Shown: in pieces, positions 1 through 64,000 of the stretch | Layout: each line of letters starts with the position of its first letter | How positions within the stretch are numbered: the stretch's first letter is position 1 | Source: Botryllus schlosseri | Taxonomy: Eukaryota | Length of the DNA: 64,000 nt | Assembly (NCBI GenBank): GCA_051294905.1 | Contig: CM119382.1 | Span: 7,378,001 to 7,442,000 of the forward strand | Direction of reading: 5' to 3' | Translations under genes and position numbers: made by a program | Notes under the pieces: generated by a model | What the model saw: the letters and a program-made list of their open reading frames with translations, nothing else | What the model was told of the DNA's origin: nothing | The model's database searches: none

Positions 1-10
1 GTCTACGTAC

Positions 11-196
11 CGGCATCGTGGAAAATGCCGCGAATGTTGTTCTCGGACATCGTCGTTCGGTCCCCAGTTCCGCAAAACTCCGGAACACGAGAAGCATTGT
101 GTCCTGTCCAAATTTCCGAGATAGAAAAATCCGTCTTTCGCCAATTCGCCAACAAGGTTCGGAGCCGGGTAGGACGGAAACTTCTCAAACGTTCTC
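11..196 (-). CDS. IAP gene exon encoding a complete BIR domain (second BIR); the gene continues beyond the window start
   Basis: Manual translation gives RTFEKFPSYPAPNLVGELAKDGFFYLGNLDRTQCFSCSGVLRNWGPNDDVREQHSRHFPRC, with the BIR Cx2C...H...C motif. Acceptor tttgtag at 197 and donor gtacgt at 10; phase is consistent with the upstream exon. Confidence 0.9.
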
Positions 197-465
197 CTAC
201 AAATCGAATGCATATTATATTATGCTACAGTCAAGTCAGAATATAACTTGTAGTTAACTTTACGCTTTCCAATCAGCACCGCAGTAGCTTTCGATTGATA
301 CCAATTTTATCAATTTTCGCGCTAGGCAAATCGGTCAAAAATTACTGTAAAATTGCTTTTGGCCAAATGCAAAGTGCGGCGTAGACCAATCGCAGTGAGC
401 CGTGATATTTGCTTGTGTTCACGTCATTGTAGGACACTATGCGATAAAAAGTTAATTAATCATAC

Positions 466-548
466 CTTCTCTCGTATTCACTCCTCAGGTCTGTAGTTCG
501 AAGCCTTCTCTCGAAATCCGCATCGACGATGTTTGCGAAGATTGTTTC
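466..548 (-). CDS. IAP gene linker exon (ETIFANIVDADFERRLRTTDLRSEYERR)
   Basis: Bounded by tctttcag and gtatga. Open in phase 0 after the 1513-1690 exon, and ends with the D-x-R-x-E-x-x-R start of the next BIR. Confidence 0.8.
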
Positions 549-1512
549 CTGAAAGAATTACACGAATCAGTCGCAATGATTGACCATATGGCCATTTTCC
601 AGAGAGAACAATATCTACTCCTAGACAACACTCAATATGGGAATTGACGTGTTGCTAATGAGCGACGAGAAATGTTTCAGATGGTGCGGCACGAAGTGAA
701 GCTACGCCCGACGTATCAACAAAACCGGATTTCTTATTATGGGCTCAGTGTTCCGAGATGGCAAAGCATGCGGACAGAAGGAAAAGAAAAATATTGAGTC
801 TGTACTTTCTCCTGTCATTCTTTTAGGTTATAAAATAGGAACACACACACACACCATTGACAAAACATGTTAGAATAAAGGTCACGTCACTTGATATATC
901 AAAATGTTTGGCAAAAGTATTCCGGCCAATCTGTGACAATTGCCAATTAGAGAGAGTGCTGATATGGGGAAAGTAATCTCCTTGAATATACCGGTATATG
1001 ACAAATAAGCGTTTGGACCTCTGTAGTCCTTCTAGCGTATGTAATGTAAGGATGCATGTCAGAGGATAAAATACTACTTGTTAATTGAATTATACGACAT
1101 CTGACATCGGCAATAAAGAATATTTATTCGAGCATGGCATCACATTTATCAATTTCATGTTGTGGTATATGCAATCGTCATTTCACGTAATCATTGAAAA
1201 ATATTACTGTTGCGATTTATAGTTTACCATCAAATACACGACTGTACTCACAGGGTAACCCTCACGAATATCCGGAAGCCCCCGGCTAATATTTGAAGTG
1301 CCTGCATGAATAATAAGATTTGATATTGGAAATTTCAGGTATCATCAAGTTACGAATTTATTGATTTAGCCGAAAAATCCAGTAATGATTATTAACATTA
1401 GTGTAAGTCACATTGCACTCACCCCCTCTGGATTCCTGTAGACAATGGAATAGTTTATTACATGCTTTGTAAGCTCTAATCATAGCCAATATTATAAATT
1501 TGAAATGCTCAC

Positions 1513-1690
1513 GGGATTCGACGAGATGCTGGGTAGTCCTTTCAAGTCCCGTATCACAGTGCGGTAGTTAGGTTCCGGTAGGCCCACGTTCTGACTCTCT
1601 GATCCTCTTGGCATATTGCATGTGCTTTTATGCCATCCTGGGTCTCTTCCGTCATCTTCCAGCGTCCAATTTTCAACTGTAATCCCACAA
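1513..1690 (-). CDS. IAP gene exon, C-terminal half of the first BIR
   Basis: Translates (S)CGITVENWTLEDDGRDPGWHKSTC..., completing KCF-SC from the previous exon. Acceptor ttagcag, donor gtgagc. Confidence 0.85.
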
Positions 1691-2181
1691 CTGCTAATGC
1701 CAAATTATTGACGTTCAGTTCTGATGATAATCTATGAGTAAATCGGGTAATAACCCGATATTTTTTGTTCTGATCATTTTGCATGGATTCATTTATTTTG
1801 CCGACATTATTCTTGAAGCTGCTGCTACTTTATATTTACCTCTATATATGTCATGCTCAGTGGTTGGATACAAATGTTTGTCATCAAAGTCACATGCTTC
1901 AGACGGCTCTATGTTACAAAAAGTGGCCGACATGTACCAGAAATGCTAAACGGTTCTCTGATCTCATATAATATCGTGACACGGTTTTATAGACCCGCTG
2001 TGAAACGGCTGAATCCGACTGCTTGCCGAGCCTAACCATTTATGAGTGCCTCAATCACATCGGAAGTATTGGATGCGCTATTGACCCTGTATACTTCGCA
2101 TATATCATAACACAAAAGTTTGTCGCCTACAATACATGATATACATGATGGATAGACATCTGCATACCATTCCCGGCCTAC

Positions 2182-2341
2182 CTGAAACATTTGACTCTGT
2201 CCTTGAACCCGGTGAAATAAAACCCGGCCGACGCCATGTCCGCCATCTGTGTTATGCCTTCATCGGGAAATTTCCCGTACGTTCCGAGCCTGTAATATTC
2301 GTCTCTGTAATCTCCGGGAGGAATATACCAACAGCTTTGAC
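2182..2341 (-). CDS. IAP gene exon, N-terminal half of the first BIR
   Basis: ORF track 2178-2423 contains DYRDEYYRLGTYGKFP...MASAGFYFTGFKDRVKCF. Acceptor cattcag, donor gtaggc. The start-codon exon was not located. Confidence 0.88.
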
Positions 2342-5300
2342 CTGAATGAGCGAAAGCAATATTGGTTTCAATGATCGTCACCGACATTAGAATATTGACT
2401 GCTAGGAAAACTATAGGTAACATAAACGATCAAGCGGAACGTAACGTATTATTTCAACAGTAAGGGATATTTAGCGTAATATAGGGGTCGGCAACCACGA
2501 ATAATTTAATACTGCTTTTCGAAAGGTCCCTGCACTTTTGCAAGTCAAGTGAAGGTGCAGAATTATAGTGGTCAAGATCGCTGATAATTTTTTTAAATAC
2601 GACACTGATCAATTTTATCGAATCATGCACGTGCTACAGTCATACTAAGCATAGCACCCTTTAGTGGCCGTGATATATTTTCAATGTTGAACATTCTTGT
2701 ATTTTGAAAATTGCGGCTCAATTTGAAATCGGTCTACAGAGCAAAATTGGTTTTCGACCCCTACCGTAAACATATTGCAGGGCTCTCTATATACCTGGAG
2801 CGTCTCTCGTGATGACCGTGCTTGTACCATCAGATTCTACCAAAGAATGACCGTAATCCATTGCTATCTATCGAAGGTCCGGACAATATAGTCTTCATGA
2901 AAATACAAAATAATTAGGTAATCCGTACTATGTCTGAAATTACATGTAGAGTATGTATAATGTATATATTACTGCACATGCATATGTAATGTATCTATCG
3001 CTACCAAAAACAGTAACACGTGATTGGCCGTGGACATCAAGCAGAGTGAGTCTACGTAACACCATTTCTAAACGCAGTGATTCTCAACAATCGATCCCCG
3101 CCGGTTAACTATATATTTCAATTTTTTCTCAATTGCAAACTGAAATAATATGCAAAATTGTTCATTATTTGGAGACTTGAAGCAAACTACATTTCGAAAT
3201 ATTTGCCTCAGAAAACTAAAAAGGTTTGCGAACATATTTAGTTTACCTCGACTGCTTTTAATGAGCTCTGTCAATATTACTGATAGCTACAATATCGATG
3301 TAAAGACCCGATCTAGAAACTATTTTCTGCGATCGTTATGCACGGGCTATAATGGCTCCAAGTTGTGGAGAGTTAACTGGAGAAATGGTCAAAACCAGTG
3401 GTTCTTAGCCTTTACTAGCCTGGCGAACCCTTTCGCTAACCTGCGCACTATAGCCGCAAATTTTCACTGAGTCTTCAAAGGAAAAATCTGCCACATTACA
3501 TATCTAACGACACATCTAATACATTACTATAGATTACGAAATGAATTGCGCATCAACAAGTATAAATAACAAAACTATGAAAGCATGATTTTCACGAATA
3601 CGAAACACAAAGATAATGAATCTTGGTAGTGGCGAGATAGCGTATAGTGGTATAATCCACAGCTGCAACATCAATGGGTTGCGGGTTCGTGTTCGACCAA
3701 TGTCGACTCCAGAATTACTACCTAAGTGTTGGAGGTGTATTTAGGCTCCCCTTCGCCATCTCATCCGTGTACGGTAGGGGCGGGCAATTATTTTCCTCCG
3801 CGGGCCAAATGAGAAAAATAAATACGTTAGCGGGCCGAGTGAAAATATTTAGCTATATTCTCCAGCTTATTTTAATTTTATTTCTAAATTACATTGTTAA
3901 TAAATGCTGCTCAGTGAATGTGTTGATATTAGGTAATGAGAAAGTGACGGTTAATTGAAAAACTATCTATCAGCTGTCATGATTCGAAACAATGTTAAAC
4001 ATGATACATTTTAGCTCTCTTTAAACCTCTATTCACGTTCTTCTATTAAGACTCTAAAACAGTGGCTCTCAAACTATTTAGGCAGGCCTGTCTTTATTAT
4101 AGTGCGCGCCCACTTATCATGATATCACGAAATATTAAAGTGCAACCAGAATGCTACCAGTTTTTCTGAACTTCGCCCTCCCTTGACCGAGTGTTTCGTG
4201 CTTTTATCATGAGACCGACTTTAATTAAAATCCTTAATCTCGGCGACATGATCGGCAAACACTGAAAGGATAGGCTTACCCCTGACTCCAGTATTCGAAT
4301 ATTTATTGCTCTAATTTCTAAACCTAAACCTTCTTTAAATTTCACTTTTTTGGCGTACCCGTTAATCAGGTGATAGAGTCATAGTAGACGTGAGCACTAT
4401 GATTGACTTGTTTTACGAATTATGGATTTGGAAACATATCGCGTCACGAATTGAAACACATATATTGTATAATGCGTAATGTGACAATGTCAACAAGGAA
4501 GGATTGAACTAAACTATATGGAAAGACAGATTTCTTGTGTGACTTCAATTGCTACTCATACTTTGCCGCATTGCCTTTATTTTGAATATGGATTACGCAT
4601 GCCAAGTACGTAGGCAGCGTAATCGTGGCATATTAATGAACAGGCTTCAAAGTACACGAAGTTCCTACTCATTTGATACAGCCTACGGTTTTAGTCATTC
4701 AAAAAGCAAGTGTTATGTTTTTAATTCCAAGCAACTTTCGCGGGCCGCACAGAATAACTTTGGCCCGCGGGCCGCACTTTGCCCAGGCCTGGTGTAAGAG
4801 ATGTCTTATAAAAGCCTAGAAGTGGGTCTAGCTAGCTATACAAGTCGACAGCTACGGAATAAAAATGACGAAAATTGGCGTGGTGTAAATGGCCATTGTA
4901 AGTCTACTCGACAAACACCATGAATACCACAGAACAAAAAAACAATGAAAGTTGCTGCAAATCATTGCGACTTTTTCTATTTACATTCAGATACCATTTC
5001 AGAAATACGAGGCCTCACCAATTCTCAAATATGAAATTCTCAAATATGAAATTCGGCGTCTAGACTGAGCAATAACTAAGAATCAAAGGTGAATCACGCG
5101 TATAGTGCGAAAAATTGCTCAGTTGACCGCAGCTTCGCGCCCCCTTCAGAAGCTTTCAACCCCCCTCCAGTTTGAGAACCGCTGTCCTAGAGAGTGCTAA
5201 ATATAGTATTGTTCGATTGAAATGCAACAGCGTGACTGACCAATTGTTTGTTTGCAAATGTTCTAATCACTATAGAAGATAGATACAGCATTACAAAATG

Positions 5301-8300
5301 AAGGGGTTTCAAGTTTCAATGTTTAGCTCAATCATCCCCTGTGTACGCCCCTGCACGCTACGTACCACCACATCAACTGTGACAATTGTACTACTGATCG
5401 CGCCTAATTCCTGCAGCCAATCACGGCCAAGACCGGCTTGTCATCACGAATCATATCTATTCAGTTGTTGTTGTTGCTGTTGTTTTGGTATTCATGGTCT
5501 TACTCGATGTTTATGGTAATTGGCGCAAGGTCGCTATTCCTTATATGACTCCTGATCTCTGTCCACTTTCGCTCTAGGCTTTTTTAAGACAATCCATGCG
5601 CGGATCAGATATTGAGGTGGAGCCTGGATAATATAGAGAAACCTCCAACACTTTGGTTGGGTGCGTGTCTCGACCTCCGGCAATACCCTGCAACTGGCTA
5701 AGCGGACGATACTCGTTCGAACCTCGGTTAAACACCACTGGTTTACACTCTAAATCCACCACCAAAATCTGGATATAATTATGCTTTTATAAATGACATA
5801 ATTATGAATGTCCGAAGCAAATGAAATTTTATATTTTAAAACACGCCACAGACGTGTACATTTCGTAAGGCCGAATAATTACTAACCTAACCAATTGTCA
5901 ATTCACACCGCTCTCAATAAAATAACACTTGGTAAATTTCTTTTAACAACAATCACCGTTGATTTAGACAGGAGTTATCGTCCTATTGGTTGACAACCAA
6001 TATCAACTCGTGTTAAAGATGCATTTTATGATTACGAGGATATTGTACATGGACGAAATTTGCTAAGGTGATGGTGGACTAGGTCCAGTGATTCACTGCA
6101 GTAAATGTTATTTTCCACGCCAGCATCTGACTCTGCACGTTAAAATTGTAACTCACGGACCTTAAACTGTGTTCCAGCGAACCCTGTCTCCATCCCCGGT
6201 TTCAACGTAGGCTATGTATGAAACCGAAATGACGATCTTTCGCAGCCTTAATTAGCTTGAAGTCCGCGTGGTGTATGAGATTGACTAGCCTTCCGCGTGG
6301 TAACTTGCGATTCAGGTATTTGATAAATGTAGAGAATTCATGACGCGAGTAATGACATCTTACAAACTGCTGGCGCAAGATTCTGGTGTTGTTGAGACAT
6401 CGACGTCACATGGCGTAAGCGCTAATGCAAACATGTGATGTAAGTCCCTATACGAGTCGATGAAGAATATGAGGGAGTTTTTCGATCATATAATTATTAT
6501 TATACGCATATGGTATTGTAATTGAGCAAATATTAGGCCAAGCATGTTAAGGCTTTATCCAAGTGGCAATATCTTAACCGGATAATTCAGTTTGTAGTAA
6601 ATATGGGCAATCCTGGAGATGTTTATTTTTCCCAGCAACGTTTCCGAGCTATGTACGCTAAATATGTTACAAAAAAGGATTCCAACTTCTTTTGAGTGTT
6701 TGCACATGATAAACATCACGCAGTCGAACATGTATCAATTTAATTCTTCTTGGACTTCGATGTGTAATTGGTATACGAATTAGGGTATTTCAGCGATACT
6801 ATCGTAAAGCATTGTAAAACTTGAAGAAAAAATGCACATCACAGGCACATTGCGGCGGCCGTAAACCGTTTTAAATATTATACCAGGCTTTTTTGTTTAT
6901 GAAAGAAGAAGAATTTTGACGGTCGCGTAACGTTTAAACTGAGTTGCTAGAAAATAATGATTTAGAAGACAATATAAACCGTAAATCAGAGGTGTTAAAC
7001 TCCACTTGTGTCACGGCCGGAATCAAACCTTCAAATCGCTCGTGGGCCGCGCCAGTCAAATGCTTCCAAAATGTCACCTCAAAAACCACGTCCTTAGTTT
7101 TCACTGGAATACATTATCATCGAGACATTCTATAGTCTAAGCGAAGAGTGTGTATGCACGCACACCCAAAGGGCCCAAAATGGGAGGTAGAAATGGTGGA
7201 GATATTAGTGGGCATATTTCTATGCACCCATCGTTTGCTGCCGTATGCGTTGTGATCAATACAAAATATTTAACCGTAAATGCGGACGTTTGAATTTTAT
7301 TCCATGTTACTAAATTGCGATTCGGGTGTCTCTGTAGATAGGGGTTATTTTGCGTCAGAAGTGATTCAGCAGTGCGACCGCAGATACTTGAATCATATTT
7401 ATGTGTTACTATTATATTCTTTATGCAGCCCACATAACGATTTCGGATTGTCGTTTTCACTTCTGTTAACGATTACTATTATGTCAATTCCCGAGATTTG
7501 TTTCTAATGGCGACAAGAGTAAAACCACCACACGGCCCTCGGATGGTTATAATGCGGCCTATGAACAATATGAACATGCACACGCGGTCTCAATCGGAAT
7601 ATCTAATGCAATGGATGTATTTCTTACAATCAATCCTTAATATTTGTTATAAATATGCTGAATAATGGAAGTATTTTTCAATCTACACATAATTGATTCG
7701 CGAAATCGACTCCGCGTCATATGTTTGACACCCCTGCCCTAAATAGCCCACTTCCTTGCAGATCGTCTGACATTGATTATTCGTGTCCATCCGTTTTCAT
7801 AAGCGGCCAAGATATAAATATAAGGTGGCCACATATATAGGCTTTTCCAGTCATTTCAAGGCTCATCAATCTTTTATGAAAATTATAGTAAAGGTGATGG
7901 CAGTGTTCATAATTTATATTGGTAGTCGAACTAAACACGAGAATTATTACTATCTGAAGTAATATCGCTTCAACAATATTCACGTGCCTGGTCAACAAAA
8001 GCATATTTTAGTGCGTTTATCCCTTATATATTAGCCCACTTGAGCTTGTCATCCTTGAGCACTTGAACTGAAACGTACCAGACTATGAGCTTTATTTGAA
8101 CTTGAGCGTGATTTCGTGTGTCGCACACCATCCAAAATTGGCACTTTGTCACGGACCGCACTATTTTTGTCCGCGAGCCGATGTTTGCCCACCTCCGGTG
8201 TAAATCAAAATGCACCCATGCAGTATTTATGGGGTAAATTGTATAGCTAATTCCGCGATGTGTAAAATCCAGCGCCGCCTCGTGTTTTTAATCATATACT

Positions 8301-9836
8301 ATCCCGCTGGCCATGCGATATTTTCATTTCCCGTGATATAGTCAACATATTGCAACGCATTTCGCTCTACCTATTCTTCATCTTGTGCGGTTGTAATTCT
8401 CAAATTTCACACAAACTTTGACTCACGGTTTATAAATGAACATGATCCACCCACCCTTCCTCGTCAAACCAAGCGAGACGTTTGTGTCATTTTGCCAAAG
8501 CAATCTCTATAAATCCGGGTCTGGTCTCGTGCTACCGTGCAATGTACATGTAATGGTGAAAACAACTCCTCTTTTGCATCCAACCAACGTCGTGGATGTT
8601 GTGACGTAAAGAACGGATTTTGATAATTCAGCTGTTTCGGGGATACTTCCTTCTTGTGGGGGTATTGCGCCACAGGGAATCGTGTTACTGATTCAACAGT
8701 GATCGTAAATGATACTCAATCCAACCCGTACTCGATGGTACGATAGAAACGGTGTAAATACCTAAATATTAACCCTACTATGAAACGAATACATAATATT
8801 TTATAAACCGCCGGGGATGGAGAAACGGATACGAGGAAACAACTTATAAAACATAGTTGGTTGGGAGAAATGTGGTTTCTTACCGTTGAAGTGTGTGAGG
8901 ACAGAGCGATCGTTGAAAATACTGACGTGGACGATAGCGCTATGCAAAGCAATATGAATAACAAAACCAATTCAGTTGGAAGCAGAATAACCAGATTTTA
9001 ACGGTTTCCAAGTACGACTACGAGCACTCCATCGACTTACGAAAAGACCCTATATATGCTTTTGCTTACATGCCAGCAAATTACGAAGACGCGCACCCCT
9101 ATCCGGTCATTTATGTCATACAAATAGTGTTTGAACTGCTATTAAGGTCCGATGAGAAAACATAAGAATGTAAAGCCGCCAATTTCTGTTCGACTATTCC
9201 TCCAATTTCGAACATATCTCATTAACAAAATGTCGGATCGAAATCGACATTCTACGATCCTTCTTGAACTCTGCTGCTTCCACTGGGGGTTTCAAGGCGA
9301 ATTGTATTCACATTTTATAGAACTATGATAGGCATTTGAGTCGGTGCTTTCCGCGGTGGAGGAGCGAATTCGTCATGCTATTCATCCGTCGTGTTATCAC
9401 AACTAAGCTGCACTTCCCCTTGACAGGGCCTGAAAAATAAAGATTGATAGCTTGAGCAAATAGTACACAAGCTACAAGGAATTTACTGTAGTTTAGAATT
9501 GCCAGAACCTCAAGGAGGCATAGTCTACCTAATGTAGCGGCGATCAGGTACAACACCCAATAAAAGCAATCCTAATCCAGAATTCGCGACGAAATAAAAA
9601 TTGCCGCAGACCCAGCTGATTGCGAAAAGAAGATATCCGTACATAAGGTTGATTTTTCCCGGAGATAATTCTCCAGCATTGCGAATATTTTGTGCAGTAG
9701 AATGAATTTTCTATTTAACCGAAGATTACCGCAATATATTTGTCGAGTGTATCAATACATTTTATCATAGTCGAAGAGCTTCTTGGAGGTACAGAACTTC
9801 AATATACAATTAAATAGTATATTCATATTGAAATGA

Positions 9837-9870
9837 ACCCGAATATTTTCGGCTGACACTCGTCAGGGGT
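9837..9870 (-). ncRNA. Minimal type I hammerhead ribozyme
   Basis: ACCC-CUGACGA-G(UGUCAGC)C-GAA-AAUAUU-C-GGGU: full catalytic core, helix I ACCC/GGGU and palindromic helix III (AAUAUU), as is typical of Penelope pseudo-LTRs. Confidence 0.75.
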
Positions 9871-10666
9871 AATCGTCAGCAACTAGTAGAGAATTGGAAA
9901 GAACATTGTATATCAACAATCGTATCACAAAATATGACGTCACCAGCATGAAATTTGGAATGAGAGAGCGTTCAATGTACTATTTTTAGGTGATACACGA
10001 ACTCCTTTTGTTGACAGAGTTTTGGTTGGTGTATTTTGATAAAAGTTGATTCCAAGCACACAAATGGAATTGTGAACGGCCTCGACCTACGATTCGAAAT
10101 CGGTCGTCTCGATAATTATTCGCACAAATCGGATTATCCAACAGATGTTTGCCGATGGCAGAATTAATGGCCTTTGATCGATCAGCATCAATCTTAAGTG
10201 GATGAGTTAAGGGTGAGCTTTTCACATCGCGTGACGCACGTGACAGACGTCTGCAGGACCGCATAAACCAACATGTCCCCAGATTTATCAGAACACGTGC
10301 GTCACGCGATGTGAAAAGCTCACCCTTAACTCATCCACTTAAGATTGATGCTGATCGATGAAAGGCCATTAATTCTGCCATCGGCAAACATCTGTTGGAT
10401 AATCCGATTTGTGCGAATAATTATCGAGCCGACCGATTTCGAATCGTAGGTCGAGGCCGTTCACAATTCCATTTGTGTGCCTTGGAATCAACTTTTATCA
10501 AAATACACCAACCAAAACTCTGTCAACAAAAGGAGTTCGTGTATCACCTAAAAATAGTACATTGAACGCTCTCTCATTCGAAATTTCATGCTGGTGACGT
10601 CATATTTTGTGATACGATTGTTGATATACAATGTTCTTTCCAATTCTCTACTAGTTGCTGACGATT

Positions 10667-10700
10667 ACCCCTGACGAGTGTCAGCCGAAAATATTCGGCT
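10667..10700 (+). ncRNA. Minimal hammerhead ribozyme, mirror copy with one helix I mismatch
   Basis: ACCC CTGACGA GTGTCAGCC GAA AATATT C GGCT. Confidence 0.65.
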
Positions 10701-11236
10701 TCATTTCAATATGAATATACTATTTAATTTTATCATAGTCATAGAATTATTTCAGATGATACGGTCTAGGAGCAGCCATATGGTCCATATTCCATATCTC
10801 CAATCCGTCTCAAGTCTTTAACCTCAATTTCCTTTTCAAATCTATCTAGATTTATGCTCCCCCATATCTTAGTCTGATTGTCATTACATGCCCATCACTC
10901 CCCTCCGTCCTCAAAGTGTAGGTGTAGCGTGTAGAGCATAGACATTTTAGGTTATATTTAAATGTTTAATTTTCCATATTTCACATGACTATGCGATTAC
11001 AGCTGTCTTATGTAACATCGAAATTCGACGTGCCTCTCCAGTTCGTTTGACATGTTTGCTACATCATGGTGATGTCGCAATTCGAGAGTTCTACGTTAAG
11101 AACGCACGTCTACCAGGGATTTCCCCTGGGATAGAAGTTTCTTCTGCACGTCAATGTAGATTTTACGAGAGGAGCACAATTGTATAGTACTATAAAATAT
11201 TCGTTTAGCACTCCTGCGGGAGAGAGAGTGTGTAAC

Positions 11237-11863
11237 CATAGTGTCCTATATGGTGTCGACACAAGCAAATCTCACGACTCAGTGAAATTGATTCACGTCA
11301 CAATTTCCATTTGGCTACAGGCAATTTGACGGTCATTTTTGACCGGCTTGCCCAACATTAAATTTGGTAAAACGGATATCAATCGAAAGCTGACTCTGCA
11401 CTGATTACGAAAATATAAATTTTAATCCGCTCGTGGTCCTGGAACTCCCACAATCAGCCTCGAATTTTTCATTGTCATGGAGATTGGCATTTTGACGCAA
11501 CATTGCTGTCTGGCGAAACGAGAGAGTAGCTCAGGACGCAACAATGCTGTCTGGCGAAACGAGAGAGTAGCCCAAGAGAAAAAGAGCCAGACAGCATTGT
11601 TGCGTACCGATGCCAATCTCCATAACAATGAAAAAATCGAGGCTGATTGTGGGAGTTCCAGGGCCACGAGCGGAATAAAATTTATATTTTCGTAATCAGT
11701 GCAGAGTCAACTTTCGATTGATACCCGTTTTATCAAATTTAATTCTCGGCAAGCCGGTCAAAAATGACCGTCAAATTGCCTGTAGCCAAATGGAAATTGT
11801 GACGTGAATCAATTTCATTGAACCGTGAGATTTGCTTGTGTCGACACCATATAGGACACTATG
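11237..11863. mobile_element. MITE with ~280-bp terminal inverted arms
   Basis: Starts CATAGTGTCCTATATGGTGTCGAC and ends GTCGACACCATATAGGACACTATG. Flanked by direct repeat GTGTAAC (11230-11236 and 11864-11870). A related arm occurs near 400-441. Confidence 0.85.
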
Positions 11864-12178
11864 GTGTAACTGTGTAACTGTCCAGTGCCCATATTCTTCT
11901 AGCAAGCGTAGTGCTCGTGACACATTATTGTCGACTTTCAGATTCGTTATGACATCCCCAGAGACCCCAGCAGGTATTGGTATTAGGGAATTCTGCCATC
12001 TCACCACTAGAATTTGCCCTTCACATTGCGCGGCCAGAGTGCTCTGGCACGTTACCGATTGTACCGAATCGGTACCAACTATTCTACGAAGAGCGAAATG
12101 GGACATGGATGGAGCTATAAACAAGGTTTGTCAAACATTACTGGGCATATCACTGCAGGCTAACACAGCGGTGTATTA

Positions 12179-15100
12179 TCTTGCAACTGATCATCGATTT
12201 TGATGTGAATACAAGCCTACAATCCAAACATGATTTCTCAACCTCTGTTGCATCACTGCTCGCTCGAATGTGATTCACTCACATATCTCCGCCATATTGG
12301 TGGGTAATCCAAGAATTCTCAACGAAAATCTCAAATAACTCCGCTTCTACTAGTCGGAATTGAGTCAAATTTGTTTTGCATCGATTTCGAGGACAACTCA
12401 ACAATTTCATGGGGTTGACAGAAAAAAAAAATTTTTCACTTTTTCCAAGTAAATTAAAATTTTTAATTGGTTCTGCGGTGGCTTATACTTGTTAGAATAG
12501 AACCAAATTAGGTGTGCATCGTTTAGGGTAACCTGACAATTTAATCAATGAATGGCTGGAATCCGAAAAAAGCTATTTTTGAACAACCCTATAGTACCTG
12601 CGTCACAGATCAGTGAGCAATTCAGGGACCTTTGTCGAACGATCTTGCTACTTCAGGTCTGTCCTGTAGCCTGTATTAGAGTTCTATTGGCTCTGTATTT
12701 TCGAATCTAAATCCTGATGCTGATTTGAGCGTGAAGTATGTGTCCAAATCCGCATTCTGTATCCAGCTATCGTCGTACGCTTAATAAGTTCCAAATCAAG
12801 CATGATATCGTCATCATTTTATTAAAATTTTCATCAAATCGCTACACGGCTTTGAACCGTATATTCATATGCTTATTGACTCAAAAAACTCTTCGAGTGC
12901 CCCTTATCGAGTCAATGAAAATATGAATGAACTGTTAAACGTCATGTTCAAGTTATGTACCACCAATCAGTTATTCAAATCAATACACCACAAATTCATC
13001 AAAGGTCGCGTGACCGTTAGAATAGTGTTCGAAATCCCGCCTCAAACACAAAATACGCATTCGAAATCCATTTCTTCAAAAGCATAATCGAAATCTGATC
13101 CAGATACAGAATAGGTTTCCGAAAACGTATTTTTATCAAATCCGTATGCAAGTCCGGTGCACTCCAAGTGGAATTATAATTGCGCAGTCATCCAATAATC
13201 GTCATGAAATCAACCAACGTTCACTTAAAGTTACGAGGTCGCTGTAGGTGACGCGTTAATCAATAACCACTGACAGACTCCACGGGAGCGAATGAGGTCA
13301 TGATATGATTAAATCGGTATGGAGTGCTATAAACATAAATACACAAAAGATCAGTATCGCCGAGCGGTGACAATGCATTTTCGATAACTCGTATGCTCAT
13401 TGGCGATGTTGCCCAATGGATGATACTATTAGATTACACGCCCCCAAAAGAGCGTTCGACAAAAGCAATAACGTAACGAGGAACGTAGGCTAGACATCTC
13501 GCCCACCGAACTTGAGACGTCTGTCTTGGCATCAGTATCGGCCTGATCCTGCTCGCAGGATGTAGCTCTGAAATGTCTTGATGAAATGCGTATTCCAAGT
13601 GAGACTCGGTGGACAAACGTGCCGAACAGAGCAGATTGCTACAAATGAAACAGCCTTATAGGGCGAATCAGCGTGGATAATAGAGGCGATTTGCAGTAAT
13701 TATTTCGATTTATTATTTCATAATAATCAGTCGGACATTCTGCGCACTACTAATCAACTAGACTAGGGCATGCGGAATGCGTAAGATGTGAGTGACTTCT
13801 TTCATAATTAGGATTTGATGTAAATAGGAGAAATTTATGAAGGAAGGAATAAAGCACAGGCCTTGAGCTGAGCGTTGGATATACTGAGGAGTATATGTAT
13901 TAGGAAGAGTAGGTGTGAGGTAAGCACTAACCAGAGAAGATTTATGCAGCCTCAACATGGCTACAGAAGTAGAAGTAGTACCGTGAATTTCTACTCGGTT
14001 AGAATTATAAGCAGTTATTTCTGAAACAGTTCGAAACTACTTCAAGACGTAGTATGTAATGAAAGGTCTTAAAAATACGCCATTAAGTTCATTTTTAACA
14101 GGTATATTTGGTTGAATTGACGCATACTTTTAATAGTGATGCGGCGGGAAGACATACTTTTGAAATTTGTAGATGCATCTTCGCGATGCTATGTCGTCTG
14201 GTTACTGCGATAATGTCACTCACAAAGATGATGCAAACCAATCCAGGAACAACTGTCTACTTTTAAAAAGTGCGAGCGTAAAAAGTATGTGGTTGTGCGT
14301 ACAAAACGTTAAGTAGGAGATGAAGTGATCAGAAAACGTAACCTATTGATTACGTAGTGAAATTAGTCATAACCTATTCTAGTACTGTGTTACTGACTAT
14401 GACCAGCTCTGGCATGAGTATGTGTGCGAAAAGTAGAGAAGAGTTAGCCGAGCATGTTTCGCGCATAGTCGACACCAAGTTGGCGAACACTGGAGATGCT
14501 GAAATGTCCATACCTTGTGGTAGATATAGACACATAATCAAGTGATATTCGTGAGCATGAGCCTTAAGTTCCAGACTTTGCGAGTTGCGCGCGTTGCGCC
14601 GTTAAAATATATCGTCAAGAAACAATTACCATTGATATAGTTCAGATTCAAGTATTTTCGCGCGCAGTCTGTATCTCTATTCATATAATATATTATGTCA
14701 CCTGGGGATCTCCCAGGGATATGATACGGTAAACAAAAAGTTCTTGAACATGTTTTCTTCGGCGTGAATTTAACTAATTATGCGACATTCGCCACGAGCC
14801 GGCAGCGATCGAGGAGCTCGGAACAAAGCAGCGTGTGAAGATGTCCAGCGGAATGAATAAAGACTGTGATCAGTGATGATCAGTATTTATGGTATATATA
14901 ACTGATAACGATGGAGATAGTAGGAAGACAACAACAACAACTAATAAAATTAGGTATCTTATGAGGATATAGTAATATATCCTTCGAATCACCATGACCT
15001 GCTTGTTGATAATTTCGAATGTCCACAAGTTTGCGGGATTCGCCGACTCGACAAATATTATGAAATCCACGATTTTGGCGAATATGCGAAATCATAAAGC

Positions 15101-18075
15101 TATGTCAAGCCAAATGATGATCCTGAACCCATCGAATTAGAATAATTAGATCGTTCCCCGGTCCTGATGGAATGTGACCCTTCACTGATACAGTGATAAA
15201 TAAAACTCCAAAAGTTTTATCATCTGTGGGTGATGCCTTGTTTGGTAATGAAAAGACTCGGGCATGTTAGCATGCGTTCTTTATTTTTATTATGATACAC
15301 AACAGTGGTGCTTTAAGCCTGTCTAAGGCTTTCTGCTCCACGACATGAGAGTTTTTGTACAGAACAACGCATGTCTGCGTGCCTTTCATTTTCTTGCACT
15401 CTCTCAGGCAGTCGCTGTCACGCGCGCTTCATCGTTTCTTTTGCTGCCGAAATATAGCTCGGCTCACCGTGATTGGGCTTTTTAAGTGACTGCAACTGCA
15501 GTGAGGTAGGCGATGAGGAGCTCATATAACCTCCGACACGTAGAAGTTATTAGAACCATTGCCATTGGTGTTGTGGCGCTGGCGCTTCCCTCGCGTTTTT
15601 TATTATTACGATTGTTACAATTCAATGTTCAGAATGATGATTTTGGTTAGGTTGTGACTGTTATTGGTAAATACGTGGCTGTAGTAATGCAGTCGTCGCA
15701 ACAGCTAGGGCTCTGGTAGAAGGATATTTTTAGCAGAGCAAATTCACTTTCCAACAACGATATCTCATGTAGCTCAATTTGTAAGGTCCTTTGTAGGGCC
15801 TGCAACTCTTTCGGCCTCAGTCACTGGAGTCGGAGTTAATTGCAATCTATTGACTACAATCGGATGTTTCAACGACCAATTTATCTGAACCACTGAAATA
15901 TCACCGATTCGAAATGCCACATGAAGTGTAAGGCAGGGAAATGAATGTATGGCAGTATCGAAACCAAAAGGACTTACTTTATCCTACTTATATTATGTCT
16001 AGCAGAGGACTGGTTTTCCATACATGTGCATTGTGCATCATTATCATCACTGAGATCGCCATACCTATTCAGCAACAAACTCCTGCGTTACGATCACATA
16101 ATGTAGTTTTGAGATTACACGGTATTGTTGCACCATGGCATTCGACGGTATCCGTTAACCGTCCTATATGCTTCTTGCGATTTGGAATCGCTAATTTTAC
16201 AAAACGTCGGAGAAAAATACTTTTCAGTTGAGTTCAGCCCATCAAACTACTGAACTACTGAGACTATCCGCTGATGAACGTCCTATATATATATATATAC
16301 TAGTCTTTCCTCTTTCGCCAGATTTATTTTTGTCTGCAGTATTCTCGTGTGACACAATTATTCCGCGAACTCAGCTCAGTGCCATGTAACCTGGGGAACT
16401 CCCCGGTATATGATAAGGTAAAACGTCGAATAGACAGGAAGCAGCGGGCGAGCAGTCTCGCACATGCACGCGCGCAAAATAAACAAGGGCGTTAACTCGT
16501 CTCTTGCCTACCAAAGTGTCCACTGTAAATATGGCATAGCGATGTGCGTAAAGGCGAAACAACTATAGCGAATTCACATGATCTAGTCTTTCCCTGGTAC
16601 GTGAATTTTTACATTTTTGTCACATTTTAATACCACAGGTCAGCTATACATGATGGATGAAATGGTAACGCATTGGTCATGTTATTTTCCGTTGCTATAA
16701 TGCTGATTGGAGTGTAAATTTCTGTCTCAAAGAGCTTGGATGAGTAAGAGTTTTGTAAAATGTTGATAGTTACAGTCTAGTCAAATTTGGGTTGACGTAT
16801 TGATGTATTTGAACTGCGCTTTCGCAATGCATGCGTATGTAACCTGGGAAATTCCCTGGTATATGAGTAGGTGGGCAGTAGGCACTAGGCAGACGCCTCT
16901 AAAACTCGGGGAGTGCCACGGTGCAATTACTGATTTTTCATGAGGCGCCGCCTTATTTCCGCATTTCGTCGCAATGATCAATACTTCACTCCGAGGGTCG
17001 CTCATAATTGCGAAGAAGGCGATAGAGTCATTTCTGTAACTTATACTTTAGTTTATATTATAATAATGATATAATTATCAGTCTACTATTATTTTGTCGC
17101 AGGGTACGGTACCCAAATTGAGAGCAACAAATCCCTATTGCCACCATATCGCGCAATGTTCGAAAGAAAGTTATCGAGTTGAATAAATTCGCCCGAAAAC
17201 ATTCTACTTTTTGTTGATTTGCGAAATAGTTTTACCCTTGAATACCGTATAATTTCACACCGCATCCCGTATGCCCCCTGATTTGTTGCCTCGTACCCCA
17301 GGGGGTCCATAGGCCCATGGTTAAGAACCGCTGACCTAGATATATAACGGGACTGTATAACGAGCCGATGCCGTCACAATCATAATTGAAAAAAATGTAC
17401 GTTCATGTACGACGTACGTACATTCGTACAATCCGTACATTTTACAAATTCACAGACTTCGAGCTATATATGTGTTTGTGCGTTTAGTTAGATTGACGCA
17501 TATCGTAAATATACCGGGTAGAACCGACTAATGTTCGTTTATGAACGCTAACCTCTGAAATATCAAGTTGTAATATAGAAATATTAGACCAATCGTGACT
17601 ACGATTCGAAACAACCACACATTATTTGACATGTATTCGATAGTGGCATTGACTCTTAATTTTATTCTAGGAATATTCCCTAAGTACCGATTTACTGATT
17701 ATAAGATAATTATCTGACATACATCGTCGAATATCGACGAAAATTCCGTCTGCAACACTGAATATCCTGACATCAAGCCAACGGTGTCAGGATGTCGTCT
17801 GGACCAACGTCAACTCCTTCCGTTATCATCCGTCAATTACCTGAAGGTGCGTCAGTTGTGAATATGAAGCTGAGTCGTTGTAACAATCACAAATCCGTGC
17901 GTTTCAGCCGCTGACGTTTACGTACTTTGCCCATGTCCCGAAGTAAAGAATCATCGTATTGCATCGTTTGCCTTCATGCCGGTAAAATTGGATGAATCAG
18001 CGATATGCGAATGGGCGGCAAACGGATTCCATTATTTTGGAGCGGGATGTCAGATCAAGTGCTTTAGGTCAGTCA
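12179..18075 (+). repeat. Copy 1 of a colinear segmental duplication (paralogous to ~53075-61850)
   Basis: Blocks match in the same order: 12.6-14.1k to 53.3-54.4k, 14.1-15.3k to 55.6-56.6k, 15.95-16.7k to 57.7-58.5k, and 17.4-18.07k to 61.3-61.85k. Identity was judged by eye. Confidence 0.8.
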
Positions 18076-19214
18076 GTAGGTCGTGATGAATTCGATCGAT
18101 AGCTAGCTACTCCATTAACACTGATTAAAAACTTGACGTCGAAGTGTATTATATCGAAGGAAAGTGAAAGAGTGTGTCTGTGATATCACGCCACGAGATC
18201 ATCAACGCAGCGTTACATCCACCTGACCTGCATGTACCAGCGATGAGACGCTTCTAGTTATGACTTAACCCGAGCCATATTATGCGAGCCAGTATCTGTG
18301 TGGCAGATGAGTCTAAATCCATCCGAGTTATTTGCGGTGACTAGAAATGACTTGTGTCTCGAATGTAGTGACACATATTGACACACATATTCGCCACAGC
18401 CGTTGTTTGAATACTTGTATCTATAAATTTGAATTACCGTATTGCATTAATGTTCAGCTGCGGTCGTACAATCGAGAACATTGCACATGCAGAAAACCCG
18501 TCGTCCAAAGACTGGCACGTTGCTTGCTGTGTGTTTGCCAACAGCGGCGAACCAGTGGATCACCGGCGGCTCTTAAAGAGAAGCACTCCAAGCTTTACGA
18601 AGATCCATCTACTCTCAGTACGGAATCGTGCGGACAAATGTATTCACGAACATGCTACATATACCGAGTTAATAATCGTCTTTATTAATATCCCTATTCA
18701 GAAAAGTTCCATTGAAGCCTTCAATGACCGTGACCGTGTTGATGTCGTCGAGGATATCGCCATAACTGGAGATGATGGTATGTTAAATTGATTGATCGAT
18801 AGCGGGTTGTGCCTAGTGTCGTGAAGCGTGTGTCTGGTCAAAAATACTGCGTCAATTAGTATAATAAGATTACTGGGATATACCAGACGTTGAAAACAAA
18901 CTTAATTCCGGAGGTGGTCAAAGTAGTCAACAAAGCTACTCAAGCAGTCCTTTTAGAAGTATCGGCGAAAATATCTATTCAAGTACGAGTACAAGCAGTC
19001 CTTTTAAAAGGATCCAAAAGTACTTAAAGTTGAGTAAAATTCGCTACTCAAGTAAGTAAGTAATTAGCTGTGAAAAGCAGTCGTAAATTCCTGTCATGGA
19101 CTATCAAAAGCTGGAAAATGAGCTATATAGACTGCGCAGAGAGCTGGATTCGTACTGCTAGATCCCTTGAGGCATAAAATTCTAAATGACTGTAAGAATT
19201 CTATCGCATTATGG

Positions 19215-21585
19215 CAGTGGTTCCCAACCGGGGGGGAGTTCCCCCCTTGAGGGGAATTTCGAATTTTTTTTTGGGGGGGGGGGAATTTGGCTTCAGCGTT
19301 GTAACGCAAGATACACTAGATTCGCAACATTTTTCGACTTTTATGTTAGAACTGCAAAGTATGAAACTAGTTCTTTGGAGGTCTCTTTTTGTCGAATTCT
19401 TAGCTAGATATATATTTATATGCCTCTATAATCTTTCACCCCTCGAAAAAGTGAGGCGCGTGAGACGATGTCGTTGGGCCCGCGAGAGCCTCTCGACCAA
19501 ATTGCCACTAATCAGGGAAAAGTCGGGGAGAATTCAGCACAAAAAAGCCATTGGGGAAAATGTTTACTTTTTTAAGCCAACATCTCTGCTAACGTGAAAA
19601 ACACGAAATTCATTGATTCAACTCAAGACTATCGCAAAAGCGAATTTGATGATTTATTTGTAGTCAGGAGCTACCCGACCAGTACAAAAACAGGCCAAAT
19701 TTAGAGTAATTTTACCGCAACGGAAAGTGATGACCAAATTTATTTTGATTTAGATCAATTTTTGATAACAATCAGTGGTGGCCCTACTATTGAGCGTCCT
19801 GGGCGAGACTTCCAGGGACCCTATGAGTAGGGGAGATGTGGTACCGATGGATCACTGGGACCGAAAATACTTGAAAAATTCTCTATGATAATTCCATGAT
19901 TACACTCCGTGGATTTGTCTACAATTACATGCTGACAGAATCTTTCGTCATATTCAGAAAAATTCGACCTGCGTGAGTTATGGGGTCTGTGACGAATGAT
20001 TTACGTTTTAGGGGTGTAAAGTAAATTTGGATCGACATTTGCATTTTTCTATATCACCTTTCAGACTAACAAACCCGCCATAATTTGTGATGTGAAGTAT
20101 AGGGGCTTGTATCAGGGTATAGAATGGCACATATTTTGTGAATCAATACCATCCTCGAGTGGACTATTTTCAAGTCAATTACAATATTTATGGGGTGGGG
20201 GACCTATGCTGGTACCATAACCAAATCATGCAAAATAGATATACCAACTAATCACTTTACATCAGAAACTCGCCTACATATATATAGGCTGTAAATAATA
20301 GTTACCTGTGGTGTTTTATCGCTATTACGAGGTATTTGAAAGTCAAAATGTCGATTTGCGGGTAATATGTATGCGACATTAATTTTGTAAGTTTAGGCGT
20401 AAATCAAAACACGATTTTATGCCAACATTTAAGTTGATATAATCTATTTTATTCTTGAAGGTCGCGACGAAACTTTCTTCATTGGCTTGCTGTAGCTTAG
20501 CTTATAATGCACAACAAAACAAGTTAACAAATTTGAGTTTTTGAGCGTATGTCTCATCGGTCCCATGGTCGTGTGCCTTTGGACCCATCGGGTGGGGACA
20601 GATGACACGTTCGAGCAACAAATTTTAAACGTTTATAAATATTTTTTGAAAATGCGGGTATTCATGTAAATGTCCGCGATAGATAGAGCTTGTATCGAAG
20701 TGTTGATACAGCAAAATATCTGCTATTCTCGGCTGAAGATTTGAGGGCCAGAGATAATTTTGCAATTTTTGATCCATCGGTACCACATCTTCCCTATGTA
20801 ATCGCAGCATTTGGGGGACTTCACACCCAGATCCCCTCGCTTCTATTATTACCAACTTAAATTAATGTGCCATATGGACCGGAATTACGTCACTCACGTG
20901 TATGACACTGTAACACGGTTTTGAAGCAGGCTTCAATGTCGAATTGTTGTAGCTCCTGAGCCTTCTTTTATTATACATTGACAAATTATAAAATAAGTGA
21001 CCCCGCTAAATATATCTCATGTCTTCATGTTGAAGATGTATGGCATGTAGCGTGAAATAAGAAAACAGCGGTACAACTGCTGCAGGCTAATAGACCATTT
21101 GGCAAGCTATCGGGTGACATTAGTATAAGCCAACACACCACGTCAAGGTTCGATTATCGGATTATGGAACTTTTCTAACAAATGCATAGATTTGATGATT
21201 GACCCATCTGTACAGAACCATCTTCTTGATTGGTACACGGATTTCCACGTTTATTCGCTATAATCCTTGAAAAGGCACTTAAACCAAAGATGGGGAGTCC
21301 TTTGTCCAAGTTCCCCTGGGCGACCGCCCACACCAAAAGCCACCACTGATAACAATACACCTAGTGTCAAATAATTGATATGGAAGTTGTCAGCGGTACT
21401 TTACGAAAGTGTAATGCGGTCCGCATTCAACATAGTGAGGGCATATCTGAATACGTTTTGGCATATATTGCTCAGTCAACAAATGGCTGTGCGTTAAAAA
21501 GCACCATTTTAGTAACCGGGCAACTTTTTCTTAGGGGGGGAATTTCGGCTCAAATATCGGCCACGAAAAAGGTTGGGAACCACTG
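19215..21585. mobile_element. Non-autonomous or decayed hAT-type DNA transposon
   Basis: Perfect 15-bp TIRs CAGTGGTTCCCAACC / GGTTGGGAACCACTG and an 8-bp TSD CATTATGG (19207-19214 and 21586-21593). No intact transposase ORF. Confidence 0.9.
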
Positions 21586-24500
21586 CATTATGGGATGTAA
21601 ATCATAGCCATGGTGGGAACTAATTCTCAAAAGTCAAAGACCATATTAGCACGATACCTACGGTTCCAAACGTCATGCCGAGCCATATTCACTGTGCTAA
21701 AACATATCATATGAGCGACATTGACAGGAACCACGCAACCTGCTATATTAATTAATATTGGCCAATACTTTTGTGAAAATCTATTTGTCAATCCATATCC
21801 ACGAAAAATCTGTACTTGATTTAAATGTAACAATGTAATGATTGTTGATAGTCCGTGAAAACAGCCCTAAAATTACTCCGCCTTGGTCTCTCTCTCTCAT
21901 TGGAAGAACATGATACTTCTACTTGACACACTGTTAGTAAATAATTAAATCACGAAATATTAACACGTAGAAGTAGAAATAGCGGAAAATTAGATTTTTT
22001 AAAGTAAATATTGCAAGTAGCAGAAAACCACTTGAACACTTTGAAAAAGTAGGAGTAGGCCTACTTCGTTACTAACCACCTCTGCGTATTCCAATGAAAA
22101 CAGAGGTGATCAGAGTTGAACTGCTGCATTACTAACTGTTCTTTCCGCCAACCCTCAGCAAATTCTCAATTCAAATTACACTGGTCAACACTATTTTTGT
22201 TGACTTTGATTAGACAATTGATTTTGACTAAATTTTGGGCGCTGAATTCAAAAATGACTTCCGTTTTTCTCTATCACGTCAAGTTATTGGGTTAGCCACC
22301 TACCACATTGTCCCATAACCCACATAATAGTACTACTTTTATTATTTTGTATTAATTGTAAAAAACGTTTCAAAAACCACAAGCAGTCGAAAGTACATCA
22401 ATAGACATCAAATAAACATTTGCACTGCTTTATTTGGTTGATTTAAAGTGATATTGCTTCCCCATGACAAATAAAGTGCGAGTTTCAGGGTCCAAATTTA
22501 CGCTAATAACCTATCATTCTGTTGGTGGTCTAGTTTGATAGTCGAGCAATAGTCAGCTGACATATGTGAGCTCCAATCTATTCTGGTATCTTACCCCCAT
22601 CATCTTCAGATGTTGGGGAACATTTTCTCCTTGTTCATCTCTGACTATGTCAAGGTTTTTATGGAAATTATATAGATATTTTAGCGTTTTTGAATGTCTG
22701 CTGTCCTACGTAAACATATGGCAGTAATACATGTGTATCAGGGTTGCCTGTGCATTGTGCAACCTTATTGTCTGACCACTAGAAAACACAATATTTCGAA
22801 ACTGACACATTTGATCCAGTCGTGCTCGTGATATTGCAATAATTCAATGTTTCTGTATCACTCATGTTTATGTATTATTCATGAAGACTAACTGAGTGTG
22901 CAATTATTACGGAATCTAAGACTTTGCCATTTTGGAGAATGGCACACTTTAGGACCCTTTTTGAGCTACCTATAGGCATTTGCCATTCACTTGACTGGTA
23001 AATCAGGATTCCTAACTCCCCCAATAATCCATGGTAACGGTATCATGCCAATGCCAGTATCGCCGCAATACACAAAGCTACCGAAAGTAGGTCTACGAAG
23101 AAAAGGATGTTTCTCCTGATAGAAAGTCAGATACCTTCTCTACCTTGCCAAGAAATCTTTTCTCACTTCATAAGGATGTTGAAAGTTCCGAAGATTCTAT
23201 TCCAAGTCCCGAAGCTTATGTCATATCAATAACTCGTGTTGATGGGCTACTCTAGGTTCTGAATCAACTTCGATTTCAAAATCTTCATCATTTGGCCTGC
23301 TATGCCTAAGATCTACATCTTGATCCAAATTATCGAGCGTATAGTAGTTTCAGATTACACTGGATAAGCTGAATGGGGCATTGGACCTATAGCTGATAGC
23401 AAATGCCATGATTTTTTTTCTTGCCATATCCTGCAGTTTGCATCAAATTGTGTGTGAAATATCCTCGGATGATTGCATCCTCCAACCAAAAATGGGTGAA
23501 AATATCGGCCTAGATCGATACCAGTACCTTTTACCTACATAGTTCAATCGATCCCTTGACCGTATAACTGATTATATGGTAAAGTGTGGATTTTTATACG
23601 ATATGGAAAAGTATTACGGCTACATTTGTGAAAATTCGCATATTTTGGGCATATGTCGTAGAGCAAAAAATTGACGTGATAGAAGAAAACCAGCGGCATT
23701 TTTGGAATCAGCACGCCAAAATTAGCCTGAATCAAGTACCAAATAAAAGTCAACAAATTTTTCGTTCAAAATTGTTGGCCAGTGTTATTTTGTTCTTATT
23801 TAATCAAGTTGTTGTATGTTTGATGTTAAATTGGTACTGGCTTCAGATCTGTGGTTATTACCTTTTTGTGTTGCTGATCATTTTGCGTAATGAACTGGCA
23901 TTAGCGGTACCGATTGGAAGCTGTCTTGACGAAGTAATAAACTGCTTACGAGTATTGTTTAGCGCCCAATACACAAGTATCACATGACAAGCAGTCTAAT
24001 AGGTAGTGATGTGTAATTTGATTTACATTCCTCGTATTGGCAGCAGCAACAGCATAAGCTATATATTACATTATAGTATATTATAGGCGGTTGTCGAGTA
24101 TAATGGTCAAATTCGAGCCTTTTCGATTTAAATTACTTGAATGCAAACCAGCTCCAGTGTTATTCATATTTCTTATTTAATCTACGTATATTCAATGTTG
24201 ATTTTCAGAGTTGGATAATGGCGGCACCCATGCGATGTATTCTGGCGTCGAAATCAACCTACGGTGAGTGCGTTAAGGCCTATCATCTTGAGAGATGAAA
24301 TTCAAATTATCAATGCTCAGTTTCTCATTTGGTCATGTATGATTGCGGCTGTTTTCACAGTGGAGTGCTTATGGAAAACAACATGGCTTGTTTCTGTAGT
24401 GTAGGGATAGCAGAGTCTCAAATCCAGAACAGCATTCATAATTGAAAGTATAATCAAACCGCCCATGTGTAGTTTGAAGTTCGTTGTGCCATTGCTCACT

Positions 24501-25698
24501 ATATATGCAGTCGGCATATAAGACAGTCATATAGTTTCGTTTTACCATACATATTCACCAAAATCACCAGGTTAATGGGTGCTTTCTTAGACAAATTATG
24601 ATTTGTATGTTTGATGATGATATCGAGAATCACGTACCAGTTACGAACGCAATTCACTAACCAATTTTCTTTTACCAAACAGGCGACGCAGGAGATCTGA
24701 TGCATCAGCAAATTCTGAATCTGACAGAAAGAGAACAAGAAGACAACCTTCTATTCCGAGAAGCATGCGATAGGAAAACGTAGCTTATATGTAGGGCAAT
24801 CCGGACTCCCCACAATGTTTTAACTAACACCACGAGGATACAGAAAAAACGCATGTCAACAACACATCGCGAAGCATTGGCAGTATATAGACACTTCGCA
24901 TTTCTATGTTAATCCGTCCGGAGCCCTGGTCCGTCTATAGCAGAGGATATGTATGCTCAGAATTGACAAAAGACGCCTTTCCTCTCTCTGAATTTCGTTA
25001 TTTTGTGTAGCACCGTCCACGTCCGTTTTTGCCCTTTGTAAGTCACTGCCGGAAGGGATATCCGTCGAGGAGTAGCCTTAATGTACCCCCTGTGCCTCGG
25101 TAATAAGTCCAGATTCGAGTTTCGTTGGAGCAATTCGCACAGCCTGGTGTTGCATTGGCGCGATTTTGTTTTTCTCTCCATGTCTTTTTCTAACGATTGT
25201 AGTAACCATAATATTTATAACAGATCAGCACAAAATGAAATAATCACAATCATCAAAATGTGTCAACGCACATCATTTTATATTGCAAACAAAATACTCG
25301 ATGACACGAAATACGCTGTAATGAATATCGTAAAAACCAATGTACGTATCCATGCATTGGAGATTTAAGCGAATCACAGACTATGGCGTATGTGTGACTA
25401 CGTGATAACAAAGAAAATAAATATCCCCTTTCCTGCGATTTACAGTGCACTTTTACGTGTTGATCTGTCGAAACTGCTACACAGCCCGTCACACTGCTTT
25501 CTGGTAATATTCTCCATGTGAATCATCTTTAACGACTTCCATACATTATGATATATGTCGATCGTTGTGTTGTTTTCTGATTTTCGTTCATATTTATTGA
25601 GCGGGGGTTCGATTGAAAAAGATACAAAATAAAAATATATATATATTCTGTCGTCGTGTTATTGACTATAGTGTGTGCTGGTGCGGCTAGTTTAGAAA

Positions 25699-25773
<75 letters not shown>
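25699..25773 (+). repeat. (AG)n microsatellite
   Basis: Directly visible run with two interruptions. Confidence 0.97.
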
Positions 25774-26650
25774 TCCATGATACATCGATCACATACTTAT
25801 ACTTCAACAGTTAAAAATTCGTCCGTACAGCGACGACATTACCTGTGTTTGTTTGTTTTGGGGTATTAATGGTGTTTGTCGACTACTATGGTCATTTACA
25901 CCAGGCCGATATTCTACTTACTTTCCGTAACTGCCGACTTATAGCACGGCCCACCTCTAGGCTTTTGTAAGACACGTCAGCAGATGAGGTGGCGATTACC
26001 TGTGAAACGAGGACTCCTGATTGTTGACTGATTCATTCACCCGCAATCGTGTTATCGCGCGTAAATGAGAAATATACCGCATTTGTATTGAGATCAGGAT
26101 ATTAGGACATGTATTAACAAATGATCGTGAGGAAAAACAACAGATATAATATTATAAACTAAACTGTTCTAAATTCTAAAACATCTACGTTGAAACAGTC
26201 AGTTAGTCAGTCAGTATGCTTTATTCATCTCACCAACAAACACATGTAAATTGGTATAGATTGGGAGACGACGGGGGACCGGTAGGTCTTAGATTCAGTC
26301 GCCACCCAGCGGAGTTATGAATGAGTAAATATGGCAAGATCAATACTAACGATAATGACAGTTAACCAATGGACATAAAAATATACAAAAGATAAAAGTC
26401 ATGGAAAATCAGCGGAACTTGTGAACTATACGCCGGTATTTCCCGGTCATGGTGAACACGTCTACTTTAATGTTTCCCCATGAGCACTCATTGTTTTCAT
26501 GGGGCGCACTTTCTCTTTTTGCCTTTTTCCCTTTGCATTCTCTCGAATCTATCCCGAAAAAGTGCTGACTCAGCATAAAAGTAGTTACGAGGTTTGAGTT
26601 TGTTCCGTCCGCTCCAATTTTACAGGATTTTGCACAAGCCGTCGTACGTC

Positions 26651-29600
26651 TTAATCCCGCCGTAAGATTTCGGCGGGGATCGGTCCTTTGCACAGCACGA
26701 CCTCTGGATTCTGCGATTGTAACAATTTGAGCCCTTTGTTTCTCAAGTCTTCAGCGTTCATGCGCAGGGCCGCATTGCGCATTCTTGACTTTTCCGTTTT
26801 TGTCTTGCTCAGATGAATAAACCTCCTGTTTATTCGTTCAATGCCCAAAAGCTTGATGTGCTTTGCATTTTCCTTGGTGGTCATATGGTAAAGTACTTCA
26901 CTCCCACCGTATTCCTTATACGGCGGAGGCATGCCCTTTGTATGCCCGTGCGCGGCGGCGAGTCCTGATTCTGAGACTACGGCCCTGTCGCATTTTCCCA
27001 TGATGGATTTTATTTCCTCGATATCCATTGGTACCCCAAGTTTTTCGCGGACTACTCGGCAGGCATCCTCCCAGGGATGGTATCCGTTCATTGCGTTATC
27101 GCAACTTTCGTGCCGGCAGTGAAACATCAATACCCGCTGTATTTTCTCTCCGCGGGGCATTTTCAGAGTGTACCAAGGTTCCTCTCGCTTCGGGATTGTA
27201 GCCCAAACATGTGGGTCGTCGTCCCCAGCGGCCATCTCCATCCAATAGGATCGAGACAATCCATCCGACGTGAATACTTGTAGTGTGCTTAAATGGATTA
27301 CCTCCTTTATTTGGAATCCCGAGAGATGGTTGAGCCATCTTTGAATCAGGGGCTTTGGACTCGGATTCTTTGCCTTGTCCGTCATCCTCTTAAGGAGTCC
27401 GAACACCCCTGTGTTATCCGTGATTATCGTGAAGGGTAGGGCACGCAGCATTGACTGCCATTTTTCCACCGAATCTTTTAGGGCTTTCAGTTCCTTCGTA
27501 CATGGATCATAGGCCTTTGCCGCCGGAGTTACCCATTTCTGGCTGAAATAAGCGATCGGGTATACTTCTTTAAACGGTGGTTTGCTTCCTTCCTCCGTCT
27601 GGAAGATCACCGATCCGAACCCTACATCCGACGCATCCGTTTCTACAAAAAGTGGAAGTTCCGGATCCAGATGGTACAAGACCCTGGCATCGTCGAGTGA
27701 CGCCTGTGCCGTTTTGTAGTCTTGCACCAGTTCATTGGTCCAAAGTACCGGTGTCACTCTGCCTTGTGTCGCAGGGACGTTACCGGTCAGCGCATCGAAT
27801 TTAGCCAGTTTAAGGCTTAGCTCCGGGATATGCTCGGAGATGTAGCGGAGAGCGCCGATCCATCCCCGTAATTCATATATGTTATGGGGTGGTGAAAGTT
27901 CCCGTAGAGCCCTTATCCTCTCGGGCTGAACTTCAATTTCTTTTCCCGTCAGGGTTGCACCCAATAGGTTTACCCTCCGCTTTCCAATGAAGCATTTATT
28001 GACACTGACCGTCAATTTCATTTCCGCAAGTTGTTCAAACACCAGGCGTAGTAGTACCAAATGGTCGTCCACCGTTTTTGTGCTAAGGAAAATGTCGTCT
28101 ATGTAGGCCTCCATAGGCGTTGCATTCTCCTCATCCGTCCGGCCATTTTGTTTCATGTGATGCTGGTATTTTTCTGTGATGGGTTTCACCACGCATTCTT
28201 GCATGTTGGCGCTCCAAAGAGCAACTGCGGTCTTCAAACCCATCGGCATCTTGCGCCATCGCACGTGCATTCCTTTGATGGCTATACCCACGTATTGTTT
28301 AGACCTTTCCGTGACATCCATGTGGAAATAGGCCTTCTTCAAATCTAGGAGTGAAAGCACTTCTCTGCCTTGGGCTAGTTGCTTTACATCCGGTACTAGT
28401 GGCGGAGGTACTTCTATCGATTTTATGGCTGCATTCAAGGGTTTGAGATTCTGTACCACCCTCCATGATTGCTTCCATCCGTCCTCCTGTTTCTGTCTTT
28501 CGTTCATTTTTTGAGGAACAACAAATATTGCCAACTTCCATTCAGCGAATCCTTGTTCGATTACACCCAAGTCTAGGAAGTTGTCCACTGCTTCTTTTAA
28601 AGCCTTCGCCTGGCCCTCCCCCTTCAGATTATAAGGCCCTGACACAAATGGTTTCGTCGACGGGTCCTTAAGTTCGATGTCACATTTGTATTTCATGGCT
28701 TGCGGGGCGCCTAGGTGGCCCCGCAGGTCCTCAAGTTCGGACGCAAACGGTGCGTAGACGGCTTTCCAGACGTCATCGGGTATGATGGTATTTTCTGGAG
28801 TCGTCAGGTCAGGAGGCTTGTACGGGAGTTTGGCCAGTGCTACTGATTGGGCACAGATTTTCTCAAGTTCCGTCTTGACGCTTGGGTGAGTGTCTTCTCG
28901 TAAAACATACGTAGTAACTGGTCCAGCCATAGGCTGGTGTGGACGTCGTGATGATCGAGGTTTCGGTGTTGGTGGAGAGAGGGTGAGGTCCTTTGCCATA
29001 GGCCTCTGATCTCGGCGCGTGCCCGCGCTTACCGTCACGCCGACGGAATCGATTTCTCCCGTCGGGGACCCTGTTTCTGGGGAGACGTGCATCCTAAAAT
29101 CCCCAGACTCCTTGTCGGACATGACCGGACGTATATCCGGTTGATCGACAATAGCTGCTTCGTTTGAACCTTTCGGGACAGTAGTCATTACTGTGGCTGT
29201 CGTCATGCATCTATGGGCCGAATCATCACAGTCATTCGGACAAGTGCATCCACGAGAGCATTTAGGACCAGTTTTCTCGTGCAGGTCCTCATTTACGCCA
29301 GCGGGCATTCCACGCTCGACGTCAGCTGTAGCAGTCGTCATGCATCTATGGGCCGAAGTTCTGCAGTTCTTCGGACAAGTGCATCCACGAGGGCTTTTGG
29401 GACCAGTTTTCTCGTGCAGGTCCCAATCAGCTGTAGTGATCGCCATGCATCTATGGGCCGGATTATTACATTCATCCGGACAAGTGCATCCGCGATAGTT
29501 TACAGGACCAGTTTTCTCGTGCAGGTCCTCAATTACGCCAGCGGGCATTCCACGCTCGACGTCTTCATTAATGGTGTCAGCAGGCATTCCTGTCTTGACA

Positions 29601-30313
29601 TCAGCATTTTCCCTTAGGTTCTGTGTGACGTTAGTTGCGATTCTCAACTCGTCGGTCGCACCAGTGGCGATTTCCATCTCGGCACTCGCGCCGGCGGCAA
29701 TTTTCCGCTCCACGCTATCTTGGTTTGCAGCCTCCATCAACCCATCGTCGATTACAGTGTCGCGAGTACTGTTTCCGACGTTGGTTCCGTCCCGTTCATC
29801 ACACGGGTTCTCGTCATGTATCGTTACCAAGGACAATTCTTCATTTGCGTTAGACGGGGTTTTTAATTCAGTTGCTATGCTTGGTAATTGTTGGACTTGA
29901 TCAATCCATTTTAAGCCAACAATATTGAGAGGGACTCCTTTCCCGGTCGCAAATGGAACCGGTAATCCATCAAAATCAATTGTAACTAAGGAGTCCACAT
30001 GGGAGGAGCCCCCTATGCCACGTAACTTCATATCTAAGGGTTGGCGTTCCTCCCAACTTTTTGGGTACATGGTTTGTACGACACTTTTCATTATCAAATT
30101 GGGTATGCTTCCCGTGTCGGCCAGAAATTTCGTACCAGTTGTCGAATCAACTAAGTACAAAAGCCGACCGCCGAATAACTCCGTAAAGTTAGGCTGTAGA
30201 GGGTTATCCGGTGTATCAAGAAAAGTAAATAGGGGTAAAGAAGCATTATGTAAAGTTTTTGTGTGTTGTGGAAGTAATTTGTCTGGGAGCTGATTTACCG
30301 GATCAATCAGCAC
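26651..30313 (-). CDS. pol: Pol polyprotein: aspartic protease, Cys/His-repeat spacer, reverse transcriptase, RNase H, Tpt1/KptA 2'-phosphotransferase; no integrase
   Basis: PR FLADTGS and NIVGLKWI. RT LDLKKAYFH, MPMGLKTA, YIDD. Ty3/gypsy-type RNase H TDASDVG...PIAYFSQK...KELKAL...TDN. C-terminal RH...HGHT...YHMT...RRFIHLS...IPAEIL. No HHCC or DD35E motif. Probably made by -1 frameshift from gag. Confidence 0.93.
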   Translation of the reverse strand: MLIDPVNQLPDKLLPQHTKTLHNASLPLFTFLDTPDNPLQPNFTELFGGRLLYLVDSTTGTKFLADTGSIPNLIMKSVVQTMYPKSWEERQPLDMKLRGIGGSSHVDSLVTIDFDGLPVPFATGKGVPLNIVGLKWIDQVQQLPSIATELKTPSNANEELSLVTIHDENPCDERDGTNVGNSTRDTVIDDGLMEAANQDSVERKIAAGASAEMEIATGATDELRIATNVTQNLRENADVKTGMPADTINEDVERGMPAGVIEDLHEKTGPVNYRGCTCPDECNNPAHRCMAITTADWDLHEKTGPKSPRGCTCPKNCRTSAHRCMTTATADVERGMPAGVNEDLHEKTGPKCSRGCTCPNDCDDSAHRCMTTATVMTTVPKGSNEAAIVDQPDIRPVMSDKESGDFRMHVSPETGSPTGEIDSVGVTVSAGTRRDQRPMAKDLTLSPPTPKPRSSRRPHQPMAGPVTTYVLREDTHPSVKTELEKICAQSVALAKLPYKPPDLTTPENTIIPDDVWKAVYAPFASELEDLRGHLGAPQAMKYKCDIELKDPSTKPFVSGPYNLKGEGQAKALKEAVDNFLDLGVIEQGFAEWKLAIFVVPQKMNERQKQEDGWKQSWRVVQNLKPLNAAIKSIEVPPPLVPDVKQLAQGREVLSLLDLKKAYFHMDVTERSKQYVGIAIKGMHVRWRKMPMGLKTAVALWSANMQECVVKPITEKYQHHMKQNGRTDEENATPMEAYIDDIFLSTKTVDDHLVLLRLVFEQLAEMKLTVSVNKCFIGKRRVNLLGATLTGKEIEVQPERIRALRELSPPHNIYELRGWIGALRYISEHIPELSLKLAKFDALTGNVPATQGRVTPVLWTNELVQDYKTAQASLDDARVLYHLDPELPLFVETDASDVGFGSVIFQTEEGSKPPFKEVYPIAYFSQKWVTPAAKAYDPCTKELKALKDSVEKWQSMLRALPFTIITDNTGVFGLLKRMTDKAKNPSPKPLIQRWLNHLSGFQIKEVIHLSTLQVFTSDGLSRSYWMEMAAGDDDPHVWATIPKREEPWYTLKMPRGEKIQRVLMFHCRHESCDNAMNGYHPWEDACRVVREKLGVPMDIEEIKSIMGKCDRAVVSESGLAAAHGHTKGMPPPYKEYGGSEVLYHMTTKENAKHIKLLGIERINRRFIHLSKTKTEKSRMRNAALRMNAEDLRNKGLKLLQSQNPEVVLCKGPIPAEILRRD

Positions 30314-30328
30314 CCAAAGGCGTTTTTT
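30285..30328 (-). promoter_or_regulatory. -1 programmed ribosomal frameshift signal at the gag-pol junction
   Basis: Slippery heptamer A AAA AAC (30328-30322) in the gag frame, a 6-nt spacer, then hairpin GGG-U-GCUGAUU...AAUCAGC-U-CCC (30315-30285). Pol is in the -1 frame and open through the site. Confidence 0.88.
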
Positions 30329-33291
30329 GAGAGCTGTATTCCTTGATCGAGCTCTTCATCCGTCCAGTGTGACGCATCGTACCGACGCGGGTTTCGAGGG
30401 TATTGCGGCTCCGTCCAGGCGGCCACCTGGCCATTGCTCTGGGGTGGTTGAGCAGGCGGTCCTTGGGGACCCCATTGGTCCCTATTGTGCCAATGGGTCC
30501 TATCCCGATTTTTCGGTCGCGTGTCGAAGTAGTTTTCGCACAGGACCGTTCGCTGAACAAATGAAGGAGAGCGTTGGGCCGCAAGGTACCTGTCAAGGTC
30601 CCGGATCGTTCGCAGGTTATTCTGCCTCAGAAACGGTCCCCAGTTTCGTTCCGCGGCTTCCTTTAGGTAGGCAGGTACTGGCCGTGTCCGCGCTCGTATG
30701 ACCCATCCTAAGGTGTCATCCTTGGCGAGTGCCTCGTCGTTGAGCCAAAGGATAAATTTGGCCACGCAATTGCGGGACTGGTGTCCGGGCGCCTTGCAGT
30801 AATAGCACACCGAGAGTGCCTGTCCCCGGGGTGGATCCAAGTACAAGCCTAGAGGGGCGAAGATGTTAGGATTACCAAGGAAATTGTACCTCTCACCTTG
30901 GGTTTCTGCTATGTTGCGAGCTTCCTGGCTGTTTGACGGGGTGATTTGCGAGCTATCTCCCCCCATTCCTGAATCCTGTGTGTTCATCATTCGCGGACTC
31001 ATCATTCGCGGGCCATGATTCGAAGCACCAGGTCCAGGTTGGAACCTTGGTTGTCCCGCCGATCCCGGCGGGGCGTTGTAGGTGTTACGAGGTCGCACTT
31101 GTCCAGGCCTCGGGGCCTGTGCCCGTCTTCCAGGTCCAAATCCGTTCCCTCCGCTGACAGGCGGGCGGCCGGTTCGAGCCATACGATGTGGATTGCGGCG
31201 CGGGCCATCCCCAGCCAATTGTCGCGGTGACAACTGTCCTACCGGTCTAGGAGGTGTACTTGTACCACCAAACATGTTCGGCGGCTGCAGGGGTGAAGGT
31301 GGCTGCACCACCGGAGGTGGCGTCGGTCCCAGGGGAGGTGGAGTGTTTAACTGTCCATCTCCACCTCCGTGCGCGGGATAGCTGTGCATCATTGGTCCCG
31401 CAGGCTGAACATTATAGATGTGTACCGGCGGTAGCGGCGACGACTTCTCGCGCGTTTTATCGGTCACCCGGGTGGGTAGACTCATTTCTTGCTCATCCAG
31501 GAACTCGGAGTTCCAGTATAACTGTAGTTCCTCTGCCACATCTTGCCATGACTTGTCGTCCCAACCCCGCATGAGCAGTCTAAGGGATTCTGGTAATTTT
31601 TGTCGCAAATTGCGGAAGAGTCGCAGTCCATCCTGATTCGCGTTGATCTCGTCATACATGTTAATCTCCAGCTGTTTCAGGGCGCTGTTCAGTAGCGGCA
31701 ATGGCTCTATCTCCCAACAATAGTTTCTTCGGAAATCGTTGATTACTCTCTCATTGTTTACCAATCCTTGAGGATTGGATAGCGATAGCGCTTTCATCAC
31801 TGAGGACCACTTCGCATTTCCTGAATTAGTGTTAAAGAAGTTCCCCAGCTGGTTGGCTTGCTTGGTACGTCCCGCACTTCGCAATTTCTTTTGCATGGCG
31901 TTGGCCAGGATAATATCCGCATCGGTATCGCCCTCACCGTGTCGTACACGTTTCATCGTATTCGCCATCCACTTCAGGAGGGGCATATCCCCTGGATCCA
32001 TCATCAGCTGTAGCATTTCCTTCTCTGATTGAAACCTCACAGGCGTGGTGAGCATCGGGTGTTGCGGGAGTGGGTGCGGACGTGGGGTCGGACTTCGTGG
32101 TCTCTCCCCGCCTTCCCTTGGAGTGGACGCGTATTGCGGTAGCCTGAGGTACTCCGGGCTACCTGATCTTTCGTCCCCATGGTATCCCGTAGCGAAGTGC
32201 TCGGGGCTGAGAAGGTTCGTCGTGGCGTTCCTGCAGGCTGCCAAGGACTCCCTCGCCTTATCCATCCTCTGAGTCAATCGGCTCAGCTGGGCGTTGACCT
32301 TGTCTTCTATGCGACCAGGGCTTTCGTCACTGTTTCGCGGTCGTTGGTCTTCCCGGAAAGTAACGCGTCTTGTTTGATCGCTGTCTGTACTGCTAGTCCG
32401 CCCTTTGGAGCCTCTAGTCGCCTGTCGGTCCTCGAGCCACTTATTGAGTTGTTCATGGCTTAGCGGGTAGCCTCCGTCGGATTCCGATCCAGTATCGGTT
32501 TCTGTTTCCTCCGAGTGGAGTGGTCCGGGCGTGTCCACGAGGTATCTCGTTAGACGAGGGCTATTTATACTGGCAAGCGTTCGCAGGTGATCGTAGGACC
32601 TTGGGGTCGGACCTCCCTCCGCGCCTATTTGTTTAGGGCGTGTCCCGCCTCCTGTGCGGAAGCTCGGAGCAAGTCCAAGCTTGGAGCCTGACGGAGGGGC
32701 TGTTTCTGAACCCGGCAACGTTGGGTACACAGCCGTCACCGTATGGCAATCCAGACCCTTCTGAACCGTAAACGTGGGCATAGGCGCCACATCCATGCTT
32801 GTTCGTACCGCAGCCGGGTCATAAGCCGGTGGAGGTGCCGTAGCCATTACAGACAGAGAAGGAGGTGGCGGCGGTTTATCCCCCACAACTTGTGCATGGG
32901 CTACGCCCAGTTCGAATTCCGACTTCAGGATTTCGTTCAGTACTGCGGTGGAAACTTTCCCGCTTGCTTTTGAAGTTGCGCTGCACACTGCTTTGAGGTC
33001 GGCCTGAGCCTGCCTCACTTCCTTCTTGGCTTTCTCTAACCCTTTCATCGTTTCGGGCAGAGTCGACTTGATTTCTTTTAGCGCTTTCGTTTGTTCCTCT
33101 ACGTTTCTTGCCAGTTGTTCCTCTTGTTGTCTGACATCTTCGTGGCGTTTTTGCGTTGCTTTCAGCAGTTTGATTCCCTGCTCGAGTTCGCCAGCCGCCT
33201 TTGACGGCTTCTTCTTCTTCTGAAATAACTTAAACATTCTTTGCATAATTTGCTTAAAAGTTCGATTGTCTGTTAGCTGATGCTTGACCAC
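30307..33291 (-). CDS. gag: Gag-like polyprotein (994 aa open frame; first ATG at 33246)
   Basis: CCHC zinc knuckle CYYCKAPGHQSRNC, N-terminal coiled coil, PPPAY late-domain-like motif and Pro-rich regions. Lies directly upstream of pol. Confidence 0.88.
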   Translation of the reverse strand: MVKHQLTDNRTFKQIMQRMFKLFQKKKKPSKAAGELEQGIKLLKATQKRHEDVRQQEEQLARNVEEQTKALKEIKSTLPETMKGLEKAKKEVRQAQADLKAVCSATSKASGKVSTAVLNEILKSEFELGVAHAQVVGDKPPPPPSLSVMATAPPPAYDPAAVRTSMDVAPMPTFTVQKGLDCHTVTAVYPTLPGSETAPPSGSKLGLAPSFRTGGGTRPKQIGAEGGPTPRSYDHLRTLASINSPRLTRYLVDTPGPLHSEETETDTGSESDGGYPLSHEQLNKWLEDRQATRGSKGRTSSTDSDQTRRVTFREDQRPRNSDESPGRIEDKVNAQLSRLTQRMDKARESLAACRNATTNLLSPEHFATGYHGDERSGSPEYLRLPQYASTPREGGERPRSPTPRPHPLPQHPMLTTPVRFQSEKEMLQLMMDPGDMPLLKWMANTMKRVRHGEGDTDADIILANAMQKKLRSAGRTKQANQLGNFFNTNSGNAKWSSVMKALSLSNPQGLVNNERVINDFRRNYCWEIEPLPLLNSALKQLEINMYDEINANQDGLRLFRNLRQKLPESLRLLMRGWDDKSWQDVAEELQLYWNSEFLDEQEMSLPTRVTDKTREKSSPLPPVHIYNVQPAGPMMHSYPAHGGGDGQLNTPPPLGPTPPPVVQPPSPLQPPNMFGGTSTPPRPVGQLSPRQLAGDGPRRNPHRMARTGRPPVSGGNGFGPGRRAQAPRPGQVRPRNTYNAPPGSAGQPRFQPGPGASNHGPRMMSPRMMNTQDSGMGGDSSQITPSNSQEARNIAETQGERYNFLGNPNIFAPLGLYLDPPRGQALSVCYYCKAPGHQSRNCVAKFILWLNDEALAKDDTLGWVIRARTRPVPAYLKEAAERNWGPFLRQNNLRTIRDLDRYLAAQRSPSFVQRTVLCENYFDTRPKNRDRTHWHNRDQWGPQGPPAQPPQSNGQVAAWTEPQYPRNPRRYDASHWTDEELDQGIQLSKNAFGC

Positions 33292-33603
33292 TTATTGGCT
33301 TGAAGATGTGATGTTGGTGACGTTGGTGATGATCTGAGGAAGAACGCCTTCGGGCGAGGTTTGGTTCCCCAGGACCCCCGGTCCTGGAGTCGTAAATTCG
33401 ATTACTCGTCCAACAACCGCTTTGGCCGTTGTGATGATGTCACGGGAGGGTTCTCCTGTGGTAGGTGAGGGAAGAAAGAGGGATGTAAGGACTGACGGTA
33501 CGCTGTGTCCGGAGACCGATATTATTATCACCAAAAGTGAGATGGCGGATGTGATTACGGATGCAACAAGTACGGCTTTCACGATGGTCGTCTTTGAGCA
33601 CAT
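33292..33603 (-). CDS. Small membrane protein (103 aa), in frame with and immediately upstream of gag
   Basis: N-terminal hydrophobic stretch (IVKAVLVASVITSAISLLVIIISV) and sequons NQT, NVT, NIT. Its ATG lies 27 nt after the PBS, and its TAA abuts the gag frame. Confidence 0.65.
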   Translation of the reverse strand: MCSKTTIVKAVLVASVITSAISLLVIIISVSGHSVPSVLTSLFLPSPTTGEPSRDIITTAKAVVGRVIEFTTPGPGVLGNQTSPEGVLPQIITNVTNITSSSQ

Positions 33604-33630
33604 CGATGAGTCAGCGTTATACCGGAAACA

Positions 33631-33648
33631 ATCCCAGTGGTGCCTCCA
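33631..33648 (-). other. Primer binding site complementary to the tRNA-Thr 3' end
   Basis: TGGAGGCACCACTGGGAT matches 17/18 to the complement of the animal tRNA-Thr(AGU) 3' end as I recall it (ATCCCAGCGGTGCCT-CCA). It is preceded by ...AAAACA-TC. Confidence 0.82.
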
Positions 33649-34037
33649 GATGTTTTAAAGTGCAGCTCCAATAACGATTGTTATGCGAGTAGTCCACACT
33701 TGGTTCGGGTTATTTCGCGGTGAGGAGTTGACTCTTCTTTTGTACTCGAGCTGTCCAGACGACGTTCTTGGATATTGATTGAAGTATCCGTAGCGGTTGC
33801 AATGTTGTATATCCAAGTAGTCAATGACCGTTAGGTCCAGAATTCTAAACTAACCTATGCTAACGTGTAATCTAAACCTTAATACAACCAAATACTCCAA
33901 TGTTAATCATGCAAGCGGAAATGAGGTAACTCTATGCGAAACTCGGTTAAATTGGCATACACAACATTCATCAATTATAACACGAGGCATGGTTTAACCT
34001 ACTCAACGTCATGCACAAATAACTCATTTCAAATACT

Positions 34038-34208
34038 CCAAGGTTTGTTTACGCATTTTTATGCGACGGCCTTTCCTGCCGGAAATTTGTGTATATCCAA
34101 GGGTTTGTTTACACATATAATGCATGTGACGGCCTTTCCTGCCGAAAAGTAGCTCCAAGGTTGGTTTACACATATAATGCATGTGACGGCCTTTCCTGCC
34201 GAAAAGTA
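34038..34208. repeat. Three ~57-bp tandem repeats (CCAAGG...GACGGCCTTTCCTGCCGAAAA)
   Basis: Copies start at 34038, 34097 and 34155. Confidence 0.9.
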
Positions 34209-35748
34209 CATACATGACATATAGTTTCACATCCCTCAATTACAATAGTCATGCACGAACTAATAATGATTACAATTCGTTATCTTTCTGGGTTCTTTTC
34301 GCATTGGTGTAAGCTTTTTATTCATTCGTATGTACCGTGTCTCACAGGCAATAGACCTGATTTACCACGAATCCTAAACTCTACACATGCTCCAATAAGG
34401 TAGAGGGTCCTAGCTTAGTCTAAGGGCGCGTAGCTAGTTATAACGCGTAATTAAGACCTAATTATTATCTACAGGCACAGTACTTGACATTAAATTATTG
34501 CAGTGACAACCAATTACTCACATATTAAATGTTCATCAACTCACGCATATATCTAAGACATAAAATGTTAGCGCCATTTTAAAGCAACCTGATGGTATTG
34601 GTCAAAGATACAGTAAATGAAGCGTTTGAACACAATAAGGAAAATTGGCATCATCATACAATAATACATCAAACCCTCACATGAAAGTACCCATCAGTTC
34701 GTTTATGACGCGTAACGCCGGAAGGTTCTGACATTAAGGACGTCGCCTCTTTGACCCAATTGACAAGATCATGTGCCTGGTTAATTGCACGTTGATCCTA
34801 TCAACATGATCATTATGCCTGGTTAGAGTGCATGTGCGTTACTACCCTTAACAAGGTGTTGTTTATTCGAACACTGCCAGATACCAATGGTCCCTTGCGG
34901 GTTTCGTTCCGTTACAGTTCGTTATGATTCTCGTGTCCCGTCACCGTGCCGCAGATTGAACTATGCCATCGCTCGTCCAACGCATCTTTTTCGATCTCCA
35001 TCAGCGTTTTTTCAGGACACCTTCGGCAATCGTACGTTTGAGTACTCAATCTCGTGCATATCTTTTCGAACCCGATTTCTTTGACTCCTTTGATCATGAA
35101 ACAATTTTTTCTGCCGCAGCTTGTCATGATCGTCTCTTCCTCCGTTACTGTTAACGGGAATTCTTACGGGCTTGGTTTGGCACGTTCCAACCTTTGGTTC
35201 ACTGTCCCTTTGTTAGCAGTGATTGATGGTTGTGCCGGATTTCCTTTTATTTCTTCTATTACACTTCGTTAAGCCCTCGAGAGGAGTAATATTTTCGGGA
35301 TCTCGTTTGCACTCTTAGAGTTAGTACTCCCAAGTCGTGTATTATCGCCAGCAGAGTGTCTTGCTATTGCTTTGGTACGAGTATGGCATTTCTTTCTCGG
35401 TATTGTCCAGACGGTATCACTAGGTCTTGTCATACAAATTTTGGGTACATTCGATGTTCATAGAGAGGGCATTGAAATAGACACATATCAGAATATCGCG
35501 AGATTTGTTATCGTAACGCTACTACAATATAGTAATTTGCATACATATACAGATCACGGTGCGATAACTGCGCTTGCCAAGCACATCCATTTCGTAAAAC
35601 GAATGTGCAGACAAGGTGGGTCTATCCCTAATGTCCTACTCAACCATCGACACATCAGTTTCGAAAAACAAATGTGTGGACCGGTTCATGGGTTATTTTT
35701 CCTAAGGTCTATTGATAGTAGTACCGGCCCAAGGTATTTTTACTTTTT

Positions 35749-36168
35749 TTAGTCCTAATTCTAGTCCTAATTTTAGTCCTAATTCTAGTCCTAATCATTC
35801 TCGGTTATAGTCCTAAACATTTTGGAAAGTCTGTCCGTCTTATCCAAGATCTAAAATCAAGGTACGGATCTATATCCATTGTGGATATTGTCCTTAACAT
35901 TTTAGAAAATCTGTCCGTCTTATCCAGGATCTAATATCAAGGTACGGATAGATAATAGTTTAGATATTGTCCTTATCATTTTGGAAAATCTGTCCGTCTT
36001 ATCCAAGATCTAATATCAAGGTACGGGTGTTGTACTTAACATTTTGGAAAATCTGTCCGTCTTATCCAAGATCTAATATCAAGGTACGGATGTATTAATT
36101 ATAGTGGCCCTAATTGTTTTGGAAAATCTGTCCGTCTTATCCAGGATCTAAGATCAAGGTACGGATAG
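35749..36168. repeat. Five TAGTCCTAA units followed by five ~49-bp repeats with variable linkers
   Basis: Core TTTTGGAAAATCTGTCCGTCTTATCCAAGATCTAATATCAAGGTACGGA at ~35820, 35900, 35979, 36042 and 36117. Confidence 0.9.
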
Positions 36169-36217
36169 ATAAGTTATTCCACGAGGGTGTAGGTACTGAC
36201 ACGGATGTTGCGTCATA

Positions 36218-36236
36218 TCTCTTTTCTCCCCCTCTC
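36218..36236 (-). other. Candidate polypurine tract
   Basis: 19 consecutive purines GAGAGGGGGAGAAAAGAGA followed by TA-TG. This is the longest such run I found between the glycoprotein genes and the PBS. Confidence 0.65.
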
Positions 36237-36439
36237 AAATTCGCATAGTTTGAATGCTTGGCACCTGTCGGTTTTACAAGACATCCACATAACGGTCATT
36301 CACATAAGGGTCCGAGCCCAAGTCCAACCCAACTACCTCTTCGTGCAACACACGTTGTATGTGACATGTCCAACACAACTACTCCTCCAACCACTTCGTA
36401 TTGTTAAACTCATTTACCCCACAAAGGCATTTTTTCCGT

Positions 36440-36795
36440 TTTATAATTTTTAATTTGTTCTTCATAAATGTCAACATTTTCTTCATAAAGGTCAATTTTT
36501 TCTTCATAACTTTTAATATTTACTTCATAAATATCAATATCTTCTTTATGAATATCAATTTTTTCTTTATGAATTTCGATATTTTCTTCTTCATAAAGTT
36601 CAATTTTTTCTTCATAAATTTCTATAAATTCAGTTTTCTCTTTATGAATTACAATATATCTTTCATAAATTTCAAGATTTTCTTTATGAATATCAATATT
36701 TTCTCCATAAATTCAGTTTTCTCCTTATAAATTTTGATATTTTCGTTATGAAGATCAATTTTTTCCTTATGGATTTTAATTTTTGTAATTTTTAT
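36440..36795 (-). repeat. ~21-bp degenerate minisatellite, heptad-coding-like (I-D/E-I/L-Y/H-E/K-E-K/N)
   Basis: The minus strand reads ...KIDLYEENVDIYEEQ... with one frameshift and no start codon. Confidence 0.75.
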
Positions 36796-36892
36796 ACCTT
36801 ATTTACACACTTCGGGTTTTATTTTTTTAGAATGTTTTTGGTGGATTTGCTAATGCTATATTGTGTCACCTATATACATTATTTACATTACA

Positions 36893-37720
36893 ATTGCGTT
36901 ATCCCCGCCTTTCCCTTTATCACACTGGGAATGCCAATAACCACGTTCCTTTGACCTATCAACAAGAGGTGTCAAGGAAGACGAGGTCTTCCCATAGTTA
37001 ATGCAGGCGTTAGAAGTGCCAAGAACCAAGCTTATTGTTTCCTACGTTGCTACTTCCACAAGAACGCCCAATAAGCCCAGTTTCTTCTCGCCAAGTTGCA
37101 CAATATATACATGTTGAATGACACCTCTTACCCTATGGTAAGTGCCAATCGGTGTCAATCTTAGAATAGATAGGGATGCCATGAGGCAGGGACAGAAAAA
37201 AGTCACAAATTTTCATTAAAATTCACATAGTTATTTACAGATTCACACAATTTTTATTTTCATTTTTTTATTTTATATATATATACCGATATTTACAGAC
37301 ACTAAAAGATATTGCGTTATCCCTGCCTTCCTCTCCGTCTAACTGGGAATGCCAATGGCCACGTTACTTCAGCGCACTCTTAAGATTTCCAAAGGCCTTT
37401 GGATCACTCACAGAATGCCCAAAGAGAACGCGGTCTTCCCATAGTTAATTTTAGGTGCGGTACGAATTGAGAAGTGCCATGAACCAAGCCTGTTGTCCCC
37501 CATGTTACCCCTAGCATAAGGATGCCCAACAAGTCCGGTTTCTTCTATCAAAATCGCACGCTGTGTATATATATATATGCAGGTGAAAGACCCCTCTTAC
37601 CATATGATGAGCGCACGCTGTGCATATGCACAGGTGAAGGACCCCTCTTATCATACGATAAGTGCCAAGCGGTGTCCTTCGAATTTACCGACTAGGAGAG
37701 GTGCCGTGAGGCAGAGAAAA
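36893..37720. repeat. Two diverged ~310-410-bp direct units with block-wise conservation
   Basis: Shared blocks in order at 36893-37200 and 37311-37720: TTGCGTTATCCC, ACTGGGAATGCCAAT, GTCTTCCCATAGTTAAT, AGAAGTGCCA-GAACCAAGC, GAC-CCTCTTA, AAGTGCCAA-CGGTGTC, TGCC-TGAGGCAG. Confidence 0.8.
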
Positions 37721-38387
37721 ACAAATTAAATTACTTACAAATATACGCGACTATTTACAAATGCAACTTGTGACTCATTATAATTAACGATTGTAAAAAC
37801 CGTTATCGTCACAAGCTTCTCAAAATATAATATTAAACTCTTCCCTTTAATCAATATATAAATAATGTACAACTACTGAGCAAGACGTAGAATGCGGATG
37901 CGGTACTGTGCGGGCGGGGAGCAGAACGGGCAAAACTCAATAACCTCGTAACAAGAAAATTTAAATAAATAAAAGATTAGCAAAAATATTTCATATTGTA
38001 CACAAGGTGATTCTTCACGGGATGGGTGGCTATCAAGTTTATCGCGCGAAGTTAATCAACTTCTACTACTCATTATAACTGGACACCGTGACCGACGATA
38101 AACGATACCCTTATTGAAACGTAGACACCTTCTAGGCTTATTAAGCGGTTGCCATTTGCTTGTTCAGTATCGTCACATGATTGTTTATGTAACTATATAA
38201 TAATTGCGTATACATAATAAAATAAAATACAAGAATACGGCTTCTACTTTCGGGCTATTCCAAAGTTCCACCGTATTCTGGCTCTAACACTTTTTCCGTT
38301 TAGTTTGGCTTGACAGGGGTGCCGAATTGATAAAGTTGTCCTAAGTCCCTGCCAGCCAGTTCTATCATTCTAATAAAGACAAAATTC

Positions 38388-38639
38388 CTACCCGACGCTG
38401 CTTTCAGCGTTCTCTACCGGTTCTAGCGTTGGGCGTGGAGGCGGATGTTGCGGTGACGTTGTCGGATTGGTGTCGTCTCCCTGTGGCTGCGACTGTTGGT
38501 CCTCGTGATTTCTAGCTGGATCGATAAGCTTCTCTATTTCCACCTTCAGTTGTTCTCTATACGAGGGTGATAACGTCTCCACCCATTCGCGCATTTCGCT
38601 GAGGTTCATTGCGGATACGCACAGAGGCAGGTCACACAT
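38388..38639 (-). CDS. Accessory ORF, 83 aa, unknown function
   Basis: ATG start, co-oriented with the cassette, amphipathic helix followed by a Pro/Gln-rich tail. Confidence 0.5.
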   Translation of the reverse strand: MCDLPLCVSAMNLSEMREWVETLSPSYREQLKVEIEKLIDPARNHEDQQSQPQGDDTNPTTSPQHPPPRPTLEPVENAESSVG

Positions 38640-38777
38640 TTTGAATAGCTCAGGTTTTTATTCTCCGTTTAATAATTCCTTATATTTCCTTATATTTCCT
38701 TAATACAAATCAGTACAGTTCACGAAAATGTGAGCACGAAACAATAATACACAGAAGCAACGACACACAATTAAGTT

Positions 38778-39341
38778 CTAGTGGCACATTTCCATATATT
38801 CATCTCCTAGGGAATCTAGACCAGACTCGTCTCGACCGTCTATTTCCAAGAATAGGCCCACGTCAAAGTTTTCTTCTAGGGTCTGTATTGTTGGGGCATC
38901 GGGAGACCAATTGTTCTCCAGAAATTCGTCCACTTCCATCTCGTTTGCGCATAGCAAACTCAAACCCTTCAAGGAAGCACTCAAGCTCTTGTACGCTCGC
39001 CAGGATTCCTTGTTCGACTTATAGCGAGTCATTGTGAGTACGGCATTTGCGTGTGCCATCCGCGCAAGTTTTGCACGTTTTTTATCCGCCTTGATTTTGT
39101 TCATTTTTTCGGAATGAGATAGTTTTAGGTTTTTTGGGAGTTTTGCCATAGCCGCCTTAATATCTTCCCGAGTTATTACTACAGTCCACTTTCCCTTTTC
39201 CAATTTCTCATCTTCATCAATATGTTTAACATCTCTTCGTTTTATTTTCACACCAAATTTCCCATTTTTCAATCCTTCATTAGTCCATTCTTTGTCAATC
39301 GTATATATTTTCTCAACAGTTGGTAATCCGAATCTAGCCAT
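38778..39341 (-). CDS. Accessory ORF, 187 aa, Lys-rich, paralogous to neighbouring ORFs
   Basis: Long ATG ORF in AT-rich DNA that shares motifs with the 191-aa and 135-aa ORFs. Confidence 0.7.
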   Translation of the reverse strand: MARFGLPTVEKIYTIDKEWTNEGLKNGKFGVKIKRRDVKHIDEDEKLEKGKWTVVITREDIKAAMAKLPKNLKLSHSEKMNKIKADKKRAKLARMAHANAVLTMTRYKSNKESWRAYKSLSASLKGLSLLCANEMEVDEFLENNWSPDAPTIQTLEENFDVGLFLEIDGRDESGLDSLGDEYMEMCH

Positions 39342-39492
39342 TCCTGACGGATATCTAGTAATTCTCTTAATTTAATTCTTTTCCTTAAAAACAGATACAA
39401 TACGTCATGACACCAAAATAAGACACAAAACAAAGTTTCAAAAACAGTTTTTTTAATCAGTTTAAAACAGATTTAGCCTATCGTTTGAGGAG

Positions 39493-40068
39493 TCAAAACT
39501 CCAACCGCCGCATGACACGCGAAAGTTTCTTAGTTGTTTGTCGGGTCAGTCGTCTGTCCGAGATGTCTTGCTTACGCGGCGCTTTGTGCTTGATTTTCGG
39601 TCCATCTTTTGGTGCAGGGGTAGAGGCAGGAGGTGCAGGGGTAGAAAGCGCGATACCCAGGGAGGGAGCAAGGGGTGGCCAATGGGTTTTTATAAACTCA
39701 TTCATCTCCGTTTTGTCGATGGACCAAAATTTTAATTCCCCCTCTGTATCAAGAAATCTCTTATAATTTTCAGAGAATTCTTCTTGTGCTCCCTGGATCA
39801 TTTTAACCAAGTCCCCCCAATCTCCCTGGAGCGCATTTCTATCAAGTACGAGCGCTTCCATGGCTTCACATACTTCGATTTTTTTCATAAGTTTTCCTAC
39901 ACTGTCCGGGGTCCCTTGGTTCCTTATTTCTGACGTTTGGGCAACCTCAGCGATTTGAGAATCCGCAAGCCTTATTTTTACTGACCATTCGCCCGTCATT
40001 AGTTGTTCATTCTCCAAAATGGGCATAGTCGGGAATTCGTTCATTTCAGTGGACTCAGCCATTATCAA
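39493..40068 (-). CDS. Accessory ORF, ~190 aa (ATG at 40062), basic C-terminal tail
   Basis: TEMNEFIKTHWPPLAPSL aligns with MEVDEFLENNWSPDAPTI of the 187-aa ORF. Confidence 0.7.
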   Translation of the reverse strand: MIMAESTEMNEFPTMPILENEQLMTGEWSVKIRLADSQIAEVAQTSEIRNQGTPDSVGKLMKKIEVCEAMEALVLDRNALQGDWGDLVKMIQGAQEEFSENYKRFLDTEGELKFWSIDKTEMNEFIKTHWPPLAPSLGIALSTPAPPASTPAPKDGPKIKHKAPRKQDISDRRLTRQTTKKLSRVMRRLEF

Positions 40069-40140
40069 AGTTATTATACAATAGTTCTTTAAAATGAATA
40101 TAGTTTTTTACAGCACAGACATGAACGTTTACAATTACAA

Positions 40141-40548
40141 TTACAATTCCATATCTTCATCTAATGTTTCCCATACGCCAGTCACCGACAGTTCAGCTAT
40201 GGTAGTTACAGTCATGGTAGTGGTGGTACATGTCTCCCAGGGACGCCAGATTGCAACTTCAGTTTGTGACTTCCAATCTATGGCCATTGGGACATTCAGG
40301 AATTCTATCCATGCTTTTTCGACTTCTTCCCTTTCTACTTTCACCATTGCCATCTGGGTTGATGGTTCCGGTAAACTTTGGTTGGTAATTGAGAGGTCCC
40401 TCATTTTGGGAAACCTTGCTCTAGCCACCTCGAGGCCCCCCATGATTGGTTTCTCATCAATTCTTTCCAATACCACAACACATCTACCGGGCAACAGCTT
40501 TTCATCGCCCTCGATTGTATATATTTCCATAGTGGAGCGCACAGCCAT
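40141..40548 (-). CDS. Accessory ORF, 135 aa
   Basis: STMEIYTIEGDEKLLPGRCVVVLERID resembles PTVEKIYTID...LKNGKFGVKIKRRD of the 187-aa ORF. First ORF after the internal TATA. Confidence 0.65.
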   Translation of the reverse strand: MAVRSTMEIYTIEGDEKLLPGRCVVVLERIDEKPIMGGLEVARARFPKMRDLSITNQSLPEPSTQMAMVKVEREEVEKAWIEFLNVPMAIDWKSQTEVAIWRPWETCTTTTMTVTTIAELSVTGVWETLDEDMEL

Positions 40549-40758
40549 TATCTTGGTGACTAGTCAGTAGTTTAGCAATCAATCTTAATAGAATATCAAA
40601 TTGAAGTTATTTAATTTACAAAGGTTCACTTGATCTTATTACAATAGCTGTTGATCCTTATTCCTATGTTATAGCAACAGGCATGAGCAGCCTCTAGCCT
40701 AACCTTCCAACAGGTACAGCCATACCAGAGTGAACACCAGTTGCTATTCTGCCCTACC

Positions 40759-41470
40759 TATATACTCAAACCTAGGAAGTGAAGTGAGGATGTGAGTTAC
40801 CAATGACAGGAAATGGTTGCCTCGGCTTGATGTGAAGCCGTGCATCACAGCTTTGTGAAAGTCCAACAACAGGAAATGTTTTTATCGACTCAACCCAAAG
40901 TTGCGCGTCATAGTTGTTATGATATGCCATCAATAGGAAATGTTTGCCTCTACTAGACGAGAAGTCGTGCGTCACAGCCTCATGAAATGCGAACAACAGG
41001 AAATGCTGTCATCGATTTGATACCAAGTCGCGCATCACAACTTCATGATATGTGAATGACAGGAAATGTTTTCCTTGACCTAACCCAAAGTCGCGCGTCA
41101 CAGTTGCTATGATATGCTATCAACAGGAAATGTTTACCTCTACTTGACGAGAAGTCGTGCGTCACAGCCTCATGAAATGCGAACAACAGGAAATGTTTTT
41201 CACGACTTAACGCGGAGTCGTGCGTCATAGTTGTTGTAATAGGCCATCAACAGGAAATGTTTACCCCGACTTGACATAAGGTCGTGCGTCATAGCTGTTG
41301 TAATAGGCCATCAACAGGAAATGTTTACCCCGACTTGACATAAGGTCGTGCGTCATAGCTGTTGTAATAGGCCATCAACAGGAAATGTTGTTTCCTTCCT
41401 AACACGAAGTCGTGCGTCACAGTTCCATGAAACGCGAACTACAGGAAATGATGTTTCCTGACTTGATACG
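40759..41470 (-). promoter_or_regulatory. Internal promoter: eleven 63-64-bp tandem repeats plus a TATATA box
   Basis: (C/T)AGGAAATG recurs at ~40807, 40870, 40934, 40997, 41060, 41124, 41187, 41251, 41315, 41379 and 41442, mostly with a G(T/C)GCGTCA-type motif. TATATA lies at 40759-40764, upstream of the accessory cassette. Confidence 0.65.
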
Positions 41471-42234
41471 CGCGCGTTGTTTCGTTGATTGGTTTTATTG
41501 ATTAGTAAACGCACAACCTGAACAGGTCAACTGCCGATTGACACAACAAGATTCCTAACGTGCTCGCTACAAGTTATAAAGACATAACAATGTGTTAATG
41601 TACTCACAGGTTCCTCCGTTAGTATGCCTGCGTCCATTCCATGTCTTCGTCTTCGTCCTCTGTCCTTGTCCGTGACCTCTGATCCCTACGACGTCTTAAC
41701 GCTAACTGACGTTCCCTATGCCTATGCCTATGGTTACCGACCCGGCATGCTGACTGGACCCGCCAGCATGCCGGCCCTCATGCCTATAACTACGACTATT
41801 CCTAAGTCTACCCCTATGCTTATGTCTAAGCTTAGGCCTACACGTCCTACCCCTAGCTATGCCTAGCGTTAACTGACCGTGTTCCTTCGCTGTCGTTGCT
41901 TATATGGCCTTCGAGCGTAACCGCGTCGTTGTACGTCATCGTGCGAAGGAAGAAGTTCCGAAAATCTGCTAAGAAAAAATGCTAGTCCTATAGTTATGCC
42001 TAAGTTAATCCGTACGCCTAAACCTATAGCTACACAACGCCTAATGCTAAGCTAGCCCATACCTATCTTTATTCCTAGACGACCTACCCCTAGCTATCCC
42101 TAGACCTAAGTCTAAGTCTACGGCCTATGCATTAGCCTATGGCCAGCCGACCCTATAGCCTAAGCTATCTATTCTAGACGACCTACCCCTAGCTATCCCT
42201 AGATCTAAGTGACCCTATGTCTATTCTGTAGCCG

Positions 42235-42322
42235 TTTATATAGCTTTCGGGTGGAAGTGGGAACGCGTCATTGTGCGTCATTGTGCGTCAATCCGCATTA
42301 TTTCGTGCGTCATTGTGCGTCA
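42235..42322 (-). promoter_or_regulatory. Second candidate internal promoter (TATATAAA plus five TGACGC motifs)
   Basis: TATATAAA at 42242-42235. GCGTCA occurs five times on + within 42264-42322. Confidence 0.55.
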
Positions 42323-42582
42323 ATCTGTGCTGATGTAATGCTTGAAAGTATGTGATTACGTTATCGCTTTTTGCCGTAGGTTTCTCTAGGTCAAAGTAGG
42401 TTTATTCTCGGTCAGACCAGTTCGCCTTCGGTTAAACTGGGCTGTCATCGGCCAACTCTGTTAATTATCGTTAATTTTCGTTAATTATCGTCAATTATTG
42501 TTAATTCTTGGTAATTATTGTTAATAATTGTTCAACACAGTCATTCATCTTTTCAGAAAAAAATTTCTCTTTACCATCGCAC

Positions 42583-45500
42583 TTATTTTTTCGGTTTCAA
42601 ATTCGGTCCTTCAGCCAACGTCGTCATCGTTGTCATCGCCGTCCATACTTGTTCATTGTTCCTTCTTTGAACCTTTTTTACCTGCCCCATAGATCTATTT
42701 TTTCCGTATTTCATACCCGCAATCCACAAAAATACTATTACTGCCACCAGCCCCATCGCCACAACGATTGAATATTGTGTGTTCGGGCCCCGTTTAACAA
42801 TCCCTCCCCCGGTATCTATCGTAGGGGAAAAGATATGTCTTACCGAATACTGCTCCTCCATCTGTAGCAGCTCCTTCAGTCTGTCGTAGTAGCCGAAACC
42901 ATCCTGGGACGGTTTCCCAGAATCCTGGGCACGCGGCGCTCTGGTGAGATTCGAAAAGGGCCCTGCCATCCCCCGCGTCACTTGTCCAGATCGCGAGACG
43001 GTGTCGGTGGTTGTCGGCCCGGCGACCCACGACGTTCGAAAGGGACTGGTCGGTCGCACTCGTCGTTCCGAGGCTTGGGCCTGCGTTGTTGCCAGAAACC
43101 GTGTAGAAACAGCGGTCGCCGCACCCATCGTCGTCGAGACCCGGGGAATAATTGGCACCGCGATTGGGGTCGTCCCTGCTGGTGTTGTCGTGGAGGAGAG
43201 CGTCGAAGAGGCGACAGCGTATGAGCCGATATTCGACAGAACTGATTCCGTCGCTACCGCGTTGGTGACGGAAGCCAACAATGTCCCCACCAATTGTTCC
43301 GTAGATAAGAGTTGTTCTCCGGTGATCATGAAAACCGTATCGCCAGGTGTAGCTTTACTCATAGCTCCGTCACTAGTCGACTCCACCGACGTGATGACGG
43401 GATTGGTCATCGTAGTCGCTTCCGGTGTTGTGGACGCAATCGTCGTAACAAGGTCATGTGTAGATCGCGGGGCAATACGTCCGGTGGTTAGTAGGCGTGT
43501 TGTTATGCCCGGTCCTGTCGTAGAGCTTTCCAAACTCCTTACTTCATCCGTCATGGCTCTGCTTATTGCTATGGTCGTCGGCGACTCGGGTATGGTGGCC
43601 TCTGTTGGCTGCTTTGGTCCGGTCGCCGAGAGATCCCAATGGAGGCGGGTAGTAATTTCCGAACGCGTAGGTTTCGTTAGAGAAAACCTTCTATGTACCG
43701 ACGCACCGGCCCCACCTTGCAAATTCGACAGTGTTCCAAAAAAACCCTTCGTTGGCCGTACAGTGTCGACGCGCTCCGCGGTCAGGTACAAATTCGGCGT
43801 CACGGTTTTCGCCGTGGTCGCCGTCGTTTGGCCCTGAGTGGCGGGCGTTCCTGTCCGAATAGACAAGAAAGTGACACTGTCCGTCGTCCACCGTTCAGCA
43901 TTCTCTGCAGCACCCGCAATTCTGGTAGTCTCCATCATTCGAGCACTAGTTGGTCTGACAGGCGTGGTCACAGATAAGGTTACGGTCGTTCCTCCCTTGC
44001 CGGACTCGGGGTCTCGGGGTGATGGAGTCGCGGTTGCGGCGGCCGCTGAAGATGCGGCAGTGGTCGAAGTGGTGTATTCGGCCAAAGTCGTCACTATTGT
44101 TGATTGTTCTGTAGACACTGGTATGCTCGTCTGTAGAGTAGTGTCCCGAGGAGTAGTAACCTTCGTCGTTGCCTGAGTAGTCGTCCTCGTGGGGTTTGTG
44201 CTCATTTCTGATACAGCCGGCGCATCTGCGGTGCCAGGGGAAGGCCCTGTCGGGGTTCGACCAAATGTCACAGGAGCGCCCGCTGCGGCAGGACTCCCGG
44301 TTGTTGCCATGGACGCCGTGGTTGTCTCGACCCGTTTCGTATACCCTACTGAATCTGCAGTAGTATCGCGGGGGGTCGATGTGAATTTGATCCCTTCGGT
44401 TTTCATCGTCGAATCCACCTGCGCCAGTTTCAAACTGGCCACACTGAATATGGCTGTAGGCGTCGTCGTAATCAAGGCTTCGGTTGTGGACATTGGCGGA
44501 ATGGACGTAGTGGGTCCCTCAGTAGACGCTTCCACCGCCGCAAACGCGGTCTCTTGATCGAGCAACGGCGTTCTTGGAGTTTGTTTACTGGTTATTTCCG
44601 AATATCTAAGGCGGGTAGTTGCGAGATACGTTGTGGTGTCAGGAAAAACGGTGTTCTCTGTGGTGACGACTGTAGTAGGGAGCCAGTACGTGCCCTCAGT
44701 TGTCCGCGGCGCTGTCGCTGGCGCTGTCGTAGGAATTGTCGTTGTTGTAATCGAAGTGCCAGGTTCGAACGAATTCATAGTGGCGTCCGTAATAGTTGCA
44801 GGTTCAAATACAGTTGTTTCTACCGTTGACCGTTCCGAAGCCACAGGTATTCGGGTCTGATGAGTAGTCTCTGGAAGAAGTGTGACCTTCGTTGTTTCCC
44901 AAGTAGTCATCTTCGTGAGTGTCGCGCTCATTTTTGGTACAACGGACACATCAGAGGTGCCCGTAAAAAACTCGGCCGAAGTTTGATTAGCTACTGTAGG
45001 AGGGCTCGTTGTAGTAGAACCGGACGTAGGTCGGGAGTCCGTTTGCAAGGTATCGCCAGTCCAGCTACTGGCGGTTGTTACCGGGCTTGTTTGTTGTGTC
45101 GTGAACGGTCCGGGCGCTGCCGGGGTTTGGGATTGCGTCGTCATGAGTATCTCAGTTGTACTAACATGAGTTGGCCAAGTACCGCTGCGAGTTGCCAGTC
45201 GGTGGTTCGTTGATTCGAATCCCGTCGTTGAGCTTACGGGAACTCTTACTGGTGTTGTTATTTTGACGCTAGTTTCCTGCGCAATCGTTGAAACCCCACT
45301 CGATGATAGAAACGTGGGTTGCGTACCCCTTGTGGTCGCAATCGTGGACCTGTGAACGAGTAGCCTATCAGATGTTTCTCCTAAGGCCACTGCAGAGTAC
45401 TCGTCACTATAATAGTCCCCGTAACCACTTTCGTTATACGCGGACTCGTACCAGCTGTTGTTGTAGTCGTAAGCGTACTCGTAGTAATCTTCATCGTAGG

Positions 45501-47277
45501 CAAAATCGGAATCTTCTTCCCGGTCGGCCTCGTACGGGGAGGTAGGAGTTGCACTGGCCGTACTAATTCGAGTACGGGGCGTAATTGGTGGCGGCAGCGG
45601 TTCTGCAACGGTCGTGACAGAATACGTAGCGTGAGGAATATACAACATTTTTCCTTGGCACAACAGGACCTTGTAGGCCGTCCTGGGTTTGAATAGTTTC
45701 AGCTCGAATTGGCGTGCTTCCCGCAACTTTTGTGTGGCCATAATATTTAGTAAAGCCATATTCACCTTATCGCGCTGTTTCTCACGAGTCTGGTTTACCC
45801 TGAGAGCCCATTGGAAAGGCAGAACTTCCACCGGTGTCAACGATTGATTCCAACCCGCACGATTTTCCCGCATCTTCGTTAGCGGAGCGGCTGCTTCCTT
45901 TAGAATTTGTCGTGTCTTCGTAACATAGAACAACCTCAGACGAGACAGCCAACCCTTTATGCCTTTCTCTCCTTGTTCCGACTCCATAGTGGTCGATGAC
46001 AACATGAGGGTCCCCTCTAACCAGTTGCAAGGAGGTTGTCCCGAGGACCAACCCTGAGGCATTGTCGCCTGGTTGCCAGTTTCCAACGCTGCTGCGCGTA
46101 TTCGGCCGAAACGGTGGTCTGCAAACACAGGTTGATTCCCATAGGGGTCGTACGTCACTTCCCCGGACATTAGAGTCACTTTTAGATTTCCTACTGCATT
46201 TCGGCATTTCTTTTTGTTCTTCTTCCGTTTACATCGCCGGCTGCCCTGCAGTAGGGTGGGAAAGTTTTTGTCATCGTTCAGTGTTTTGGCGTCCCTATTT
46301 AGGAACCTGATGAGCGCGTGAATCTTCCGTCTGTACCGGCCATGGCCATCGAAATTCACGGGCCTATCTCTAGGACCCGTCTTGTTTCGAGCTCGCAGCC
46401 AAACTAGGTCACCTTCCAACAGAGGCACTGGGACACCGCCCGGCCATTGGTTGTACGAGTCGGTCAGCTGTATGTCTGCATCAGTACCTCTAATACTGTC
46501 GTCGATTTCAAGAATCACGATATCCCGTCCTAGGGTATTGGCGATGAAACGGCGTCCAGCAATCGTGCATTCCACACACATCATTCCGCGAGATTCGGAG
46601 TTCGCACAGGTCTGAAACCGGTGCGTTTTAACTATCCATCCTTCAACCCCGTCCGAGCGAAACTCGCACGTCGATCTCACCGTCGCGTATTGTGCCAACA
46701 TATTCATAACTAATATTTTAAATACCGTTAGCACTTGTCGCATTCCAGGGTCGAGTGGGAAGGGTTGACCCGGAGTTTTTTCATGCTCCCAGGTGTGTAT
46801 TAATCCGAAGCTTTTATTGCGATGGTACGTGGTGTTCCCGAACAAAGCCCGCAAGGAGAGGTTCGGTAAGATTCCGGACATATTTCGATCACATCCACAT
46901 GCTCGTTCGTATTTACGCGCTGAGTCCCAATACCGAGCTCCGTGATTCAAATCTGCCAGTAATTTGTACAGTCGGCTACGGCCTGCTCGCATCTGCCCAA
47001 AGGTGGGTGATTCGACAAGTATCGGGAATCTCCGCAACGCCAAGCCTTCCGGCCATTTTCCAGATAGTCGAAACAGTTGATTCAGGCTTACTGTCCTCTG
47101 AACCTGGTCCTCCAGGAGCGTCCATCCCGTAAGGTTGAAATTTTCCATGTTTTCCGCGTGCATGACAGATAAGGGGAGTAGGGCTTCGTTGGTCTGGGGT
47201 TTCACGAGGCTCACACATATGACCATCAACAGGGTCTGCTCGGGCCCGCATCCATTCGGGTAGGTAGTTATCCGCAT
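42583..47277 (-). CDS. 1564-aa type I membrane glycoprotein: Env-SU-like N-terminal domain, Thr/Ser/Pro mucin stalk, TM, basic tail
   Basis: RYWDSARKYERACGCDR...PNLS is shared with the upstream Env. About 900 aa are T/S/P-rich. TM YSIVVAMGLVAVIVFLWIAGM. Confidence 0.85.
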   Translation of the reverse strand: MRITTYPNGCGPEQTLLMVICVSLVKPQTNEALLPLSVMHAENMENFNLTGWTLLEDQVQRTVSLNQLFRLSGKWPEGLALRRFPILVESPTFGQMRAGRSRLYKLLADLNHGARYWDSARKYERACGCDRNMSGILPNLSLRALFGNTTYHRNKSFGLIHTWEHEKTPGQPFPLDPGMRQVLTVFKILVMNMLAQYATVRSTCEFRSDGVEGWIVKTHRFQTCANSESRGMMCVECTIAGRRFIANTLGRDIVILEIDDSIRGTDADIQLTDSYNQWPGGVPVPLLEGDLVWLRARNKTGPRDRPVNFDGHGRYRRKIHALIRFLNRDAKTLNDDKNFPTLLQGSRRCKRKKNKKKCRNAVGNLKVTLMSGEVTYDPYGNQPVFADHRFGRIRAAALETGNQATMPQGWSSGQPPCNWLEGTLMLSSTTMESEQGEKGIKGWLSRLRLFYVTKTRQILKEAAAPLTKMRENRAGWNQSLTPVEVLPFQWALRVNQTREKQRDKVNMALLNIMATQKLREARQFELKLFKPRTAYKVLLCQGKMLYIPHATYSVTTVAEPLPPPITPRTRISTASATPTSPYEADREEDSDFAYDEDYYEYAYDYNNSWYESAYNESGYGDYYSDEYSAVALGETSDRLLVHRSTIATTRGTQPTFLSSSGVSTIAQETSVKITTPVRVPVSSTTGFESTNHRLATRSGTWPTHVSTTEILMTTQSQTPAAPGPFTTQQTSPVTTASSWTGDTLQTDSRPTSGSTTTSPPTVANQTSAEFFTGTSDVSVVPKMSATLTKMTTWETTKVTLLPETTHQTRIPVASERSTVETTVFEPATITDATMNSFEPGTSITTTTIPTTAPATAPRTTEGTYWLPTTVVTTENTVFPDTTTYLATTRLRYSEITSKQTPRTPLLDQETAFAAVEASTEGPTTSIPPMSTTEALITTTPTAIFSVASLKLAQVDSTMKTEGIKFTSTPRDTTADSVGYTKRVETTTASMATTGSPAAAGAPVTFGRTPTGPSPGTADAPAVSEMSTNPTRTTTQATTKVTTPRDTTLQTSIPVSTEQSTIVTTLAEYTTSTTAASSAAAATATPSPRDPESGKGGTTVTLSVTTPVRPTSARMMETTRIAGAAENAERWTTDSVTFLSIRTGTPATQGQTTATTAKTVTPNLYLTAERVDTVRPTKGFFGTLSNLQGGAGASVHRRFSLTKPTRSEITTRLHWDLSATGPKQPTEATIPESPTTIAISRAMTDEVRSLESSTTGPGITTRLLTTGRIAPRSTHDLVTTIASTTPEATTMTNPVITSVESTSDGAMSKATPGDTVFMITGEQLLSTEQLVGTLLASVTNAVATESVLSNIGSYAVASSTLSSTTTPAGTTPIAVPIIPRVSTTMGAATAVSTRFLATTQAQASERRVRPTSPFRTSWVAGPTTTDTVSRSGQVTRGMAGPFSNLTRAPRAQDSGKPSQDGFGYYDRLKELLQMEEQYSVRHIFSPTIDTGGGIVKRGPNTQYSIVVAMGLVAVIVFLWIAGMKYGKNRSMGQVKKVQRRNNEQVWTAMTTMTTLAEGPNLKPKK

Positions 47278-47358
47278 ACTTAGTTTAAGCTAGTAATCTG
47301 TCGTACACAAAATCAAATGTCAGTCCGAGTCGAAGTCTGGGGTCCTGGGGATAGTCGA

Positions 47359-49941
47359 TTACTGTCGTATTATGGGTCTGCGCTGTTTGGTGTAAACGGG
47401 TGCGGACGTGATGAACATTGTTAATTGGGTACCAGTGTTTCGCTTCTGCACCCTTGATTTTAACTTAGGGCAGCATACGCTGTGATACCTAAAGCAGCAG
47501 AACAGGATGATTCCTGCCCCCAGAATGAGGGCCACGGGAAGTAGAATGGAACCCAAACCAGAGAACAGACCGCCCAATCCTTTTCCAAGTATGTCACCGA
47601 CTGCCCCGAGCCCCTTATGTAGCAAGGTTCCCGCGCCCTTCCCGACAGATTCTATAACACCTCCGGCTCCGTTCGCCATTTCTTCTATAGTTTTTCCGAA
47701 GTTCTTCATGAACTCCTCTCCCCCAGCAAACTCGAAGGGTTTCACTGACACGTTTTCATAGCGCCAGTCCGACATATTCATGTACACACTTTTATTGAGA
47801 TCTTCCCTCCATACCTGTATACCGAGATCCACTTCCTGTTGAGCCTGGTCCAGACGGAGCCGATTCGCCCGGAGTTTGTAGCCGATGTCATCCGTCTCAT
47901 TTACATAAGCATCTCTATAGGCGGTAAGCTGCTGAGCGTATTCCTGTACGCGCAACGTCCCCTGTTGAATTTGTGTCCGGTAAATTTTGCTCGCATCAAA
48001 AATCGACCTGCCCGTCAGATTGGTCAATTCTCTCATGACCAATCGATCGATGGCGAGTTCGGCTTCACTTTTTTCTTTAAAATTCTGAAACTGTGAGAGG
48101 GTCGCGGTGGCCTGTCGCAGTATCATTTGTCGGTTTCTTTCCATCATCCGTTGCATCCACACAAGCCGCTTATCAGTCAGTGATGCCCTGGCCTCCATGT
48201 TTGCGATCAACCGGTCCAGTTTGGTTTGTTGTGCCACCTGAAGCTGGGATAGCTCGTTTATTTTTATACCCAGTTCGGTTGATCGCTCCGTAGCCTGGAT
48301 CATCCTGTCATTGATTTGGTTACCTAGGTCTTCAGTCTCCTTGTGTAGTTTATCAGCAACAGTAGCCACCACGGCAATGGTGGCAATGGTGGCAAACAGA
48401 AGAAAGAGCAATCCGAAGAACCTTCTGTGCCTCTTCTTTTTAGTCAATCGTTGTCCGCGCCCCATTATGTCGCCCTTAATTTCTATCGGCCCTCCTGGAA
48501 AGCGTGGTCGGTTACGCTCCGGATCGAAGTGCACTTGGTTCCAAAAGGCAGCTTTCAATTCTGGACCCCCGACCGGATCATGACAGTGATTGTATCTTAT
48601 CCTTTCCACGCACATGGGATCACCGCTGAATAGAGAAGGATGCGCTCGCCATATTGGCAAAATGTTGGCAGGTGCCGGGGGCCTTGTAGCAAAATCGTCG
48701 AAAAAATCGTCCCAATTGCGACCTTGTTCGTCTTTGCCTTCCCAGTTTGGAAACGATGCCTGGATCCACCGTACCCTCCGAGGGAAATTCGTGGTTGGTA
48801 AATCCCCCCATCTACTGGTGTTTGCGGTCGGCCATAGGTTGCAGGAAGGAGGATGCGTAATACTCCGTATGCCATTCCGAGCAGGCGAGGACTGAAAGAC
48901 CCTCCAAAGGTATTCGTAATGTTCCTGGGTGATCAATCCCGCCATAGCACGGCAGTTCTGCATGGGCTGATACCGTCTTTCGAACGGGGAATCCGCACGG
49001 ATAGTATCCAGTTCCTGTATCACTATATCGGCCTGACTCGGCTCCAGGGCAGAGACGACCCCCGCAACGTCGCAGAAGACGCACGTGCCCTGAGAGCCAG
49101 ACGCCGTTGAGGATATCAGTTTTTTTATCCTCGCGCCGGTCTTCTGATCATAGGAAACGGACCAGGCATTATAGTAGGTTATATGATTCCGCCAGCAATG
49201 CGCAATGCGGGTGCTGCTGGCATTATATCTATTCAGTCGATTGACTCGGGTCCAGTTCCAGGTTTCTTCTGTCATTTGTTCTGTTCGACAGGTCGACCGA
49301 ACTGCTGAGAATTTCGCGAAGGTTCGCAACATGATCAATTTGAATTTGGTCATGGCCATCAAGGTATCGTTCACGTGAGACCACTCATCAACAGAAGAAC
49401 TAAGTGGGGGGTCCCACCTATTCCAGGTGTCTTCCCAGGTTTCGTCCCAAAACCATTGTAATCTGACTTTGTGTCCGATTGGTCGCACAAACAAGTTCTC
49501 CTGATTCAAAACCGCAAAGGAAAGGTTCGGCGAGATACGTCCCAGCCCGCGGTCGCACAGACAGGCCCTTTCAAAATCGCGCACGCCAGTCCAATATCGT
49601 CCTCGCGGAAACGCCATTTGTTGCAACGAGATTCGCTCAGCCACCACGTAGCCAAAAGATTGACTATGAAATAATTCCGGTCGTCTGTACACGTGTCGCT
49701 CCCTTGTCCCATTGAACATGGTCATCAGATCATAGTTCTCCCAATGCGTAGCATTGAGTTCAACCCAGTCTTCGGGCAGGGAACCATTCAGTTCACCCAG
49801 TTTACCTTGGGTAAAGGTCCGTCCTCTATCCGTTACAGCAACTGCGGATCCCTGCACGCCGACCGCCGTCGCAGGCAACAGGCTATGAGGTGGGCAAATG
49901 ATACCAACAATGATAGGAAGAATATAAGCAGCGTGGTCCAT
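47359..49941 (-). CDS. env: Envelope / class-I-like fusion glycoprotein (860 aa)
   Basis: Furin-type site KKRHRR followed by hydrophobic FFGLLFLLFATIATIAVVATVA. Long heptad-like region, Gly-rich membrane-proximal segment, TM ILLPVALILGAGIILFCCF, and several N-glycosylation sequons. Confidence 0.85.
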   Translation of the reverse strand: MDHAAYILPIIVGIICPPHSLLPATAVGVQGSAVAVTDRGRTFTQGKLGELNGSLPEDWVELNATHWENYDLMTMFNGTRERHVYRRPELFHSQSFGYVVAERISLQQMAFPRGRYWTGVRDFERACLCDRGLGRISPNLSFAVLNQENLFVRPIGHKVRLQWFWDETWEDTWNRWDPPLSSSVDEWSHVNDTLMAMTKFKLIMLRTFAKFSAVRSTCRTEQMTEETWNWTRVNRLNRYNASSTRIAHCWRNHITYYNAWSVSYDQKTGARIKKLISSTASGSQGTCVFCDVAGVVSALEPSQADIVIQELDTIRADSPFERRYQPMQNCRAMAGLITQEHYEYLWRVFQSSPARNGIRSITHPPSCNLWPTANTSRWGDLPTTNFPRRVRWIQASFPNWEGKDEQGRNWDDFFDDFATRPPAPANILPIWRAHPSLFSGDPMCVERIRYNHCHDPVGGPELKAAFWNQVHFDPERNRPRFPGGPIEIKGDIMGRGQRLTKKKRHRRFFGLLFLLFATIATIAVVATVADKLHKETEDLGNQINDRMIQATERSTELGIKINELSQLQVAQQTKLDRLIANMEARASLTDKRLVWMQRMMERNRQMILRQATATLSQFQNFKEKSEAELAIDRLVMRELTNLTGRSIFDASKIYRTQIQQGTLRVQEYAQQLTAYRDAYVNETDDIGYKLRANRLRLDQAQQEVDLGIQVWREDLNKSVYMNMSDWRYENVSVKPFEFAGGEEFMKNFGKTIEEMANGAGGVIESVGKGAGTLLHKGLGAVGDILGKGLGGLFSGLGSILLPVALILGAGIILFCCFRYHSVCCPKLKSRVQKRNTGTQLTMFITSAPVYTKQRRPIIRQ

Positions 49942-50062
49942 TGGGGCGGAATAGGAGGCTCAGGCCACTGCATAAGCTAGTTAGTATTTTACGAAAGTGT
50001 TCGGTTTATTGTCTGAAAAACACAAACAAAAGCGACTTTTTATGTCAGGCCAAGGGTTACGA

Positions 50063-51079
50063 CTAAAGCTTCACGGGGCACGCGTCGTACTTGTCAAAAC
50101 CGTACCGTGGGTCTCTATTTATGGTCCGCAGTAATTCCAGAAACCTGTCACGTTTCTGGTGTTGTCTTTTCCAAAGCCACTCCCCCACATAATCCGCCAA
50201 AAGGTGGCGTGCTAAGCCTCGGGACCGATGTAAATGGTACTTCAGCGAGCTCCAACATGCCTCCACGTCGTTAGTACAGACACCCTCGGGGCTTTTGAAG
50301 GCCGAGCTATGATCCACGATGCCATGCTTGTAGTCTCGTCCCCAGCTCTCTATTCCTTTATAAGAGGGGTAGGCATCGGTCAAAATCGTAGATCCACTGG
50401 CAACGTTGTCCACAATGAGTTGCTGAAACACCGCCGCCGTTCGATCAGCGGTTATTTCCACAAACATCTTCCCCGTCGCCTTGTCCACTCCTCCGAAAGC
50501 CCATATGGCTTTAATTGCCGGCTTGCCGGATGTAGCGGCTCGTCGTTTTGCCAAGTGAGTCTCGTCTAGGATAACACAACCTCCGACGCCTCCCAAGGGG
50601 CTTTTACTTCGCTGGAATTCAGCCGCGCAGATCTTCCGCAGTCGGCCACACCATATAACCACCGAACGCTTGCTGATTTCGGCTTCGTGGCCTATCTGAG
50701 TCTGTAGGGCGTCGTGGGCCCAAAAGTAGCACAATATTAATAATTTCGGGAGTTCTACCTTGCTACCCGCGAACAGCGAATGTTTGCGTATGGTCGCCGT
50801 AGTATTGCAAGGATTACACCTCCATCTCCAGCCATCGTCCATCGTTGTAGTCGTTTCTTCCTTCATTACCCGCTCACATTTACGGCACTTCATCTTTCGT
50901 ACCAACAGCCCATGATCTCTCATAAATAGTATGCAGTCGCGCACGTCTCGTAGTGCTCCCGACTCGACCAGGCGTAGTACGTTGTATGTCCTGCTTCGTT
51001 GACCTGCAGAAGTGGAATGATACGGTGTTCGTGGGTCGTAGGTTTGCGAGGAACCGCCTTTTTCTCGGCCGCGCTTCAC
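50063..51079 (-). CDS. IS1595/ISXO2-family (eukaryotic Merlin-type) DDE transposase
   Basis: Zn ribbon CRKC...CNPC, IRKHSLF, LDETHL, WAFGGVD, TDAYPSY, VDHS, TNDVEACWS. The reading frame is intact. Confidence 0.92.
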   Translation of the reverse strand: MKRGREKGGSSQTYDPRTPYHSTSAGQRSRTYNVLRLVESGALRDVRDCILFMRDHGLLVRKMKCRKCERVMKEETTTTMDDGWRWRCNPCNTTATIRKHSLFAGSKVELPKLLILCYFWAHDALQTQIGHEAEISKRSVVIWCGRLRKICAAEFQRSKSPLGGVGGCVILDETHLAKRRAATSGKPAIKAIWAFGGVDKATGKMFVEITADRTAAVFQQLIVDNVASGSTILTDAYPSYKGIESWGRDYKHGIVDHSSAFKSPEGVCTNDVEACWSSLKYHLHRSRGLARHLLADYVGEWLWKRQHQKRDRFLELLRTINRDPRYGFDKYDACPVKL

Positions 51080-52227
51080 TAATCAATTCTCTCTTATTTG
51101 TCCCCGTGCTATAGCTAGGTCAGGGTGTTTAATTCACTTGTTCCATATGAGACCTAGTGAATCTAATGCCCATATTTCCGATGTTCAAGTACATCATTGT
51201 TCATTTACTGGTAAAACACTGCACACGCCGATGTTTTCATGTTTCACCTAGGTGCCGTGTAAGTCTACGGCGTTTACTTCACTTGTACCAAATCAGCAGT
51301 AAGCATCCGAGCATAGTACTGTTATACAATACACAGTGTGCACAGCAAAAATATGCAGCAAAGCAAGGACAATGAAGACGAACCAAGTGGAACAGTATTA
51401 CATCACAGCCAATGCAAATCATGGACCATGACAGTATTCTTCAACAACAACAACGACAACAGAGGAAGGTGTAGCAAGTGAAACAGTATTACATCACAGT
51501 CATTACAAATTATACCTATTTCAGTATTTTTCAACAAGAAAATTCAATTTTATATTAAACGTAATCCAACTGGCAAGTGCTACACTTTTGTAAAAGGTAA
51601 TCTGTATATGAAAAGTGTCGTAAGCGTTCGGAGTGAAGTGAAGGTGACTGTCCGTACCATCCCTAGAGTGAAGAACATACGATTACAGGCTATAACATGA
51701 AAACAGTTGAGACGCAAGTCCTGCACCGAGAATAGGAAACTATAATGTCAATAAAAATCAAAATATTATACTGCATGGAATTACGCAGGACCTTTAGTCG
51801 TAGGACAATCTAACGATGTACAGATTGGCAGAGATATGGTATTGTAGGCTACTTAATACCGGAATTGATTGGCGTACTTTGGCAAACGCAACTGTGAAAA
51901 GAAGCAATATGAAATGCAATGAAACGCAACATGTATGTGACAGTGAGTTTTGTGATTGATGGCAAGGCTTGACATGTATATAGGGCGTTAGGGCCGTCAA
52001 GACGTTGGAATATATGCATAGAATTTGAAAAGTTACGGGGCAAGCAATTGTGTAATACAAAGTAAAAATGCATAGACCAGCGTCAAAGATATCAAACACA
52101 GTTTCATCAGGATTGGTCTAAATCAATTCAGTTTTGTGGAAAAGAAAATGTTCAGCCCATGATTGAAAGAGAAAAGCAGGAATAAATATAGTAAGTAGCA
52201 AATACAGAATTCGAACACAAAAACTTC

Positions 52228-52421
52228 TCAAGCGCGGTAAATTTTCATTGATTCACAGACTGTAGTTTTACAAGCGAGACATTTTGTAATGTTTCCGGCG
52301 CATTCACTGCAGCAAACCACGTGACCGCATGGCAGAAACATCGTGTCTGATTTTTTGTCGCGGCATTTTCTGCAGGTCAGCGTTTCTTGCAGCTCCCTGA
52401 AACTTTTCAGAATACTTGAAT
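52228..52421 (-). CDS. Terminal exon of an IAP-type gene encoding a C-terminal RING finger
   Basis: LQETLTCRKCRDKKSDTMFLPCGHVVCCSECAGNITKCLACKTTVCESMKIYRA-stop, an IAP-like C3HC4 RING. Acceptor ttttacag at 52422. Confidence 0.88.
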
Positions 52422-52794
52422 CTGTAAAATGTACAAATATTGTATTTAATCCGAAATGCATGGAGGGATGATATAAATTATAAATCGATGTAATATATTT
52501 CAAGTTTGAATCAAAATATTGACCATAACAACAGGCCATTAGATTGATAATATTGGTCGTCAATTTCGGCTGTTATTTGAGTTGTTGTTGCTTTGCTTTG
52601 CATAATATTACGCCTATTACGATTGGTGCACATCGATATTGGGACATAACTTTGATTATGATGGAAAAAGTCGAGAAGCTGGAAATGTCTGATTTGATTT
52701 GGGTCAGCGAGTGCTATTGGAATCTGATTCGAAAACCGAACCCCGCTAGCTAGTCGCTGAGTCGGTTATTTTATGGAATGGTAAGATACTACCC

Positions 52795-53018
52795 AGGGTT
52801 GTAACCAAGTCACAAGGCACCGAGTCACAAGTCAATCTCAGTTTTATAGTTTTGACTCGAGTCAAGTCGAGTCATTTTCAATTCACCACCGAGTCAAGTC
52901 CGAGTCCAAGTCAGCGAAACATGGCTCGAGTCCGAGTCACAGTATTATGACTCGAGTCGAGTCCAAGTCATTGTGTTGACTGCTCAGATTCCTGTCAATG
53001 ACTTGGTAAACCCACCCT
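52795..53018. mobile_element. Small MITE-like element rich in GAGTC/GACTC motifs
   Basis: Imperfect TIRs AGGGTTGTAACCAAGTCA / TGACTTGGTAAACCCACCCT. No TSD was confirmed. Confidence 0.5.
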
Positions 53019-54415
53019 TAAAAACATTATTGGAAACAAATATCATTGCAGGCAAAACACAACCGTGTAGACGTCTTGCGACTGATCATCCATTTTGATG
53101 TGAATACAGCCCTACATACAATCCAAACATGATTTCTTAAACTTTCTTGCGTCACAGCTCGCTCGAATGTGATTCACTCACATATCTCCGCCATACTAAC
53201 AGATAATACGTTGCATTGACAAATACAAACTGCAGAAGTACTTGTGTTACAGATGAGAGAGCAATTCATAGACCTCTGTTGAGTGACCTTGCTACTTCAG
53301 GTCAGCCCTGTAGCTTGCATCAGAGTTCTATTTGCTCTGCATTTTCGAATATAACTCCTGATGCTGGTTTGAGCTTGAAATATGTGTCCAAATCCGCATC
53401 CCGTATCCAGCCATCGTCATTCGTTGACTCAATCCCAAATCAAGCATGATGTCGTCATCATTTTATTAAATTTTTTATCAAATCAATACACCACAAATTC
53501 TTTGACGGTCGCGTGACCGTTCGAAAAGTGTTAGAAATTCCACCTCAAATACAAAATACACATTCGAAATTCATCTTTGCAAAAACATAATCCAAATCCT
53601 ATCCAGATACAGAATAGGTTTCTGAAAACGTATTTTTATCAAATCCGCATGCAAGTCCGGTACACTCCGAATGAAATTATAATCGATTAATCGTAGACTC
53701 GTAGTCATCCAATAATCGTCATGAAATCAACCAGTGTTCCCTTTAAAGTTACGAGGTCGCTGTAGGTGACGCGGTAATCAATAACCAGAACCACAGACAG
53801 ACTATACGAGAGCGACTGAGGTCGATATGATTAAATCGGAATGGAATGCTAAAAACATAAATACACGAAAGGTTAGTATTGCCGAACGGTGACAAGGCAT
53901 TTTTGATAACTCGTATGCACATCGGCGATATGGCCCAATGGATGATACTGTTAGGTTACACGCCCCCAAAAGAGCCATATACGTTCGACAATAACATTGT
54001 CGTAACGAGGAATGTAGACATATCGCCGACCGAACTTGAGGCGTCTGCCGTGGCATCAGTTGCGGTTTGAGCGTGCTCGCGAGATGTAGGGTCTGAAATA
54101 TCTCGATGGAATGCGTATTCTTAGTGAGCATCGGTGACATGTGGACAGCTTTACAGGGCAAATCAGCGTGGATAGCAGAGACGAGTTGCAATAATTATTT
54201 CGATATATTATTTCATAATCACTCGGAAATTCTGCGCAAGGGGATGCGAAATGCGTAAGATGTGACTGACTTCTTCGATGATTAAGATTTGGTGTAAATA
54301 GGGTTTATATTCACCGAAAATTTATGAATGAAGGAATAATGCACAGACCTTGAGCTTGGCGTTGGTTATACTATGAAGAGTATGTCTTAAACAGAGTGAG
54401 GTGCGAGATAAGCAC

Positions 54416-55411
54416 TAGGGATGGTGTGAACCCCGAAAAAGTTCAGGTTCGTGTGAACGCGAACCATTTTGAAAGGTTCTGTGTGAACGCGAACGTGAAC
54501 CTATGACGTCACGTGACGTCATATTGCAAATTCCAACCCTACATTTCAGTGGAGTGATATAATTAATGTCCGCGATACCTAGCGAGGACTCAGGCCAAAT
54601 CATGTCACAATATTGAAGTTCATGCTGATGTCACCAATGTATCAACTGGTTACTGGAGCAATCAAATGCTACAATAAAATCAATATCTTCTGTCGTTTTG
54701 CCAACAATTTCGACGAGGACTTGCAAGGGAATATTAGTTTACGCCTTAACGGCATAGGCCAGATCGGACAATGTATTCGGCGTCTGACATATTGCCACAT
54801 TGATATTGAGCAGAGTGCAAAACGGGTCTCTATACTTTCTACCGATATTACTCTATGAACTGAACAAGTTATACAGTAGCCAAACCCCCAATCGCGCGGA
54901 TTTGTTTTTTATGATACTATAGACATAACAAATCAAGATGGACCCCGTACGCCTGCTAGATTTTTTACATTAGACAACGATGTATTCTTTATCTCAATTT
55001 CACTGATTGTTTGAATAAGCATCATTTGCGGACTTCACACATGTAGTGTATTTCGTTTTTGATGCTGCGTGATTGCGGGTCAAGCTCACAGCAGAGAGTC
55101 ACTAAATATTCACAAACGGAAAGCTGAATATTTCGAATAAACCTTTCTAACAAAGCAGTTCAAATTTTCGAAATTGACAAAGTGCATGCTCGTTTAGTGT
55201 TGATTTTTTTTAGGCTGCCAGCGTCATGCAGACAGTGGTCCGAAGTTGAAATGCAAAGAGCCAAGCTGTTATAATGACGTGAGAAATTGTAATATATGAA
55301 AATAATTCTCAGTGCAGAACCTACCAAGGTTCGTTTGTGAATGTGAACCTGTAAGTTTCGGAGGTTCACACACAGAACGCGAACGTGAACCTCGCGTTCA
55401 CACCATTCCTA
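54416..55411. mobile_element. Non-autonomous TIR element with subterminal GTGAAC/GTTC repeats
   Basis: TIRs TAGGGATGGTGTGAAC / GTTCACACCATTCCTA. Absent from the paralogous block near 13.9-14.1k. No TSD was confirmed. Confidence 0.6.
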
Positions 55412-58132
55412 TTGAAAACCTTAACGTAGTCGGTTCAACAGCTATAGTACGGGGATATTTCATCAAAGGAGCTATAATTACCCTATATTTTCAATTGTCA
55501 ATGGCAATCCACTATGACGTCACAATTGAATATTCCTGCCGTCATGACTTGAGAACAAACAGTAAAAATTAAAATCAGGCTTTAAACATGCTTGTTTTAA
55601 ATTGTTTTTTGCTTTCAATGCAAACCTACGTACGTTCTACAGTGACGCGGCGTGACGGCATACTTTTGAAATTTAAAGATGCATCTTCGCGATGCTATTT
55701 CGCCCGGTTGCTGCTATAATTTCCCTCACGAAGACTCTGTGTACGAAAAGTAGAAAATATAAGGCGAACATGTGTCCCGCATGCGTCGACACCAAGTTGG
55801 CAATAATTGGAGATGCTGAAATGTCCATACCCTGGAACAGATAGCCAGGGGATGGATATTCGAAAGCGCGATAATTGAGTGCCCGACTTGAACAAGTAGC
55901 GCACGTTGCACTGATGAAATATATCATCAAGAAACAAATACCATTGATTTAGTTCAGATTCACGTAGTATGTCGCGCAGACCCAGCCTCTATACATATAA
56001 TGTATTATCCCACCTGGGGATATCCCAGGGATAGTATAAGGTAAACTAACAAGTTCTAAACATCTTTTCTTCGACGCGAATTTAACTAGTAATTGGACAT
56101 TCACAATGGAGCCGGAAGAGACCGAGGAGCTCGGAACAAAGCAGCGTCTGAAGATGTGCAGCGGTATTTATTGAAGACCGTGATCGGTGATGATCAATAT
56201 TATTATTATTATTATTATCATATATATAACCCATAACCATGGTTGCAAGATAGGAGGGAAACTAATGAAATTGGGTGTATTATGCGGATATAGTAATATT
56301 CGGCTTTTGATCACCTTGATATGCTTGACCTTGTTAATATTCCAGTTATTCGTGTATTTGTATAAATTTGCTGATTTCGAAAGTCCACAAGATTGCGGAA
56401 TTCGCCGAATCGAGAAAGAATACTCAACCCAGGATTTTGGCGAATTTGGGGTGTTCATAAAGCTATTCCAAGTCAACTGATGATCCTGCAGCCATCGAAT
56501 TGGATCATTTCCAAGTCCTGGAATGTGACCCTTTGCGGATACGGTGATAAATGATAATCCAAAATGTATGTCATCTGTAGGATGATGTTATGGTAATGAA
56601 AACCCCGGCGCGTGTAAGAAAGCGTTCTTTATTATTCCGATTACTTTTCAATGTTCAGAATGATTATGCTTGTCCCGCTGTGACTGTTATTTGTAAATAT
56701 GTGGCCTCCTCAGTAACTGTAGTCGTCGCAACAGTTAGCTCTGGCACAAGGATATTTTGGATAGAGCCATTAATTCACTTTTTCGCGGCAATATCTTATG
56801 TAGGTTACTTTATAAGGGTCATGTGTAGGACCTGCAACGCTTTCGGCGTCAGTCACTTGAGTCGGAGTTGATTGCAGTCTATTGAATACAATCGTTTGTT
56901 TCAACGACCAATTTCGCTAGACCATCACTAATATATTACATAGCCTACGTGTGGAATCTGTGGATCTTATTGACCATGTTTCATGGCACTCCTTAATTTG
57001 TTCTGGTATTATTTGGACATTTAGCTTTATCCGTAGACACATCTGTTTAACATTGACCCATATTCGCCATGCTACATAGACCAACAATGCTGGAATATTG
57101 GATACCACAGCGTACGATTTTGTATTGCTAGTGCGAAATAATTTTCTCTCAATATATAAACGCACTATGGCGATTACCATTCCAAAAATACTACAGCTAA
57201 TGCAAACCTTGATCCTGACATGTTGAAGGATTAGGTAACGAGAATTGACAAAAATTTACAAGATAAAATCATGACGAAGAAATCGAGCATCCGTTGTATG
57301 AGCAATAGTTGAGATTACAGTTCGTGGGGATAGCGAGCGGGGAGCGTGTTAGGTCGAGTTAGATCGTCACTAAGCTGCTGTTGATTCGCTAGTCCAGGTT
57401 AGAGCTCTTTTCATACGTAGACAGTAGGCTACATAAAGATTCTACTGCAAGTTTTATTATTAGGTATTCAAATAAGTATTATCGTTGTGCTTTACTTGCT
57501 TGTTCGATTTTCTGGCTAGATCACCCTGTATGCGGTTATGCTTGAACAGGACATGAACACTGAACAGATTCGAAATCGGAATCATATATATTTGAAATAT
57601 CATCGATCGCAAATATTCGGGTTCATTTCAATATGAATATACTATTCAATTGCATATTAAAGTTCTCTACCTCCAAGAATGACTTACTTCATTCTACTTA
57701 TATCATGTCTAGCAGAGGACTGGTTTTCCATACATTTGCATCATTTTCATCACTGAAATCGCCATACCTATTCGACAATATACCGCCTGCGTTACGATTA
57801 CAAAATGTAGTTTGGAGATTACACGGTTTTGTTGCACCATGACATTCGCCGGTCTCCGTTAACCATCCTATATGCTTCTTGCGATTTGGAATCGCTAATT
57901 TTAGAGAACGTCGAAGAAAATACTTTTCAGTTGAGTTCAGCCCAGCAAAGTACTGCAGTACTGAGACTCTTCGCTTAAAACCTTATATATCGTAGAAACA
58001 CCTCCTTATATACCTTTTTATGTAGCCGGATTTATTTTTGTCAGCAATGTTCTCGCGTGACGCAAGTATTCCCCGAACTCAGCTCAGTGCCATGAAACCG
58101 GGGGAACTCCCCGGTATACGTTAAGGTAAAAC

Positions 58133-58271
58133 TTGAAGAGCTTCGTGGAGGTACAGAACTTCAATATACAATTAAATAGTATATTCATATTGAAATGAAC
58201 CCGAATATTTTCGGCTGACACTCGTCAGCCGAAAATATTCGGGTTCATTTCAATATGAATATACTATTTAA
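58133..58271. mobile_element. 139-bp hairpin mini-insertion of the Penelope-like family seen at 9.8 kb
   Basis: 12-bp TSD TTAAGGTAAAAC (58121-58132 and 58272-58283). The paralogous empty site lies at ~16415 (GATAAGGTAAAACGTCGAAT). Confidence 0.85.
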
Positions 58272-59649
58272 TTAAGGTAAAACGTCGAATAGACAGAAAG
58301 CAGCATGCGCGCAGTCTCGCACAAGCACGCGCGCAAAACCAACAATGGCATTTACTGGTCTCTTGCTTACCAAAGTGTCCACTGCGAATATGCCGTAGCG
58401 GTGCGCGTAAAGGTGCGACAACTATAGCGAATTCGTATGGTATTTCCCTGGTTCGTGAATTTGCACACTGTTGTCACATTTTAATGCCACAGCTCAACTA
58501 TGCATGATGGATGAAACATAGTATATCGACCCCCATACCCCTTAGCATACGGGTAGTATCATCATTATATACCAGAGTTGGGCGGACCTACTTTATGCGC
58601 GAGCCGCATATGAACATCTTGAGTTTTAAAAAAGCTACCACACAAAAATTCAAAAATACCAATTTATTTTGTCACAATGAAATGTAGACTATAGGACGAA
58701 GTTTAATGTTATGCAGCAGGCCTGTTCAAAAATAACCAATCACCAATCAAGGATAATCCGAGGATTATCAACGAAAAACTCAAATAACAAGTCGAATTTA
58801 TTTTGCATCGTCTTTGAAGACAGCTCAACAATTTCATTGGGTTGACAGAAAAATTTGATTTTTTGCTAAAATTAATTGGATCTGCGGAGTCTTATACTTG
58901 CTAGAATTGAACCAAATTTGGTGTGCAGCGTTTTTTTAGGGTAACCTGATAATTTAATCAGTGAATGACTGGAATCCGGCAAGAAAGTCATGTTTGAACA
59001 GCCCTATTGTGCAGTGATACCTGGGCTGCAAGGTGTTTGAAATCAGGCTGATGTGACGTCAAAGCAGTGCGGAGCAGTTTTTCAAGTGCTGGTGAGCATT
59101 TAAAGGAAGACCATGCGAATTCGCAACAGTTGTCGCACCTTTACGTACATCACTATCCTATATTTGCAGTGGACACTTTGGTTGTTTGGTAGGCAAGAGA
59201 TAAGAAAGCGATCTTGTTGGTTTGCGTGTGCGAGACTGCGCGGCTGCTGCTTCCTGTCTATTCAAGATTTTACCTTATCGTACACCGGGGAGATCCCCAG
59301 GTTACATGGCACTGAGCTGTGTAATCTGTCTTCTTTGGGTAACTCGTGGCAATGTTTTGGTGTTCGGCATCGTAATGACGTTTCTAGTTACTCGCTTTGT
59401 AAATATTGAGCAAATCTTGGCAGATAGGTTGACAATGCCTTTACCTCCATCATTACTAAATGCAAACTCTTCCCCTATTATGTTTTTAAAGTTATATCTT
59501 CCTGCTCATACATTATTTTTCTTGCAATTGTCGATCAACGAAATTTTCTTGGCCGTACTCCGCAGTCATCGCTAGCCTTTACAATACAAACGGAAGAGAC
59601 GCTTAGGAGTACAGAACTTCATGACACATTTGAATAAAATATTCATTTT

Positions 59650-59687
59650 ATTCCCGAAGCTTTTCGGCTGACCCTCGTCAGGGGAAT
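59650..59687 (-). ncRNA. Minimal hammerhead ribozyme
   Basis: AUUCCC-CUGACGA-GG(GUCAG)CC-GAA-AAGCUU-C-GGGAAU: 6-bp helix I and palindromic helix III. Confidence 0.8.
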
Positions 59688-59966
59688 ATCGTCAGCAACA
59701 ATGCGAGAATTCGAATAACTATGTTCAGCAACAATATATATATCGCTAATTATGACGTCACACAGAAAATATACAAAGTTGGGAAAGTTGAAGCTTTTCG
59801 GCTGACCCTCGTCAGGGGAATATCGTCAGCAACAATGCGAGAATTCGAATAACTATGTTCAGCAACAATATATATATCGCTAATTATGACGTCACACAGA
59901 AAATATGCAAAGTTGGGAAAAAGAGAGAACTGCAGCGTTGGCATGGAGATAGCGAAGCAAAACAAG

Positions 59967-60500
59967 TTAATGTGCGATTTTCAAATGATACACAAATTCT
60001 TTCTGTTGGCATAGACTAGGTTTGCTCATAGTGATGATGGTGGACTCAAGAACAGACAAATGAAATAAATTGCGACCCTTAGCCAATATAGAGAACATGT
60101 CCTCGTGATAGTTAGCAGCACACGTATGATTTTCTAGTAAATGTTTGCCTATAGAAGATTTTTGAACCATGGCCTTGTTATGTTCAAGAACAAGCGGATT
60201 GTTAAGCTGCGAATTTGAGATATAAGATTTGACAGACGGTGGAATGTGTTCTTTGATACGGTCCTGCAACCGTTTGGAAGTTCTCCCGACGTACCGACAA
60301 TCACAGTGGCACTTGAATTCATAAATTACGTTGCTTTGTTTTATAGCCGGGAGAACGTCCTTTCGGGTTGCAGGAAACATTGGTATCGTGGTAAAAACAA
60401 CATTGGTTTTCACCGCTGGATAACAGCGGTAGACTGCTGAAGTTATTTGTTTCTCAAATCGATAAGAAACCGGGCCAATCCAAGGAAGATGAATGTACAC
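59967..60500 (-). pseudogene. GIY-YIG endonuclease region of a Penelope-like polyprotein (fragment)
   Basis: NVIYEFKCHC...YVGRTSKRLQDRIKEH...SSIGKHL. The RT domain is missing. Confidence 0.85.
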
Positions 60501-60860
60501 ATCCCTATTTTCACGAGAAATTACTTCGGGGGTTTCTTCTGGTTTGGTATCATTCCAATGACTTAACTTTTTACTTATTGTCCGCTTAATAACATACTCT
60601 TAATAACATACTCTTAATAACATACTCTGGGTATCCGTTGTCGATGAAAATTTTACGGATGTAGTCAAGTTCATTATTCAATTTGACTTCGGAACAAATC
60701 ATCAACGCCCGGTGAACCAAGGTGCCGATTAAATTGATTAAATTATTAATTTAAATTAATAATAATAATTAATTAAATTGATTAAATTGATGTCATAATT
60801 AGCGATATATATATTGTTGCTGAACATAGTTATTCGAATTCTCGCATTGTTGCTGACGAA

Positions 60861-60898
60861 ATTCCCCTGACGAGGGTCAGCCGAAAAGCTTCGGGAAT
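60861..60898 (+). ncRNA. Minimal hammerhead ribozyme (inverted copy)
   Basis: ATTCCC CTGACGA GGGTCAGCC GAA AAGCTT C GGGAAT. Confidence 0.8.
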
Positions 60899-63800
60899 AA
60901 AATGAATATTTTATTCAAATGTGACAAACGGAAGAGTCGTATCACCATTGTTAGCCCGGAAATGATCATGACCTGCGCTACCGTGATTAATTATATCAAG
61001 TTCATTGTTGAACAAAGTCATTGATTGATGACCAATTGAACATCCACCATCGTTGCAGGTGAAACGCTTATGCGAAGTTGTTGTCTCGATTCGAGAGTTC
61101 AATTATAAAGCTATAGCCCTAGTGTTCCCGCCACCGTAAATGGTTGGTATCGATCCGTTTATATTCATTTATATTCGAGGTGAACAAAGTCGCGAATGTA
61201 TTTATTCTTTATTTCATGGTTGTTTTCCCATGATACATGGACGAATAAAATACTTGAAACCCCATAAAGCGGTATATACGTGTTTGATTGTTTAGATTGA
61301 CGCATATCGTCAATATACCGAGTGGAACTGAATATGGTTCGTTTGTGAAAGCGAACCTCTGAATTGTCAAAGTTGTAATATATGAATATTACACCAATCG
61401 TGACTATAGGCTACGTTTCGAAACACCACACATTCTTTATTTTTATTCTAGAAGCATTTTCCTAAGCACCGATTACCGATTAAATAACTGACATACATCG
61501 TCGAAGATCAACGAAATTTCTGCAACACTGAATATCTTGACAACAAGCCAGCGGTTTGAGGATGTCGTCTGGGCCAACGTCAACTCCTTCCGTTATCATC
61601 CCTCAATTACCTGAAGGTGGGTCAGTTGTGAACGTTGGGCTCAGTCGCCGAGACAATCACAAATCCGTGCGTTTCAGCCGCTAACACTGACGTTTACGTG
61701 CTTTGCCCATATCCCGAAGTAACGAATCATCGTATTGCATCGTTTACGTTCATGCCCGTAAGAATATATGAATGGGCGATATGCGAATGGGCGGCAAACG
61801 GATTCCATTATTTTGGAACAGAGTGCTGGATAAAGTGCTTCAGGTCAGTACTCCCCTGTCACCCATTGCGTCAGCCTATTTTACACACCAAAAAGTGCAA
61901 TTTTCCTGCCTTGACGGCCCGCTATACTTAAGATCTTTTTTTGTAATCCGGGAAAGCGGAGCGAATAGTGGTGTAAATATTTCCTCAGCTAAAACGAAGA
62001 GCCCCGAACGTCGAGTTAGAACTCCGGGAATTTCCGGTGTGGCCGTCATCCCGATCCTCGCGTATTTAAAAACGACCAAGTCATAATTGTGGCAGGCCGA
62101 GGTGGGAAGTTATTGAAATTTTACGTTCCACCAATGACGCTAGGCTAGACCATATTGATAACTCGGCGCTGTAGATGTATAGGTAGGTTTGCATTAAAAA
62201 CAAGTGGTTGTTTAAAACACTTCGTTTAAAACATGTTTTAAGCAGTCCTTTAAACAGAGGCCCTTAAAAAATGTTTTTTTTCAAGTTGTAAAATCATGCC
62301 ATATTTGTGTAAATACTTTCCAAAAAACATGTATGAGCCTACGGACAATTACCACCGTGTACAGCCGACGTACACGATATGGTATGGTTGGAACCCTGAA
62401 AATAGTCGGTTCAACAGCTATGGTACGTAGATATTCTCTATATCAGTGGTTCTTAACCTTTTTTCCTCCAGCGCCCCCTTTCAAAAATCATCGTGCTCCA
62501 GCGCCCCCCAACCGCATATTGTGAGGAATGTAATAAAGGCAATGAGTAAGAGGGAGGGCCGTAACAGCACTTCGTCATCCCCCCTAAAAATGATTGCCTT
62601 GCGCACCCATAGCGTGATAAACCAAACTTCCGAGGGCTTCGCCCCCAAGAACCCCGTAGCGTGATTTCGATGGTCAGCAAAGTTTGTGTGGCATGGTCGC
62701 CCTAGGTAACAAAATTTTCTATAATGCATGAATGAATAGGTGGTAATTACATATATAAGTCGCTATAAACTTTTCATCCTCTCAGCCCACGTAATCAGAT
62801 TTTTACCAGTAGCGCTGATTGAGCTGTTGTATGGGAAGATGGAGGGCACGTAATTAATAATTAAACATATTCGTGCGTGCCCGTAGGTACAATTAATTCG
62901 TTACCAGGGCCGTAACAGCACTTCGTCAGCCCCCCCAAAACGTTGGTCTTAGCCCCCCACATCGGGTGATAAACCAAACTTCCGGGGGCTTCGCCCCCAG
63001 ACCACTTTTCGGCTATCCACTATTTGCTGATACTAGTCATCTACATTGGGTGTCCATTTACTGAGCCAGGTATTCCCGCCTAGACGCGCGAAGCGCGAAA
63101 AATTTCAATAATTATTGATTGAATTGGTAAATATGATCGGGAATTGCATGAATATTGATATCAAATTTTATCCTCTCTCTGCTCACGTAAACAAATTTAC
63201 CGGTAGAGCTGAGTGATGTGTGATTGAAAAGGTAGGGCCCCTCAATAATAATTATACATCTTCGGGCGTATACCCGTTGGCAGGAACGAAACGGCAATTC
63301 CTCAGGCCCCCCGAAAAAACTTGGGTCTTGGACTCCCATAGGGTGATAAACCGACCGCGCCCATCACGTTGTTCGTTTTGCCACGAAATACGCTGTACTG
63401 TTTAGCGAGCCAGTGCGAAGTGCGAAAACTTTCGATAATTCATGATAAAATCGGTTAGTAAGATCGGGAATTGCATATATATTGCTATTAATTTCTTGTC
63501 CTCTCTGCTCACGTTACCAGATTTACCGGTAGAGCTGAGTGAGGTGCAATGTTCCGTCTAAGCTGCTCACGTGCGCAGTGCTGACATGGTATCTGTGCAC
63601 AGAAAATCTACGTTGCGCACAACTAATCCGAAGTTTTGACCCTTTTTAGTCGTTACGCACTGTTGTCTATGGGTCTGCGCAGTGAGTTTATTGAGTGTGC
63701 GCAGACTCATCAAAACGTGGAGCAAACAATGTGAGGTGTCTTGGAAACTGTAGGGCCCGTAACTAATAATTAAACATATTCGGGCGGGCGAACCCGTTGG

Positions 63801-64000
63801 TATGACTTCGTTGCATGATGTTATTTCGTGACCTCCTGTCTGCTATATCAAAAAATATAGAATCGCCCAACAGGGATATCGCCCAACAAGAATATCTAGT
63901 TTTAGATATCCCTGTCGACCAATCGTACTAAACTAAAAGACGAACACGATTTCAAATTGGTATTTCTTCACTGGCATATAATTTTTCCCTGCCGGATGGA

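What the first reader, a model, noticed from the sequence alone, without database searches (positions are those of the whole stretch)
25930..51125. Enveloped, integrase-less retroelement integrated as a circular permutation, apparently through its own IS1595/Merlin transposase
Seen: the sense order is transposase, env, mucin-env, accessory ORFs, PPT, LTR, PBS, gag, pol. Each gene occurs once, all are on one strand, no terminal LTRs were found, and pol has no integrase. Joining the two ends restores the canonical LTR-PBS-gag-pol-[recombinase]-env-PPT order, with the DDE transposase where integrase would normally sit. Known: LTR elements form 1-LTR circles, and pararetroviruses lack integrase and transcribe from circular episomes. 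Inference: a ~25 kb virus-like element whose reverse-transcribed circle is inserted, and possibly excised, by a captured DNA-transposon enzyme acting between pol and the transposase gene. A full-length RNA could only come from an excised circle or a tandem copy. I know of no described family with this combination, but I cannot search.
Basis: partly seen in the sequence, partly recalled or inferred. Interest (0 to 1): 0.97.

Follow-up and report, generated by a model that had tools for sequence, protein, structure and literature searches.

The report
Retrovirus-like element with transposon ends
A 24.9-kb virus-like element carrying gag, pol and envelope-type genes but no integrase sits in this genome bounded by the short inverted ends and 8-base target duplication typical of a Merlin/IS1595 DNA transposon, whose transposase it also encodes. 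No search here found a description of this combination.

Summary
The element spans window 26414-51289 on the minus strand, not 25930-51125.

**Gene order.** IS1595-family transposase, class-I-like glycoprotein, mucin-like paralogue, three small paralogous ORFs, about 5 kb of non-coding repeats, gag (CCHC), then pol in the -1 frame (protease, RT, RNase H, Tpt1-like domain). All large ORFs are intact. There is no integrase and no LTR pair.

**New evidence for transposase-type insertion.**
- The ends are imperfect inverted repeats, 16 of 21 bases, starting GG and ending CC.
- A perfect 8-bp duplication (GCTGATTT) abuts both ends. This matches the Merlin/IS1595 signature.
- The 5' end is shared with three related contigs.

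**The transposase belongs to the element.**
- It evolves under strong purifying selection (dN/dS 0.04-0.08).
- It lies directly upstream of the envelope-type gene in five loci.
- In one relative it lies directly after pol.

The window's order is therefore a rotation of gag-pol-transposase-env, cut exactly at the inverted ends.

More distant relatives also lack integrase and lack the transposase. One carries an APE-type endonuclease in that position and sits as a head-to-tail tandem.

**Not shown:** that the inserted DNA was a reverse-transcribed circle. The PBS and LTR labels in the window are also unverified.

I found no published description.

The parts
26406..26413 (.). Target-site duplication, copy next to the 3' end (GCTGATTT read on the minus strand)
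   Evidence: Identical 8-mer abuts both ends
26414..26434 (-). 3' terminal inverted repeat (element ends ...CC)
   Evidence: 16/21 identical to the reverse complement of the 5' end; 0 of 200,000 random 21-mer pairs reach this
26435..26650 (-). Non-coding tail downstream of pol
   Evidence: Alignable with the tail of relative L013 to within about 20 nt of the inverted repeat
26651..30313 (-). pol, intact ORF in the -1 frame relative to gag. Protease DTGS 30107-30118; three Cys/His repeats 29204-29521; RT 27950-28486 (YIDD 28094-28105); RNase H 27314-27742; Tpt1/KptA-like domain 26684-27085. No integrase.
   Evidence: Pfam RVT_1 9e-19, RT_RNaseH_2 8.5e-19, PTS_2-RNA 1.3e-6; PDB matches; motif coordinates
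30307..33291 (-). gag, intact ORF. CX2CX3GHX4C knuckle 30766-30807; heptamer A AAA AAC in gag register 15 nt before the stop; 7-nt overlap with pol.
   Evidence: homologous to the gag ORFs of L001, L002, L003, L008 and L009
33292..33603 (-). Small ORF (103 aa) with a hydrophobic segment, directly upstream of gag; status uncertain
   Evidence: no Pfam match
33604..38387 (-). Non-coding region, 38.5% G+C. 57-nt repeats 34061-34208; 63-79-nt repeats 35806-36166; polypurine run 36218-36236; AT-rich 21-nt repeats 36443-36784; several AATAAA signals. Presumed regulatory ('LTR-like') region; boundaries undefined.
38778..40548 (-). Three small paralogous ORFs: 187 aa at 38778-39341, 191 aa at 39493-40068, 135 aa at 40141-40548
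   Evidence: shared motifs seen by eye; no Pfam match
40806..41464 (.). 64/127-nt tandem repeat array between env2 and the small ORFs
42583..47277 (-). Second glycoprotein (1564 aa): N-terminal domain paralogous to the first env, mucin-like Ser/Thr/Pro-rich region (residues ~600-1450), C-terminal membrane anchor
   Evidence: homologues follow the first env in L004 and L006
47359..49941 (-). Envelope-type glycoprotein (860 aa): hydrophobic N-terminus, 13 N-glycosylation sequons, polybasic site directly before a hydrophobic peptide (507-525), long helices ~509-719, membrane anchor ~788-815
   Evidence: (secondary structure only); homologues in L002, L004, L005, L006, L007 and L015
50063..51079 (-). 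IS1595-family DDE transposase. Catalytic D172 (50564-50566), D235 (50375-50377), E273 (50261-50263); CxxC...CxxC zinc-ribbon-like motif 50807-50887.
   Evidence: dN/dS 0.04-0.08
51080..51268 (-). 5' leader. Contains a second direct TIR-like 21-mer (51124-51144) and an adjacent inverted weaker copy (51150-51170).
   Evidence: 60-76% identical among four lineages against 44% just outside the end
51269..51289 (-). 5' terminal inverted repeat (element starts GG...)
   Evidence: Contigs L005 and L007 start here. Similarity between L015 and the window starts here.
51290..51297 (.). Target-site duplication, copy next to the 5' end

Best explanation
Window 26414-51289 is one mobile unit. It is a retrovirus-like gene set from an integrase-less reverse-transcriptase lineage, and it has acquired a Merlin/IS1595-family DDE transposase together with that transposon's kind of ends. 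The gene set comprises gag, protease-RT-RNase H-Tpt1-like pol, two envelope-type glycoproteins and small accessory ORFs.

**Shown**
- The unit entered this site as a whole, with inverted GG...CC termini and an 8-bp target duplication. That is a transposase-type strand transfer, not an LTR/integrase insertion or a random break.
- The termini lie between pol and the transposase gene, so the integrated gene order is a rotation of gag-pol-transposase-env.
- The transposase co-evolves with the envelope genes under strong purifying selection.

**Inferred**
- The element's own transposase binds the terminal and subterminal 21-mers and carries out the insertion.
- The retroviral genes provide a particle and reverse-transcription phase. 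Supporting features are a -1 frameshift signal, a tRNA-type primer site in relatives, and a polypurine run.
- The form that spans pol to transposase (a circle, a tandem copy or a longer-than-unit RNA) is the template for full-length RNA. Its DNA copy, with the two ends brought together, would be the transposase's substrate.

Whether the element also moves directly as DNA is open.
For: - **Ends:** TIR 16/21 identical, and a perfect 8-bp duplication abutting both ends.
- **Family signature:** Merlin is described with GG-initiated TIRs and 8-9-bp TSDs, IS1595 with 8-bp TSDs (PMC8101967).
- **Shared 5' end:** the same end is seen in L005, L007 and L015.
- **Intact transposase:** the DDE triad is invariant down to 33% identity. 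Domain matches.
- **Selection:** dN/dS 0.04-0.08 at dS 0.8-2.6.
- **Linkage:** transposase-env adjacency in the window, L005, L006, L007 and L015. pol-transposase-env-env2 are contiguous in L006.
- **Composition:** GC3 is homogeneous across transposase, env, gag and pol (0.51-0.56) against about 0.40 G+C in the host flanks.
- **Intact genes:** all five large ORFs are intact. A AAA AAC lies in register before the gag stop, with pol in the -1 frame.
- **Integrase-less relatives:** L001 has an APE-type endonuclease fused to pol in the same slot (Exo_endo_phos 1.9e-18) and sits as a tandem of ~100% identical units. L002 has gag-pol-CUB-env.
- **Primer site in relatives:** L001 and L002 share a TGG-initiated 15-mer upstream of gag.
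- **RT affinity:** the best solved-structure match of the RT family is the cauliflower mosaic virus enzyme (1.2e-40), ahead of Ty3 and foamy virus. That enzyme comes from an integrase-less pararetrovirus.
Against: - Only one full-length copy was available, so the 3' end rests on this copy alone. L013 supports conservation up to about 20 nt before it.
- The TIR is short and imperfect, and a score-based local alignment did not find it on its own. It was recognised only after the boundary and the duplication were located.
- No circle or tandem junction of this lineage was seen.
- The pol-transposase spacer of L006 shows no significant similarity to either end of the window element and no clear abutted repeat.
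- No PBS was identified in the window.
- The envelope assignment rests on sequence features only: no Pfam or PDB match, and a poor structure model with pLDDT 35.
- The library type of the Logan runs (DNA or RNA) is unknown.
- The 4.8-kb low-G+C non-coding stretch might include an unrelated nested insertion.
Confidence: 0.7

Rival explanations
1. The element is a DNA transposon with viral cargo. It moves in the genome only as DNA, cut or copied at its inverted ends by its transposase. The retroviral genes either serve a separate, rarely used particle phase or are long-retained passengers. No reverse-transcribed circle is involved in integration. This would be the Teratorn situation with a retroelement instead of a herpesvirus.
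For: The TIRs plus 8-bp TSD are all that a DNA transposition needs. No circle junction was seen. No PBS was found in the window. A fusion of a cut-and-paste transposon with a whole virus has a precedent (PMC10175614).
Against: gag, pol and both env genes are intact and conserved across lineages whose synonymous sites are near saturation. That is not expected of passengers. L006 places the transposase inside the retroviral gene order, directly after pol. Relatives without the transposase persist and form tandems.
Confidence: 0.2
2. The locus is a chance product: two neighbouring or nested elements (a Merlin-like transposon with glycoprotein genes next to a truncated gag-pol retroelement), a truncated tandem of an ordinary provirus, or a misassembly.
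For: Only one full copy was seen. About 5 kb of host-like, repeat-rich non-coding DNA separates the env block from gag. One related fragment, L014, is a pol with several internal deletions, so rearranged copies do exist.
Against: The inverted ends and the duplicated 8-mer enclose both halves together. Each gene is present exactly once and is intact. Transposase, env, gag and pol share the same composition. L006 independently links pol to the transposase and env. The 5' end recurs in three other contigs.
Confidence: 0.05
3. It is an ordinary LTR retrovirus or retrotransposon whose LTRs and integrase were overlooked or lie outside the region.
For: gag, protease, RT and RNase H are of the Ty3/caulimovirus type, and the -1 frameshift signal is retrovirus-like.
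Against: No direct repeat pair exists in or around the element. The only long repeats in the window are 83-92% identical host duplications at 12-18 kb and 53-62 kb. No rve domain appears in any ORF. Four closer RT relatives also lack one. The ends are inverted, not direct, and the duplication is 8 bp rather than 4-6 bp.
Confidence: 0.02

Closest known systems
Merlin / IS1595-family DNA transposons
   Same: DDE_Tnp_IS1595 transposase with an intact D-D-E triad, inverted ends beginning 5'-GG, and an 8-bp target duplication.
   Different: Known members are reported as carrying a single transposase gene. This one is 24.9 kb and carries gag, pol and glycoprotein genes. The transposase has an N-terminal CxxC...CxxC motif, which Merlin and IS1016 members are reported to lack. 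The nearest prokaryotic match is only 25% identical over 105 residues.
Teratorn (piggyBac transposon fused with an alloherpesvirus, medaka)
   Same: A whole virus-like genome sits inside the ends of a DDE transposon and keeps the transposase as its integration module (PMC10175614).
   Different: Teratorn joins a DNA virus with piggyBac. Here a reverse-transcribing element is joined with a Merlin/IS1595 enzyme, and the transposase sits where integrase sits in retroviruses.
DIRS / Ngaro / PAT tyrosine-recombinase retrotransposons
   Same: An RT-RNase H element without a retroviral integrase uses an unrelated recombinase. (That DIRS integrates from a circular DNA is my own knowledge; the recombinase substitution is stated in PMC12440569.)
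   Different: There is no tyrosine recombinase, no inverted-terminal-repeat plus internal complementary region, and no split direct repeats. Here the enzyme is a DDE transposase and a target duplication is present. By my own knowledge DIRS makes none.
Caulimoviridae and endogenous pararetroviruses
   Same: No integrase. Protease-RT-RNase H whose best solved-structure match is the cauliflower mosaic virus enzyme. A CCHC structural protein. A tRNA-type primer site in relatives. Head-to-tail integrated tandem in relative L001.
   Different: Found in an animal-like or marine context, with envelope-type glycoproteins, a Tpt1-like domain, a transposase and defined ends. No movement protein. Membership was not tested by phylogeny.
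Envelope-carrying Metaviridae (errantiviruses and the like)
   Same: A gag, -1 frameshift, pol, env layout, with envelope genes apparently acquired independently in different lineages. L001 has an alphavirus-E1-like protein and the window a class-I-like one.
   Different: Those elements have LTRs and an rve integrase. This family has neither.

Membership tests
Merlin / IS1595 transposon superfamily | [quoted passage not shown] | tested here: met
   Pfam 1.4e-10. NCBIfam IS1595 model covered 2-214 of 215, E 1.6e-17, which is below NCBI's curated cut-off. D172, D235 and E273 are invariant in 7 sequences.
Merlin / IS1595 transposon superfamily | Terminal inverted repeats starting 5'-GG | tested here: met
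   GG...CC ends, 16/21 (17/22) identical. GG is also the first base pair in L005, L007 and L015. The repeat is at the short end of the reported 24-462 bp range.
Merlin / IS1595 transposon superfamily | 8- or 9-bp target-site duplication | tested here: met
   Perfect 8-bp GCTGATTT at both ends. One copy only.
Merlin / IS1595 transposon superfamily | Transposition catalysed by the encoded enzyme on these ends | not testable with these tools
   Inferred from the signature only.
LTR retrotransposons / retroviruses (Metaviridae, Retroviridae, Belpaoviridae, Pseudoviridae) | Pair of long terminal direct repeats | tested here: not met
   No direct repeat pair in or around the element.
LTR retrotransposons / retroviruses | rve-type integrase in pol | tested here: not met
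   Absent from pol and from all other ORFs. Absent in relatives P0001-P0003.
LTR retrotransposons / retroviruses | gag with nucleocapsid knuckle, aspartic protease, RT, RNase H | tested here: met
   The capsid fold was not verified.
LTR retrotransposons / retroviruses | tRNA primer-binding site and polypurine tract | tested here: inconclusive
   A polypurine run lies at 36218-36236. A PBS-like TGG 15-mer is shared by L001 and L002 but is absent from the window.
DIRS-like retrotransposons | Tyrosine recombinase, with inverted terminal repeats plus an internal complementary region or split direct repeats | tested here: not met
   No such domain or repeat structure.
Pararetroviruses (Caulimoviridae-like) | Integrase-less protease-RT-RNase H replicating through a circular episomal DNA | tested here: inconclusive
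   Lack of integrase and closest RT structure match are met. The circular episome cannot be tested here. No phylogeny with caulimovirus sequences was made.
Class I viral fusion glycoproteins | Signal peptide, polybasic cleavage site before a hydrophobic fusion peptide, long heptad-type helices, C-terminal anchor | tested here: inconclusive
   The sequence features are present, and long helices are predicted. But the model is poor (pLDDT 35) and there is no Pfam or PDB match.
Tpt1 / KptA RNA 2'-phosphotransferases | Tpt1 fold with the catalytic Arg-His-Arg-Arg set (the residue set is from my own knowledge) | tested here: inconclusive
   Domain similarity is clear: Pfam 1.3e-6, profile against PDB 5.7e-13. 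In the alignment, the Arg of the 'IRA..GHS' stretch is not conserved.

The most novel reading that the evidence does not exclude
This is a previously undescribed order of reverse-transcribing, enveloped virus-like elements. A Merlin/IS1595 transposase and its inverted ends replace integrase and LTRs. The element would alternate between a joined form (circular or longer than unit length), which yields full-length RNA, and a TIR-bounded chromosomal form made by the transposase. Its sister lineages fill the same slot with other nucleases (an APE endonuclease) or with none.
Probability: 0.45. Interest if true: 0.95.

Novelty: categorically new. Interest (0 to 1): 0.9.

Why it matters
Retroelements are classified by how they insert: integrase with LTRs, tyrosine recombinase, or target-primed endonucleases. 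An intact gag-pol-env element that carries a Merlin/IS1595 transposase and shows that transposon's inverted ends and 8-bp duplication would add a new insertion mode.

It would be a retroelement counterpart of the herpesvirus-piggyBac fusion Teratorn. It would also be a living example of a reverse-transcribing virus picking up a DNA-transposon enzyme as its integration module, which is the step proposed for the origin of retroviral integrase.

The wider family is integrase-less and carries a conserved Tpt1-like domain. Its nuclease slot is interchangeable: empty, APE endonuclease, or DDE transposase. Its closest RT structure match is to caulimoviruses. This bears on how pararetrovirus-like and retrovirus-like lifestyles interconvert.

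The element also escapes LTR- and TIR-based annotation pipelines.

Tried and rejected
- **Ungapped repeat searches** found neither LTRs nor TIRs.
- **A score-based local alignment** of the two end regions was not above shuffles. The TIR emerged only after the 5' boundary was fixed by comparison and the abutting 8-mer was searched for.
- **The 83-92% identical repeats at 12-18 kb and 53-62 kb** were considered as giant LTRs and rejected. They are too diverged for an element with intact genes, a host RING-finger exon lies between them and the element, and they lie outside the TSD.
- **Exact look-up of the window's env protein** found nothing.
- **Scans of other collections.** IMG/VR scans with pol and transposase profiles found nothing. 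The GTDB scan gave only a 25% match. The JGI metagenome scan gave two short gag-pol contigs.
- **The env structure model** was too poor for a fold search, so none was run.
- **The gag profile against PDB** matched only nucleocapsid knuckles, weakly.
- **The PBS search in the window** failed.
- **The L006 pol-transposase spacer** could not be matched to either end of the window element.
- **Paper searches** for this combination, for the run accessions and for Tpt1-bearing retroelements found no description.
- **Host species and library type** of the Logan and ENA samples could not be determined.


Full report
**1. What is in the window**

The window is about 40% G+C with few long ORFs, except between roughly 26 and 51 kb. 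There G+C rises to 46-55%, and a run of long intact ORFs lies on the minus strand. In sense order they are:

- **Transposase**, 338 aa. It matches Pfam DDE_Tnp_IS1595 (1.4e-10) and the NCBIfam IS1595 model over positions 2-214 of 215 (1.6e-17). It has an N-terminal CxxC...CxxC motif.
- **First glycoprotein**, 860 aa. It has a hydrophobic N-terminus, 13 N-glycosylation sequons, a polybasic site directly before a hydrophobic peptide, very long predicted helices and a C-terminal anchor.
- **Second glycoprotein**, 1564 aa. Its N-terminal domain is homologous to that of the first (E=2e-12). Residues 600-1450 are 42% Ser/Thr/Pro, and there is a C-terminal anchor.
- **Three small ORFs** that share motifs.
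- **About 4.8 kb of non-coding sequence** at 38.5% G+C. It holds three tandem-repeat arrays, a 19-nt polypurine run and several AATAAA signals.
- **gag**, 994 codons, with a CX2CX3GHX4C knuckle that is invariant in four family members.
- **pol**, 1220 codons, overlapping gag by 7 nt in the -1 frame. The heptamer A AAA AAC lies in gag register 15 nt before the gag stop.

pol holds a DTGS protease, three Cys/His repeats, RT (YIDD), RNase H and a C-terminal domain similar to Tpt1/KptA RNA 2'-phosphotransferases (Pfam 1.3e-6; PDB 5e-8; family profile 5.7e-13).

No integrase, tyrosine recombinase or other nuclease domain appears in pol or in the ORFs of the non-coding stretches. None of the five large genes has a stop or frameshift. 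Self-comparison shows that each gene is present once and that there is no LTR pair.

**2. The ends**

Three contigs from public sequencing runs carry close relatives of the transposase followed by the first glycoprotein gene: L005 (89% amino-acid identity), L007 (82%) and L015 (75%).

- L005 and L007 both begin at the position homologous to window 51289.
- L015 continues 253 nt further upstream into sequence unrelated to the window. Its similarity to the window begins at the same GGTAC.
- Identity is 60-76% inside this point and 44% outside it.

With this boundary fixed, the 8 bases directly outside it (GCTGATTT on the minus strand) were searched for downstream of pol. They occur once, 237 nt after the pol stop.

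The 21 bases inside the two 8-mers are inverted repeats, 16 of 21 identical (17 of 22), beginning GG and ending CC. None of 200,000 random 21-mer pairs from the element reached 16 matches.

The element is therefore 26414-51289, 24,876 bp, with an 8-bp target-site duplication. This is the published signature of Merlin (GG-initiated TIRs, 8-9-bp TSDs) and of the IS1595 family (8-bp TSDs) (PMC8101967).

The non-coding tail after pol is alignable with that of relative L013 up to about 20 nt before the repeat.

A second direct copy of the terminal 21-mer (18/21) lies 145 nt inside the 5' end, next to a weaker inverted copy. This pair is conserved in L005 and L015.

**3. Is the transposase part of the element?**

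- The catalytic D, D and E are invariant in seven sequences down to 33% identity.
- Between the window, L005 and L007 the gene has dN/dS 0.04-0.08 at dS 0.8-2.6. It has therefore been kept under strong purifying selection over long divergence while staying next to the glycoprotein gene, whose own dN/dS is 0.04-0.20.
- Its GC3 (0.56) matches gag (0.56), env (0.55) and pol (0.51), and differs from the flanks (0.40 G+C).
- Contig L006 (7 kb) carries, on one strand and without internal stops, the last 604 residues of pol (73% identical), then the transposase (55%), the first glycoprotein (33%) and the second (25%).
- L004 links the two glycoprotein genes.

The transposase gene thus sits between pol and env, the position integrase occupies in retroviruses. 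The window's order is the same circular map opened between pol and the transposase gene, exactly at the inverted ends.

**4. The wider family**

Searching pol's RT-RNase H-Tpt1 part against 5.8 and 1.8 billion proteins found only a handful of true relatives at 36-73% identity. All other hits are at about 25-30% identity; those listed with domain annotations are mostly integrase-bearing Ty3/gypsy-type polyproteins. The relatives come from ENA assemblies, marine metagenomes and sequencing runs. None has an integrase.

- **L001.**
  - pol ends in a full APE-type endonuclease domain (1.9e-18), in the slot after the Tpt1-like domain.
  - The env resembles alphavirus E1 (5e-19).
  - The element lies as a head-to-tail tandem of nearly identical units in the order gag-pol-env-small ORF-repeat-gag-pol.
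  - The second unit differs from the first by one indel in gag and is interrupted once by an unrelated transposon.
- **L002.** The order is gag-pol-CUB protein-env homologue-small ORFs, with no nuclease and no LTR pair within 23 kb.
- **Shared primer site.** L001 and L002 share a 15-nt motif beginning TGG about 100 nt after an AATAA signal and just upstream of gag. It has the form of a tRNA primer-binding site. The window has no match to it.
- **L014.** This is a pol fragment with several internal deletions.
- **RT affinity.** The family profile matches the cauliflower mosaic virus RT structure best (1.2e-40), then Ty3 (4e-35), then foamy virus (1e-22).

**5. Interpretation**

*Shown.* The 24.9-kb unit was inserted as one piece by a reaction that leaves inverted GG...CC ends and an 8-bp duplication. 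It encodes an intact enzyme of the family known for that signature. That gene is a long-standing, selected component of this retroelement lineage. The integrated order is a rotation of the order seen in relatives.

*Inferred.* The element's own transposase performs the insertion. The retroviral genes support a particle and reverse-transcription phase. A joined form (circle, tandem or longer-than-unit RNA) links pol to the transposase gene and is needed for a full-length transcript. In the integrated copy, the presumed promoter region lies between the env block and gag and points away from the transposase and env genes.

*Main rival (0.2).* Chromosomal spread is purely by DNA transposition, with the retroviral genes serving a separate phase.

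*Other rivals.* Chance juxtaposition, truncated tandem or misassembly (0.05) and an ordinary LTR provirus (0.02) are contradicted by the ends, the single intact copy of every gene, the shared composition, and L006.

**6. Limits**

- There is one full copy.
- The 3' end is supported by this copy only.
- No junction of the two ends was seen.
- The L006 spacer could not be related to either end.
- The library type and species of the supporting runs are unknown.
- The envelope and capsid assignments rest on sequence features.
- The 4.8-kb non-coding stretch may contain foreign DNA.
- *Slip.* Searches printed raw BLAST coordinates of relatives from which interruption points could be read. They were not used and are not repeated.

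**7. Novelty**

Full-text searches found no description of this combination. The search terms covered IS1595 or Merlin with retroelements, transposase with gag/RT/TIRs, Tpt1 with retrotransposons, and pararetroviruses of metazoans.

A 2025 overview of virus-like retroelements lists integrase-, tyrosine-recombinase- and unresolved (HEART) groups only (PMC12440569).

The Teratorn review calls that element the first fusion of a cut-and-paste transposon with a DNA virus (PMC10175614).

I therefore rate this as categorically new, with the caveat that the evidence is one complete copy plus fragments.

Noticed in passing
window 51124-51170; L005 122-168; L015 373-393: About 45 nt before the transposase ORF lies an inverted weak copy and, 5 nt later, a direct strong copy (18/21) of the terminal 21-mer. 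Together they resemble two element ends placed head to head. The arrangement is conserved in related contigs. It may be a transposase binding site or a relic junction.
   Followed up: partly
window ~50990-51010 (minus strand) and homologous sites in L005, L006, L007, L015: The conserved N-terminal residues of the transposase lie upstream of the first in-frame ATG in the window, L005 and L015. A conserved pyrimidine-rich ...GCAG|G motif sits there in every lineage. It may be a 3' splice site, meaning the transposase could be made from a spliced RNA.
   Followed up: partly
window 26684-27085 (pol C-terminus); P0001-P0003, L006, L013, L014, L016: A Tpt1/KptA-like RNA 2'-phosphotransferase domain is fused to RT-RNase H throughout this retroelement family. 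One Arg of the Tpt1 'IRA..GHS' stretch is not conserved. Its role in a retroelement is unknown.
   Followed up: partly
L001 721-4089 and 4040-6727: A relative carries a full APE-type endonuclease domain at the end of pol and an alphavirus-E1-like (class II) glycoprotein. The slot after the Tpt1-like domain and the envelope gene are both interchangeable within the family.
   Followed up: partly
L001 7716-7730 and 7884-7898; L002 7239-7253: An identical 15-nt TGG-initiated motif lies upstream of gag in two relatives that share only about 40% pol identity. It is probably a primer-binding site for the same tRNA. In L001 it lies in a 168-bp unit that is duplicated perfectly.
   Followed up: partly
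window 29204-29521: Three tandem copies of a 26-residue Cys/His motif (HEKTGP...RGCTCP..C...AHRCM) lie between protease and RT in pol. No family match was found.
   Followed up: no
window 12218-18073 and 53117-61849: Host segmental duplication, 83-92% identical and about 41-44 kb apart, on either side of the element. These are not LTRs.
   Followed up: partly
window 52228-52563 and 59967-60500: A C3HC4 RING-finger exon (1.1e-10) ends about 930 bp from the element's 5' end on the same strand. Further out is a weak GIY-YIG-like ORF (0.0026), possibly a remnant of another mobile element.
   Followed up: no
window 22196-22289 and 23664-23757: A 94-nt inverted repeat pair, 76% complementary and 1.4 kb apart, lies in the host flank. 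It may be another small transposon.
   Followed up: no
L003 4509-5369: In a 47%-identical relative, the 860 nt after pol contain no transposase or env ORF. Either pol is the last gene of the integrated form there too, or that element has only gag and pol.
   Followed up: no

What the first reader, a model, noticed from the sequence alone, without database searches (positions are those of the whole stretch)
33631..36236. One central LTR bracketed by PPT and tRNA-Thr PBS: the signature of a 1-LTR circle
Seen on the minus strand: a 19-purine tract, TA, TG...(2565 bp)...CA, TC, then TGGAGGCACCACTGGGAT. In a normal provirus the PPT and PBS border different LTR copies at opposite ends; here both border the same copy. 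The TG/CA ends and 2-nt spacers persist although no integrase is encoded. The tRNA match rests on my recollection of animal tRNA-Thr(AGU). The PPT, TATA and polyA assignments are inference.
Basis: partly seen in the sequence, partly recalled or inferred. Interest (0 to 1): 0.9.

Follow-up and report, generated by a model that had tools for sequence, protein, structure and literature searches.

The report
Retrovirus-like element inserted by a transposase
The single LTR flanked by a polypurine tract and a tRNA primer site is real, and it sits in the middle of a 24.9-kb retrovirus-like element that has no retroviral integrase but carries a DNA-transposon (Merlin/IS1595-type) transposase and that transposon family's end repeats and 8-bp target duplication, a combination I could not find described.

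Summary
The 64-kb window holds no second copy of the 2.57-kb segment.

The tRNA-Thr label is not supported. The only natural tRNAs I could retrieve with this exact 3' end are Gln(CUG) and Cys(GCA), from environmental contigs.

The context changes the picture:
- Upstream of the LTR lie two envelope-like genes; downstream lie gag and pol (protease, RT, RNase H, and a Tpt1-like domain where integrase would be).
- Relatives have the order gag-pol-X-env-PPT-LTR-PBS, so this copy is one exact unit, circularly permuted.
- Its ends (26414 and 51289) are 22-nt inverted repeats starting GG, flanked by a perfect 8-bp duplication.
- The first gene is an intact IS1595/Merlin-type DDE transposase.

Best reading: a circular one-LTR DNA form with abutted inverted repeats was opened and inserted by the element's own transposase. 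The structure is shown; the circle-as-substrate step is inferred. The main rival is a giant DNA transposon that carries a captured retroviral module.

"No integrase" is only half the story.

The parts
26414..51289 (-). Whole element, 24,876 bp. It is richer in G+C (about 0.47-0.60 in coding parts) than the flanks (about 0.35-0.42).
   Evidence: TIR and TSD; composition; contig L012 starts at 51289.
26406..26413 (.). Target-site duplication, left copy (AAATCAGC on the + strand).
   Evidence: Perfect 8-bp direct repeat abutting the TIR.
51290..51297 (.). Target-site duplication, right copy (AAATCAGC on the + strand).
51268..51289 (-). Terminal inverted repeat at the transposase-side end; starts GG.
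   Evidence: 17 of 22 matches to the other end. 200 shuffles gave at most 14 of 22 among pairs with an 8-bp TSD. Conserved at the start of L012.
26414..26435 (+). Terminal inverted repeat at the pol-side end; starts GG when read inward.
51123..51144 (-). Subterminal third copy of the TIR motif, 145 nt inside the transposase-side end.
   Evidence: The position is alignable in L012.
50063..51079 (-). IS1595/Merlin-type DDE transposase gene (338-codon open frame) with a zinc-finger-like N-terminus.
   Evidence: Pfam PF12762, E=1.4e-10. NCBIfam IS1595 transposase, profile positions 2-214 of 215, 64 bits, below the curated 75. D, D and E invariant in 7 homologues. dN/dS 0.04 against L012.
47359..49941 (-). 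env-like glycoprotein (860 aa): signal peptide, furin-like basic site followed by a hydrophobic stretch, C-terminal membrane anchor.
   Evidence: Homologous to the post-pol ORFs of relatives; motif scan; dN/dS 0.15. No significant PDB or Pfam match.
42583..47277 (-). Second glycoprotein-like gene (1564 aa): paralogue of the env N-terminal domain, Ser/Thr/Pro-rich middle, C-terminal anchor.
   Evidence: No Pfam or PDB match.
36237..42582 (-). Low-G+C spacer with short ORFs that have no matches. It holds tandem repeats: 64-nt units at 40806-41464 and AT-rich 21-nt units at 36443-36784.
36218..36236 (-). Polypurine tract, 19 nt.
   Evidence: An equivalent 18-nt tract followed by T and TG is present in L001.
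33651..36215 (-). The single LTR-like segment (TG...CA), 2565 bp. Internal tandem repeats at 35802-36170 (about 63-79-nt units) and 34061-34208 (57-nt units).
   Evidence: The U3/R/U5 subdivision was not testable.
33630..33648 (-).
30307..33603 (-). gag region with one CCHC zinc knuckle. The main frame is open for 994 codons. If the ATG just after the PBS is the start, the frame holds one in-frame stop.
30322..30328 (-). Slippery heptamer AAAAAAC in the gag/pol overlap; pol is in the -1 frame.
   Evidence: frame arithmetic.
26651..30355 (-). pol, open throughout. Protease motif DTGS, RT (27950-28486, YIDD), RNase H (27314-27742), and a Tpt1/KptA-like RNA 2'-phosphotransferase domain (26663-27115). 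No integrase.

Best explanation
The finding is the centre of an apparently intact 24.9-kb chimeric mobile element. It is a retrovirus-like genome (gag, a -1 frameshift into protease-RT-RNase H, two envelope-type glycoproteins, PBS, PPT, LTR) that lacks a retroviral integrase. In its place it has a Merlin/IS1595-type DDE transposase and that transposon family's inverted-repeat ends.

**Shown.** The insertion is bounded by 22-nt TIRs that start GG and by a perfect 8-bp target duplication. Inside those ends, the retroviral unit is circularly permuted relative to its relatives, with exactly one LTR bracketed by PPT and PBS.

**Inferred.**
- The form that integrates is a closed circular DNA with one LTR. 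Such a circle is the expected product of reverse transcription from a PBS and PPT in these positions when the two LTRs recombine or strand displacement is not completed.
- In that circle the two TIRs lie tip to tip in the short spacer between pol and the transposase gene.
- The transposase cuts at that junction and inserts the linearised circle, which leaves TIRs outside and the single LTR in the middle.
- A solitary integrated copy cannot by itself be read into a full-length, terminally redundant RNA. The LTR promoter would read gag-pol and then run out of the element. The cycle would therefore need a circular or tandem template.

The role of the Tpt1-like domain, which occupies the place of integrase, is unknown.
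For: **Anatomy.** ORFs and domains. The PPT, LTR and PBS were read directly.

**One LTR only.** No second LTR in the window.

**No retroviral integrase.** Pfam finds none on any large ORF. Thirteen integrase-bearing Ty3/gypsy polyproteins hit only the RT-RNase H part of the window.

**Permutation.** Relatives L001-L004, L010 and L011 have the order gag-pol-(CUB gene)-env. The window has env upstream of the LTR and gag-pol downstream, with no extra fragments.

**Insertion signature.** An 8-bp TSD and 17-of-22 TIRs at 26414 and 51289. This is the only such pair in the search space, and 200 shuffles reached at most 14 of 22.

**Independent support for the end.**
- Contig L012, from another sequencing run, carries an 82%-identical transposase. 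It begins exactly at the terminal nucleotide and shares the TIR.
- A second contig, carrying P0020, has the same start geometry.
- A subterminal repeat of the TIR motif lies 145 nt inside the end.

**Transposase.** Near full-length match to the IS1595 profile. D, D and E are invariant across homologues of 33-89% identity. The Merlin/IS1595 hallmarks of 5'-GG TIRs and 8-9-bp TSDs are stated in PMC8101967.

**Old, selected linkage.** Between the window and L012, dN/dS is 0.04 for the transposase and 0.15 for the adjacent env, with synonymous sites near saturation.

**Conserved layout in the family.** In L001 a PPT, an LTR-like segment of about 1.8 kb and a PBS sit once between tandem units. tRNA-type PBSs also precede gag in L002, L003, L004 and L011. 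None of six loci shows paired LTRs.
Against: - Only one complete copy with both ends was available, so the ends rest on one TSD/TIR pair plus two contig starts.
- No molecule with abutted TIRs (a circle or tandem junction) was seen.
- The one contig that continues upstream of a related transposase (P0024: a 613-aa ORF, then the transposase, then two env-sized ORFs) had no DNA on hand. It could be either such a junction or a host flank.
- TIR/TSD-bounded insertion is equally what a DNA-only cut-and-paste event would leave.
- Nothing in the sequence shows that reverse transcription preceded this particular insertion.
- Relatives without the transposase have no TIR junction between pol and the next gene (20 nt in L001), so the mechanism cannot be general to the family.
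- The NCBIfam score for the transposase (64 bits) is below the curated cut-off (75).
- The pol-side end of relative L013 could not be aligned convincingly.
Confidence: 0.5

Rival explanations
1. A giant Merlin-type DNA transposon with a captured retroviral module. A small TIR-transposase-TIR transposon acquired a unit-length, permuted piece of a retroelement, taken from a circle or a tandem array. It now moves only as DNA by cut-and-paste. The central LTR is a fossil of the capture, not of the present-day cycle.
For: The TIRs, 8-bp TSD and intact DDE transposase alone suffice for DNA transposition. Without the retroviral part, the remainder would be about 1.5 kb, a usual Merlin size. An integrated copy cannot give a full-length RNA on its own (inference from the layout). 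Large DNA transposons with viral cargo have a precedent in Teratorn (PMC6431247).
Against: Env next to the transposase has been kept under purifying selection while synonymous sites saturated. All five large retroviral frames are open, apart from at most one stop in the gag leader region. The PBS is a perfect 18-19-nt tRNA complement. The break in the retroviral unit falls in the one spacer that leaves every gene and the PPT-LTR-PBS block intact. These points are easier to explain if the retroviral functions are still in use.
Confidence: 0.27
2. An endogenous, pararetrovirus-like episomal virus that entered the chromosome by illegitimate host-mediated end joining of a circle or concatemer, as endogenous caulimovirids do. 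The transposase would be a passenger gene.
For: The family has RT-RNase H without integrase. L001 is a head-to-tail array with one LTR-like region per unit. The best solved-structure match of the RT-RNase H is a chain named 'Enzymatic polyprotein' (8r0s), ahead of foamy-virus and Ty3 enzymes. No recombinase was detected in the transposase-less relatives.
Against: For the window copy, a perfect 8-bp duplication and GG-initiated inverted repeats exactly at the ends are not expected from end joining. Two related contigs end at the same nucleotide. The PPT abuts the LTR as in retroviruses. This reading may still fit the relatives.
Confidence: 0.08
3. A remnant of an LTR-sharing tandem array made by unequal recombination of ordinary two-LTR proviruses, with the outer parts later deleted, or an assembly artefact. 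The TIR/TSD would be coincidence.
For: LTR-int-LTR-int-LTR arrays are a known by-product of unequal crossing-over (established knowledge). L001 shows arrays in this family.
Against: No outer LTRs or gene remnants are present. The two ends fall in the same spacer, so exactly one unit is present. The chance expectation for the TSD plus TIR is far below one. No family member shows paired LTRs or an integrase. The unique flanks on both sides argue against a collapsed assembly.
Confidence: 0.04

Closest known systems
Merlin / IS1595 (IS1016) superfamily of DDE DNA transposons
   Same: DDE_Tnp_IS1595 catalytic domain with a conserved D-D-E, TIRs beginning 5'-GG, an 8-bp target-site duplication, and a transposase of about 300 aa (features as listed in PMC8101967).
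   Different: The element is 24.9 kb rather than about 1-4 kb. It carries gag, pol (RT), two env-like genes, and an LTR with PBS and PPT. It has a zinc-finger-like N-terminus, which the cited paper says eukaryotic Merlins described so far lack. No RT-bearing Merlin is mentioned in that survey ('reverse transcriptase' occurs 0 times).
Ty3/gypsy-like LTR retroelements and retroviruses with env (Ortervirales)
   Same: gag with CCHC, -1 frameshift, DTG protease, YIDD RT, RNase H, tRNA PBS, PPT, LTR with TG...CA, and an env with class-I-like layout.
   Different: No integrase, one LTR instead of two, permuted gene order in the chromosome, TIR ends, an 8-bp TSD, and a Tpt1-like domain at the C-terminus of pol. 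RT identity to integrase-bearing elements is at most about 31%.
DIRS-like (tyrosine-recombinase) retrotransposons
   Same: Retroelements without a DDE retroviral integrase. They are thought to integrate a circular DNA intermediate with another class of recombinase and are therefore arranged unconventionally in the chromosome (established knowledge; PMC3266345 listed).
   Different: No tyrosine recombinase was found. This element has a conventional PBS/PPT/LTR, a DDE transposase, and TIRs plus a TSD (DIRS make none).
Teratorn (piggyBac transposon fused with an alloherpesvirus)
   Same: A virus-sized element that owes its chromosomal integration to the DDE transposase and TIRs of a cut-and-paste DNA transposon (PMC6431247).
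   Different: The viral partner here is a reverse-transcribing, retrovirus-like genome, and the transposase is of another superfamily.
Retroviral one-LTR circles and endogenous pararetroviruses (Caulimoviridae)
   Same: A circular DNA with a single LTR or regulatory region between PPT and PBS. There are tandem or permuted chromosomal copies and no integrase. The closest solved RT-RNase H is named 'Enzymatic polyprotein'.
   Different: In retroviruses such circles are dead-end by-products. In caulimovirids, integration is illegitimate, without TIRs or a TSD. Here the ends carry an enzymatic signature.
Bacterial IS elements that transpose through circles with abutted inverted repeats (IS3, IS30, IS256 families)
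   Same: A proposed substrate in which the two inverted repeats meet tip to tip in a circle and are cut there (established knowledge; analogy only).
   Different: This has not been shown for IS1595/Merlin. Here the circle would come from reverse transcription.

Membership tests
LTR retrotransposon / retrovirus (Ortervirales) | gag plus protease, RT and RNase H | tested here: met
   Pfam RVT_1, RT_RNaseH and zf-CCHC; DTGS and YIDD motifs; PDB matches to caulimovirid, foamy-virus and Ty3 RT.
LTR retrotransposon / retrovirus (Ortervirales) | Retroviral-type integrase (rve) in pol | tested here: not met
   No rve hit on any large ORF. The integrase parts of 13 Ty3/gypsy polyproteins match nothing in the window.
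LTR retrotransposon / retrovirus (Ortervirales) | Two direct LTRs at the ends of the integrated copy | tested here: not met
   One copy only in 64 kb. The ends are 22-nt TIRs.
LTR retrotransposon / retrovirus (Ortervirales) | tRNA-complementary PBS next to U5 and a PPT next to U3 | tested here: met
   The tRNA species is unresolved (Gln and Cys carriers found, no Thr).
Merlin / IS1595 DNA transposons | DDE_Tnp_IS1595 domain with conserved D, D, E | tested here: met
   In one search the NCBIfam score is 64 bits against a cut-off of 75.
Merlin / IS1595 DNA transposons | TIRs with terminal 5'-GG | tested here: met
   criterion from PMC8101967. The TIRs are 22 nt with 5 mismatches, at the short, imperfect end of the reported range (24-462 bp).
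Merlin / IS1595 DNA transposons | 8- or 9-bp target-site duplication | tested here: met
   Perfect 8 bp at 26406-26413 and 51290-51297.
Merlin / IS1595 DNA transposons | Small element whose only gene is the transposase | tested here: not met
   24,876 bp with five further large genes.
DIRS-like retrotransposons | Tyrosine recombinase | tested here: not met
   No such Pfam domain in the ORFs scanned.
DIRS-like retrotransposons | No TSD; long inverted or split direct terminal repeats with an internal complementary region | tested here: not met
   An 8-bp TSD and short TIRs. No long terminal repeats.
Caulimoviridae-type endogenous pararetrovirus | RT-RNase H without integrase; circular genome; permuted or tandem integrants without a TSD | tested here: inconclusive
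   The first two points fit. A TSD and TIRs are present in the window copy. The relatives were not resolved.
Tpt1/KptA RNA 2'-phosphotransferase (domain in pol) | Sequence membership and conserved catalytic-type motifs | tested here: inconclusive
   Pfam PF01885 at 29 bits (cut-off 26). NCBIfam hits lie far below cut-off. PDB Tpt1 chains match down to E=5.8e-8. The R-H, GH(T/S), H-x-T and R-x-x-x-H-L motifs are invariant in six family members. Activity was not testable.

The most novel reading that the evidence does not exclude
A previously unrecognised class of reverse-transcribing element in which a retrovirus-like genome has replaced its integrase with a Merlin/IS1595 DDE transposase. The one-LTR circle, a dead end for ordinary retroviruses, would be the obligatory integration substrate, cut at abutted TIRs. 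A Tpt1-like nucleic-acid-end or 2'-phosphate enzyme fused to RNase H may help to make or protect that circle. This would be a third solution to retroelement integration, alongside retroviral integrase and the DIRS tyrosine recombinase. It would also be a retroviral counterpart of Teratorn.
Probability: 0.45. Interest if true: 0.95.

Novelty: categorically new. Interest (0 to 1): 0.88.

Why it matters
Current classifications of eukaryotic retroelements tie each order to its integration enzyme: retroviral integrase, tyrosine recombinase, or endonucleases. A lineage that keeps the full retroviral replication apparatus (PBS, PPT, LTR, gag, frameshift, PR-RT-RH, env) but integrates with the transposase, TIRs and TSD of a cut-and-paste DNA transposon would blur the class I / class II divide.

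It would also show that integrase can be swapped out, and it would give a natural case in which circular retroviral DNA is productive rather than a by-product.

There is a practical consequence too. LTR-pair-based annotation tools cannot find such elements, and TIR-based tools would call them DNA transposons. The Tpt1-like domain in pol, shared by the whole small family including members without the transposase, is a second unexplained novelty.

In the held libraries I found no paper linking Tpt1/KptA or Merlin/IS1595 with retroelements. That search is limited and does not prove absence.

Tried and rejected
- **First candidate ends.** Ends at 26423 and 51280, with a 6-bp repeat and an 11-of-14 TIR, were superseded when L012 showed homology running on to 51289. 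A re-scan gave the 8-bp TSD and 17-of-22 TIR.
- **The flanking direct duplication.** The segments 12147-18073 and 53040-61849 (76-86% identity) are too diverged and do not abut the element. I treated them as host background, not as giant LTRs.
- **A nested, self-contained Merlin around the transposase gene.** There are no inverted repeats flanking 49960-51300.
- **tRNA identity from the literature.** No paper in the library contains the PBS or its complement. The viral-contig scan was empty.
- **Identifying env.** No significant PDB or Pfam match, even with a 4-sequence profile. The influenza HA2 coiled-coil hits have E=0.25-1 and I do not use them.
- **Known ribozymes or other RNA families.** None in the window.
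- **Relatives in IMG/VR.** None.
- **The bacterial promoter/terminator scan of the LTR.** Irrelevant to a eukaryotic element, so ignored.
- **Contexts of P0020 and P0024.** Gene tables only, no DNA. The 613-aa ORF upstream of P0024 did not appear in either pol search.
- **The pol-side end of L013.** It could not be aligned with confidence.
- **Sample accessions.** They are not in the literature library, so the host organism stays unidentified. CUB and MADF genes near relatives suggest metazoan hosts.
- **Structure prediction.** Not used: the deep alignments would have had to include locus-derived sequences that the tool does not accept.
Full report
**1. The observation**

- 19 purines at 36236-36218
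- TA, then TG at 36215
- 2565 bp ending CA at 33651
- TC, then TGG plus 15 nt at 33648-33631

The purine run is the longest on that strand. The 18-mer is unique in the window, with 0.02 matches expected by chance. Neither the repeat finder nor a blastn self-comparison finds another copy of 33651-36215. They find only its internal tandem repeats (35802-36170 and 34061-34208). The window has no tRNA gene and no Rfam family.

**2. The primer-binding site**

I derived the implied T-stem and acceptor end from the window itself and scanned metagenome contigs for it. There were four hits.
- Three are the exact 3' ends of tRNA genes called by ARAGORN: tRNA-Gln(CUG) in L006 and tRNA-Cys(GCA) in L007 and L008.
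- The fourth is not a tRNA.
- Complementarity to those tRNAs runs 19 nt.

The site is therefore a genuine tRNA 3'-end complement. The Thr(AGU) assignment has no support from any tool result, and the same 3' end occurs in different isoacceptors. The host's own tRNAs were not available, so the primer species is open.

**3. What surrounds it**

The large open frames all lie on the minus strand, in two G+C-rich blocks.

Downstream of the PBS:
- gag, with a CCHC knuckle.
- pol in the -1 frame, with an AAAAAAC heptamer in the overlap. Its domains are a DTGS protease motif, RT (YIDD), RNase H, and at the C-terminus a Tpt1/KptA-like RNA 2'-phosphotransferase domain.
- The Tpt1-type motifs are invariant in six family members.

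Upstream of the PPT:
- a 6.3-kb spacer with repeats;
- a 1564-aa mucin-like membrane protein;
- an 860-aa protein with a signal peptide, a furin-like site followed by a hydrophobic segment, and a membrane anchor;
- at the far end, a 338-codon frame matching the IS1595 transposase family over almost the full profile.

No retroviral integrase exists anywhere in the window. All large frames are open. The only possible break is one in-frame stop, and only if gag starts at the ATG just after the PBS rather than at the first ATG of the main frame.

**4. Relatives**

Pol searches found a small, unnamed clade: about 10 proteins in the clustered database and some 25-30 representatives at 50% clustering. 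All have RT-RNase H-Tpt1 and none has an integrase. The next best hits are ordinary integrase-bearing Ty3/gypsy polyproteins at 31% identity or less.

The genomic contexts of six members (L001-L004, L010, L011) show the order gag-pol-(CUB-domain gene)-env. Their post-pol ORFs are homologous to the window's 860-aa protein.

L001 is a head-to-tail array. Between its units sit, once each, an 18-nt purine tract followed by T and TG, about 1.8 kb of repeat-bearing non-coding DNA, and a TGG-initiated tRNA-like PBS. PBS-like sites also precede gag in L002, L003, L004 and L011. L003's runs 24 nt into the T-loop.

None of the six loci shows paired LTRs. The PPT-LTR-PBS block is thus a conserved feature of an integrase-less clade that is never seen as a two-LTR provirus.

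**5. Permutation**

Relative to that order, the window copy is rotated: env genes come first, then PPT-LTR-PBS, then gag-pol. tblastn with the window's and the relatives' proteins finds no extra pol upstream or env downstream. Exactly one unit is present, opened between pol and the gene that follows it. A single cut in a monomeric circle gives exactly this. Two independent truncations of an array would rarely coincide.

**6. The ends**

A first guess was corrected after contig L012 was examined. L012 comes from a different run and carries an 82%-identical transposase followed by env. It aligns to the window up to 51289 and begins at exactly that nucleotide.

The re-scan gave the following:
- A perfect 8-bp direct repeat (AAATCAGC) at 26406-26413 and 51290-51297.
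- It flanks 22-nt inverted repeats matching at 17 of 22 positions, both starting GG.
- Among 165 pairs in the search space that have an 8-bp repeat, the next best TIR match was 12 of 22.
- In 200 shuffles the maximum was 14.

The TIR is conserved at the start of L012. The contig of P0020 starts within a few nucleotides of the same point, judging from gene offsets. A third, subterminal copy of the motif lies 145 nt inside the transposase-side end.

Terminal 5'-GG, 8-9-bp duplications and the DDE_Tnp_IS1595 domain are the stated hallmarks of Merlin/IS1595 elements (PMC8101967). The D, D and E are invariant in seven homologues.

**7. Is the transposase part of the element?**

- It shares the element's composition.
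- It sits in the slot where relatives carry a CUB gene.
- It is followed by env in every related contig for which a gene table exists.
- Between the window and L012, synonymous sites are near saturation while dN/dS is 0.04 for the transposase and 0.15 for env.

The linkage is therefore old and both genes are constrained.

**8. Mechanism**

*Shown:* a TIR/TSD-bounded insertion containing a permuted, single-LTR, integrase-less retroviral unit plus an intact Merlin-type transposase.

*Inferred:*
- A PBS abutting U5 and a PPT abutting U3 give, after reverse transcription, either linear two-LTR DNA or one-LTR circles. This is established retrovirology.
- In a one-LTR circle of this genome, the two TIRs meet tip to tip in the pol-transposase spacer.
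- Cutting there and inserting would give precisely the observed copy.

Bacterial IS circles with abutted ends are the mechanistic analogy. Teratorn is the conceptual precedent for a virus that borrowed a transposon's integration machinery (PMC6431247).

A solitary integrated copy cannot be transcribed into a terminally redundant full-length RNA, so a circular or tandem template is required somewhere in the cycle. I saw no such molecule.

The main rival is DNA-only transposition of a transposon with retroviral cargo. It explains the ends equally well. It explains less well the long-term constraint on env, the intact retroviral genes and the perfect PBS.

**9. Comparison and novelty**

- The element meets the three structural criteria of Merlin/IS1595. 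It fails the criterion of a small element whose only gene is the transposase.
- It meets the replication-module criteria of LTR retroelements. It fails on integrase and on paired LTRs.
- It is not a DIRS element: it has no tyrosine recombinase, and it has a TSD.
- It is not an ordinary endogenous pararetrovirus: it has a TSD and TIRs.
- Its RT-RNase H is about equally distant from a chain named "Enzymatic polyprotein" (8r0s), from foamy-virus enzymes and from Ty3.

Literature searches for Tpt1/KptA or Merlin/IS1595 in connection with retroelements returned nothing relevant. The library is incomplete.

**10. Limits and a slip**

The host organism is unknown. Only one copy with both ends was available.

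I noticed this later, have deleted nothing, and do not repeat the position here. The consensus lines printed by the alignment tools were not used.

Noticed in passing
window 26663-27115 (-); also P0001, P0002, P0004, P0029, P0045, P0064, P0070, P0083: Pol ends in a Tpt1/KptA-like RNA 2'-phosphotransferase domain where integrase would be. The whole clade shares it, including members without the transposase, and the Tpt1-type motifs are invariant. Its role in a retroelement is unexplained.
   Followed up: partly
L001 1-23243: A transposase-less relative forms a head-to-tail array. One unit is truncated (7.2 kb, from inside env to about 65 nt before the PBS) and one is full (13.8 kb), with one LTR-like region per unit. 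This resembles tandem endogenous pararetrovirus arrays.
   Followed up: partly
contig of P0024 (Logan, SRR25569784; no DNA held): A 7,067-nt contig reads: a 613-aa partial ORF, the transposase, a 791-aa ORF, then an ORF of more than 463 aa, all on one strand. If the first ORF is pol, this would be a pol-to-transposase junction, meaning a circle, a tandem copy or an RNA.
   Followed up: partly
window 12147-18073 and 53040-61849: A diverged direct duplication of about 6-9 kb (76-86% identity) on either side of the region, not abutting the element. It is probably an older host segmental repeat.
   Followed up: partly
window 9804-10733, 11235-11865, 59622-60926: Near-perfect inverted repeats (94-99% complementary, arms of 140-280 nt), with related pieces at 9773-9866 and 58135-58228. 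They look like foldback or MITE-type repeats of the host.
   Followed up: no
window 42583-47277 (-): A second glycoprotein gene with a paralogue of the env N-terminal domain, an 800-aa stretch that is 33-51% Ser/Thr/Pro, and a C-terminal anchor. No counterpart was seen in the relatives.
   Followed up: partly
L001 17747-17981, L003 10329-10555, L004 17481-17710: A non-coding block of about 230 nt after env is conserved (80-88% identity) among three relatives whose neighbouring non-coding DNA does not align. It may be a cis-acting element.
   Followed up: no
L005 4526-4541: In the closest pol relative (47% identity), a 16-nt purine tract follows the pol stop within 20 nt and no env was called on the contig. 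That suggests env-less members of the clade.
   Followed up: no
L002 5993-7391 and 21338-22736: Two 98.6%-identical inverted copies of an unrelated repeat flank a relative. One copy ends about 20 nt upstream of that relative's PBS.
   Followed up: no
window 25694-25773 and 36443-36784: An 80-nt (GA)n tract lies 640 nt outside the element's pol-side end. An AT-rich (20% G+C) array of 21-nt units lies just upstream of the PPT.
   Followed up: no

Follow-up and report, generated by a model that had tools for sequence, protein, structure and literature searches.

A duplicated envelope gene in a Merlin-ended retroelement of Botryllus schlosseri: a class I-type fusion protein and its putatively fusion-dead, mucin-stalked paralogue

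A mobile element with two envelope genes

The window analysed here is a 64,000-nucleotide stretch of Botryllus schlosseri DNA (GenBank assembly GCA_051294905.1, contig CM119382.1, positions 7,378,001 to 7,442,000), and all coordinates below are positions within it. A mobile element of 24,876 bp occupies 26414..51289 of this window on the minus strand, as do all of its genes and the protein features described below. The element is delimited by inverted repeats and an 8-bp target-site duplication. The repeats are imperfect, start with GG and match at 17 of 24 bases; this is the best of 9597 duplication-anchored pairs, with the next best at 14 of 24, and none of 200 shuffles reached 17. Between the ends lie, in order, a transposase, the two envelope genes env860 and env1564, repeats, four small ORFs, further repeats, a 103-aa ORF, gag and pol. 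The transposase (50063..50923; 286 aa from the first ATG, in a frame that is open to 51082) is of the Merlin/IS1595 type. Its DDE domain matches PF12762 at E 1.2e-10, above the curated cut-off, and the D, D and E motifs are present. The four small tandem ORFs (38388..40548; 135, 189, 187 and 83 aa) have no Pfam match above cut-off and are putative accessory genes. The 103-aa ORF (33292..33603) begins with an N-terminal hydrophobic segment and lies directly before the gag-like ORF (30307..33246; 979 aa), which has a CCHC zinc knuckle (PF00098, E 4.6e-4, just under the cut-off). The pol-like ORF (26651..30091; 1146 aa) encodes, according to Pfam, a reverse transcriptase, an RNase H and a Tpt1/KptA domain, and its closest solved structures are 8r0s (“Enzymatic polyprotein”), Pr125Pol and Ty3 chains. 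No integrase family in Pfam matched in pol, which ends in the Tpt1/KptA domain. Comparison of the window with itself found no LTR pair around the element, and Rfam found nothing within it. Merlin transposons are defined by GG-ended inverted repeats and a target duplication of 8 or 9 bp (PMC8101967), and the element has GG-starting inverted ends, an 8-bp duplication (in one copy) and an IS1595-type DDE transposase. It also encodes an intact reverse transcriptase. This enzyme is of the LTR type and is accompanied by RNase H and a zinc-knuckle gag, as in LTR-type retroelements.

Both envelope ORFs described in an earlier note on this DNA, which was made from the letters alone, are open on the minus strand. 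They are arranged in tandem, env860 at 47359..49941 (860 aa) and env1564 at 42583..47277 (1564 aa), with a gap of 81 nt. Hydropathy, a structural model and comparison with relatives mark env860 as a putative class I-type fusion protein precursor, with the order signal peptide, head, cleavage site, fusion peptide, two helices, Gly-rich segment, anchor and Cys-rich tail. Hydropathy peaks at residues 7-16 (signal peptide) and 799-817 (C-terminal anchor), and the anchor, at about residues 797-821 (47479..47553; hydropathy 2.79), is a helix in the model. The head, or surface subunit, was delimited by profile comparisons to residues 60-495 (48457..49764; ~440 residues). Behind it, the basic site RHRR (504-507) is followed by a hydrophobic, fusion-peptide-like stretch (508-528; the two together at 48358..48432) with a hydropathy of 2.81. 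When fusogen-type relatives were measured at the same place, 12 of 14 had a basic site and 11 of 14 a hydropathy of at least 2.0. The model then predicts two helices with heptads that could form a hairpin (pLDDT 50-75), the first at residues 529-643 (48013..48357; 115 residues, pLDDT about 60-68) and the second at 650-715. By its anatomy, env860 is a class I-type fusogen that would be cleaved, would form a trimer and would fuse membranes.

The downstream gene, env1564, appears to encode a fusion-dead paralogue of env860, a type I membrane protein with a mucin-like stalk. Its head (residues 63-394; 46096..47091) is homologous to that of env860. The head is followed by a shortened stem (45652..45936) that consists of a predicted helix at residues 448-525 and the motif F-x5-Y-x6-G at 529-542. 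A patch rich in Tyr and acidic residues (583-630; 45388..45531) lies between stem and stalk, and its tyrosines may be sulfated, judging from the sulfation consensus. The stalk itself (residues 640-1450; 42928..45360) is recognised by composition: its 811 residues are 43% T/S/P (T 25%, S 11%, P 8%) and include no Cys. With the Pro/Tyr/acidic lead-in included, the stalk reaches ~900 aa, or 58% of the protein. It has one internal 150-nt duplication at 71% identity, and no tandem array was found in it. Such a composition is that of a mucin-like domain, which is probably densely O-glycosylated. The membrane anchor follows at residues 1504-1522 (42712..42768; hydropathy 2.76).

Paralogy, relatives and the loss of fusion parts

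There is strong evidence that the two proteins are paralogues. They have in common a homologous head of ~300 residues, for which BLASTP gives E 2e-12 and local alignment a score of 144, whereas 2000 shuffles reached at most 65 (z 21.6). A profile built from fusogen-type proteins only, with env1564 left out, matches env1564 residues 88-389 at 114 bits, and profile-profile comparison of the two gives a probability of 99.9 and E 2.6e-36 over 297 columns. Eight of the 10 head cysteines of env860 align with cysteines in env1564. Identity between the paralogues is ~21% in the alignment and up to ~31%. The earlier note had listed four motif blocks shared by the N-terminal domains, all of which are present in the right order, and the alignment that it proposed for these domains is significant by the profile and shuffle comparisons just given. 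It had also pointed to a shared tail motif, VQ(K/R)RN. The likeness of the tails is not significant on its own (E 1.1), so the motif was dropped as proof of paralogy.

Which parts of the fusion machinery does env1564 lack? The earlier note assigned the furin site, the fusion peptide and the heptads to env860 only, with the ~900-aa stalk in their place in env1564. For the fusion peptide this is borne out: in the segment that runs from the head to the F-x5-Y-x6-G motif (residues 374-529), env1564 has no basic site, and its best 15-residue hydropathy is 0.38, versus 2.81 in env860. The furin site is likewise missing from the matching place, but the furin-like motifs RYRR (314) and RCKR (348) occur inside the env1564 head, with no hydrophobic peptide behind either. 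The claim about heptads needs qualifying: the predicted env1564 helix at 448-525 is 78 residues long and has a heptad pattern (pLDDT 49-57). The part that is absent is the second, membrane-proximal heptad helix, and env1564 has no match to the second-helix profile. The F-x5-Y-x6-G motif, which was picked after the alignment had been seen, occurs once in env860 (at 648), once in env1564 (at 529), once in P0032 (a relative described below) and in 21 of 23 fusogen-type relatives; by chance it occurs in 207 and 360 of 20000 shuffles (207 for env1564). The distance from this motif to the anchor is 131-151 aa in the 11 fusogen-type relatives of full length; it is 164 aa in P0032 and 975 aa, mostly T/S/P, in env1564 (in this set of measurements three relatives are incomplete and the landmark in P0005 is mis-picked). 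Because of this difference, the second helix seems to be the only part that the stalk has replaced, and a shorter stem seems to have been kept in front of the stalk. The stalk described in the earlier note is real. It starts behind the helix and the shared motif, however, and so takes up only part of the fusion subunit's place. The stem may itself be a remnant of the fusion subunit, which is suggestive but not significant: its scores with fusion-subunit profiles are within the shuffle range, the motif is modelled as strands in env1564 and as helix in env860, and the alignment used as input for the env1564 model contained fusogen rows.

The two proteins belong to an envelope family that, by sequence and model comparisons, is without a confident match among known families; the families considered were F of paramyxo-, pneumo- and baculoviruses, herpes gB, retroviral Env, haemagglutinin and coronavirus spike. 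Neither has a match in Pfam. A foamy-virus Env match was found in one of 37 family members (E 1.2e-5). A haemagglutinin stem profile matched at E 0.023 around the last head cysteine, the cleavage site and the first helix, and faded to E 0.12 or worse with a second profile; a haemagglutinin relationship is therefore retained as no more than a lead. Structure prediction, which the earlier note had proposed for both N-terminal domains, yields two helices for env860 and one for env1564 at modest pLDDT, and no confident fold match. With these models of modest confidence, Foldseek gave no match at E 0.001 for either protein and VIA-align gave only coiled coils. Structure searches, including the ESM Atlas, recognised no lectin or receptor-binding fold in the env1564 head. 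ESM feature matches of env860 to spike, haemagglutinin and F lie at 0.87-0.89, below the trust level of the tool. Coronavirus spike and an esterase are weak fold leads for env860.

A homologue search, also proposed in the earlier note, was productive. Among 1.84 billion representatives, env860 has 39 matches, of which 3 (P0035, P0036 and P0039) were judged to be spurious repeats; P0035 and P0036 are in no alignment, and P0039 is in alignment A1 only. The closest relatives are at 72% and 60% identity, and the ten that were looked up are unnamed Logan or ENA proteins. One relative, P0032 (722 aa), resembles env1564: it has a head, no basic site, the F-x5-Y-x6-G motif at 500, a ~100-residue S/T-rich stretch, an anchor and a basic tail. 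It is also the best match of env1564 among 40 proteins (E 8.6e-22, residues 116-556). Judged from its sequence, P0032 thus repeats the fusion-dead layout of env1564, though its stalk is short. No close orthologue of env1564 was found by word-index protein searches, in the ESM Atlas or in locus scans, and scans of viral contigs and metagenome loci gave no relative with DNA context.

When did the duplication occur? Two observations point to an old event. First, relatives of env860 are at 72% and 60% identity while the paralogues share about 21%. Second, the same design is seen in P0032. In a tree, env1564 and P0032 share a branch with support 72/60, between long branches. An AU test does not reject a clade of env1564, env860 and P0003, as expected of a recent duplication beside env860 (p 0.21), and the designs of env1564 and P0032 may have had independent origins. 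The earlier proposal of duplication followed by specialisation is therefore supported as far as the duplication and the loss of fusion parts in one copy are concerned, by the head profiles and the measurements at the matching place, and P0032 adds a second such protein.

Possible roles of the stalked protein

What might env1564 do beside a fusogen? We propose that the pair goes back to one ancestral envelope gene of this retroelement family, which became duplicated at an early date. The env860 copy would have stayed a cleavable class I-type fusogen, while the env1564 copy would have kept head, shortened stem and anchor, lost the cleavage site and fusion peptide, and gained a heavily O-glycosylated stalk where the second helix had been. 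Sitting beside env860 in the same membrane and unable to fuse, env1564 would be the first to touch, at long range, the target cell or the sugars that coat it, and env860, once cleaved, would then fuse. An extended glycosylated rod measures 0.2-0.25 nm per residue, and at this value the rod of env1564 could be well in excess of 100 nm long and extend far beyond the fusogen. We infer cleavage, glycosylation, trimer formation, incorporation into particles, binding and cooperation between the two proteins. A role for env1564 in attachment or shielding is a reasonable inference from its anatomy. The more specific reading, in which it is a non-fusing tether for first contact beside the env860 fusogen, is the likeliest of those considered here, though it seems to us evenly poised between right and wrong. 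Further observations touch on it. The 1564-codon frame is still open at about 21% identity to its paralogue and is covered by contigs of the three DNA data sets described below, some of them at about 87% identity, which speaks for a tether. A stalk this long could hinder fusion as well as help it, which speaks against one.

In RNA run X17, of which 6% was read, there are no reads on env860 or env1564. In nearly all of the 1373 reads the match is confined to 33870-33901, flanked by adapter at one end and by variable sequence at the other; it is presumably a match to the host's spliced leader, which suggests a tunicate host. A fold prediction for the 82 nt from the leader-like site scored no better than shuffled sequence (z 0.05). 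Trans-splicing and operons do occur in tunicates (PMC3691228). An acceptor-like site, with a branch-like CTGAC, a pyrimidine tract and CAG (47298..47327), lies 20 nt before the env1564 start, and the env860 start is preceded by similar sites at 26 and 71 nt, near 49968 and 50013; all were picked from the sequence with no chance control. No spliced reads were seen at these sites in the 6% of X17. Because acceptor-like sites precede both env starts, leader trans-splicing or ordinary splicing could yield separate env messages. The earlier note took the gene pair to imply real extracellular particles. This goes too far given the lack of env reads in X17; intact envelope genes might be just as useful for passing from one cell to the next or at the surface of the cell that carries them.

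It is at the surface of the carrier cell that a second reading places env1564, where it would hide or occupy the receptor and so block superinfection, or would damp the fusion of host cells by env860. In class I envelopes the head is the receptor-binding part, and env1564 keeps its head without the fusion parts. Its own acceptor-like site means that it could be separately regulated. There is a precedent in suppressyn, a fusion-dead envelope protein that binds the syncytin-1 receptor and blocks fusion (PMC3598002). However, a receptor blocker needs no 900-residue stalk, and a common receptor is doubtful because the heads have diverged to about 21-31% identity. We consider a suppressyn-like role unlikely.

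It is also conceivable that the stalk itself is the point, as a glycan shield or anti-adhesive coat against host lectins or complement, or as an aid to release, with the head serving for folding and transport only. Mucin domains of filoviruses and pneumoviruses shield, and the env1564 stalk accounts for most of the protein, is of low complexity and appears to vary in length between copies: among the joints listed inside env1564, 3 of 4 skip a multiple of three bases. Other copies are seen in contigs of the DNA data sets X1, X5 and X8, which cover all 30 bins of 32001-52000, env1564 included, some of their pieces being identical and others at about 87% identity. X8 carries a second organism label and covers the stalk sparsely, and the window itself may derive from X1. 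No piece from X1, X5 or X8 spans the gene, and no full-length second copy of env1564 was seen among them. A pure shield is, in our view, rather improbable, since the head is held at the far end of the stalk with its cysteines kept, and in P0032 the head persists on a stalk of only ~100 residues.

Might env1564 instead have no present function? A decaying relic could persist because the element moves as DNA via its own transposase, and one RNA run (6% read) has no env1564 reads. Coding changes offer a partial view of selection: 24 were labelled among the 40 best-supported of 3298 rows. For env860 and env1564 together, 9 of the 17 changes listed among these 40 rows are synonymous and none is a stop (p 0.01-0.03 versus neutral); this synonymous excess is a weak sign because the rows were preselected by support. 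For env1564 alone, 4 of the 8 listed changes are synonymous, which is not distinguishable from neutral (p 0.12-0.18). On the other hand, none of these 8 is a stop, the 4.7-kb frame is open and, for all its deep divergence, still encodes an intact signal peptide, cysteines and anchor, and the same design is found in P0032. A relic is thus very unlikely. Least probable of all is that env1564 joins mixed oligomers with env860 by way of the helix it has kept, or still acts as a fusogen itself, set off by an unusual trigger: it does keep a long predicted heptad helix and the F-x5-Y-x6-G motif, but the helix has 78 residues versus 115 in env860, no hydrophobic peptide precedes it, and there is no second helix to fold back.

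Known parallels and wider meaning

The earlier note compared the gene pair to F plus G virus systems. Pneumoviruses pair the fusogen F with G, a mucin-like attachment protein; the two are unrelated, and G is anchored at its N-terminus. In contrast, env860 and env1564 are paralogues, and both are anchored at the C-terminus. The comparison may therefore hold for function but not for origin, in which the env pair is more like ephemerovirus G/GNS.

By analogy, the closest parallels are ephemerovirus G/GNS, baculovirus Ac23 and nairovirus GP38. No sequence relation of the env pair to ephemerovirus G/GNS was found, and rhabdovirus G is a class III fusogen. First, in ephemeroviruses such as bovine ephemeral fever virus, tandem homologous glycoprotein genes arose by duplication, with the derived copy directly behind the fusogen, as here. 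Unlike the element, these are RNA viruses, and their GNS is called non-structural, with no mucin stalk described in the relevant sections of the source (PMC4334499). Second, Ac23, the F-like protein of Group I baculoviruses, is a class I F homologue without furin site or fusion function that is still found on the virion. In one virus, the Ac23-type protein carries insertions both in the region of the fusion peptide and ahead of the anchor, which are the two places altered in env1564. Ac23 differs in that fusion is carried out by the unrelated GP64, so that the pair is not paralogous, and in that it belongs to a DNA virus and has no giant stalk (PMC4864199). Third, nairovirus GP38 resembles env1564 as a paralogue of an envelope glycoprotein (Gn) that is joined to a mucin-like domain. 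It differs in being made from one polyprotein of a class II system, in being cut from the mucin part and secreted, and in that the duplicated protein is the companion rather than the fusogen (PMC7108853).

The element as a whole also has partial counterparts. Errantiviruses, like the element, have gag, pol and a furin-cleaved envelope with a fusion peptide, and they occur in invertebrates including tunicates. They have LTRs, an integrase and one F- or gB-type env (PMC13524379), whereas the element has no LTR pair, no integrase and two env genes with no Pfam match to F or gB. Merlin DNA transposons have the same GG-ended inverted repeats, 8-bp duplication and IS1595-type DDE domain, and the main text of PMC8101967 describes none with a reverse transcriptase, which the element encodes. 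The literature searched, with subscription journals and Repbase reports mostly outside its scope, yielded no description of two paralogous env genes in a retroelement and no paper on a Merlin-retroelement combination. The main text of the survey PMC13524379, whose supplements list many elements, has no mention of two env genes, mucin or Merlin.

What would these genes mean? Duplication of a fusogen with loss of fusion in one copy is known in kind; what sets this case apart is that the envelope family has no named relative and that the retroelement carrying it is unusual. To our knowledge, the envelope of retroviruses, and of retrotransposons that carry one, is described as one protein with both tasks, binding and fusion. 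A retroelement in which two paralogues share out these tasks would have an entry design new to its group. It would also make readable a transition from fusogen to attachment protein or shield whose traces are lost in pneumo- and paramyxoviruses. The long retention of the envelope genes suggests that this element, which lacks an integrase and has transposase-type ends, passes from cell to cell or from animal to animal. Tentatively, and with more doubt than belief, we picture a lineage of enveloped reverse-transcribing viruses of tunicates that uses a Merlin-type transposase in place of an integrase and has a two-part entry system derived from a duplicated fusogen of an undescribed family, one protein fusing and the other, mucin-stalked, attaching. 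Such a lineage would show, at the level of sequence, how a class I fusogen can give rise to an attachment protein, P0032 marking a stage at which the stalk is still short. The envelope family is a new target for structure work. A transposase has taken over virus integration elsewhere, in Teratorn, although there the partners are a herpesvirus and piggyBac (PMC6431247).

Gene order and genomic setting of the element

The genes of the 24,876-bp mobile unit (26414–51289, minus strand) follow a gag-pol-integrase-env order that is circularly permuted, with the break point between pol and the transposase. Such an order would be compatible with a circular or permuted DNA molecule as the integrating form. 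About 940 bp beyond the element's end lies a RING-finger exon of the IAP type (52228–52572, minus strand; PF13920, E 1.2e-10), which is probably part of a host gene, with the element inserted into or beside it. Both flanks also carry an old segmental duplication (12147–18073 and 53040–61849), with 72–89% identity and a spacing of 40–44 kb.

Pol termini and noncoding or repetitive sequences

The C-terminus of pol is the usual place of an integrase; in the pol-like ORF of this element, a Tpt1/KptA RNA 2'-phosphotransferase domain is found there (26651–27030, minus strand; PF01885, E 1.2e-6). The N-terminus has a stretch shaped like a retroviral-type protease motif from which the catalytic D-T/S-G is absent (29950–30091, minus strand), followed downstream by three Cys/His-rich repeats (29191–29563, minus strand).

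About 275 nt upstream of the 103-aa ORF and gag, the element contains a perfect copy of the host spliced leader with a GT donor after it (33878–33901, minus strand). More than 1100 RNA reads match the element solely at this copy (one RNA run, of which 6% was read). Because DNA depth is much higher across 33.3–36.7 kb than elsewhere, the spliced-leader copy may be part of a nested short repeat and not of the element proper. An A/G-rich array of 21-bp repeats (36429–36800, minus strand) translates as E/K/I-rich heptads, interrupted by frame shifts. Between env1564, the mucin-stalked envelope paralogue, and the four small ORFs lie about ten 64-bp repeats (40800–41466), a donor-like GTGAGT near 41605 (within 41600–42220) and a TATA-like box near 42240; together, these are probably an internal promoter and enhancer.

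Candidate attachment modules in the envelope proteins

At the stem-stalk junction of env1564 is a patch with 11 tyrosines amid acidic residues (45388–45531, minus strand). Adhesion receptors such as GPIb-alpha and PSGL-1 have a sulfotyrosine-plus-mucin layout, which the patch and T/S/P stalk of env1564 resemble. P0006 and P0008, fusogen-type database relatives of the fusion protein env860, have an extra 300–380 aa at the N-terminus, possibly an alternative route to an attachment module in this envelope family; the P0006 extension contains an EGF-like repeat and Cys-rich segments.

What the first reader, a model, noticed from the sequence alone, without database searches (positions are those of the whole stretch)
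50063..51085. Intact Merlin/IS1595 transposase packed as the first gene of the glycoprotein cassette, apparently needing an upstream exon
Seen: the stop codon is ~90-120 bp from the env starts, the strand is the same, and no Merlin-type GG...CC TIR pair encloses the gene alone. The frame is closed by TGA at 51083-51085 and has no ATG until FMRDHG. A good acceptor (CATTCCACTTCTGCAG/GT) sits at 51004/51003. Inference: it is expressed by splicing from a leader that lies upstream only in the circular form, which would couple transposase expression to the episomal state. Alternatives are trans-splicing or the internal ATG.
Basis: partly seen in the sequence, partly recalled or inferred. Interest (0 to 1): 0.8.

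Follow-up and report, generated by a model that had tools for sequence, protein, structure and literature searches.

The report
Merlin transposase inside integrase-less enveloped retroelement
A cut-and-paste (Merlin/IS1595-type) transposase gene, kept intact by strong selection, sits between the envelope-like genes of a virus-like retroelement that has no integrase or LTRs, so it may serve as that element's insertion enzyme; how it is translated is unsettled.

Summary
The sequence facts hold. Window 51082-50063 (minus strand) is an intact 338-codon frame for an IS1595/Merlin DDE transposase with zinc ribbon and D172/D235/E273. It has no TIR pair of its own. It lies 121 nt upstream of a class-I-fusion-like glycoprotein gene. 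It has no in-frame ATG before Met53.

New here:
- Its only close relatives (58-89% aa, Logan runs SRR25569773-84) keep the same order, transposase then glycoprotein genes. Synonymous sites are saturated and dN/dS is 0.03-0.07.
Upstream, the copies differ only by indels that break the reading frame.
- It is not the first gene. Relatives have a large same-strand gene upstream, and the window keeps only that gene's truncated, interrupted membrane-anchor tail.
- The glycoprotein is homologous to the env of locus L009, which follows a gag-pol of the same integrase-less, LTR-less RT-RNaseH-Tpt1 family as the window's gag-pol. The window copy is therefore permuted or truncated.

An upstream exon is plausible (about 0.5). 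A leader that exists only in a circular form is untested. The chimera itself is the notable result. I found no description of it in the literature searched.

The parts
50063..51082 (-). Transposase gene: open frame after the upstream stop, through its own stop codon (338 codons). The selected, structured core is residues 31-338 (50989-50066).
   Evidence: for the ORF and family match. for dN/dS. AlphaFold2 pLDDT 90.4, with residues 1-30 disordered; best fold matches are retroviral integrases and Mos1 transposase.
51004..51020 (-). Pyrimidine tract plus CAG, a 3' splice-site-like motif. Coding constraint begins at 51003. The phase is the same in the window, L001 and L002.
   Evidence: The pattern CTTNYGCAG also occurs before the ORF860 ATG.
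51132..51162 (-). Conserved non-coding island ATTCACTAG..CAAGTGAAT, a 9-12 bp hairpin or palindrome with an ATG in its loop. It is the best-conserved block upstream of the transposase.
   Evidence: invariant columns; 17/20, 13/20 and 16/20 identical per pair; stem kept in all three sequences.
51194..51400 (-). Remnant of an upstream same-strand gene 'X': a hydrophobic anchor plus a short tail. Its 5' part is missing and it is interrupted by two in-frame stops. This is one broken gene.
   Evidence: translation; homology to the last 31 codons of the upstream gene in L001; the upstream gene in relatives is at least 613 and at least 546 aa.
49942..50062 (-). Transposase-glycoprotein intergenic region, with two invariant blocks: TTTGTGTTTTT(A)CAG and CTTATGCAGTGGCC.
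47359..49941 (-). ORF860, an envelope-like glycoprotein. Layout: signal-like N-terminus, 13 N-glycosylation sequons, RxKR site at 504 followed directly by a hydrophobic peptide (506-532), long predicted helices, and a membrane anchor at 788-824.
   Evidence: (low-confidence model, helices only). BLASTP 6e-27 to the env of L009; 66-70% identity to the genes downstream of the transposase in L001 and L002.
42583..47277 (-). ORF1564, a second membrane-anchored glycoprotein-like gene. Its N-terminal domain is paralogous to that of ORF860.
33604..42582 (-). Non-structural middle region. It holds an AATAAA signal, TATA-like boxes with TGACGCA clusters, a palindrome, several tandem-repeat arrays, and three paralogous-looking small ORFs (40548-38778) plus an 83-aa ORF.
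   Evidence: No Pfam match.
30307..33603 (-). Small membrane ORF (33603-33292) and a gag-like ORF (33291-30307) with a weak CCHC knuckle.
   Evidence: Homology to the gag-like ORFs of L003, L008 and L009.
26651..30313 (-). pol: DTG protease motif, RT (YIDD), RNase H and a C-terminal Tpt1/KptA domain. No integrase. It overlaps gag in the -1 frame.
   Evidence: (relatives).
52230..52440 (-). Neighbour, not part of the element: a host-like terminal exon encoding a C3HC4 RING finger, on the same strand. It places the element's upstream edge between about 51400 and 52230.
   Evidence: zf-C3HC4_3, E 5e-11.

Best explanation
The gene encodes a functional Merlin/IS1595-type DDE transposase that is a long-standing component of one lineage of an envelope-carrying retroelement without LTRs or integrase. 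The element's pol has protease, RT, RNase H and Tpt1 domains. Its RT is closest by sequence to cauliflower mosaic virus RT among solved structures.

The element makes DNA by reverse transcription but has no retroviral integrase. The most likely role of the transposase is to insert that DNA into chromosomes. This is an inference. In the full element the gene lies between membrane-glycoprotein genes: X, then the transposase, then ORF860, then ORF1564.

Translation of the selected core begins at or just after a conserved 3' splice-site-like CAG at 51004/51003. The most likely route is a spliced subgenomic mRNA whose upstream exon supplies the AUG, by analogy with retroviral env-type mRNAs. This too is an inference, and no donor has been identified.

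The window copy is permuted or truncated. Its order is X tail, transposase, two glycoprotein genes, promoter-like region, gag, pol. Whatever lies upstream of the transposase in a complete genome is missing on that side here.

Shown: the identity, intactness, selection, gene order and family links. Inferred: the integrase role, the splicing, and any circular form.
For: - Identity and intactness.
- Selection: dN/dS is 0.03 and 0.07, with pS 0.72-0.80, including residues 31-52.
- Conserved gene order in every close relative.
- No TIRs.
- The glycoprotein block and gag-pol are one kind of element: L009 carries gag, pol and then an env homologous to ORF860.
- No integrase anywhere in the 25-kb array.
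- Relatives of pol carry a different nuclease, Exo_endo_phos (L003), or none (L008 and L009).
- No LTRs.
- A head-to-tail tandem at 100% identity in L003.
- Constraint starts at the CAG.
- A conserved pyrimidine-tract CAG also lies before ORF860.
- Proteins of the ~40% relatives start 0-10 residues before the conserved block.
Against: - No transcript evidence and no donor.
- L001 has in-frame ATGs of its own. P0001's predicted start lies 24 codons before the block, and its start codon is unknown.
- The large gene upstream of the transposase in relatives could not be identified, so pol-X adjacency is unproven.
- The pol-fragment search found no close pol in the Logan runs that hold the cassette. 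The search's length window and the likely omission of cut genes make this weak evidence.
- No element-end TIRs or target-site duplications were seen, so no footprint of transposase-mediated insertion exists for this copy.
Confidence: 0.55

Rival explanations
1. Ordinary local start. The transposase has its own promoter or initiator at the conserved island and starts at a nearby in-frame ATG, as in L001. The N-terminal ~30 residues are a disordered, unconstrained tail. The window copy, like L002, has simply lost frame continuity with that ATG. It is then translation-defective, or makes only an N-terminally shortened protein from Met53.
For: - L001 is open from the island ATG and also has an ATG directly before the conserved block.
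- Residues 1-30 are disordered, pLDDT about 50.
- An ACTAG-containing motif lies 12-40 nt before the ATGs of four other ORFs of the array and of the island ATG.
- The ~205 nt between the island ORF and Met53 hold no ATG in any frame in the window, by reading.
Against: - Three of four copies lack a continuous standard-code frame from that ATG, while none of the sampled 308-codon cores has a stop. Random damage should hit the core about seven times more often than the linker.
- Linker indels are all frame-breaking, so the linker is not coding in the family.
- Met53 is not conserved and lies inside a confident helix.
- The ACTAG motif is not kept before ORF860 in L001 or L002.
Confidence: 0.3
2. 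The leader or donor exists upstream of the transposase only in a circular episome (or across a tandem junction), so transposase expression reports the episomal state.
For: - In the window, the only promoter-like region (TATA-like boxes plus TGACGCA clusters at 42.35-41.9 kb) lies downstream of the transposase on its strand.
- The gene order is permuted relative to L009.
- The family lacks LTRs and occurs as an identical head-to-tail tandem.
- The pol is closest to CaMV RT.
Against: - Relatives have linear DNA upstream of the transposase carrying a large same-strand gene, and the window has lost it. Absence of an upstream leader here reflects the state of this copy, not a design feature.
- The donor-like GTGAGT after the promoter-like region is out of phase.
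- No circle-junction sequence is known.
Confidence: 0.2
3. An independent Merlin transposon that inserted into the element, or next to it, by chance.
For: The protein is a typical Merlin/IS1595 DDE enzyme. The nearest named relative is a Ciona intestinalis protein at 34% identity.
Against: - No TIRs or target-site duplication.
- The intergenic distances and flanking genes are the same in copies whose synonymous sites are saturated.
- The flanking non-coding blocks are conserved.
Confidence: 0.03
4. The cassette belongs to a different, larger virus-like element (for example a DNA-virus-like array), and its position next to gag-pol in the window is coincidental.
For: - Transposases at ~40% identity sit in dense same-strand arrays with unrelated neighbours: a UQ_con gene and a homeodomain-like gene.
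- No contig shows pol and the transposase together.
Against: - ORF860 is homologous to the env that directly follows a gag-pol of the window's family in L009.
- In the window, all ORFs from 51.4 to 26.6 kb are on one strand, the two blocks are similarly GC-rich, and host-like sequence lies outside.
Confidence: 0.1

Closest known systems
Merlin superfamily / IS1595-family transposases (defining features as in PMC8101967)
   Same: DDE_Tnp_IS1595 catalytic domain. DDE spacing of 63 and 38 residues. Size about 310 aa. The nearest named relative is an animal protein (Ciona intestinalis LOC100181297, 34% identity).
   Different: The gene is not in a single-gene unit bounded by TIRs, and no 5'-GG TIRs or 8-9 bp target duplications were found. 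It has an N-terminal CxxC...CxxC zinc ribbon, which that paper says described Merlin elements lack. It is embedded between glycoprotein genes of a retroelement.
Teratorn and relatives (piggyBac transposon fused with a herpesvirus; PMC5601938, PMC5822658, PMC10175614)
   Same: A virus-like element that carries a cut-and-paste DDE transposase as a stable, selected gene, presumably for chromosomal insertion.
   Different: Here the partner is a reverse-transcribing, envelope-carrying element of about 25 kb, and the transposase is Merlin-type. Teratorn is bounded by piggyBac TIRs. No TIRs were found here.
Caulimoviridae and endogenous pararetroviruses (PMC11363490, PMC8256270)
   Same: RT-RNase H pol without integrase, and no LTRs. 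Integrated copies are permuted or tandem. CaMV RT is the best solved-structure match of pol (E 2.2e-19).
   Different: The host context is animal-like. The element has envelope-type glycoproteins, a Tpt1 domain on pol, a very large gag and an added DDE transposase. A circular genome has not been shown.
Envelope-carrying Ty3/gypsy elements (errantiviruses and metazoan relatives; PMC13524379)
   Same: gag, then pol, then env. The env has a class-I-fusion-like layout, and env is expected to be expressed from a spliced subgenomic RNA.
   Different: Those elements have LTRs and an integrase. That paper does not contain the words transposase, Merlin or circular.
Kuafuorterviruses (PMC11673190)
   Same: A recently recognised animal reverse-transcribing lineage, with Exo_endo_phos present sporadically.
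   Different: They have LTRs, an integrase and an I/V/L-ADD motif in RT. The window's pol has YIDD, no LTRs and no integrase.

Membership tests
Merlin / IS1595 transposase superfamily | DDE_Tnp_IS1595 catalytic domain | tested here: met
   Pfam PF12762 scores 41.9 bits against a cut-off of 27. There are 5404 homologues at E<=1e-3. NCBIfam IS1595 scores 64 bits, below its bacterial cut-off of 75.
Merlin / IS1595 transposase superfamily | Intact D-D-E triad with about 50-70 residues between the first two acidic residues | tested here: met
   D172, D235 and E273 are invariant or >=90% conserved in alignments A1, A2 and A4. In the model they lie on strand 168-177, after strand 231-235, and on helix 270-285.
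Merlin / IS1595 transposase superfamily | Terminal inverted repeats of 24-462 bp beginning 5'-GG | tested here: not met
   No credible inverted pair lies around the gene, the cassette or the 25-kb array, nor in L001, L002, L004, L005 or L010. The window copy is truncated, so TIRs at the ends of a complete element remain possible.
Merlin / IS1595 transposase superfamily | 8-9 bp target-site duplication | not testable with these tools
   The ends of the element are not defined to the base, and no empty site is available.
Merlin / IS1595 transposase superfamily | Autonomous unit with a single transposase gene | tested here: not met
   The gene is flanked at 121 nt and about 190 nt by same-strand glycoprotein genes or their remnant, here and in relatives.
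Ortervirales retroelement (LTR-retrotransposon or retrovirus type) | RT plus RNase H polymerase with an aspartic protease and gag | tested here: met
   RVT_1 9e-19 and RT_RNaseH_2 8.5e-19. The LADTGS and YIDD motifs are read. The gag CCHC knuckle scores 20.6 bits against a cut-off of 20.8, which is borderline.
Ortervirales retroelement (LTR-retrotransposon or retrovirus type) | Integrase (rve) in pol | tested here: not met
   No rve hit in pol, gag, the glycoprotein ORFs or the small ORFs. It is also absent from the relatives P0007-P0014.
Ortervirales retroelement (LTR-retrotransposon or retrovirus type) | Long terminal repeats | tested here: not met
   No flanking direct repeats in the window or in the 13.8-kb relative L009.
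Caulimoviridae-like pararetrovirus | Integrase-less RT-RNase H pol and no LTRs | tested here: met
   As in the two rows above. The best PDB match of pol is 8R0S, which is CaMV RT.
Caulimoviridae-like pararetrovirus | Circular double-stranded DNA genome transcribed into a terminally redundant RNA | not testable with these tools
   Only indirect hints exist: the permuted order in the window and the head-to-tail tandem in L003.
Kuafuorterviruses | LTRs, an integrase and an I/V/L-ADD motif in RT | tested here: not met
   The RT motif is YIDD. There are no LTRs and no integrase.
Retroviral-type spliced subgenomic mRNA | A donor in a 5' leader joined to an acceptor before the downstream gene | tested here: inconclusive
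   Acceptor-like motifs are conserved before the transposase core and before ORF860. No donor was identified and no RNA data were available.

The most novel reading that the evidence does not exclude
A lineage of animal pararetrovirus-like, enveloped reverse-transcribing elements has replaced the missing integrase with a captured Merlin transposase. The transposase is expressed from a spliced message whose first exon becomes contiguous only across the closed (circular or concatemeric) genome. The element would then switch between an infectious or episomal retroviral cycle and transposase-driven chromosomal insertion. This would be a third way, besides integrase and target-primed reverse transcription, for a retroelement to enter chromosomes.
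Probability: 0.15. Interest if true: 0.92.

Novelty: new variant of a known kind. Interest (0 to 1): 0.75.

Why it matters
Retroelements are classified largely by how their DNA enters the genome: integrase, tyrosine recombinase, or the endonucleases of target-primed reverse transcription. An envelope-carrying retroelement without integrase or LTRs that keeps a Merlin cut-and-paste transposase under strong selection would be a new combination. It would be the reverse-transcribing counterpart of the herpesvirus-piggyBac fusion Teratorn.

The same pol family has other module combinations in relatives. One pol carries an Exo_endo_phos nuclease. Envs are of the alphavirus-E1 type or the ORF860 type. 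The Tpt1 domain on pol is conserved. Together these form a natural series for asking how virus-like elements exchange insertion and entry modules.

The translation-start puzzle can be tested directly with existing or new RNA data.

Tried and rejected
1. TIR, LTR and palindrome searches around the gene, the cassette and the whole array found nothing credible.

2. A local mini-intron from the island ATG to the conserved CAG was rejected. It is out of frame in both the window and L001, judged by reading. Enumerating every GT..AG pair gave 25-38 in-frame, stop-free combinations per sequence, which is about what chance predicts. None was conserved in position with a credible acceptor.

3. A ribosome-shunt-like long stem over the leader was rejected. 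The fold z-score is -0.27, and only the local island hairpin is conserved.

4. Pol-transposase fusion proteins were rejected. The long hits P0041, P0046 and similar are concatenated IS1595 domains without RT.

5. The upstream gene X is not the pol C-terminus. Its tail has no similarity to the ends of pol, gag or the glycoproteins.

6. Searches of the metagenome and viral contig collections gave only 24%-identity hits or nothing.

7. The structure of ORF860 was predicted at pLDDT 34, so no fold search was run on it.

8. Rfam found nothing in the window.

9. ACTAG as a gene-start motif is enriched in the window but not kept before ORF860 in L001 or L002. It was demoted to a note.

10. The run accessions were not found in any paper, so the host species stays unknown.

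11. The DNA of four key Logan contigs could not be fetched because the files were too large.
Full report
**1. What is at 50063-51085**

On the minus strand a frame opens after the TGA at 51085-51083 and runs 338 codons to the stop at 50065-50063.
- It matches Pfam DDE_Tnp_IS1595 (41.9 bits, cut-off 27). It matches NCBIfam IS1595 at 64 bits, below that model's bacterial cut-off of 75.
- In alignments with 6, 10 and 52 relatives, D172, D235 and E273 are invariant or >=90% conserved. So are the four cysteines of an N-terminal zinc ribbon, C65, C68, C88 and C91.
- An AlphaFold2 model built on 53 sequences has mean pLDDT 90.4. The three acidic residues lie on strand 168-177, just after strand 231-235, and on helix 270-285. 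This is the canonical RNase-H-fold layout.
- The best solved-structure fold matches are retroviral integrases and Mos1 transposase. TM-scores are about 0.3, so this is a generic likeness.
- A search of 1.84 billion representatives found 5404 homologues. Beyond the gene's own clade the nearest are about 40% identical. The nearest named one is a Ciona intestinalis protein at 34%.

**2. It is not a nested Merlin insertion**

Its close relatives number five proteins (58-89% identity), all from Logan assemblies of runs SRR25569780 and SRR25569784. Every contig shows the same same-strand neighbours.
- The transposase is followed after about 90-270 nt by a large ORF.
- In L001 and L002 that ORF is 66-70% identical to the window's ORF860.
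- A third large ORF follows.
- The one ORF860 homologue found by protein search, in run SRR25569776, is likewise followed by a large ORF.

Between the window, L001 and L002, synonymous sites are saturated (pS 0.72-0.80) while pN is 0.09-0.15, giving dN/dS of 0.03 and 0.07. Such old, selected, syntenic copies without TIRs exclude a chance insertion.

**3. It is not the first gene of the cassette**

In the transposase frame, window 51400-51194 encodes a hydrophobic segment and a short tail that end about 190 nt before the conserved CAG. The last 31 codons are homologous to the end of an upstream gene in L001. In the window this remnant has lost its 5' part and is interrupted by two in-frame stops.

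In relatives the upstream gene is large, at least 613 aa and at least 546 aa. I could not identify it. The DNA of those contigs was not retrievable, and its tail resembles no other protein end in the window. Its anchor-plus-tail ending is the same layout as in ORF860 and ORF1564, so it may be a third glycoprotein. This is an inference.

A host-like RING exon at 52440-52230 on the same strand bounds the element on that side.

**4. What the surrounding element is**

All large ORFs from 51.4 to 26.6 kb are on the minus strand.
- ORF860 has a signal-like N-terminus and 13 sequons. An RxKR site is followed directly by a hydrophobic peptide, then long predicted helices and a membrane anchor. This is a class-I-fusion-like layout (the model is low confidence).
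- ORF1564 shares its N-terminal domain with ORF860 and is also anchored.
- A 9-kb region follows. It holds an AATAAA, TATA-like boxes with TGACGCA clusters, tandem repeats and small paralogous-looking ORFs.
- Then come a small membrane ORF, a 994-aa gag-like ORF and a 1220-aa pol in the -1 frame. The pol has a DTG protease motif, RT (YIDD), RNase H and a C-terminal Tpt1/KptA domain, but no integrase.
- No integrase or recombinase domain occurs in any ORF of the array, and there are no LTRs.
- The pol's best solved-structure match by sequence is 8R0S, cauliflower mosaic virus RT.

The pol family exists elsewhere.
- RT-RNaseH-Tpt1 pols without integrase occur at 35-47% identity in ENA assemblies.
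- L009 (ERZ22157276) carries gag, pol, a CUB ORF and an 890-aa env that is homologous to ORF860 (BLASTP 6e-27 over 603 residues, through the basic cleavage-like site and the hydrophobic peptide). It has no repeats of 30 nt or more in 13.8 kb. This ties the window's glycoprotein block to its gag-pol block as one kind of element, and it gives the canonical order gag, pol, env.
- L003 carries two 100%-identical head-to-tail units. Its pol has an added Exo_endo_phos nuclease and its env is of the alphavirus-E1 type.
- L008's pol ends after Tpt1, as the window's does.

The insertion and entry modules therefore vary among relatives. The Merlin transposase is the variant found in the window's lineage. 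Since this lineage has no other nuclease or integrase, I infer that the transposase is its insertion enzyme. That is an inference, not shown.

Relative to L009, the window copy is permuted (env block first, then gag-pol) and lacks most of gene X.

**5. The translation-start problem**
- Proteins of the ~40% relatives begin 0-10 residues before the conserved block that starts at window residue 31.
- Residues 1-30 of the window frame are disordered in the model. Order begins at about residue 31, and Met53 lies inside helix 46-55.
- Residues 31-52 show the same selection as the rest of the protein (pS 0.69-0.78, pN 0.10-0.13), and Met53 is Leu in two relatives. The internal ATG is therefore not the family's start.
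- In a three-way DNA alignment, all indels between the copies upstream of the CAG have lengths of 1 or 13 nt. None occur downstream of the CAG, and the CAG is in the same phase in all three.
- The tract before it is pyrimidine-rich and conserved.
- The transposase-ORF860 spacer holds an invariant TTTGTGTTTTT(A)CAG and an invariant CTTATGCAGTGGCC. Acceptor-like signals thus precede both genes.

These points favour an exon boundary.

Against it:
- No donor was found.
- The local mini-intron from the island ATG is out of frame.
- The donor-like GTGAGT near 41607 is out of phase.
- L001 has in-frame ATGs of its own, including one directly before the block. P0001's predicted start lies 24 codons before the block, with an unknown start codon.

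Under the standard code, the window and L002 have no continuous frame from the conserved island ATG. Counting only: the window has a net frame change plus stops in that leader, and L002 has two in-frame stops. The 308-codon cores have none. Random decay should hit the core first, so I read the leader as non-coding in the family. A start-defective window copy remains a serious rival.

**6. The circular-form idea**

In the window as it stands, the only promoter-like region lies downstream of the transposase. The lack of LTRs, the tandem in L003 and the permuted order all fit a closed or concatemeric DNA form. But relatives show ordinary linear DNA, carrying gene X, upstream of the transposase. 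The missing upstream sequence here is therefore a property of this truncated copy. Coupling of expression to an episome is possible but unsupported (about 0.2).

**7. Conserved non-coding features**

A 31-nt island at 51162-51132 forms a hairpin or palindrome that is kept in all three sequences, with an ATG in its loop. Its role is unknown. It could be a promoter or initiator, a protein-binding site or an RNA hairpin.

**8. Novelty**

Literature searches found no description of a retroelement with a Merlin/IS1595 transposase, nor of this RT-RNaseH-Tpt1 family.
- Kuafuorterviruses differ: they have LTRs, an integrase and an I/V/L-ADD motif in RT.
- The closest analogue in kind is Teratorn, a herpesvirus fused with piggyBac.

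I rate the chimera a new variant of a known kind, a virus-transposon fusion.

Noticed in passing
window 26684-27085 (minus), C-terminus of pol: A Tpt1/KptA RNA 2'-phosphotransferase domain is fused after RT-RNase H (Pfam 1.3e-06; PDB Tpt1 hits down to 6.9e-07). It is kept in the relatives P0007, P0009, P0011 and P0014. Its role in a retroelement is unexplained.
   Followed up: partly
L003:1-13000 (ERZ22157276 ctg12771l): Relatives of the window's gag-pol occur as two 100%-identical head-to-tail units. Their pol carries an Exo_endo_phos nuclease, and their 895-aa env matches alphavirus E1 (5e-19). The second unit is interrupted by a DDE_3 transposon.
   Followed up: partly
L009:855-11153 (ERZ22157276 ctg6416l): Order: gag, pol, a 158-aa CUB-domain ORF, an env homologous to window ORF860, and a 129-aa ORF. 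No direct or inverted repeats of 30 nt or more occur in 13.8 kb.
   Followed up: yes
window 41742-41774: A 33-nt near-perfect palindrome (16-nt arms, 1-nt spacer) lies inside the promoter/leader-like region, between a TATA-like box and a GTGAGT.
   Followed up: no
window 41900-42410 and 40793-41460: After the ORF1564 stop come an AATAAA, two TATA-like boxes within an 83-nt repeat, and clusters of TGACGCA motifs. A tandem array of 64/190-nt units follows, and each unit again carries the TGACGCA motif.
   Followed up: no
window 38778-40548 (minus): Three consecutive small ORFs (135, 191 and 187 aa) share similar motifs, plus an 83-aa ORF. None matches a Pfam family.
   Followed up: partly
window 29191-29563 (minus, pol N-terminal region): Three copies of a 133-nt repeat encode Cys/His-rich units between the protease motif and RT.
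   Followed up: no
window 49968-49981; L001 about 1330; L002 about 1595: An invariant CTTATGCAGTGGCC lies before the ORF860 ATG. In the window its ATG opens a 45-codon overlapping frame that includes a hydrophobic stretch.
   Followed up: partly
window, minus strand, 26000-51600: ACTAG occurs 17 times (about 29 expected). Four copies lie 16-40 nt before the ATGs of ORF860, ORF1564 and two small ORFs. One lies 12 nt before the island ATG ahead of the transposase. The motif is not kept before ORF860 in L001 or L002.
   Followed up: partly
window 51374-51422 and 51465-51513: A 49-nt duplication (82% identity) lies at the upstream edge of the element, overlapping the start of the gene-X remnant.
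   Followed up: no
window 12147-18073 and 53040-61849: Collinear direct repeats, diverged to 72-85% identity, flank the whole region. They hold several units bounded by inverted repeats.
   Followed up: no
window 59622-60926: A 1.3-kb unit has 139-nt inverted ends (98% identity) and a 177-aa ORF with a weak GIY-YIG match (E 0.0026, below the cut-off).
   Followed up: no
contigs of P0043 (SRR25569784) and L010 (SRR23343704): Transposases at ~40% identity also sit in dense same-strand gene arrays, but with different neighbours: a ubiquitin-conjugating enzyme gene and a homeodomain-like ORF.
   Followed up: partly
window 52230-52440 (minus): A host-like terminal exon encodes a C3HC4 RING finger (5e-11). 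It lies about 0.8-1 kb upstream of the element on the same strand.
   Followed up: partly
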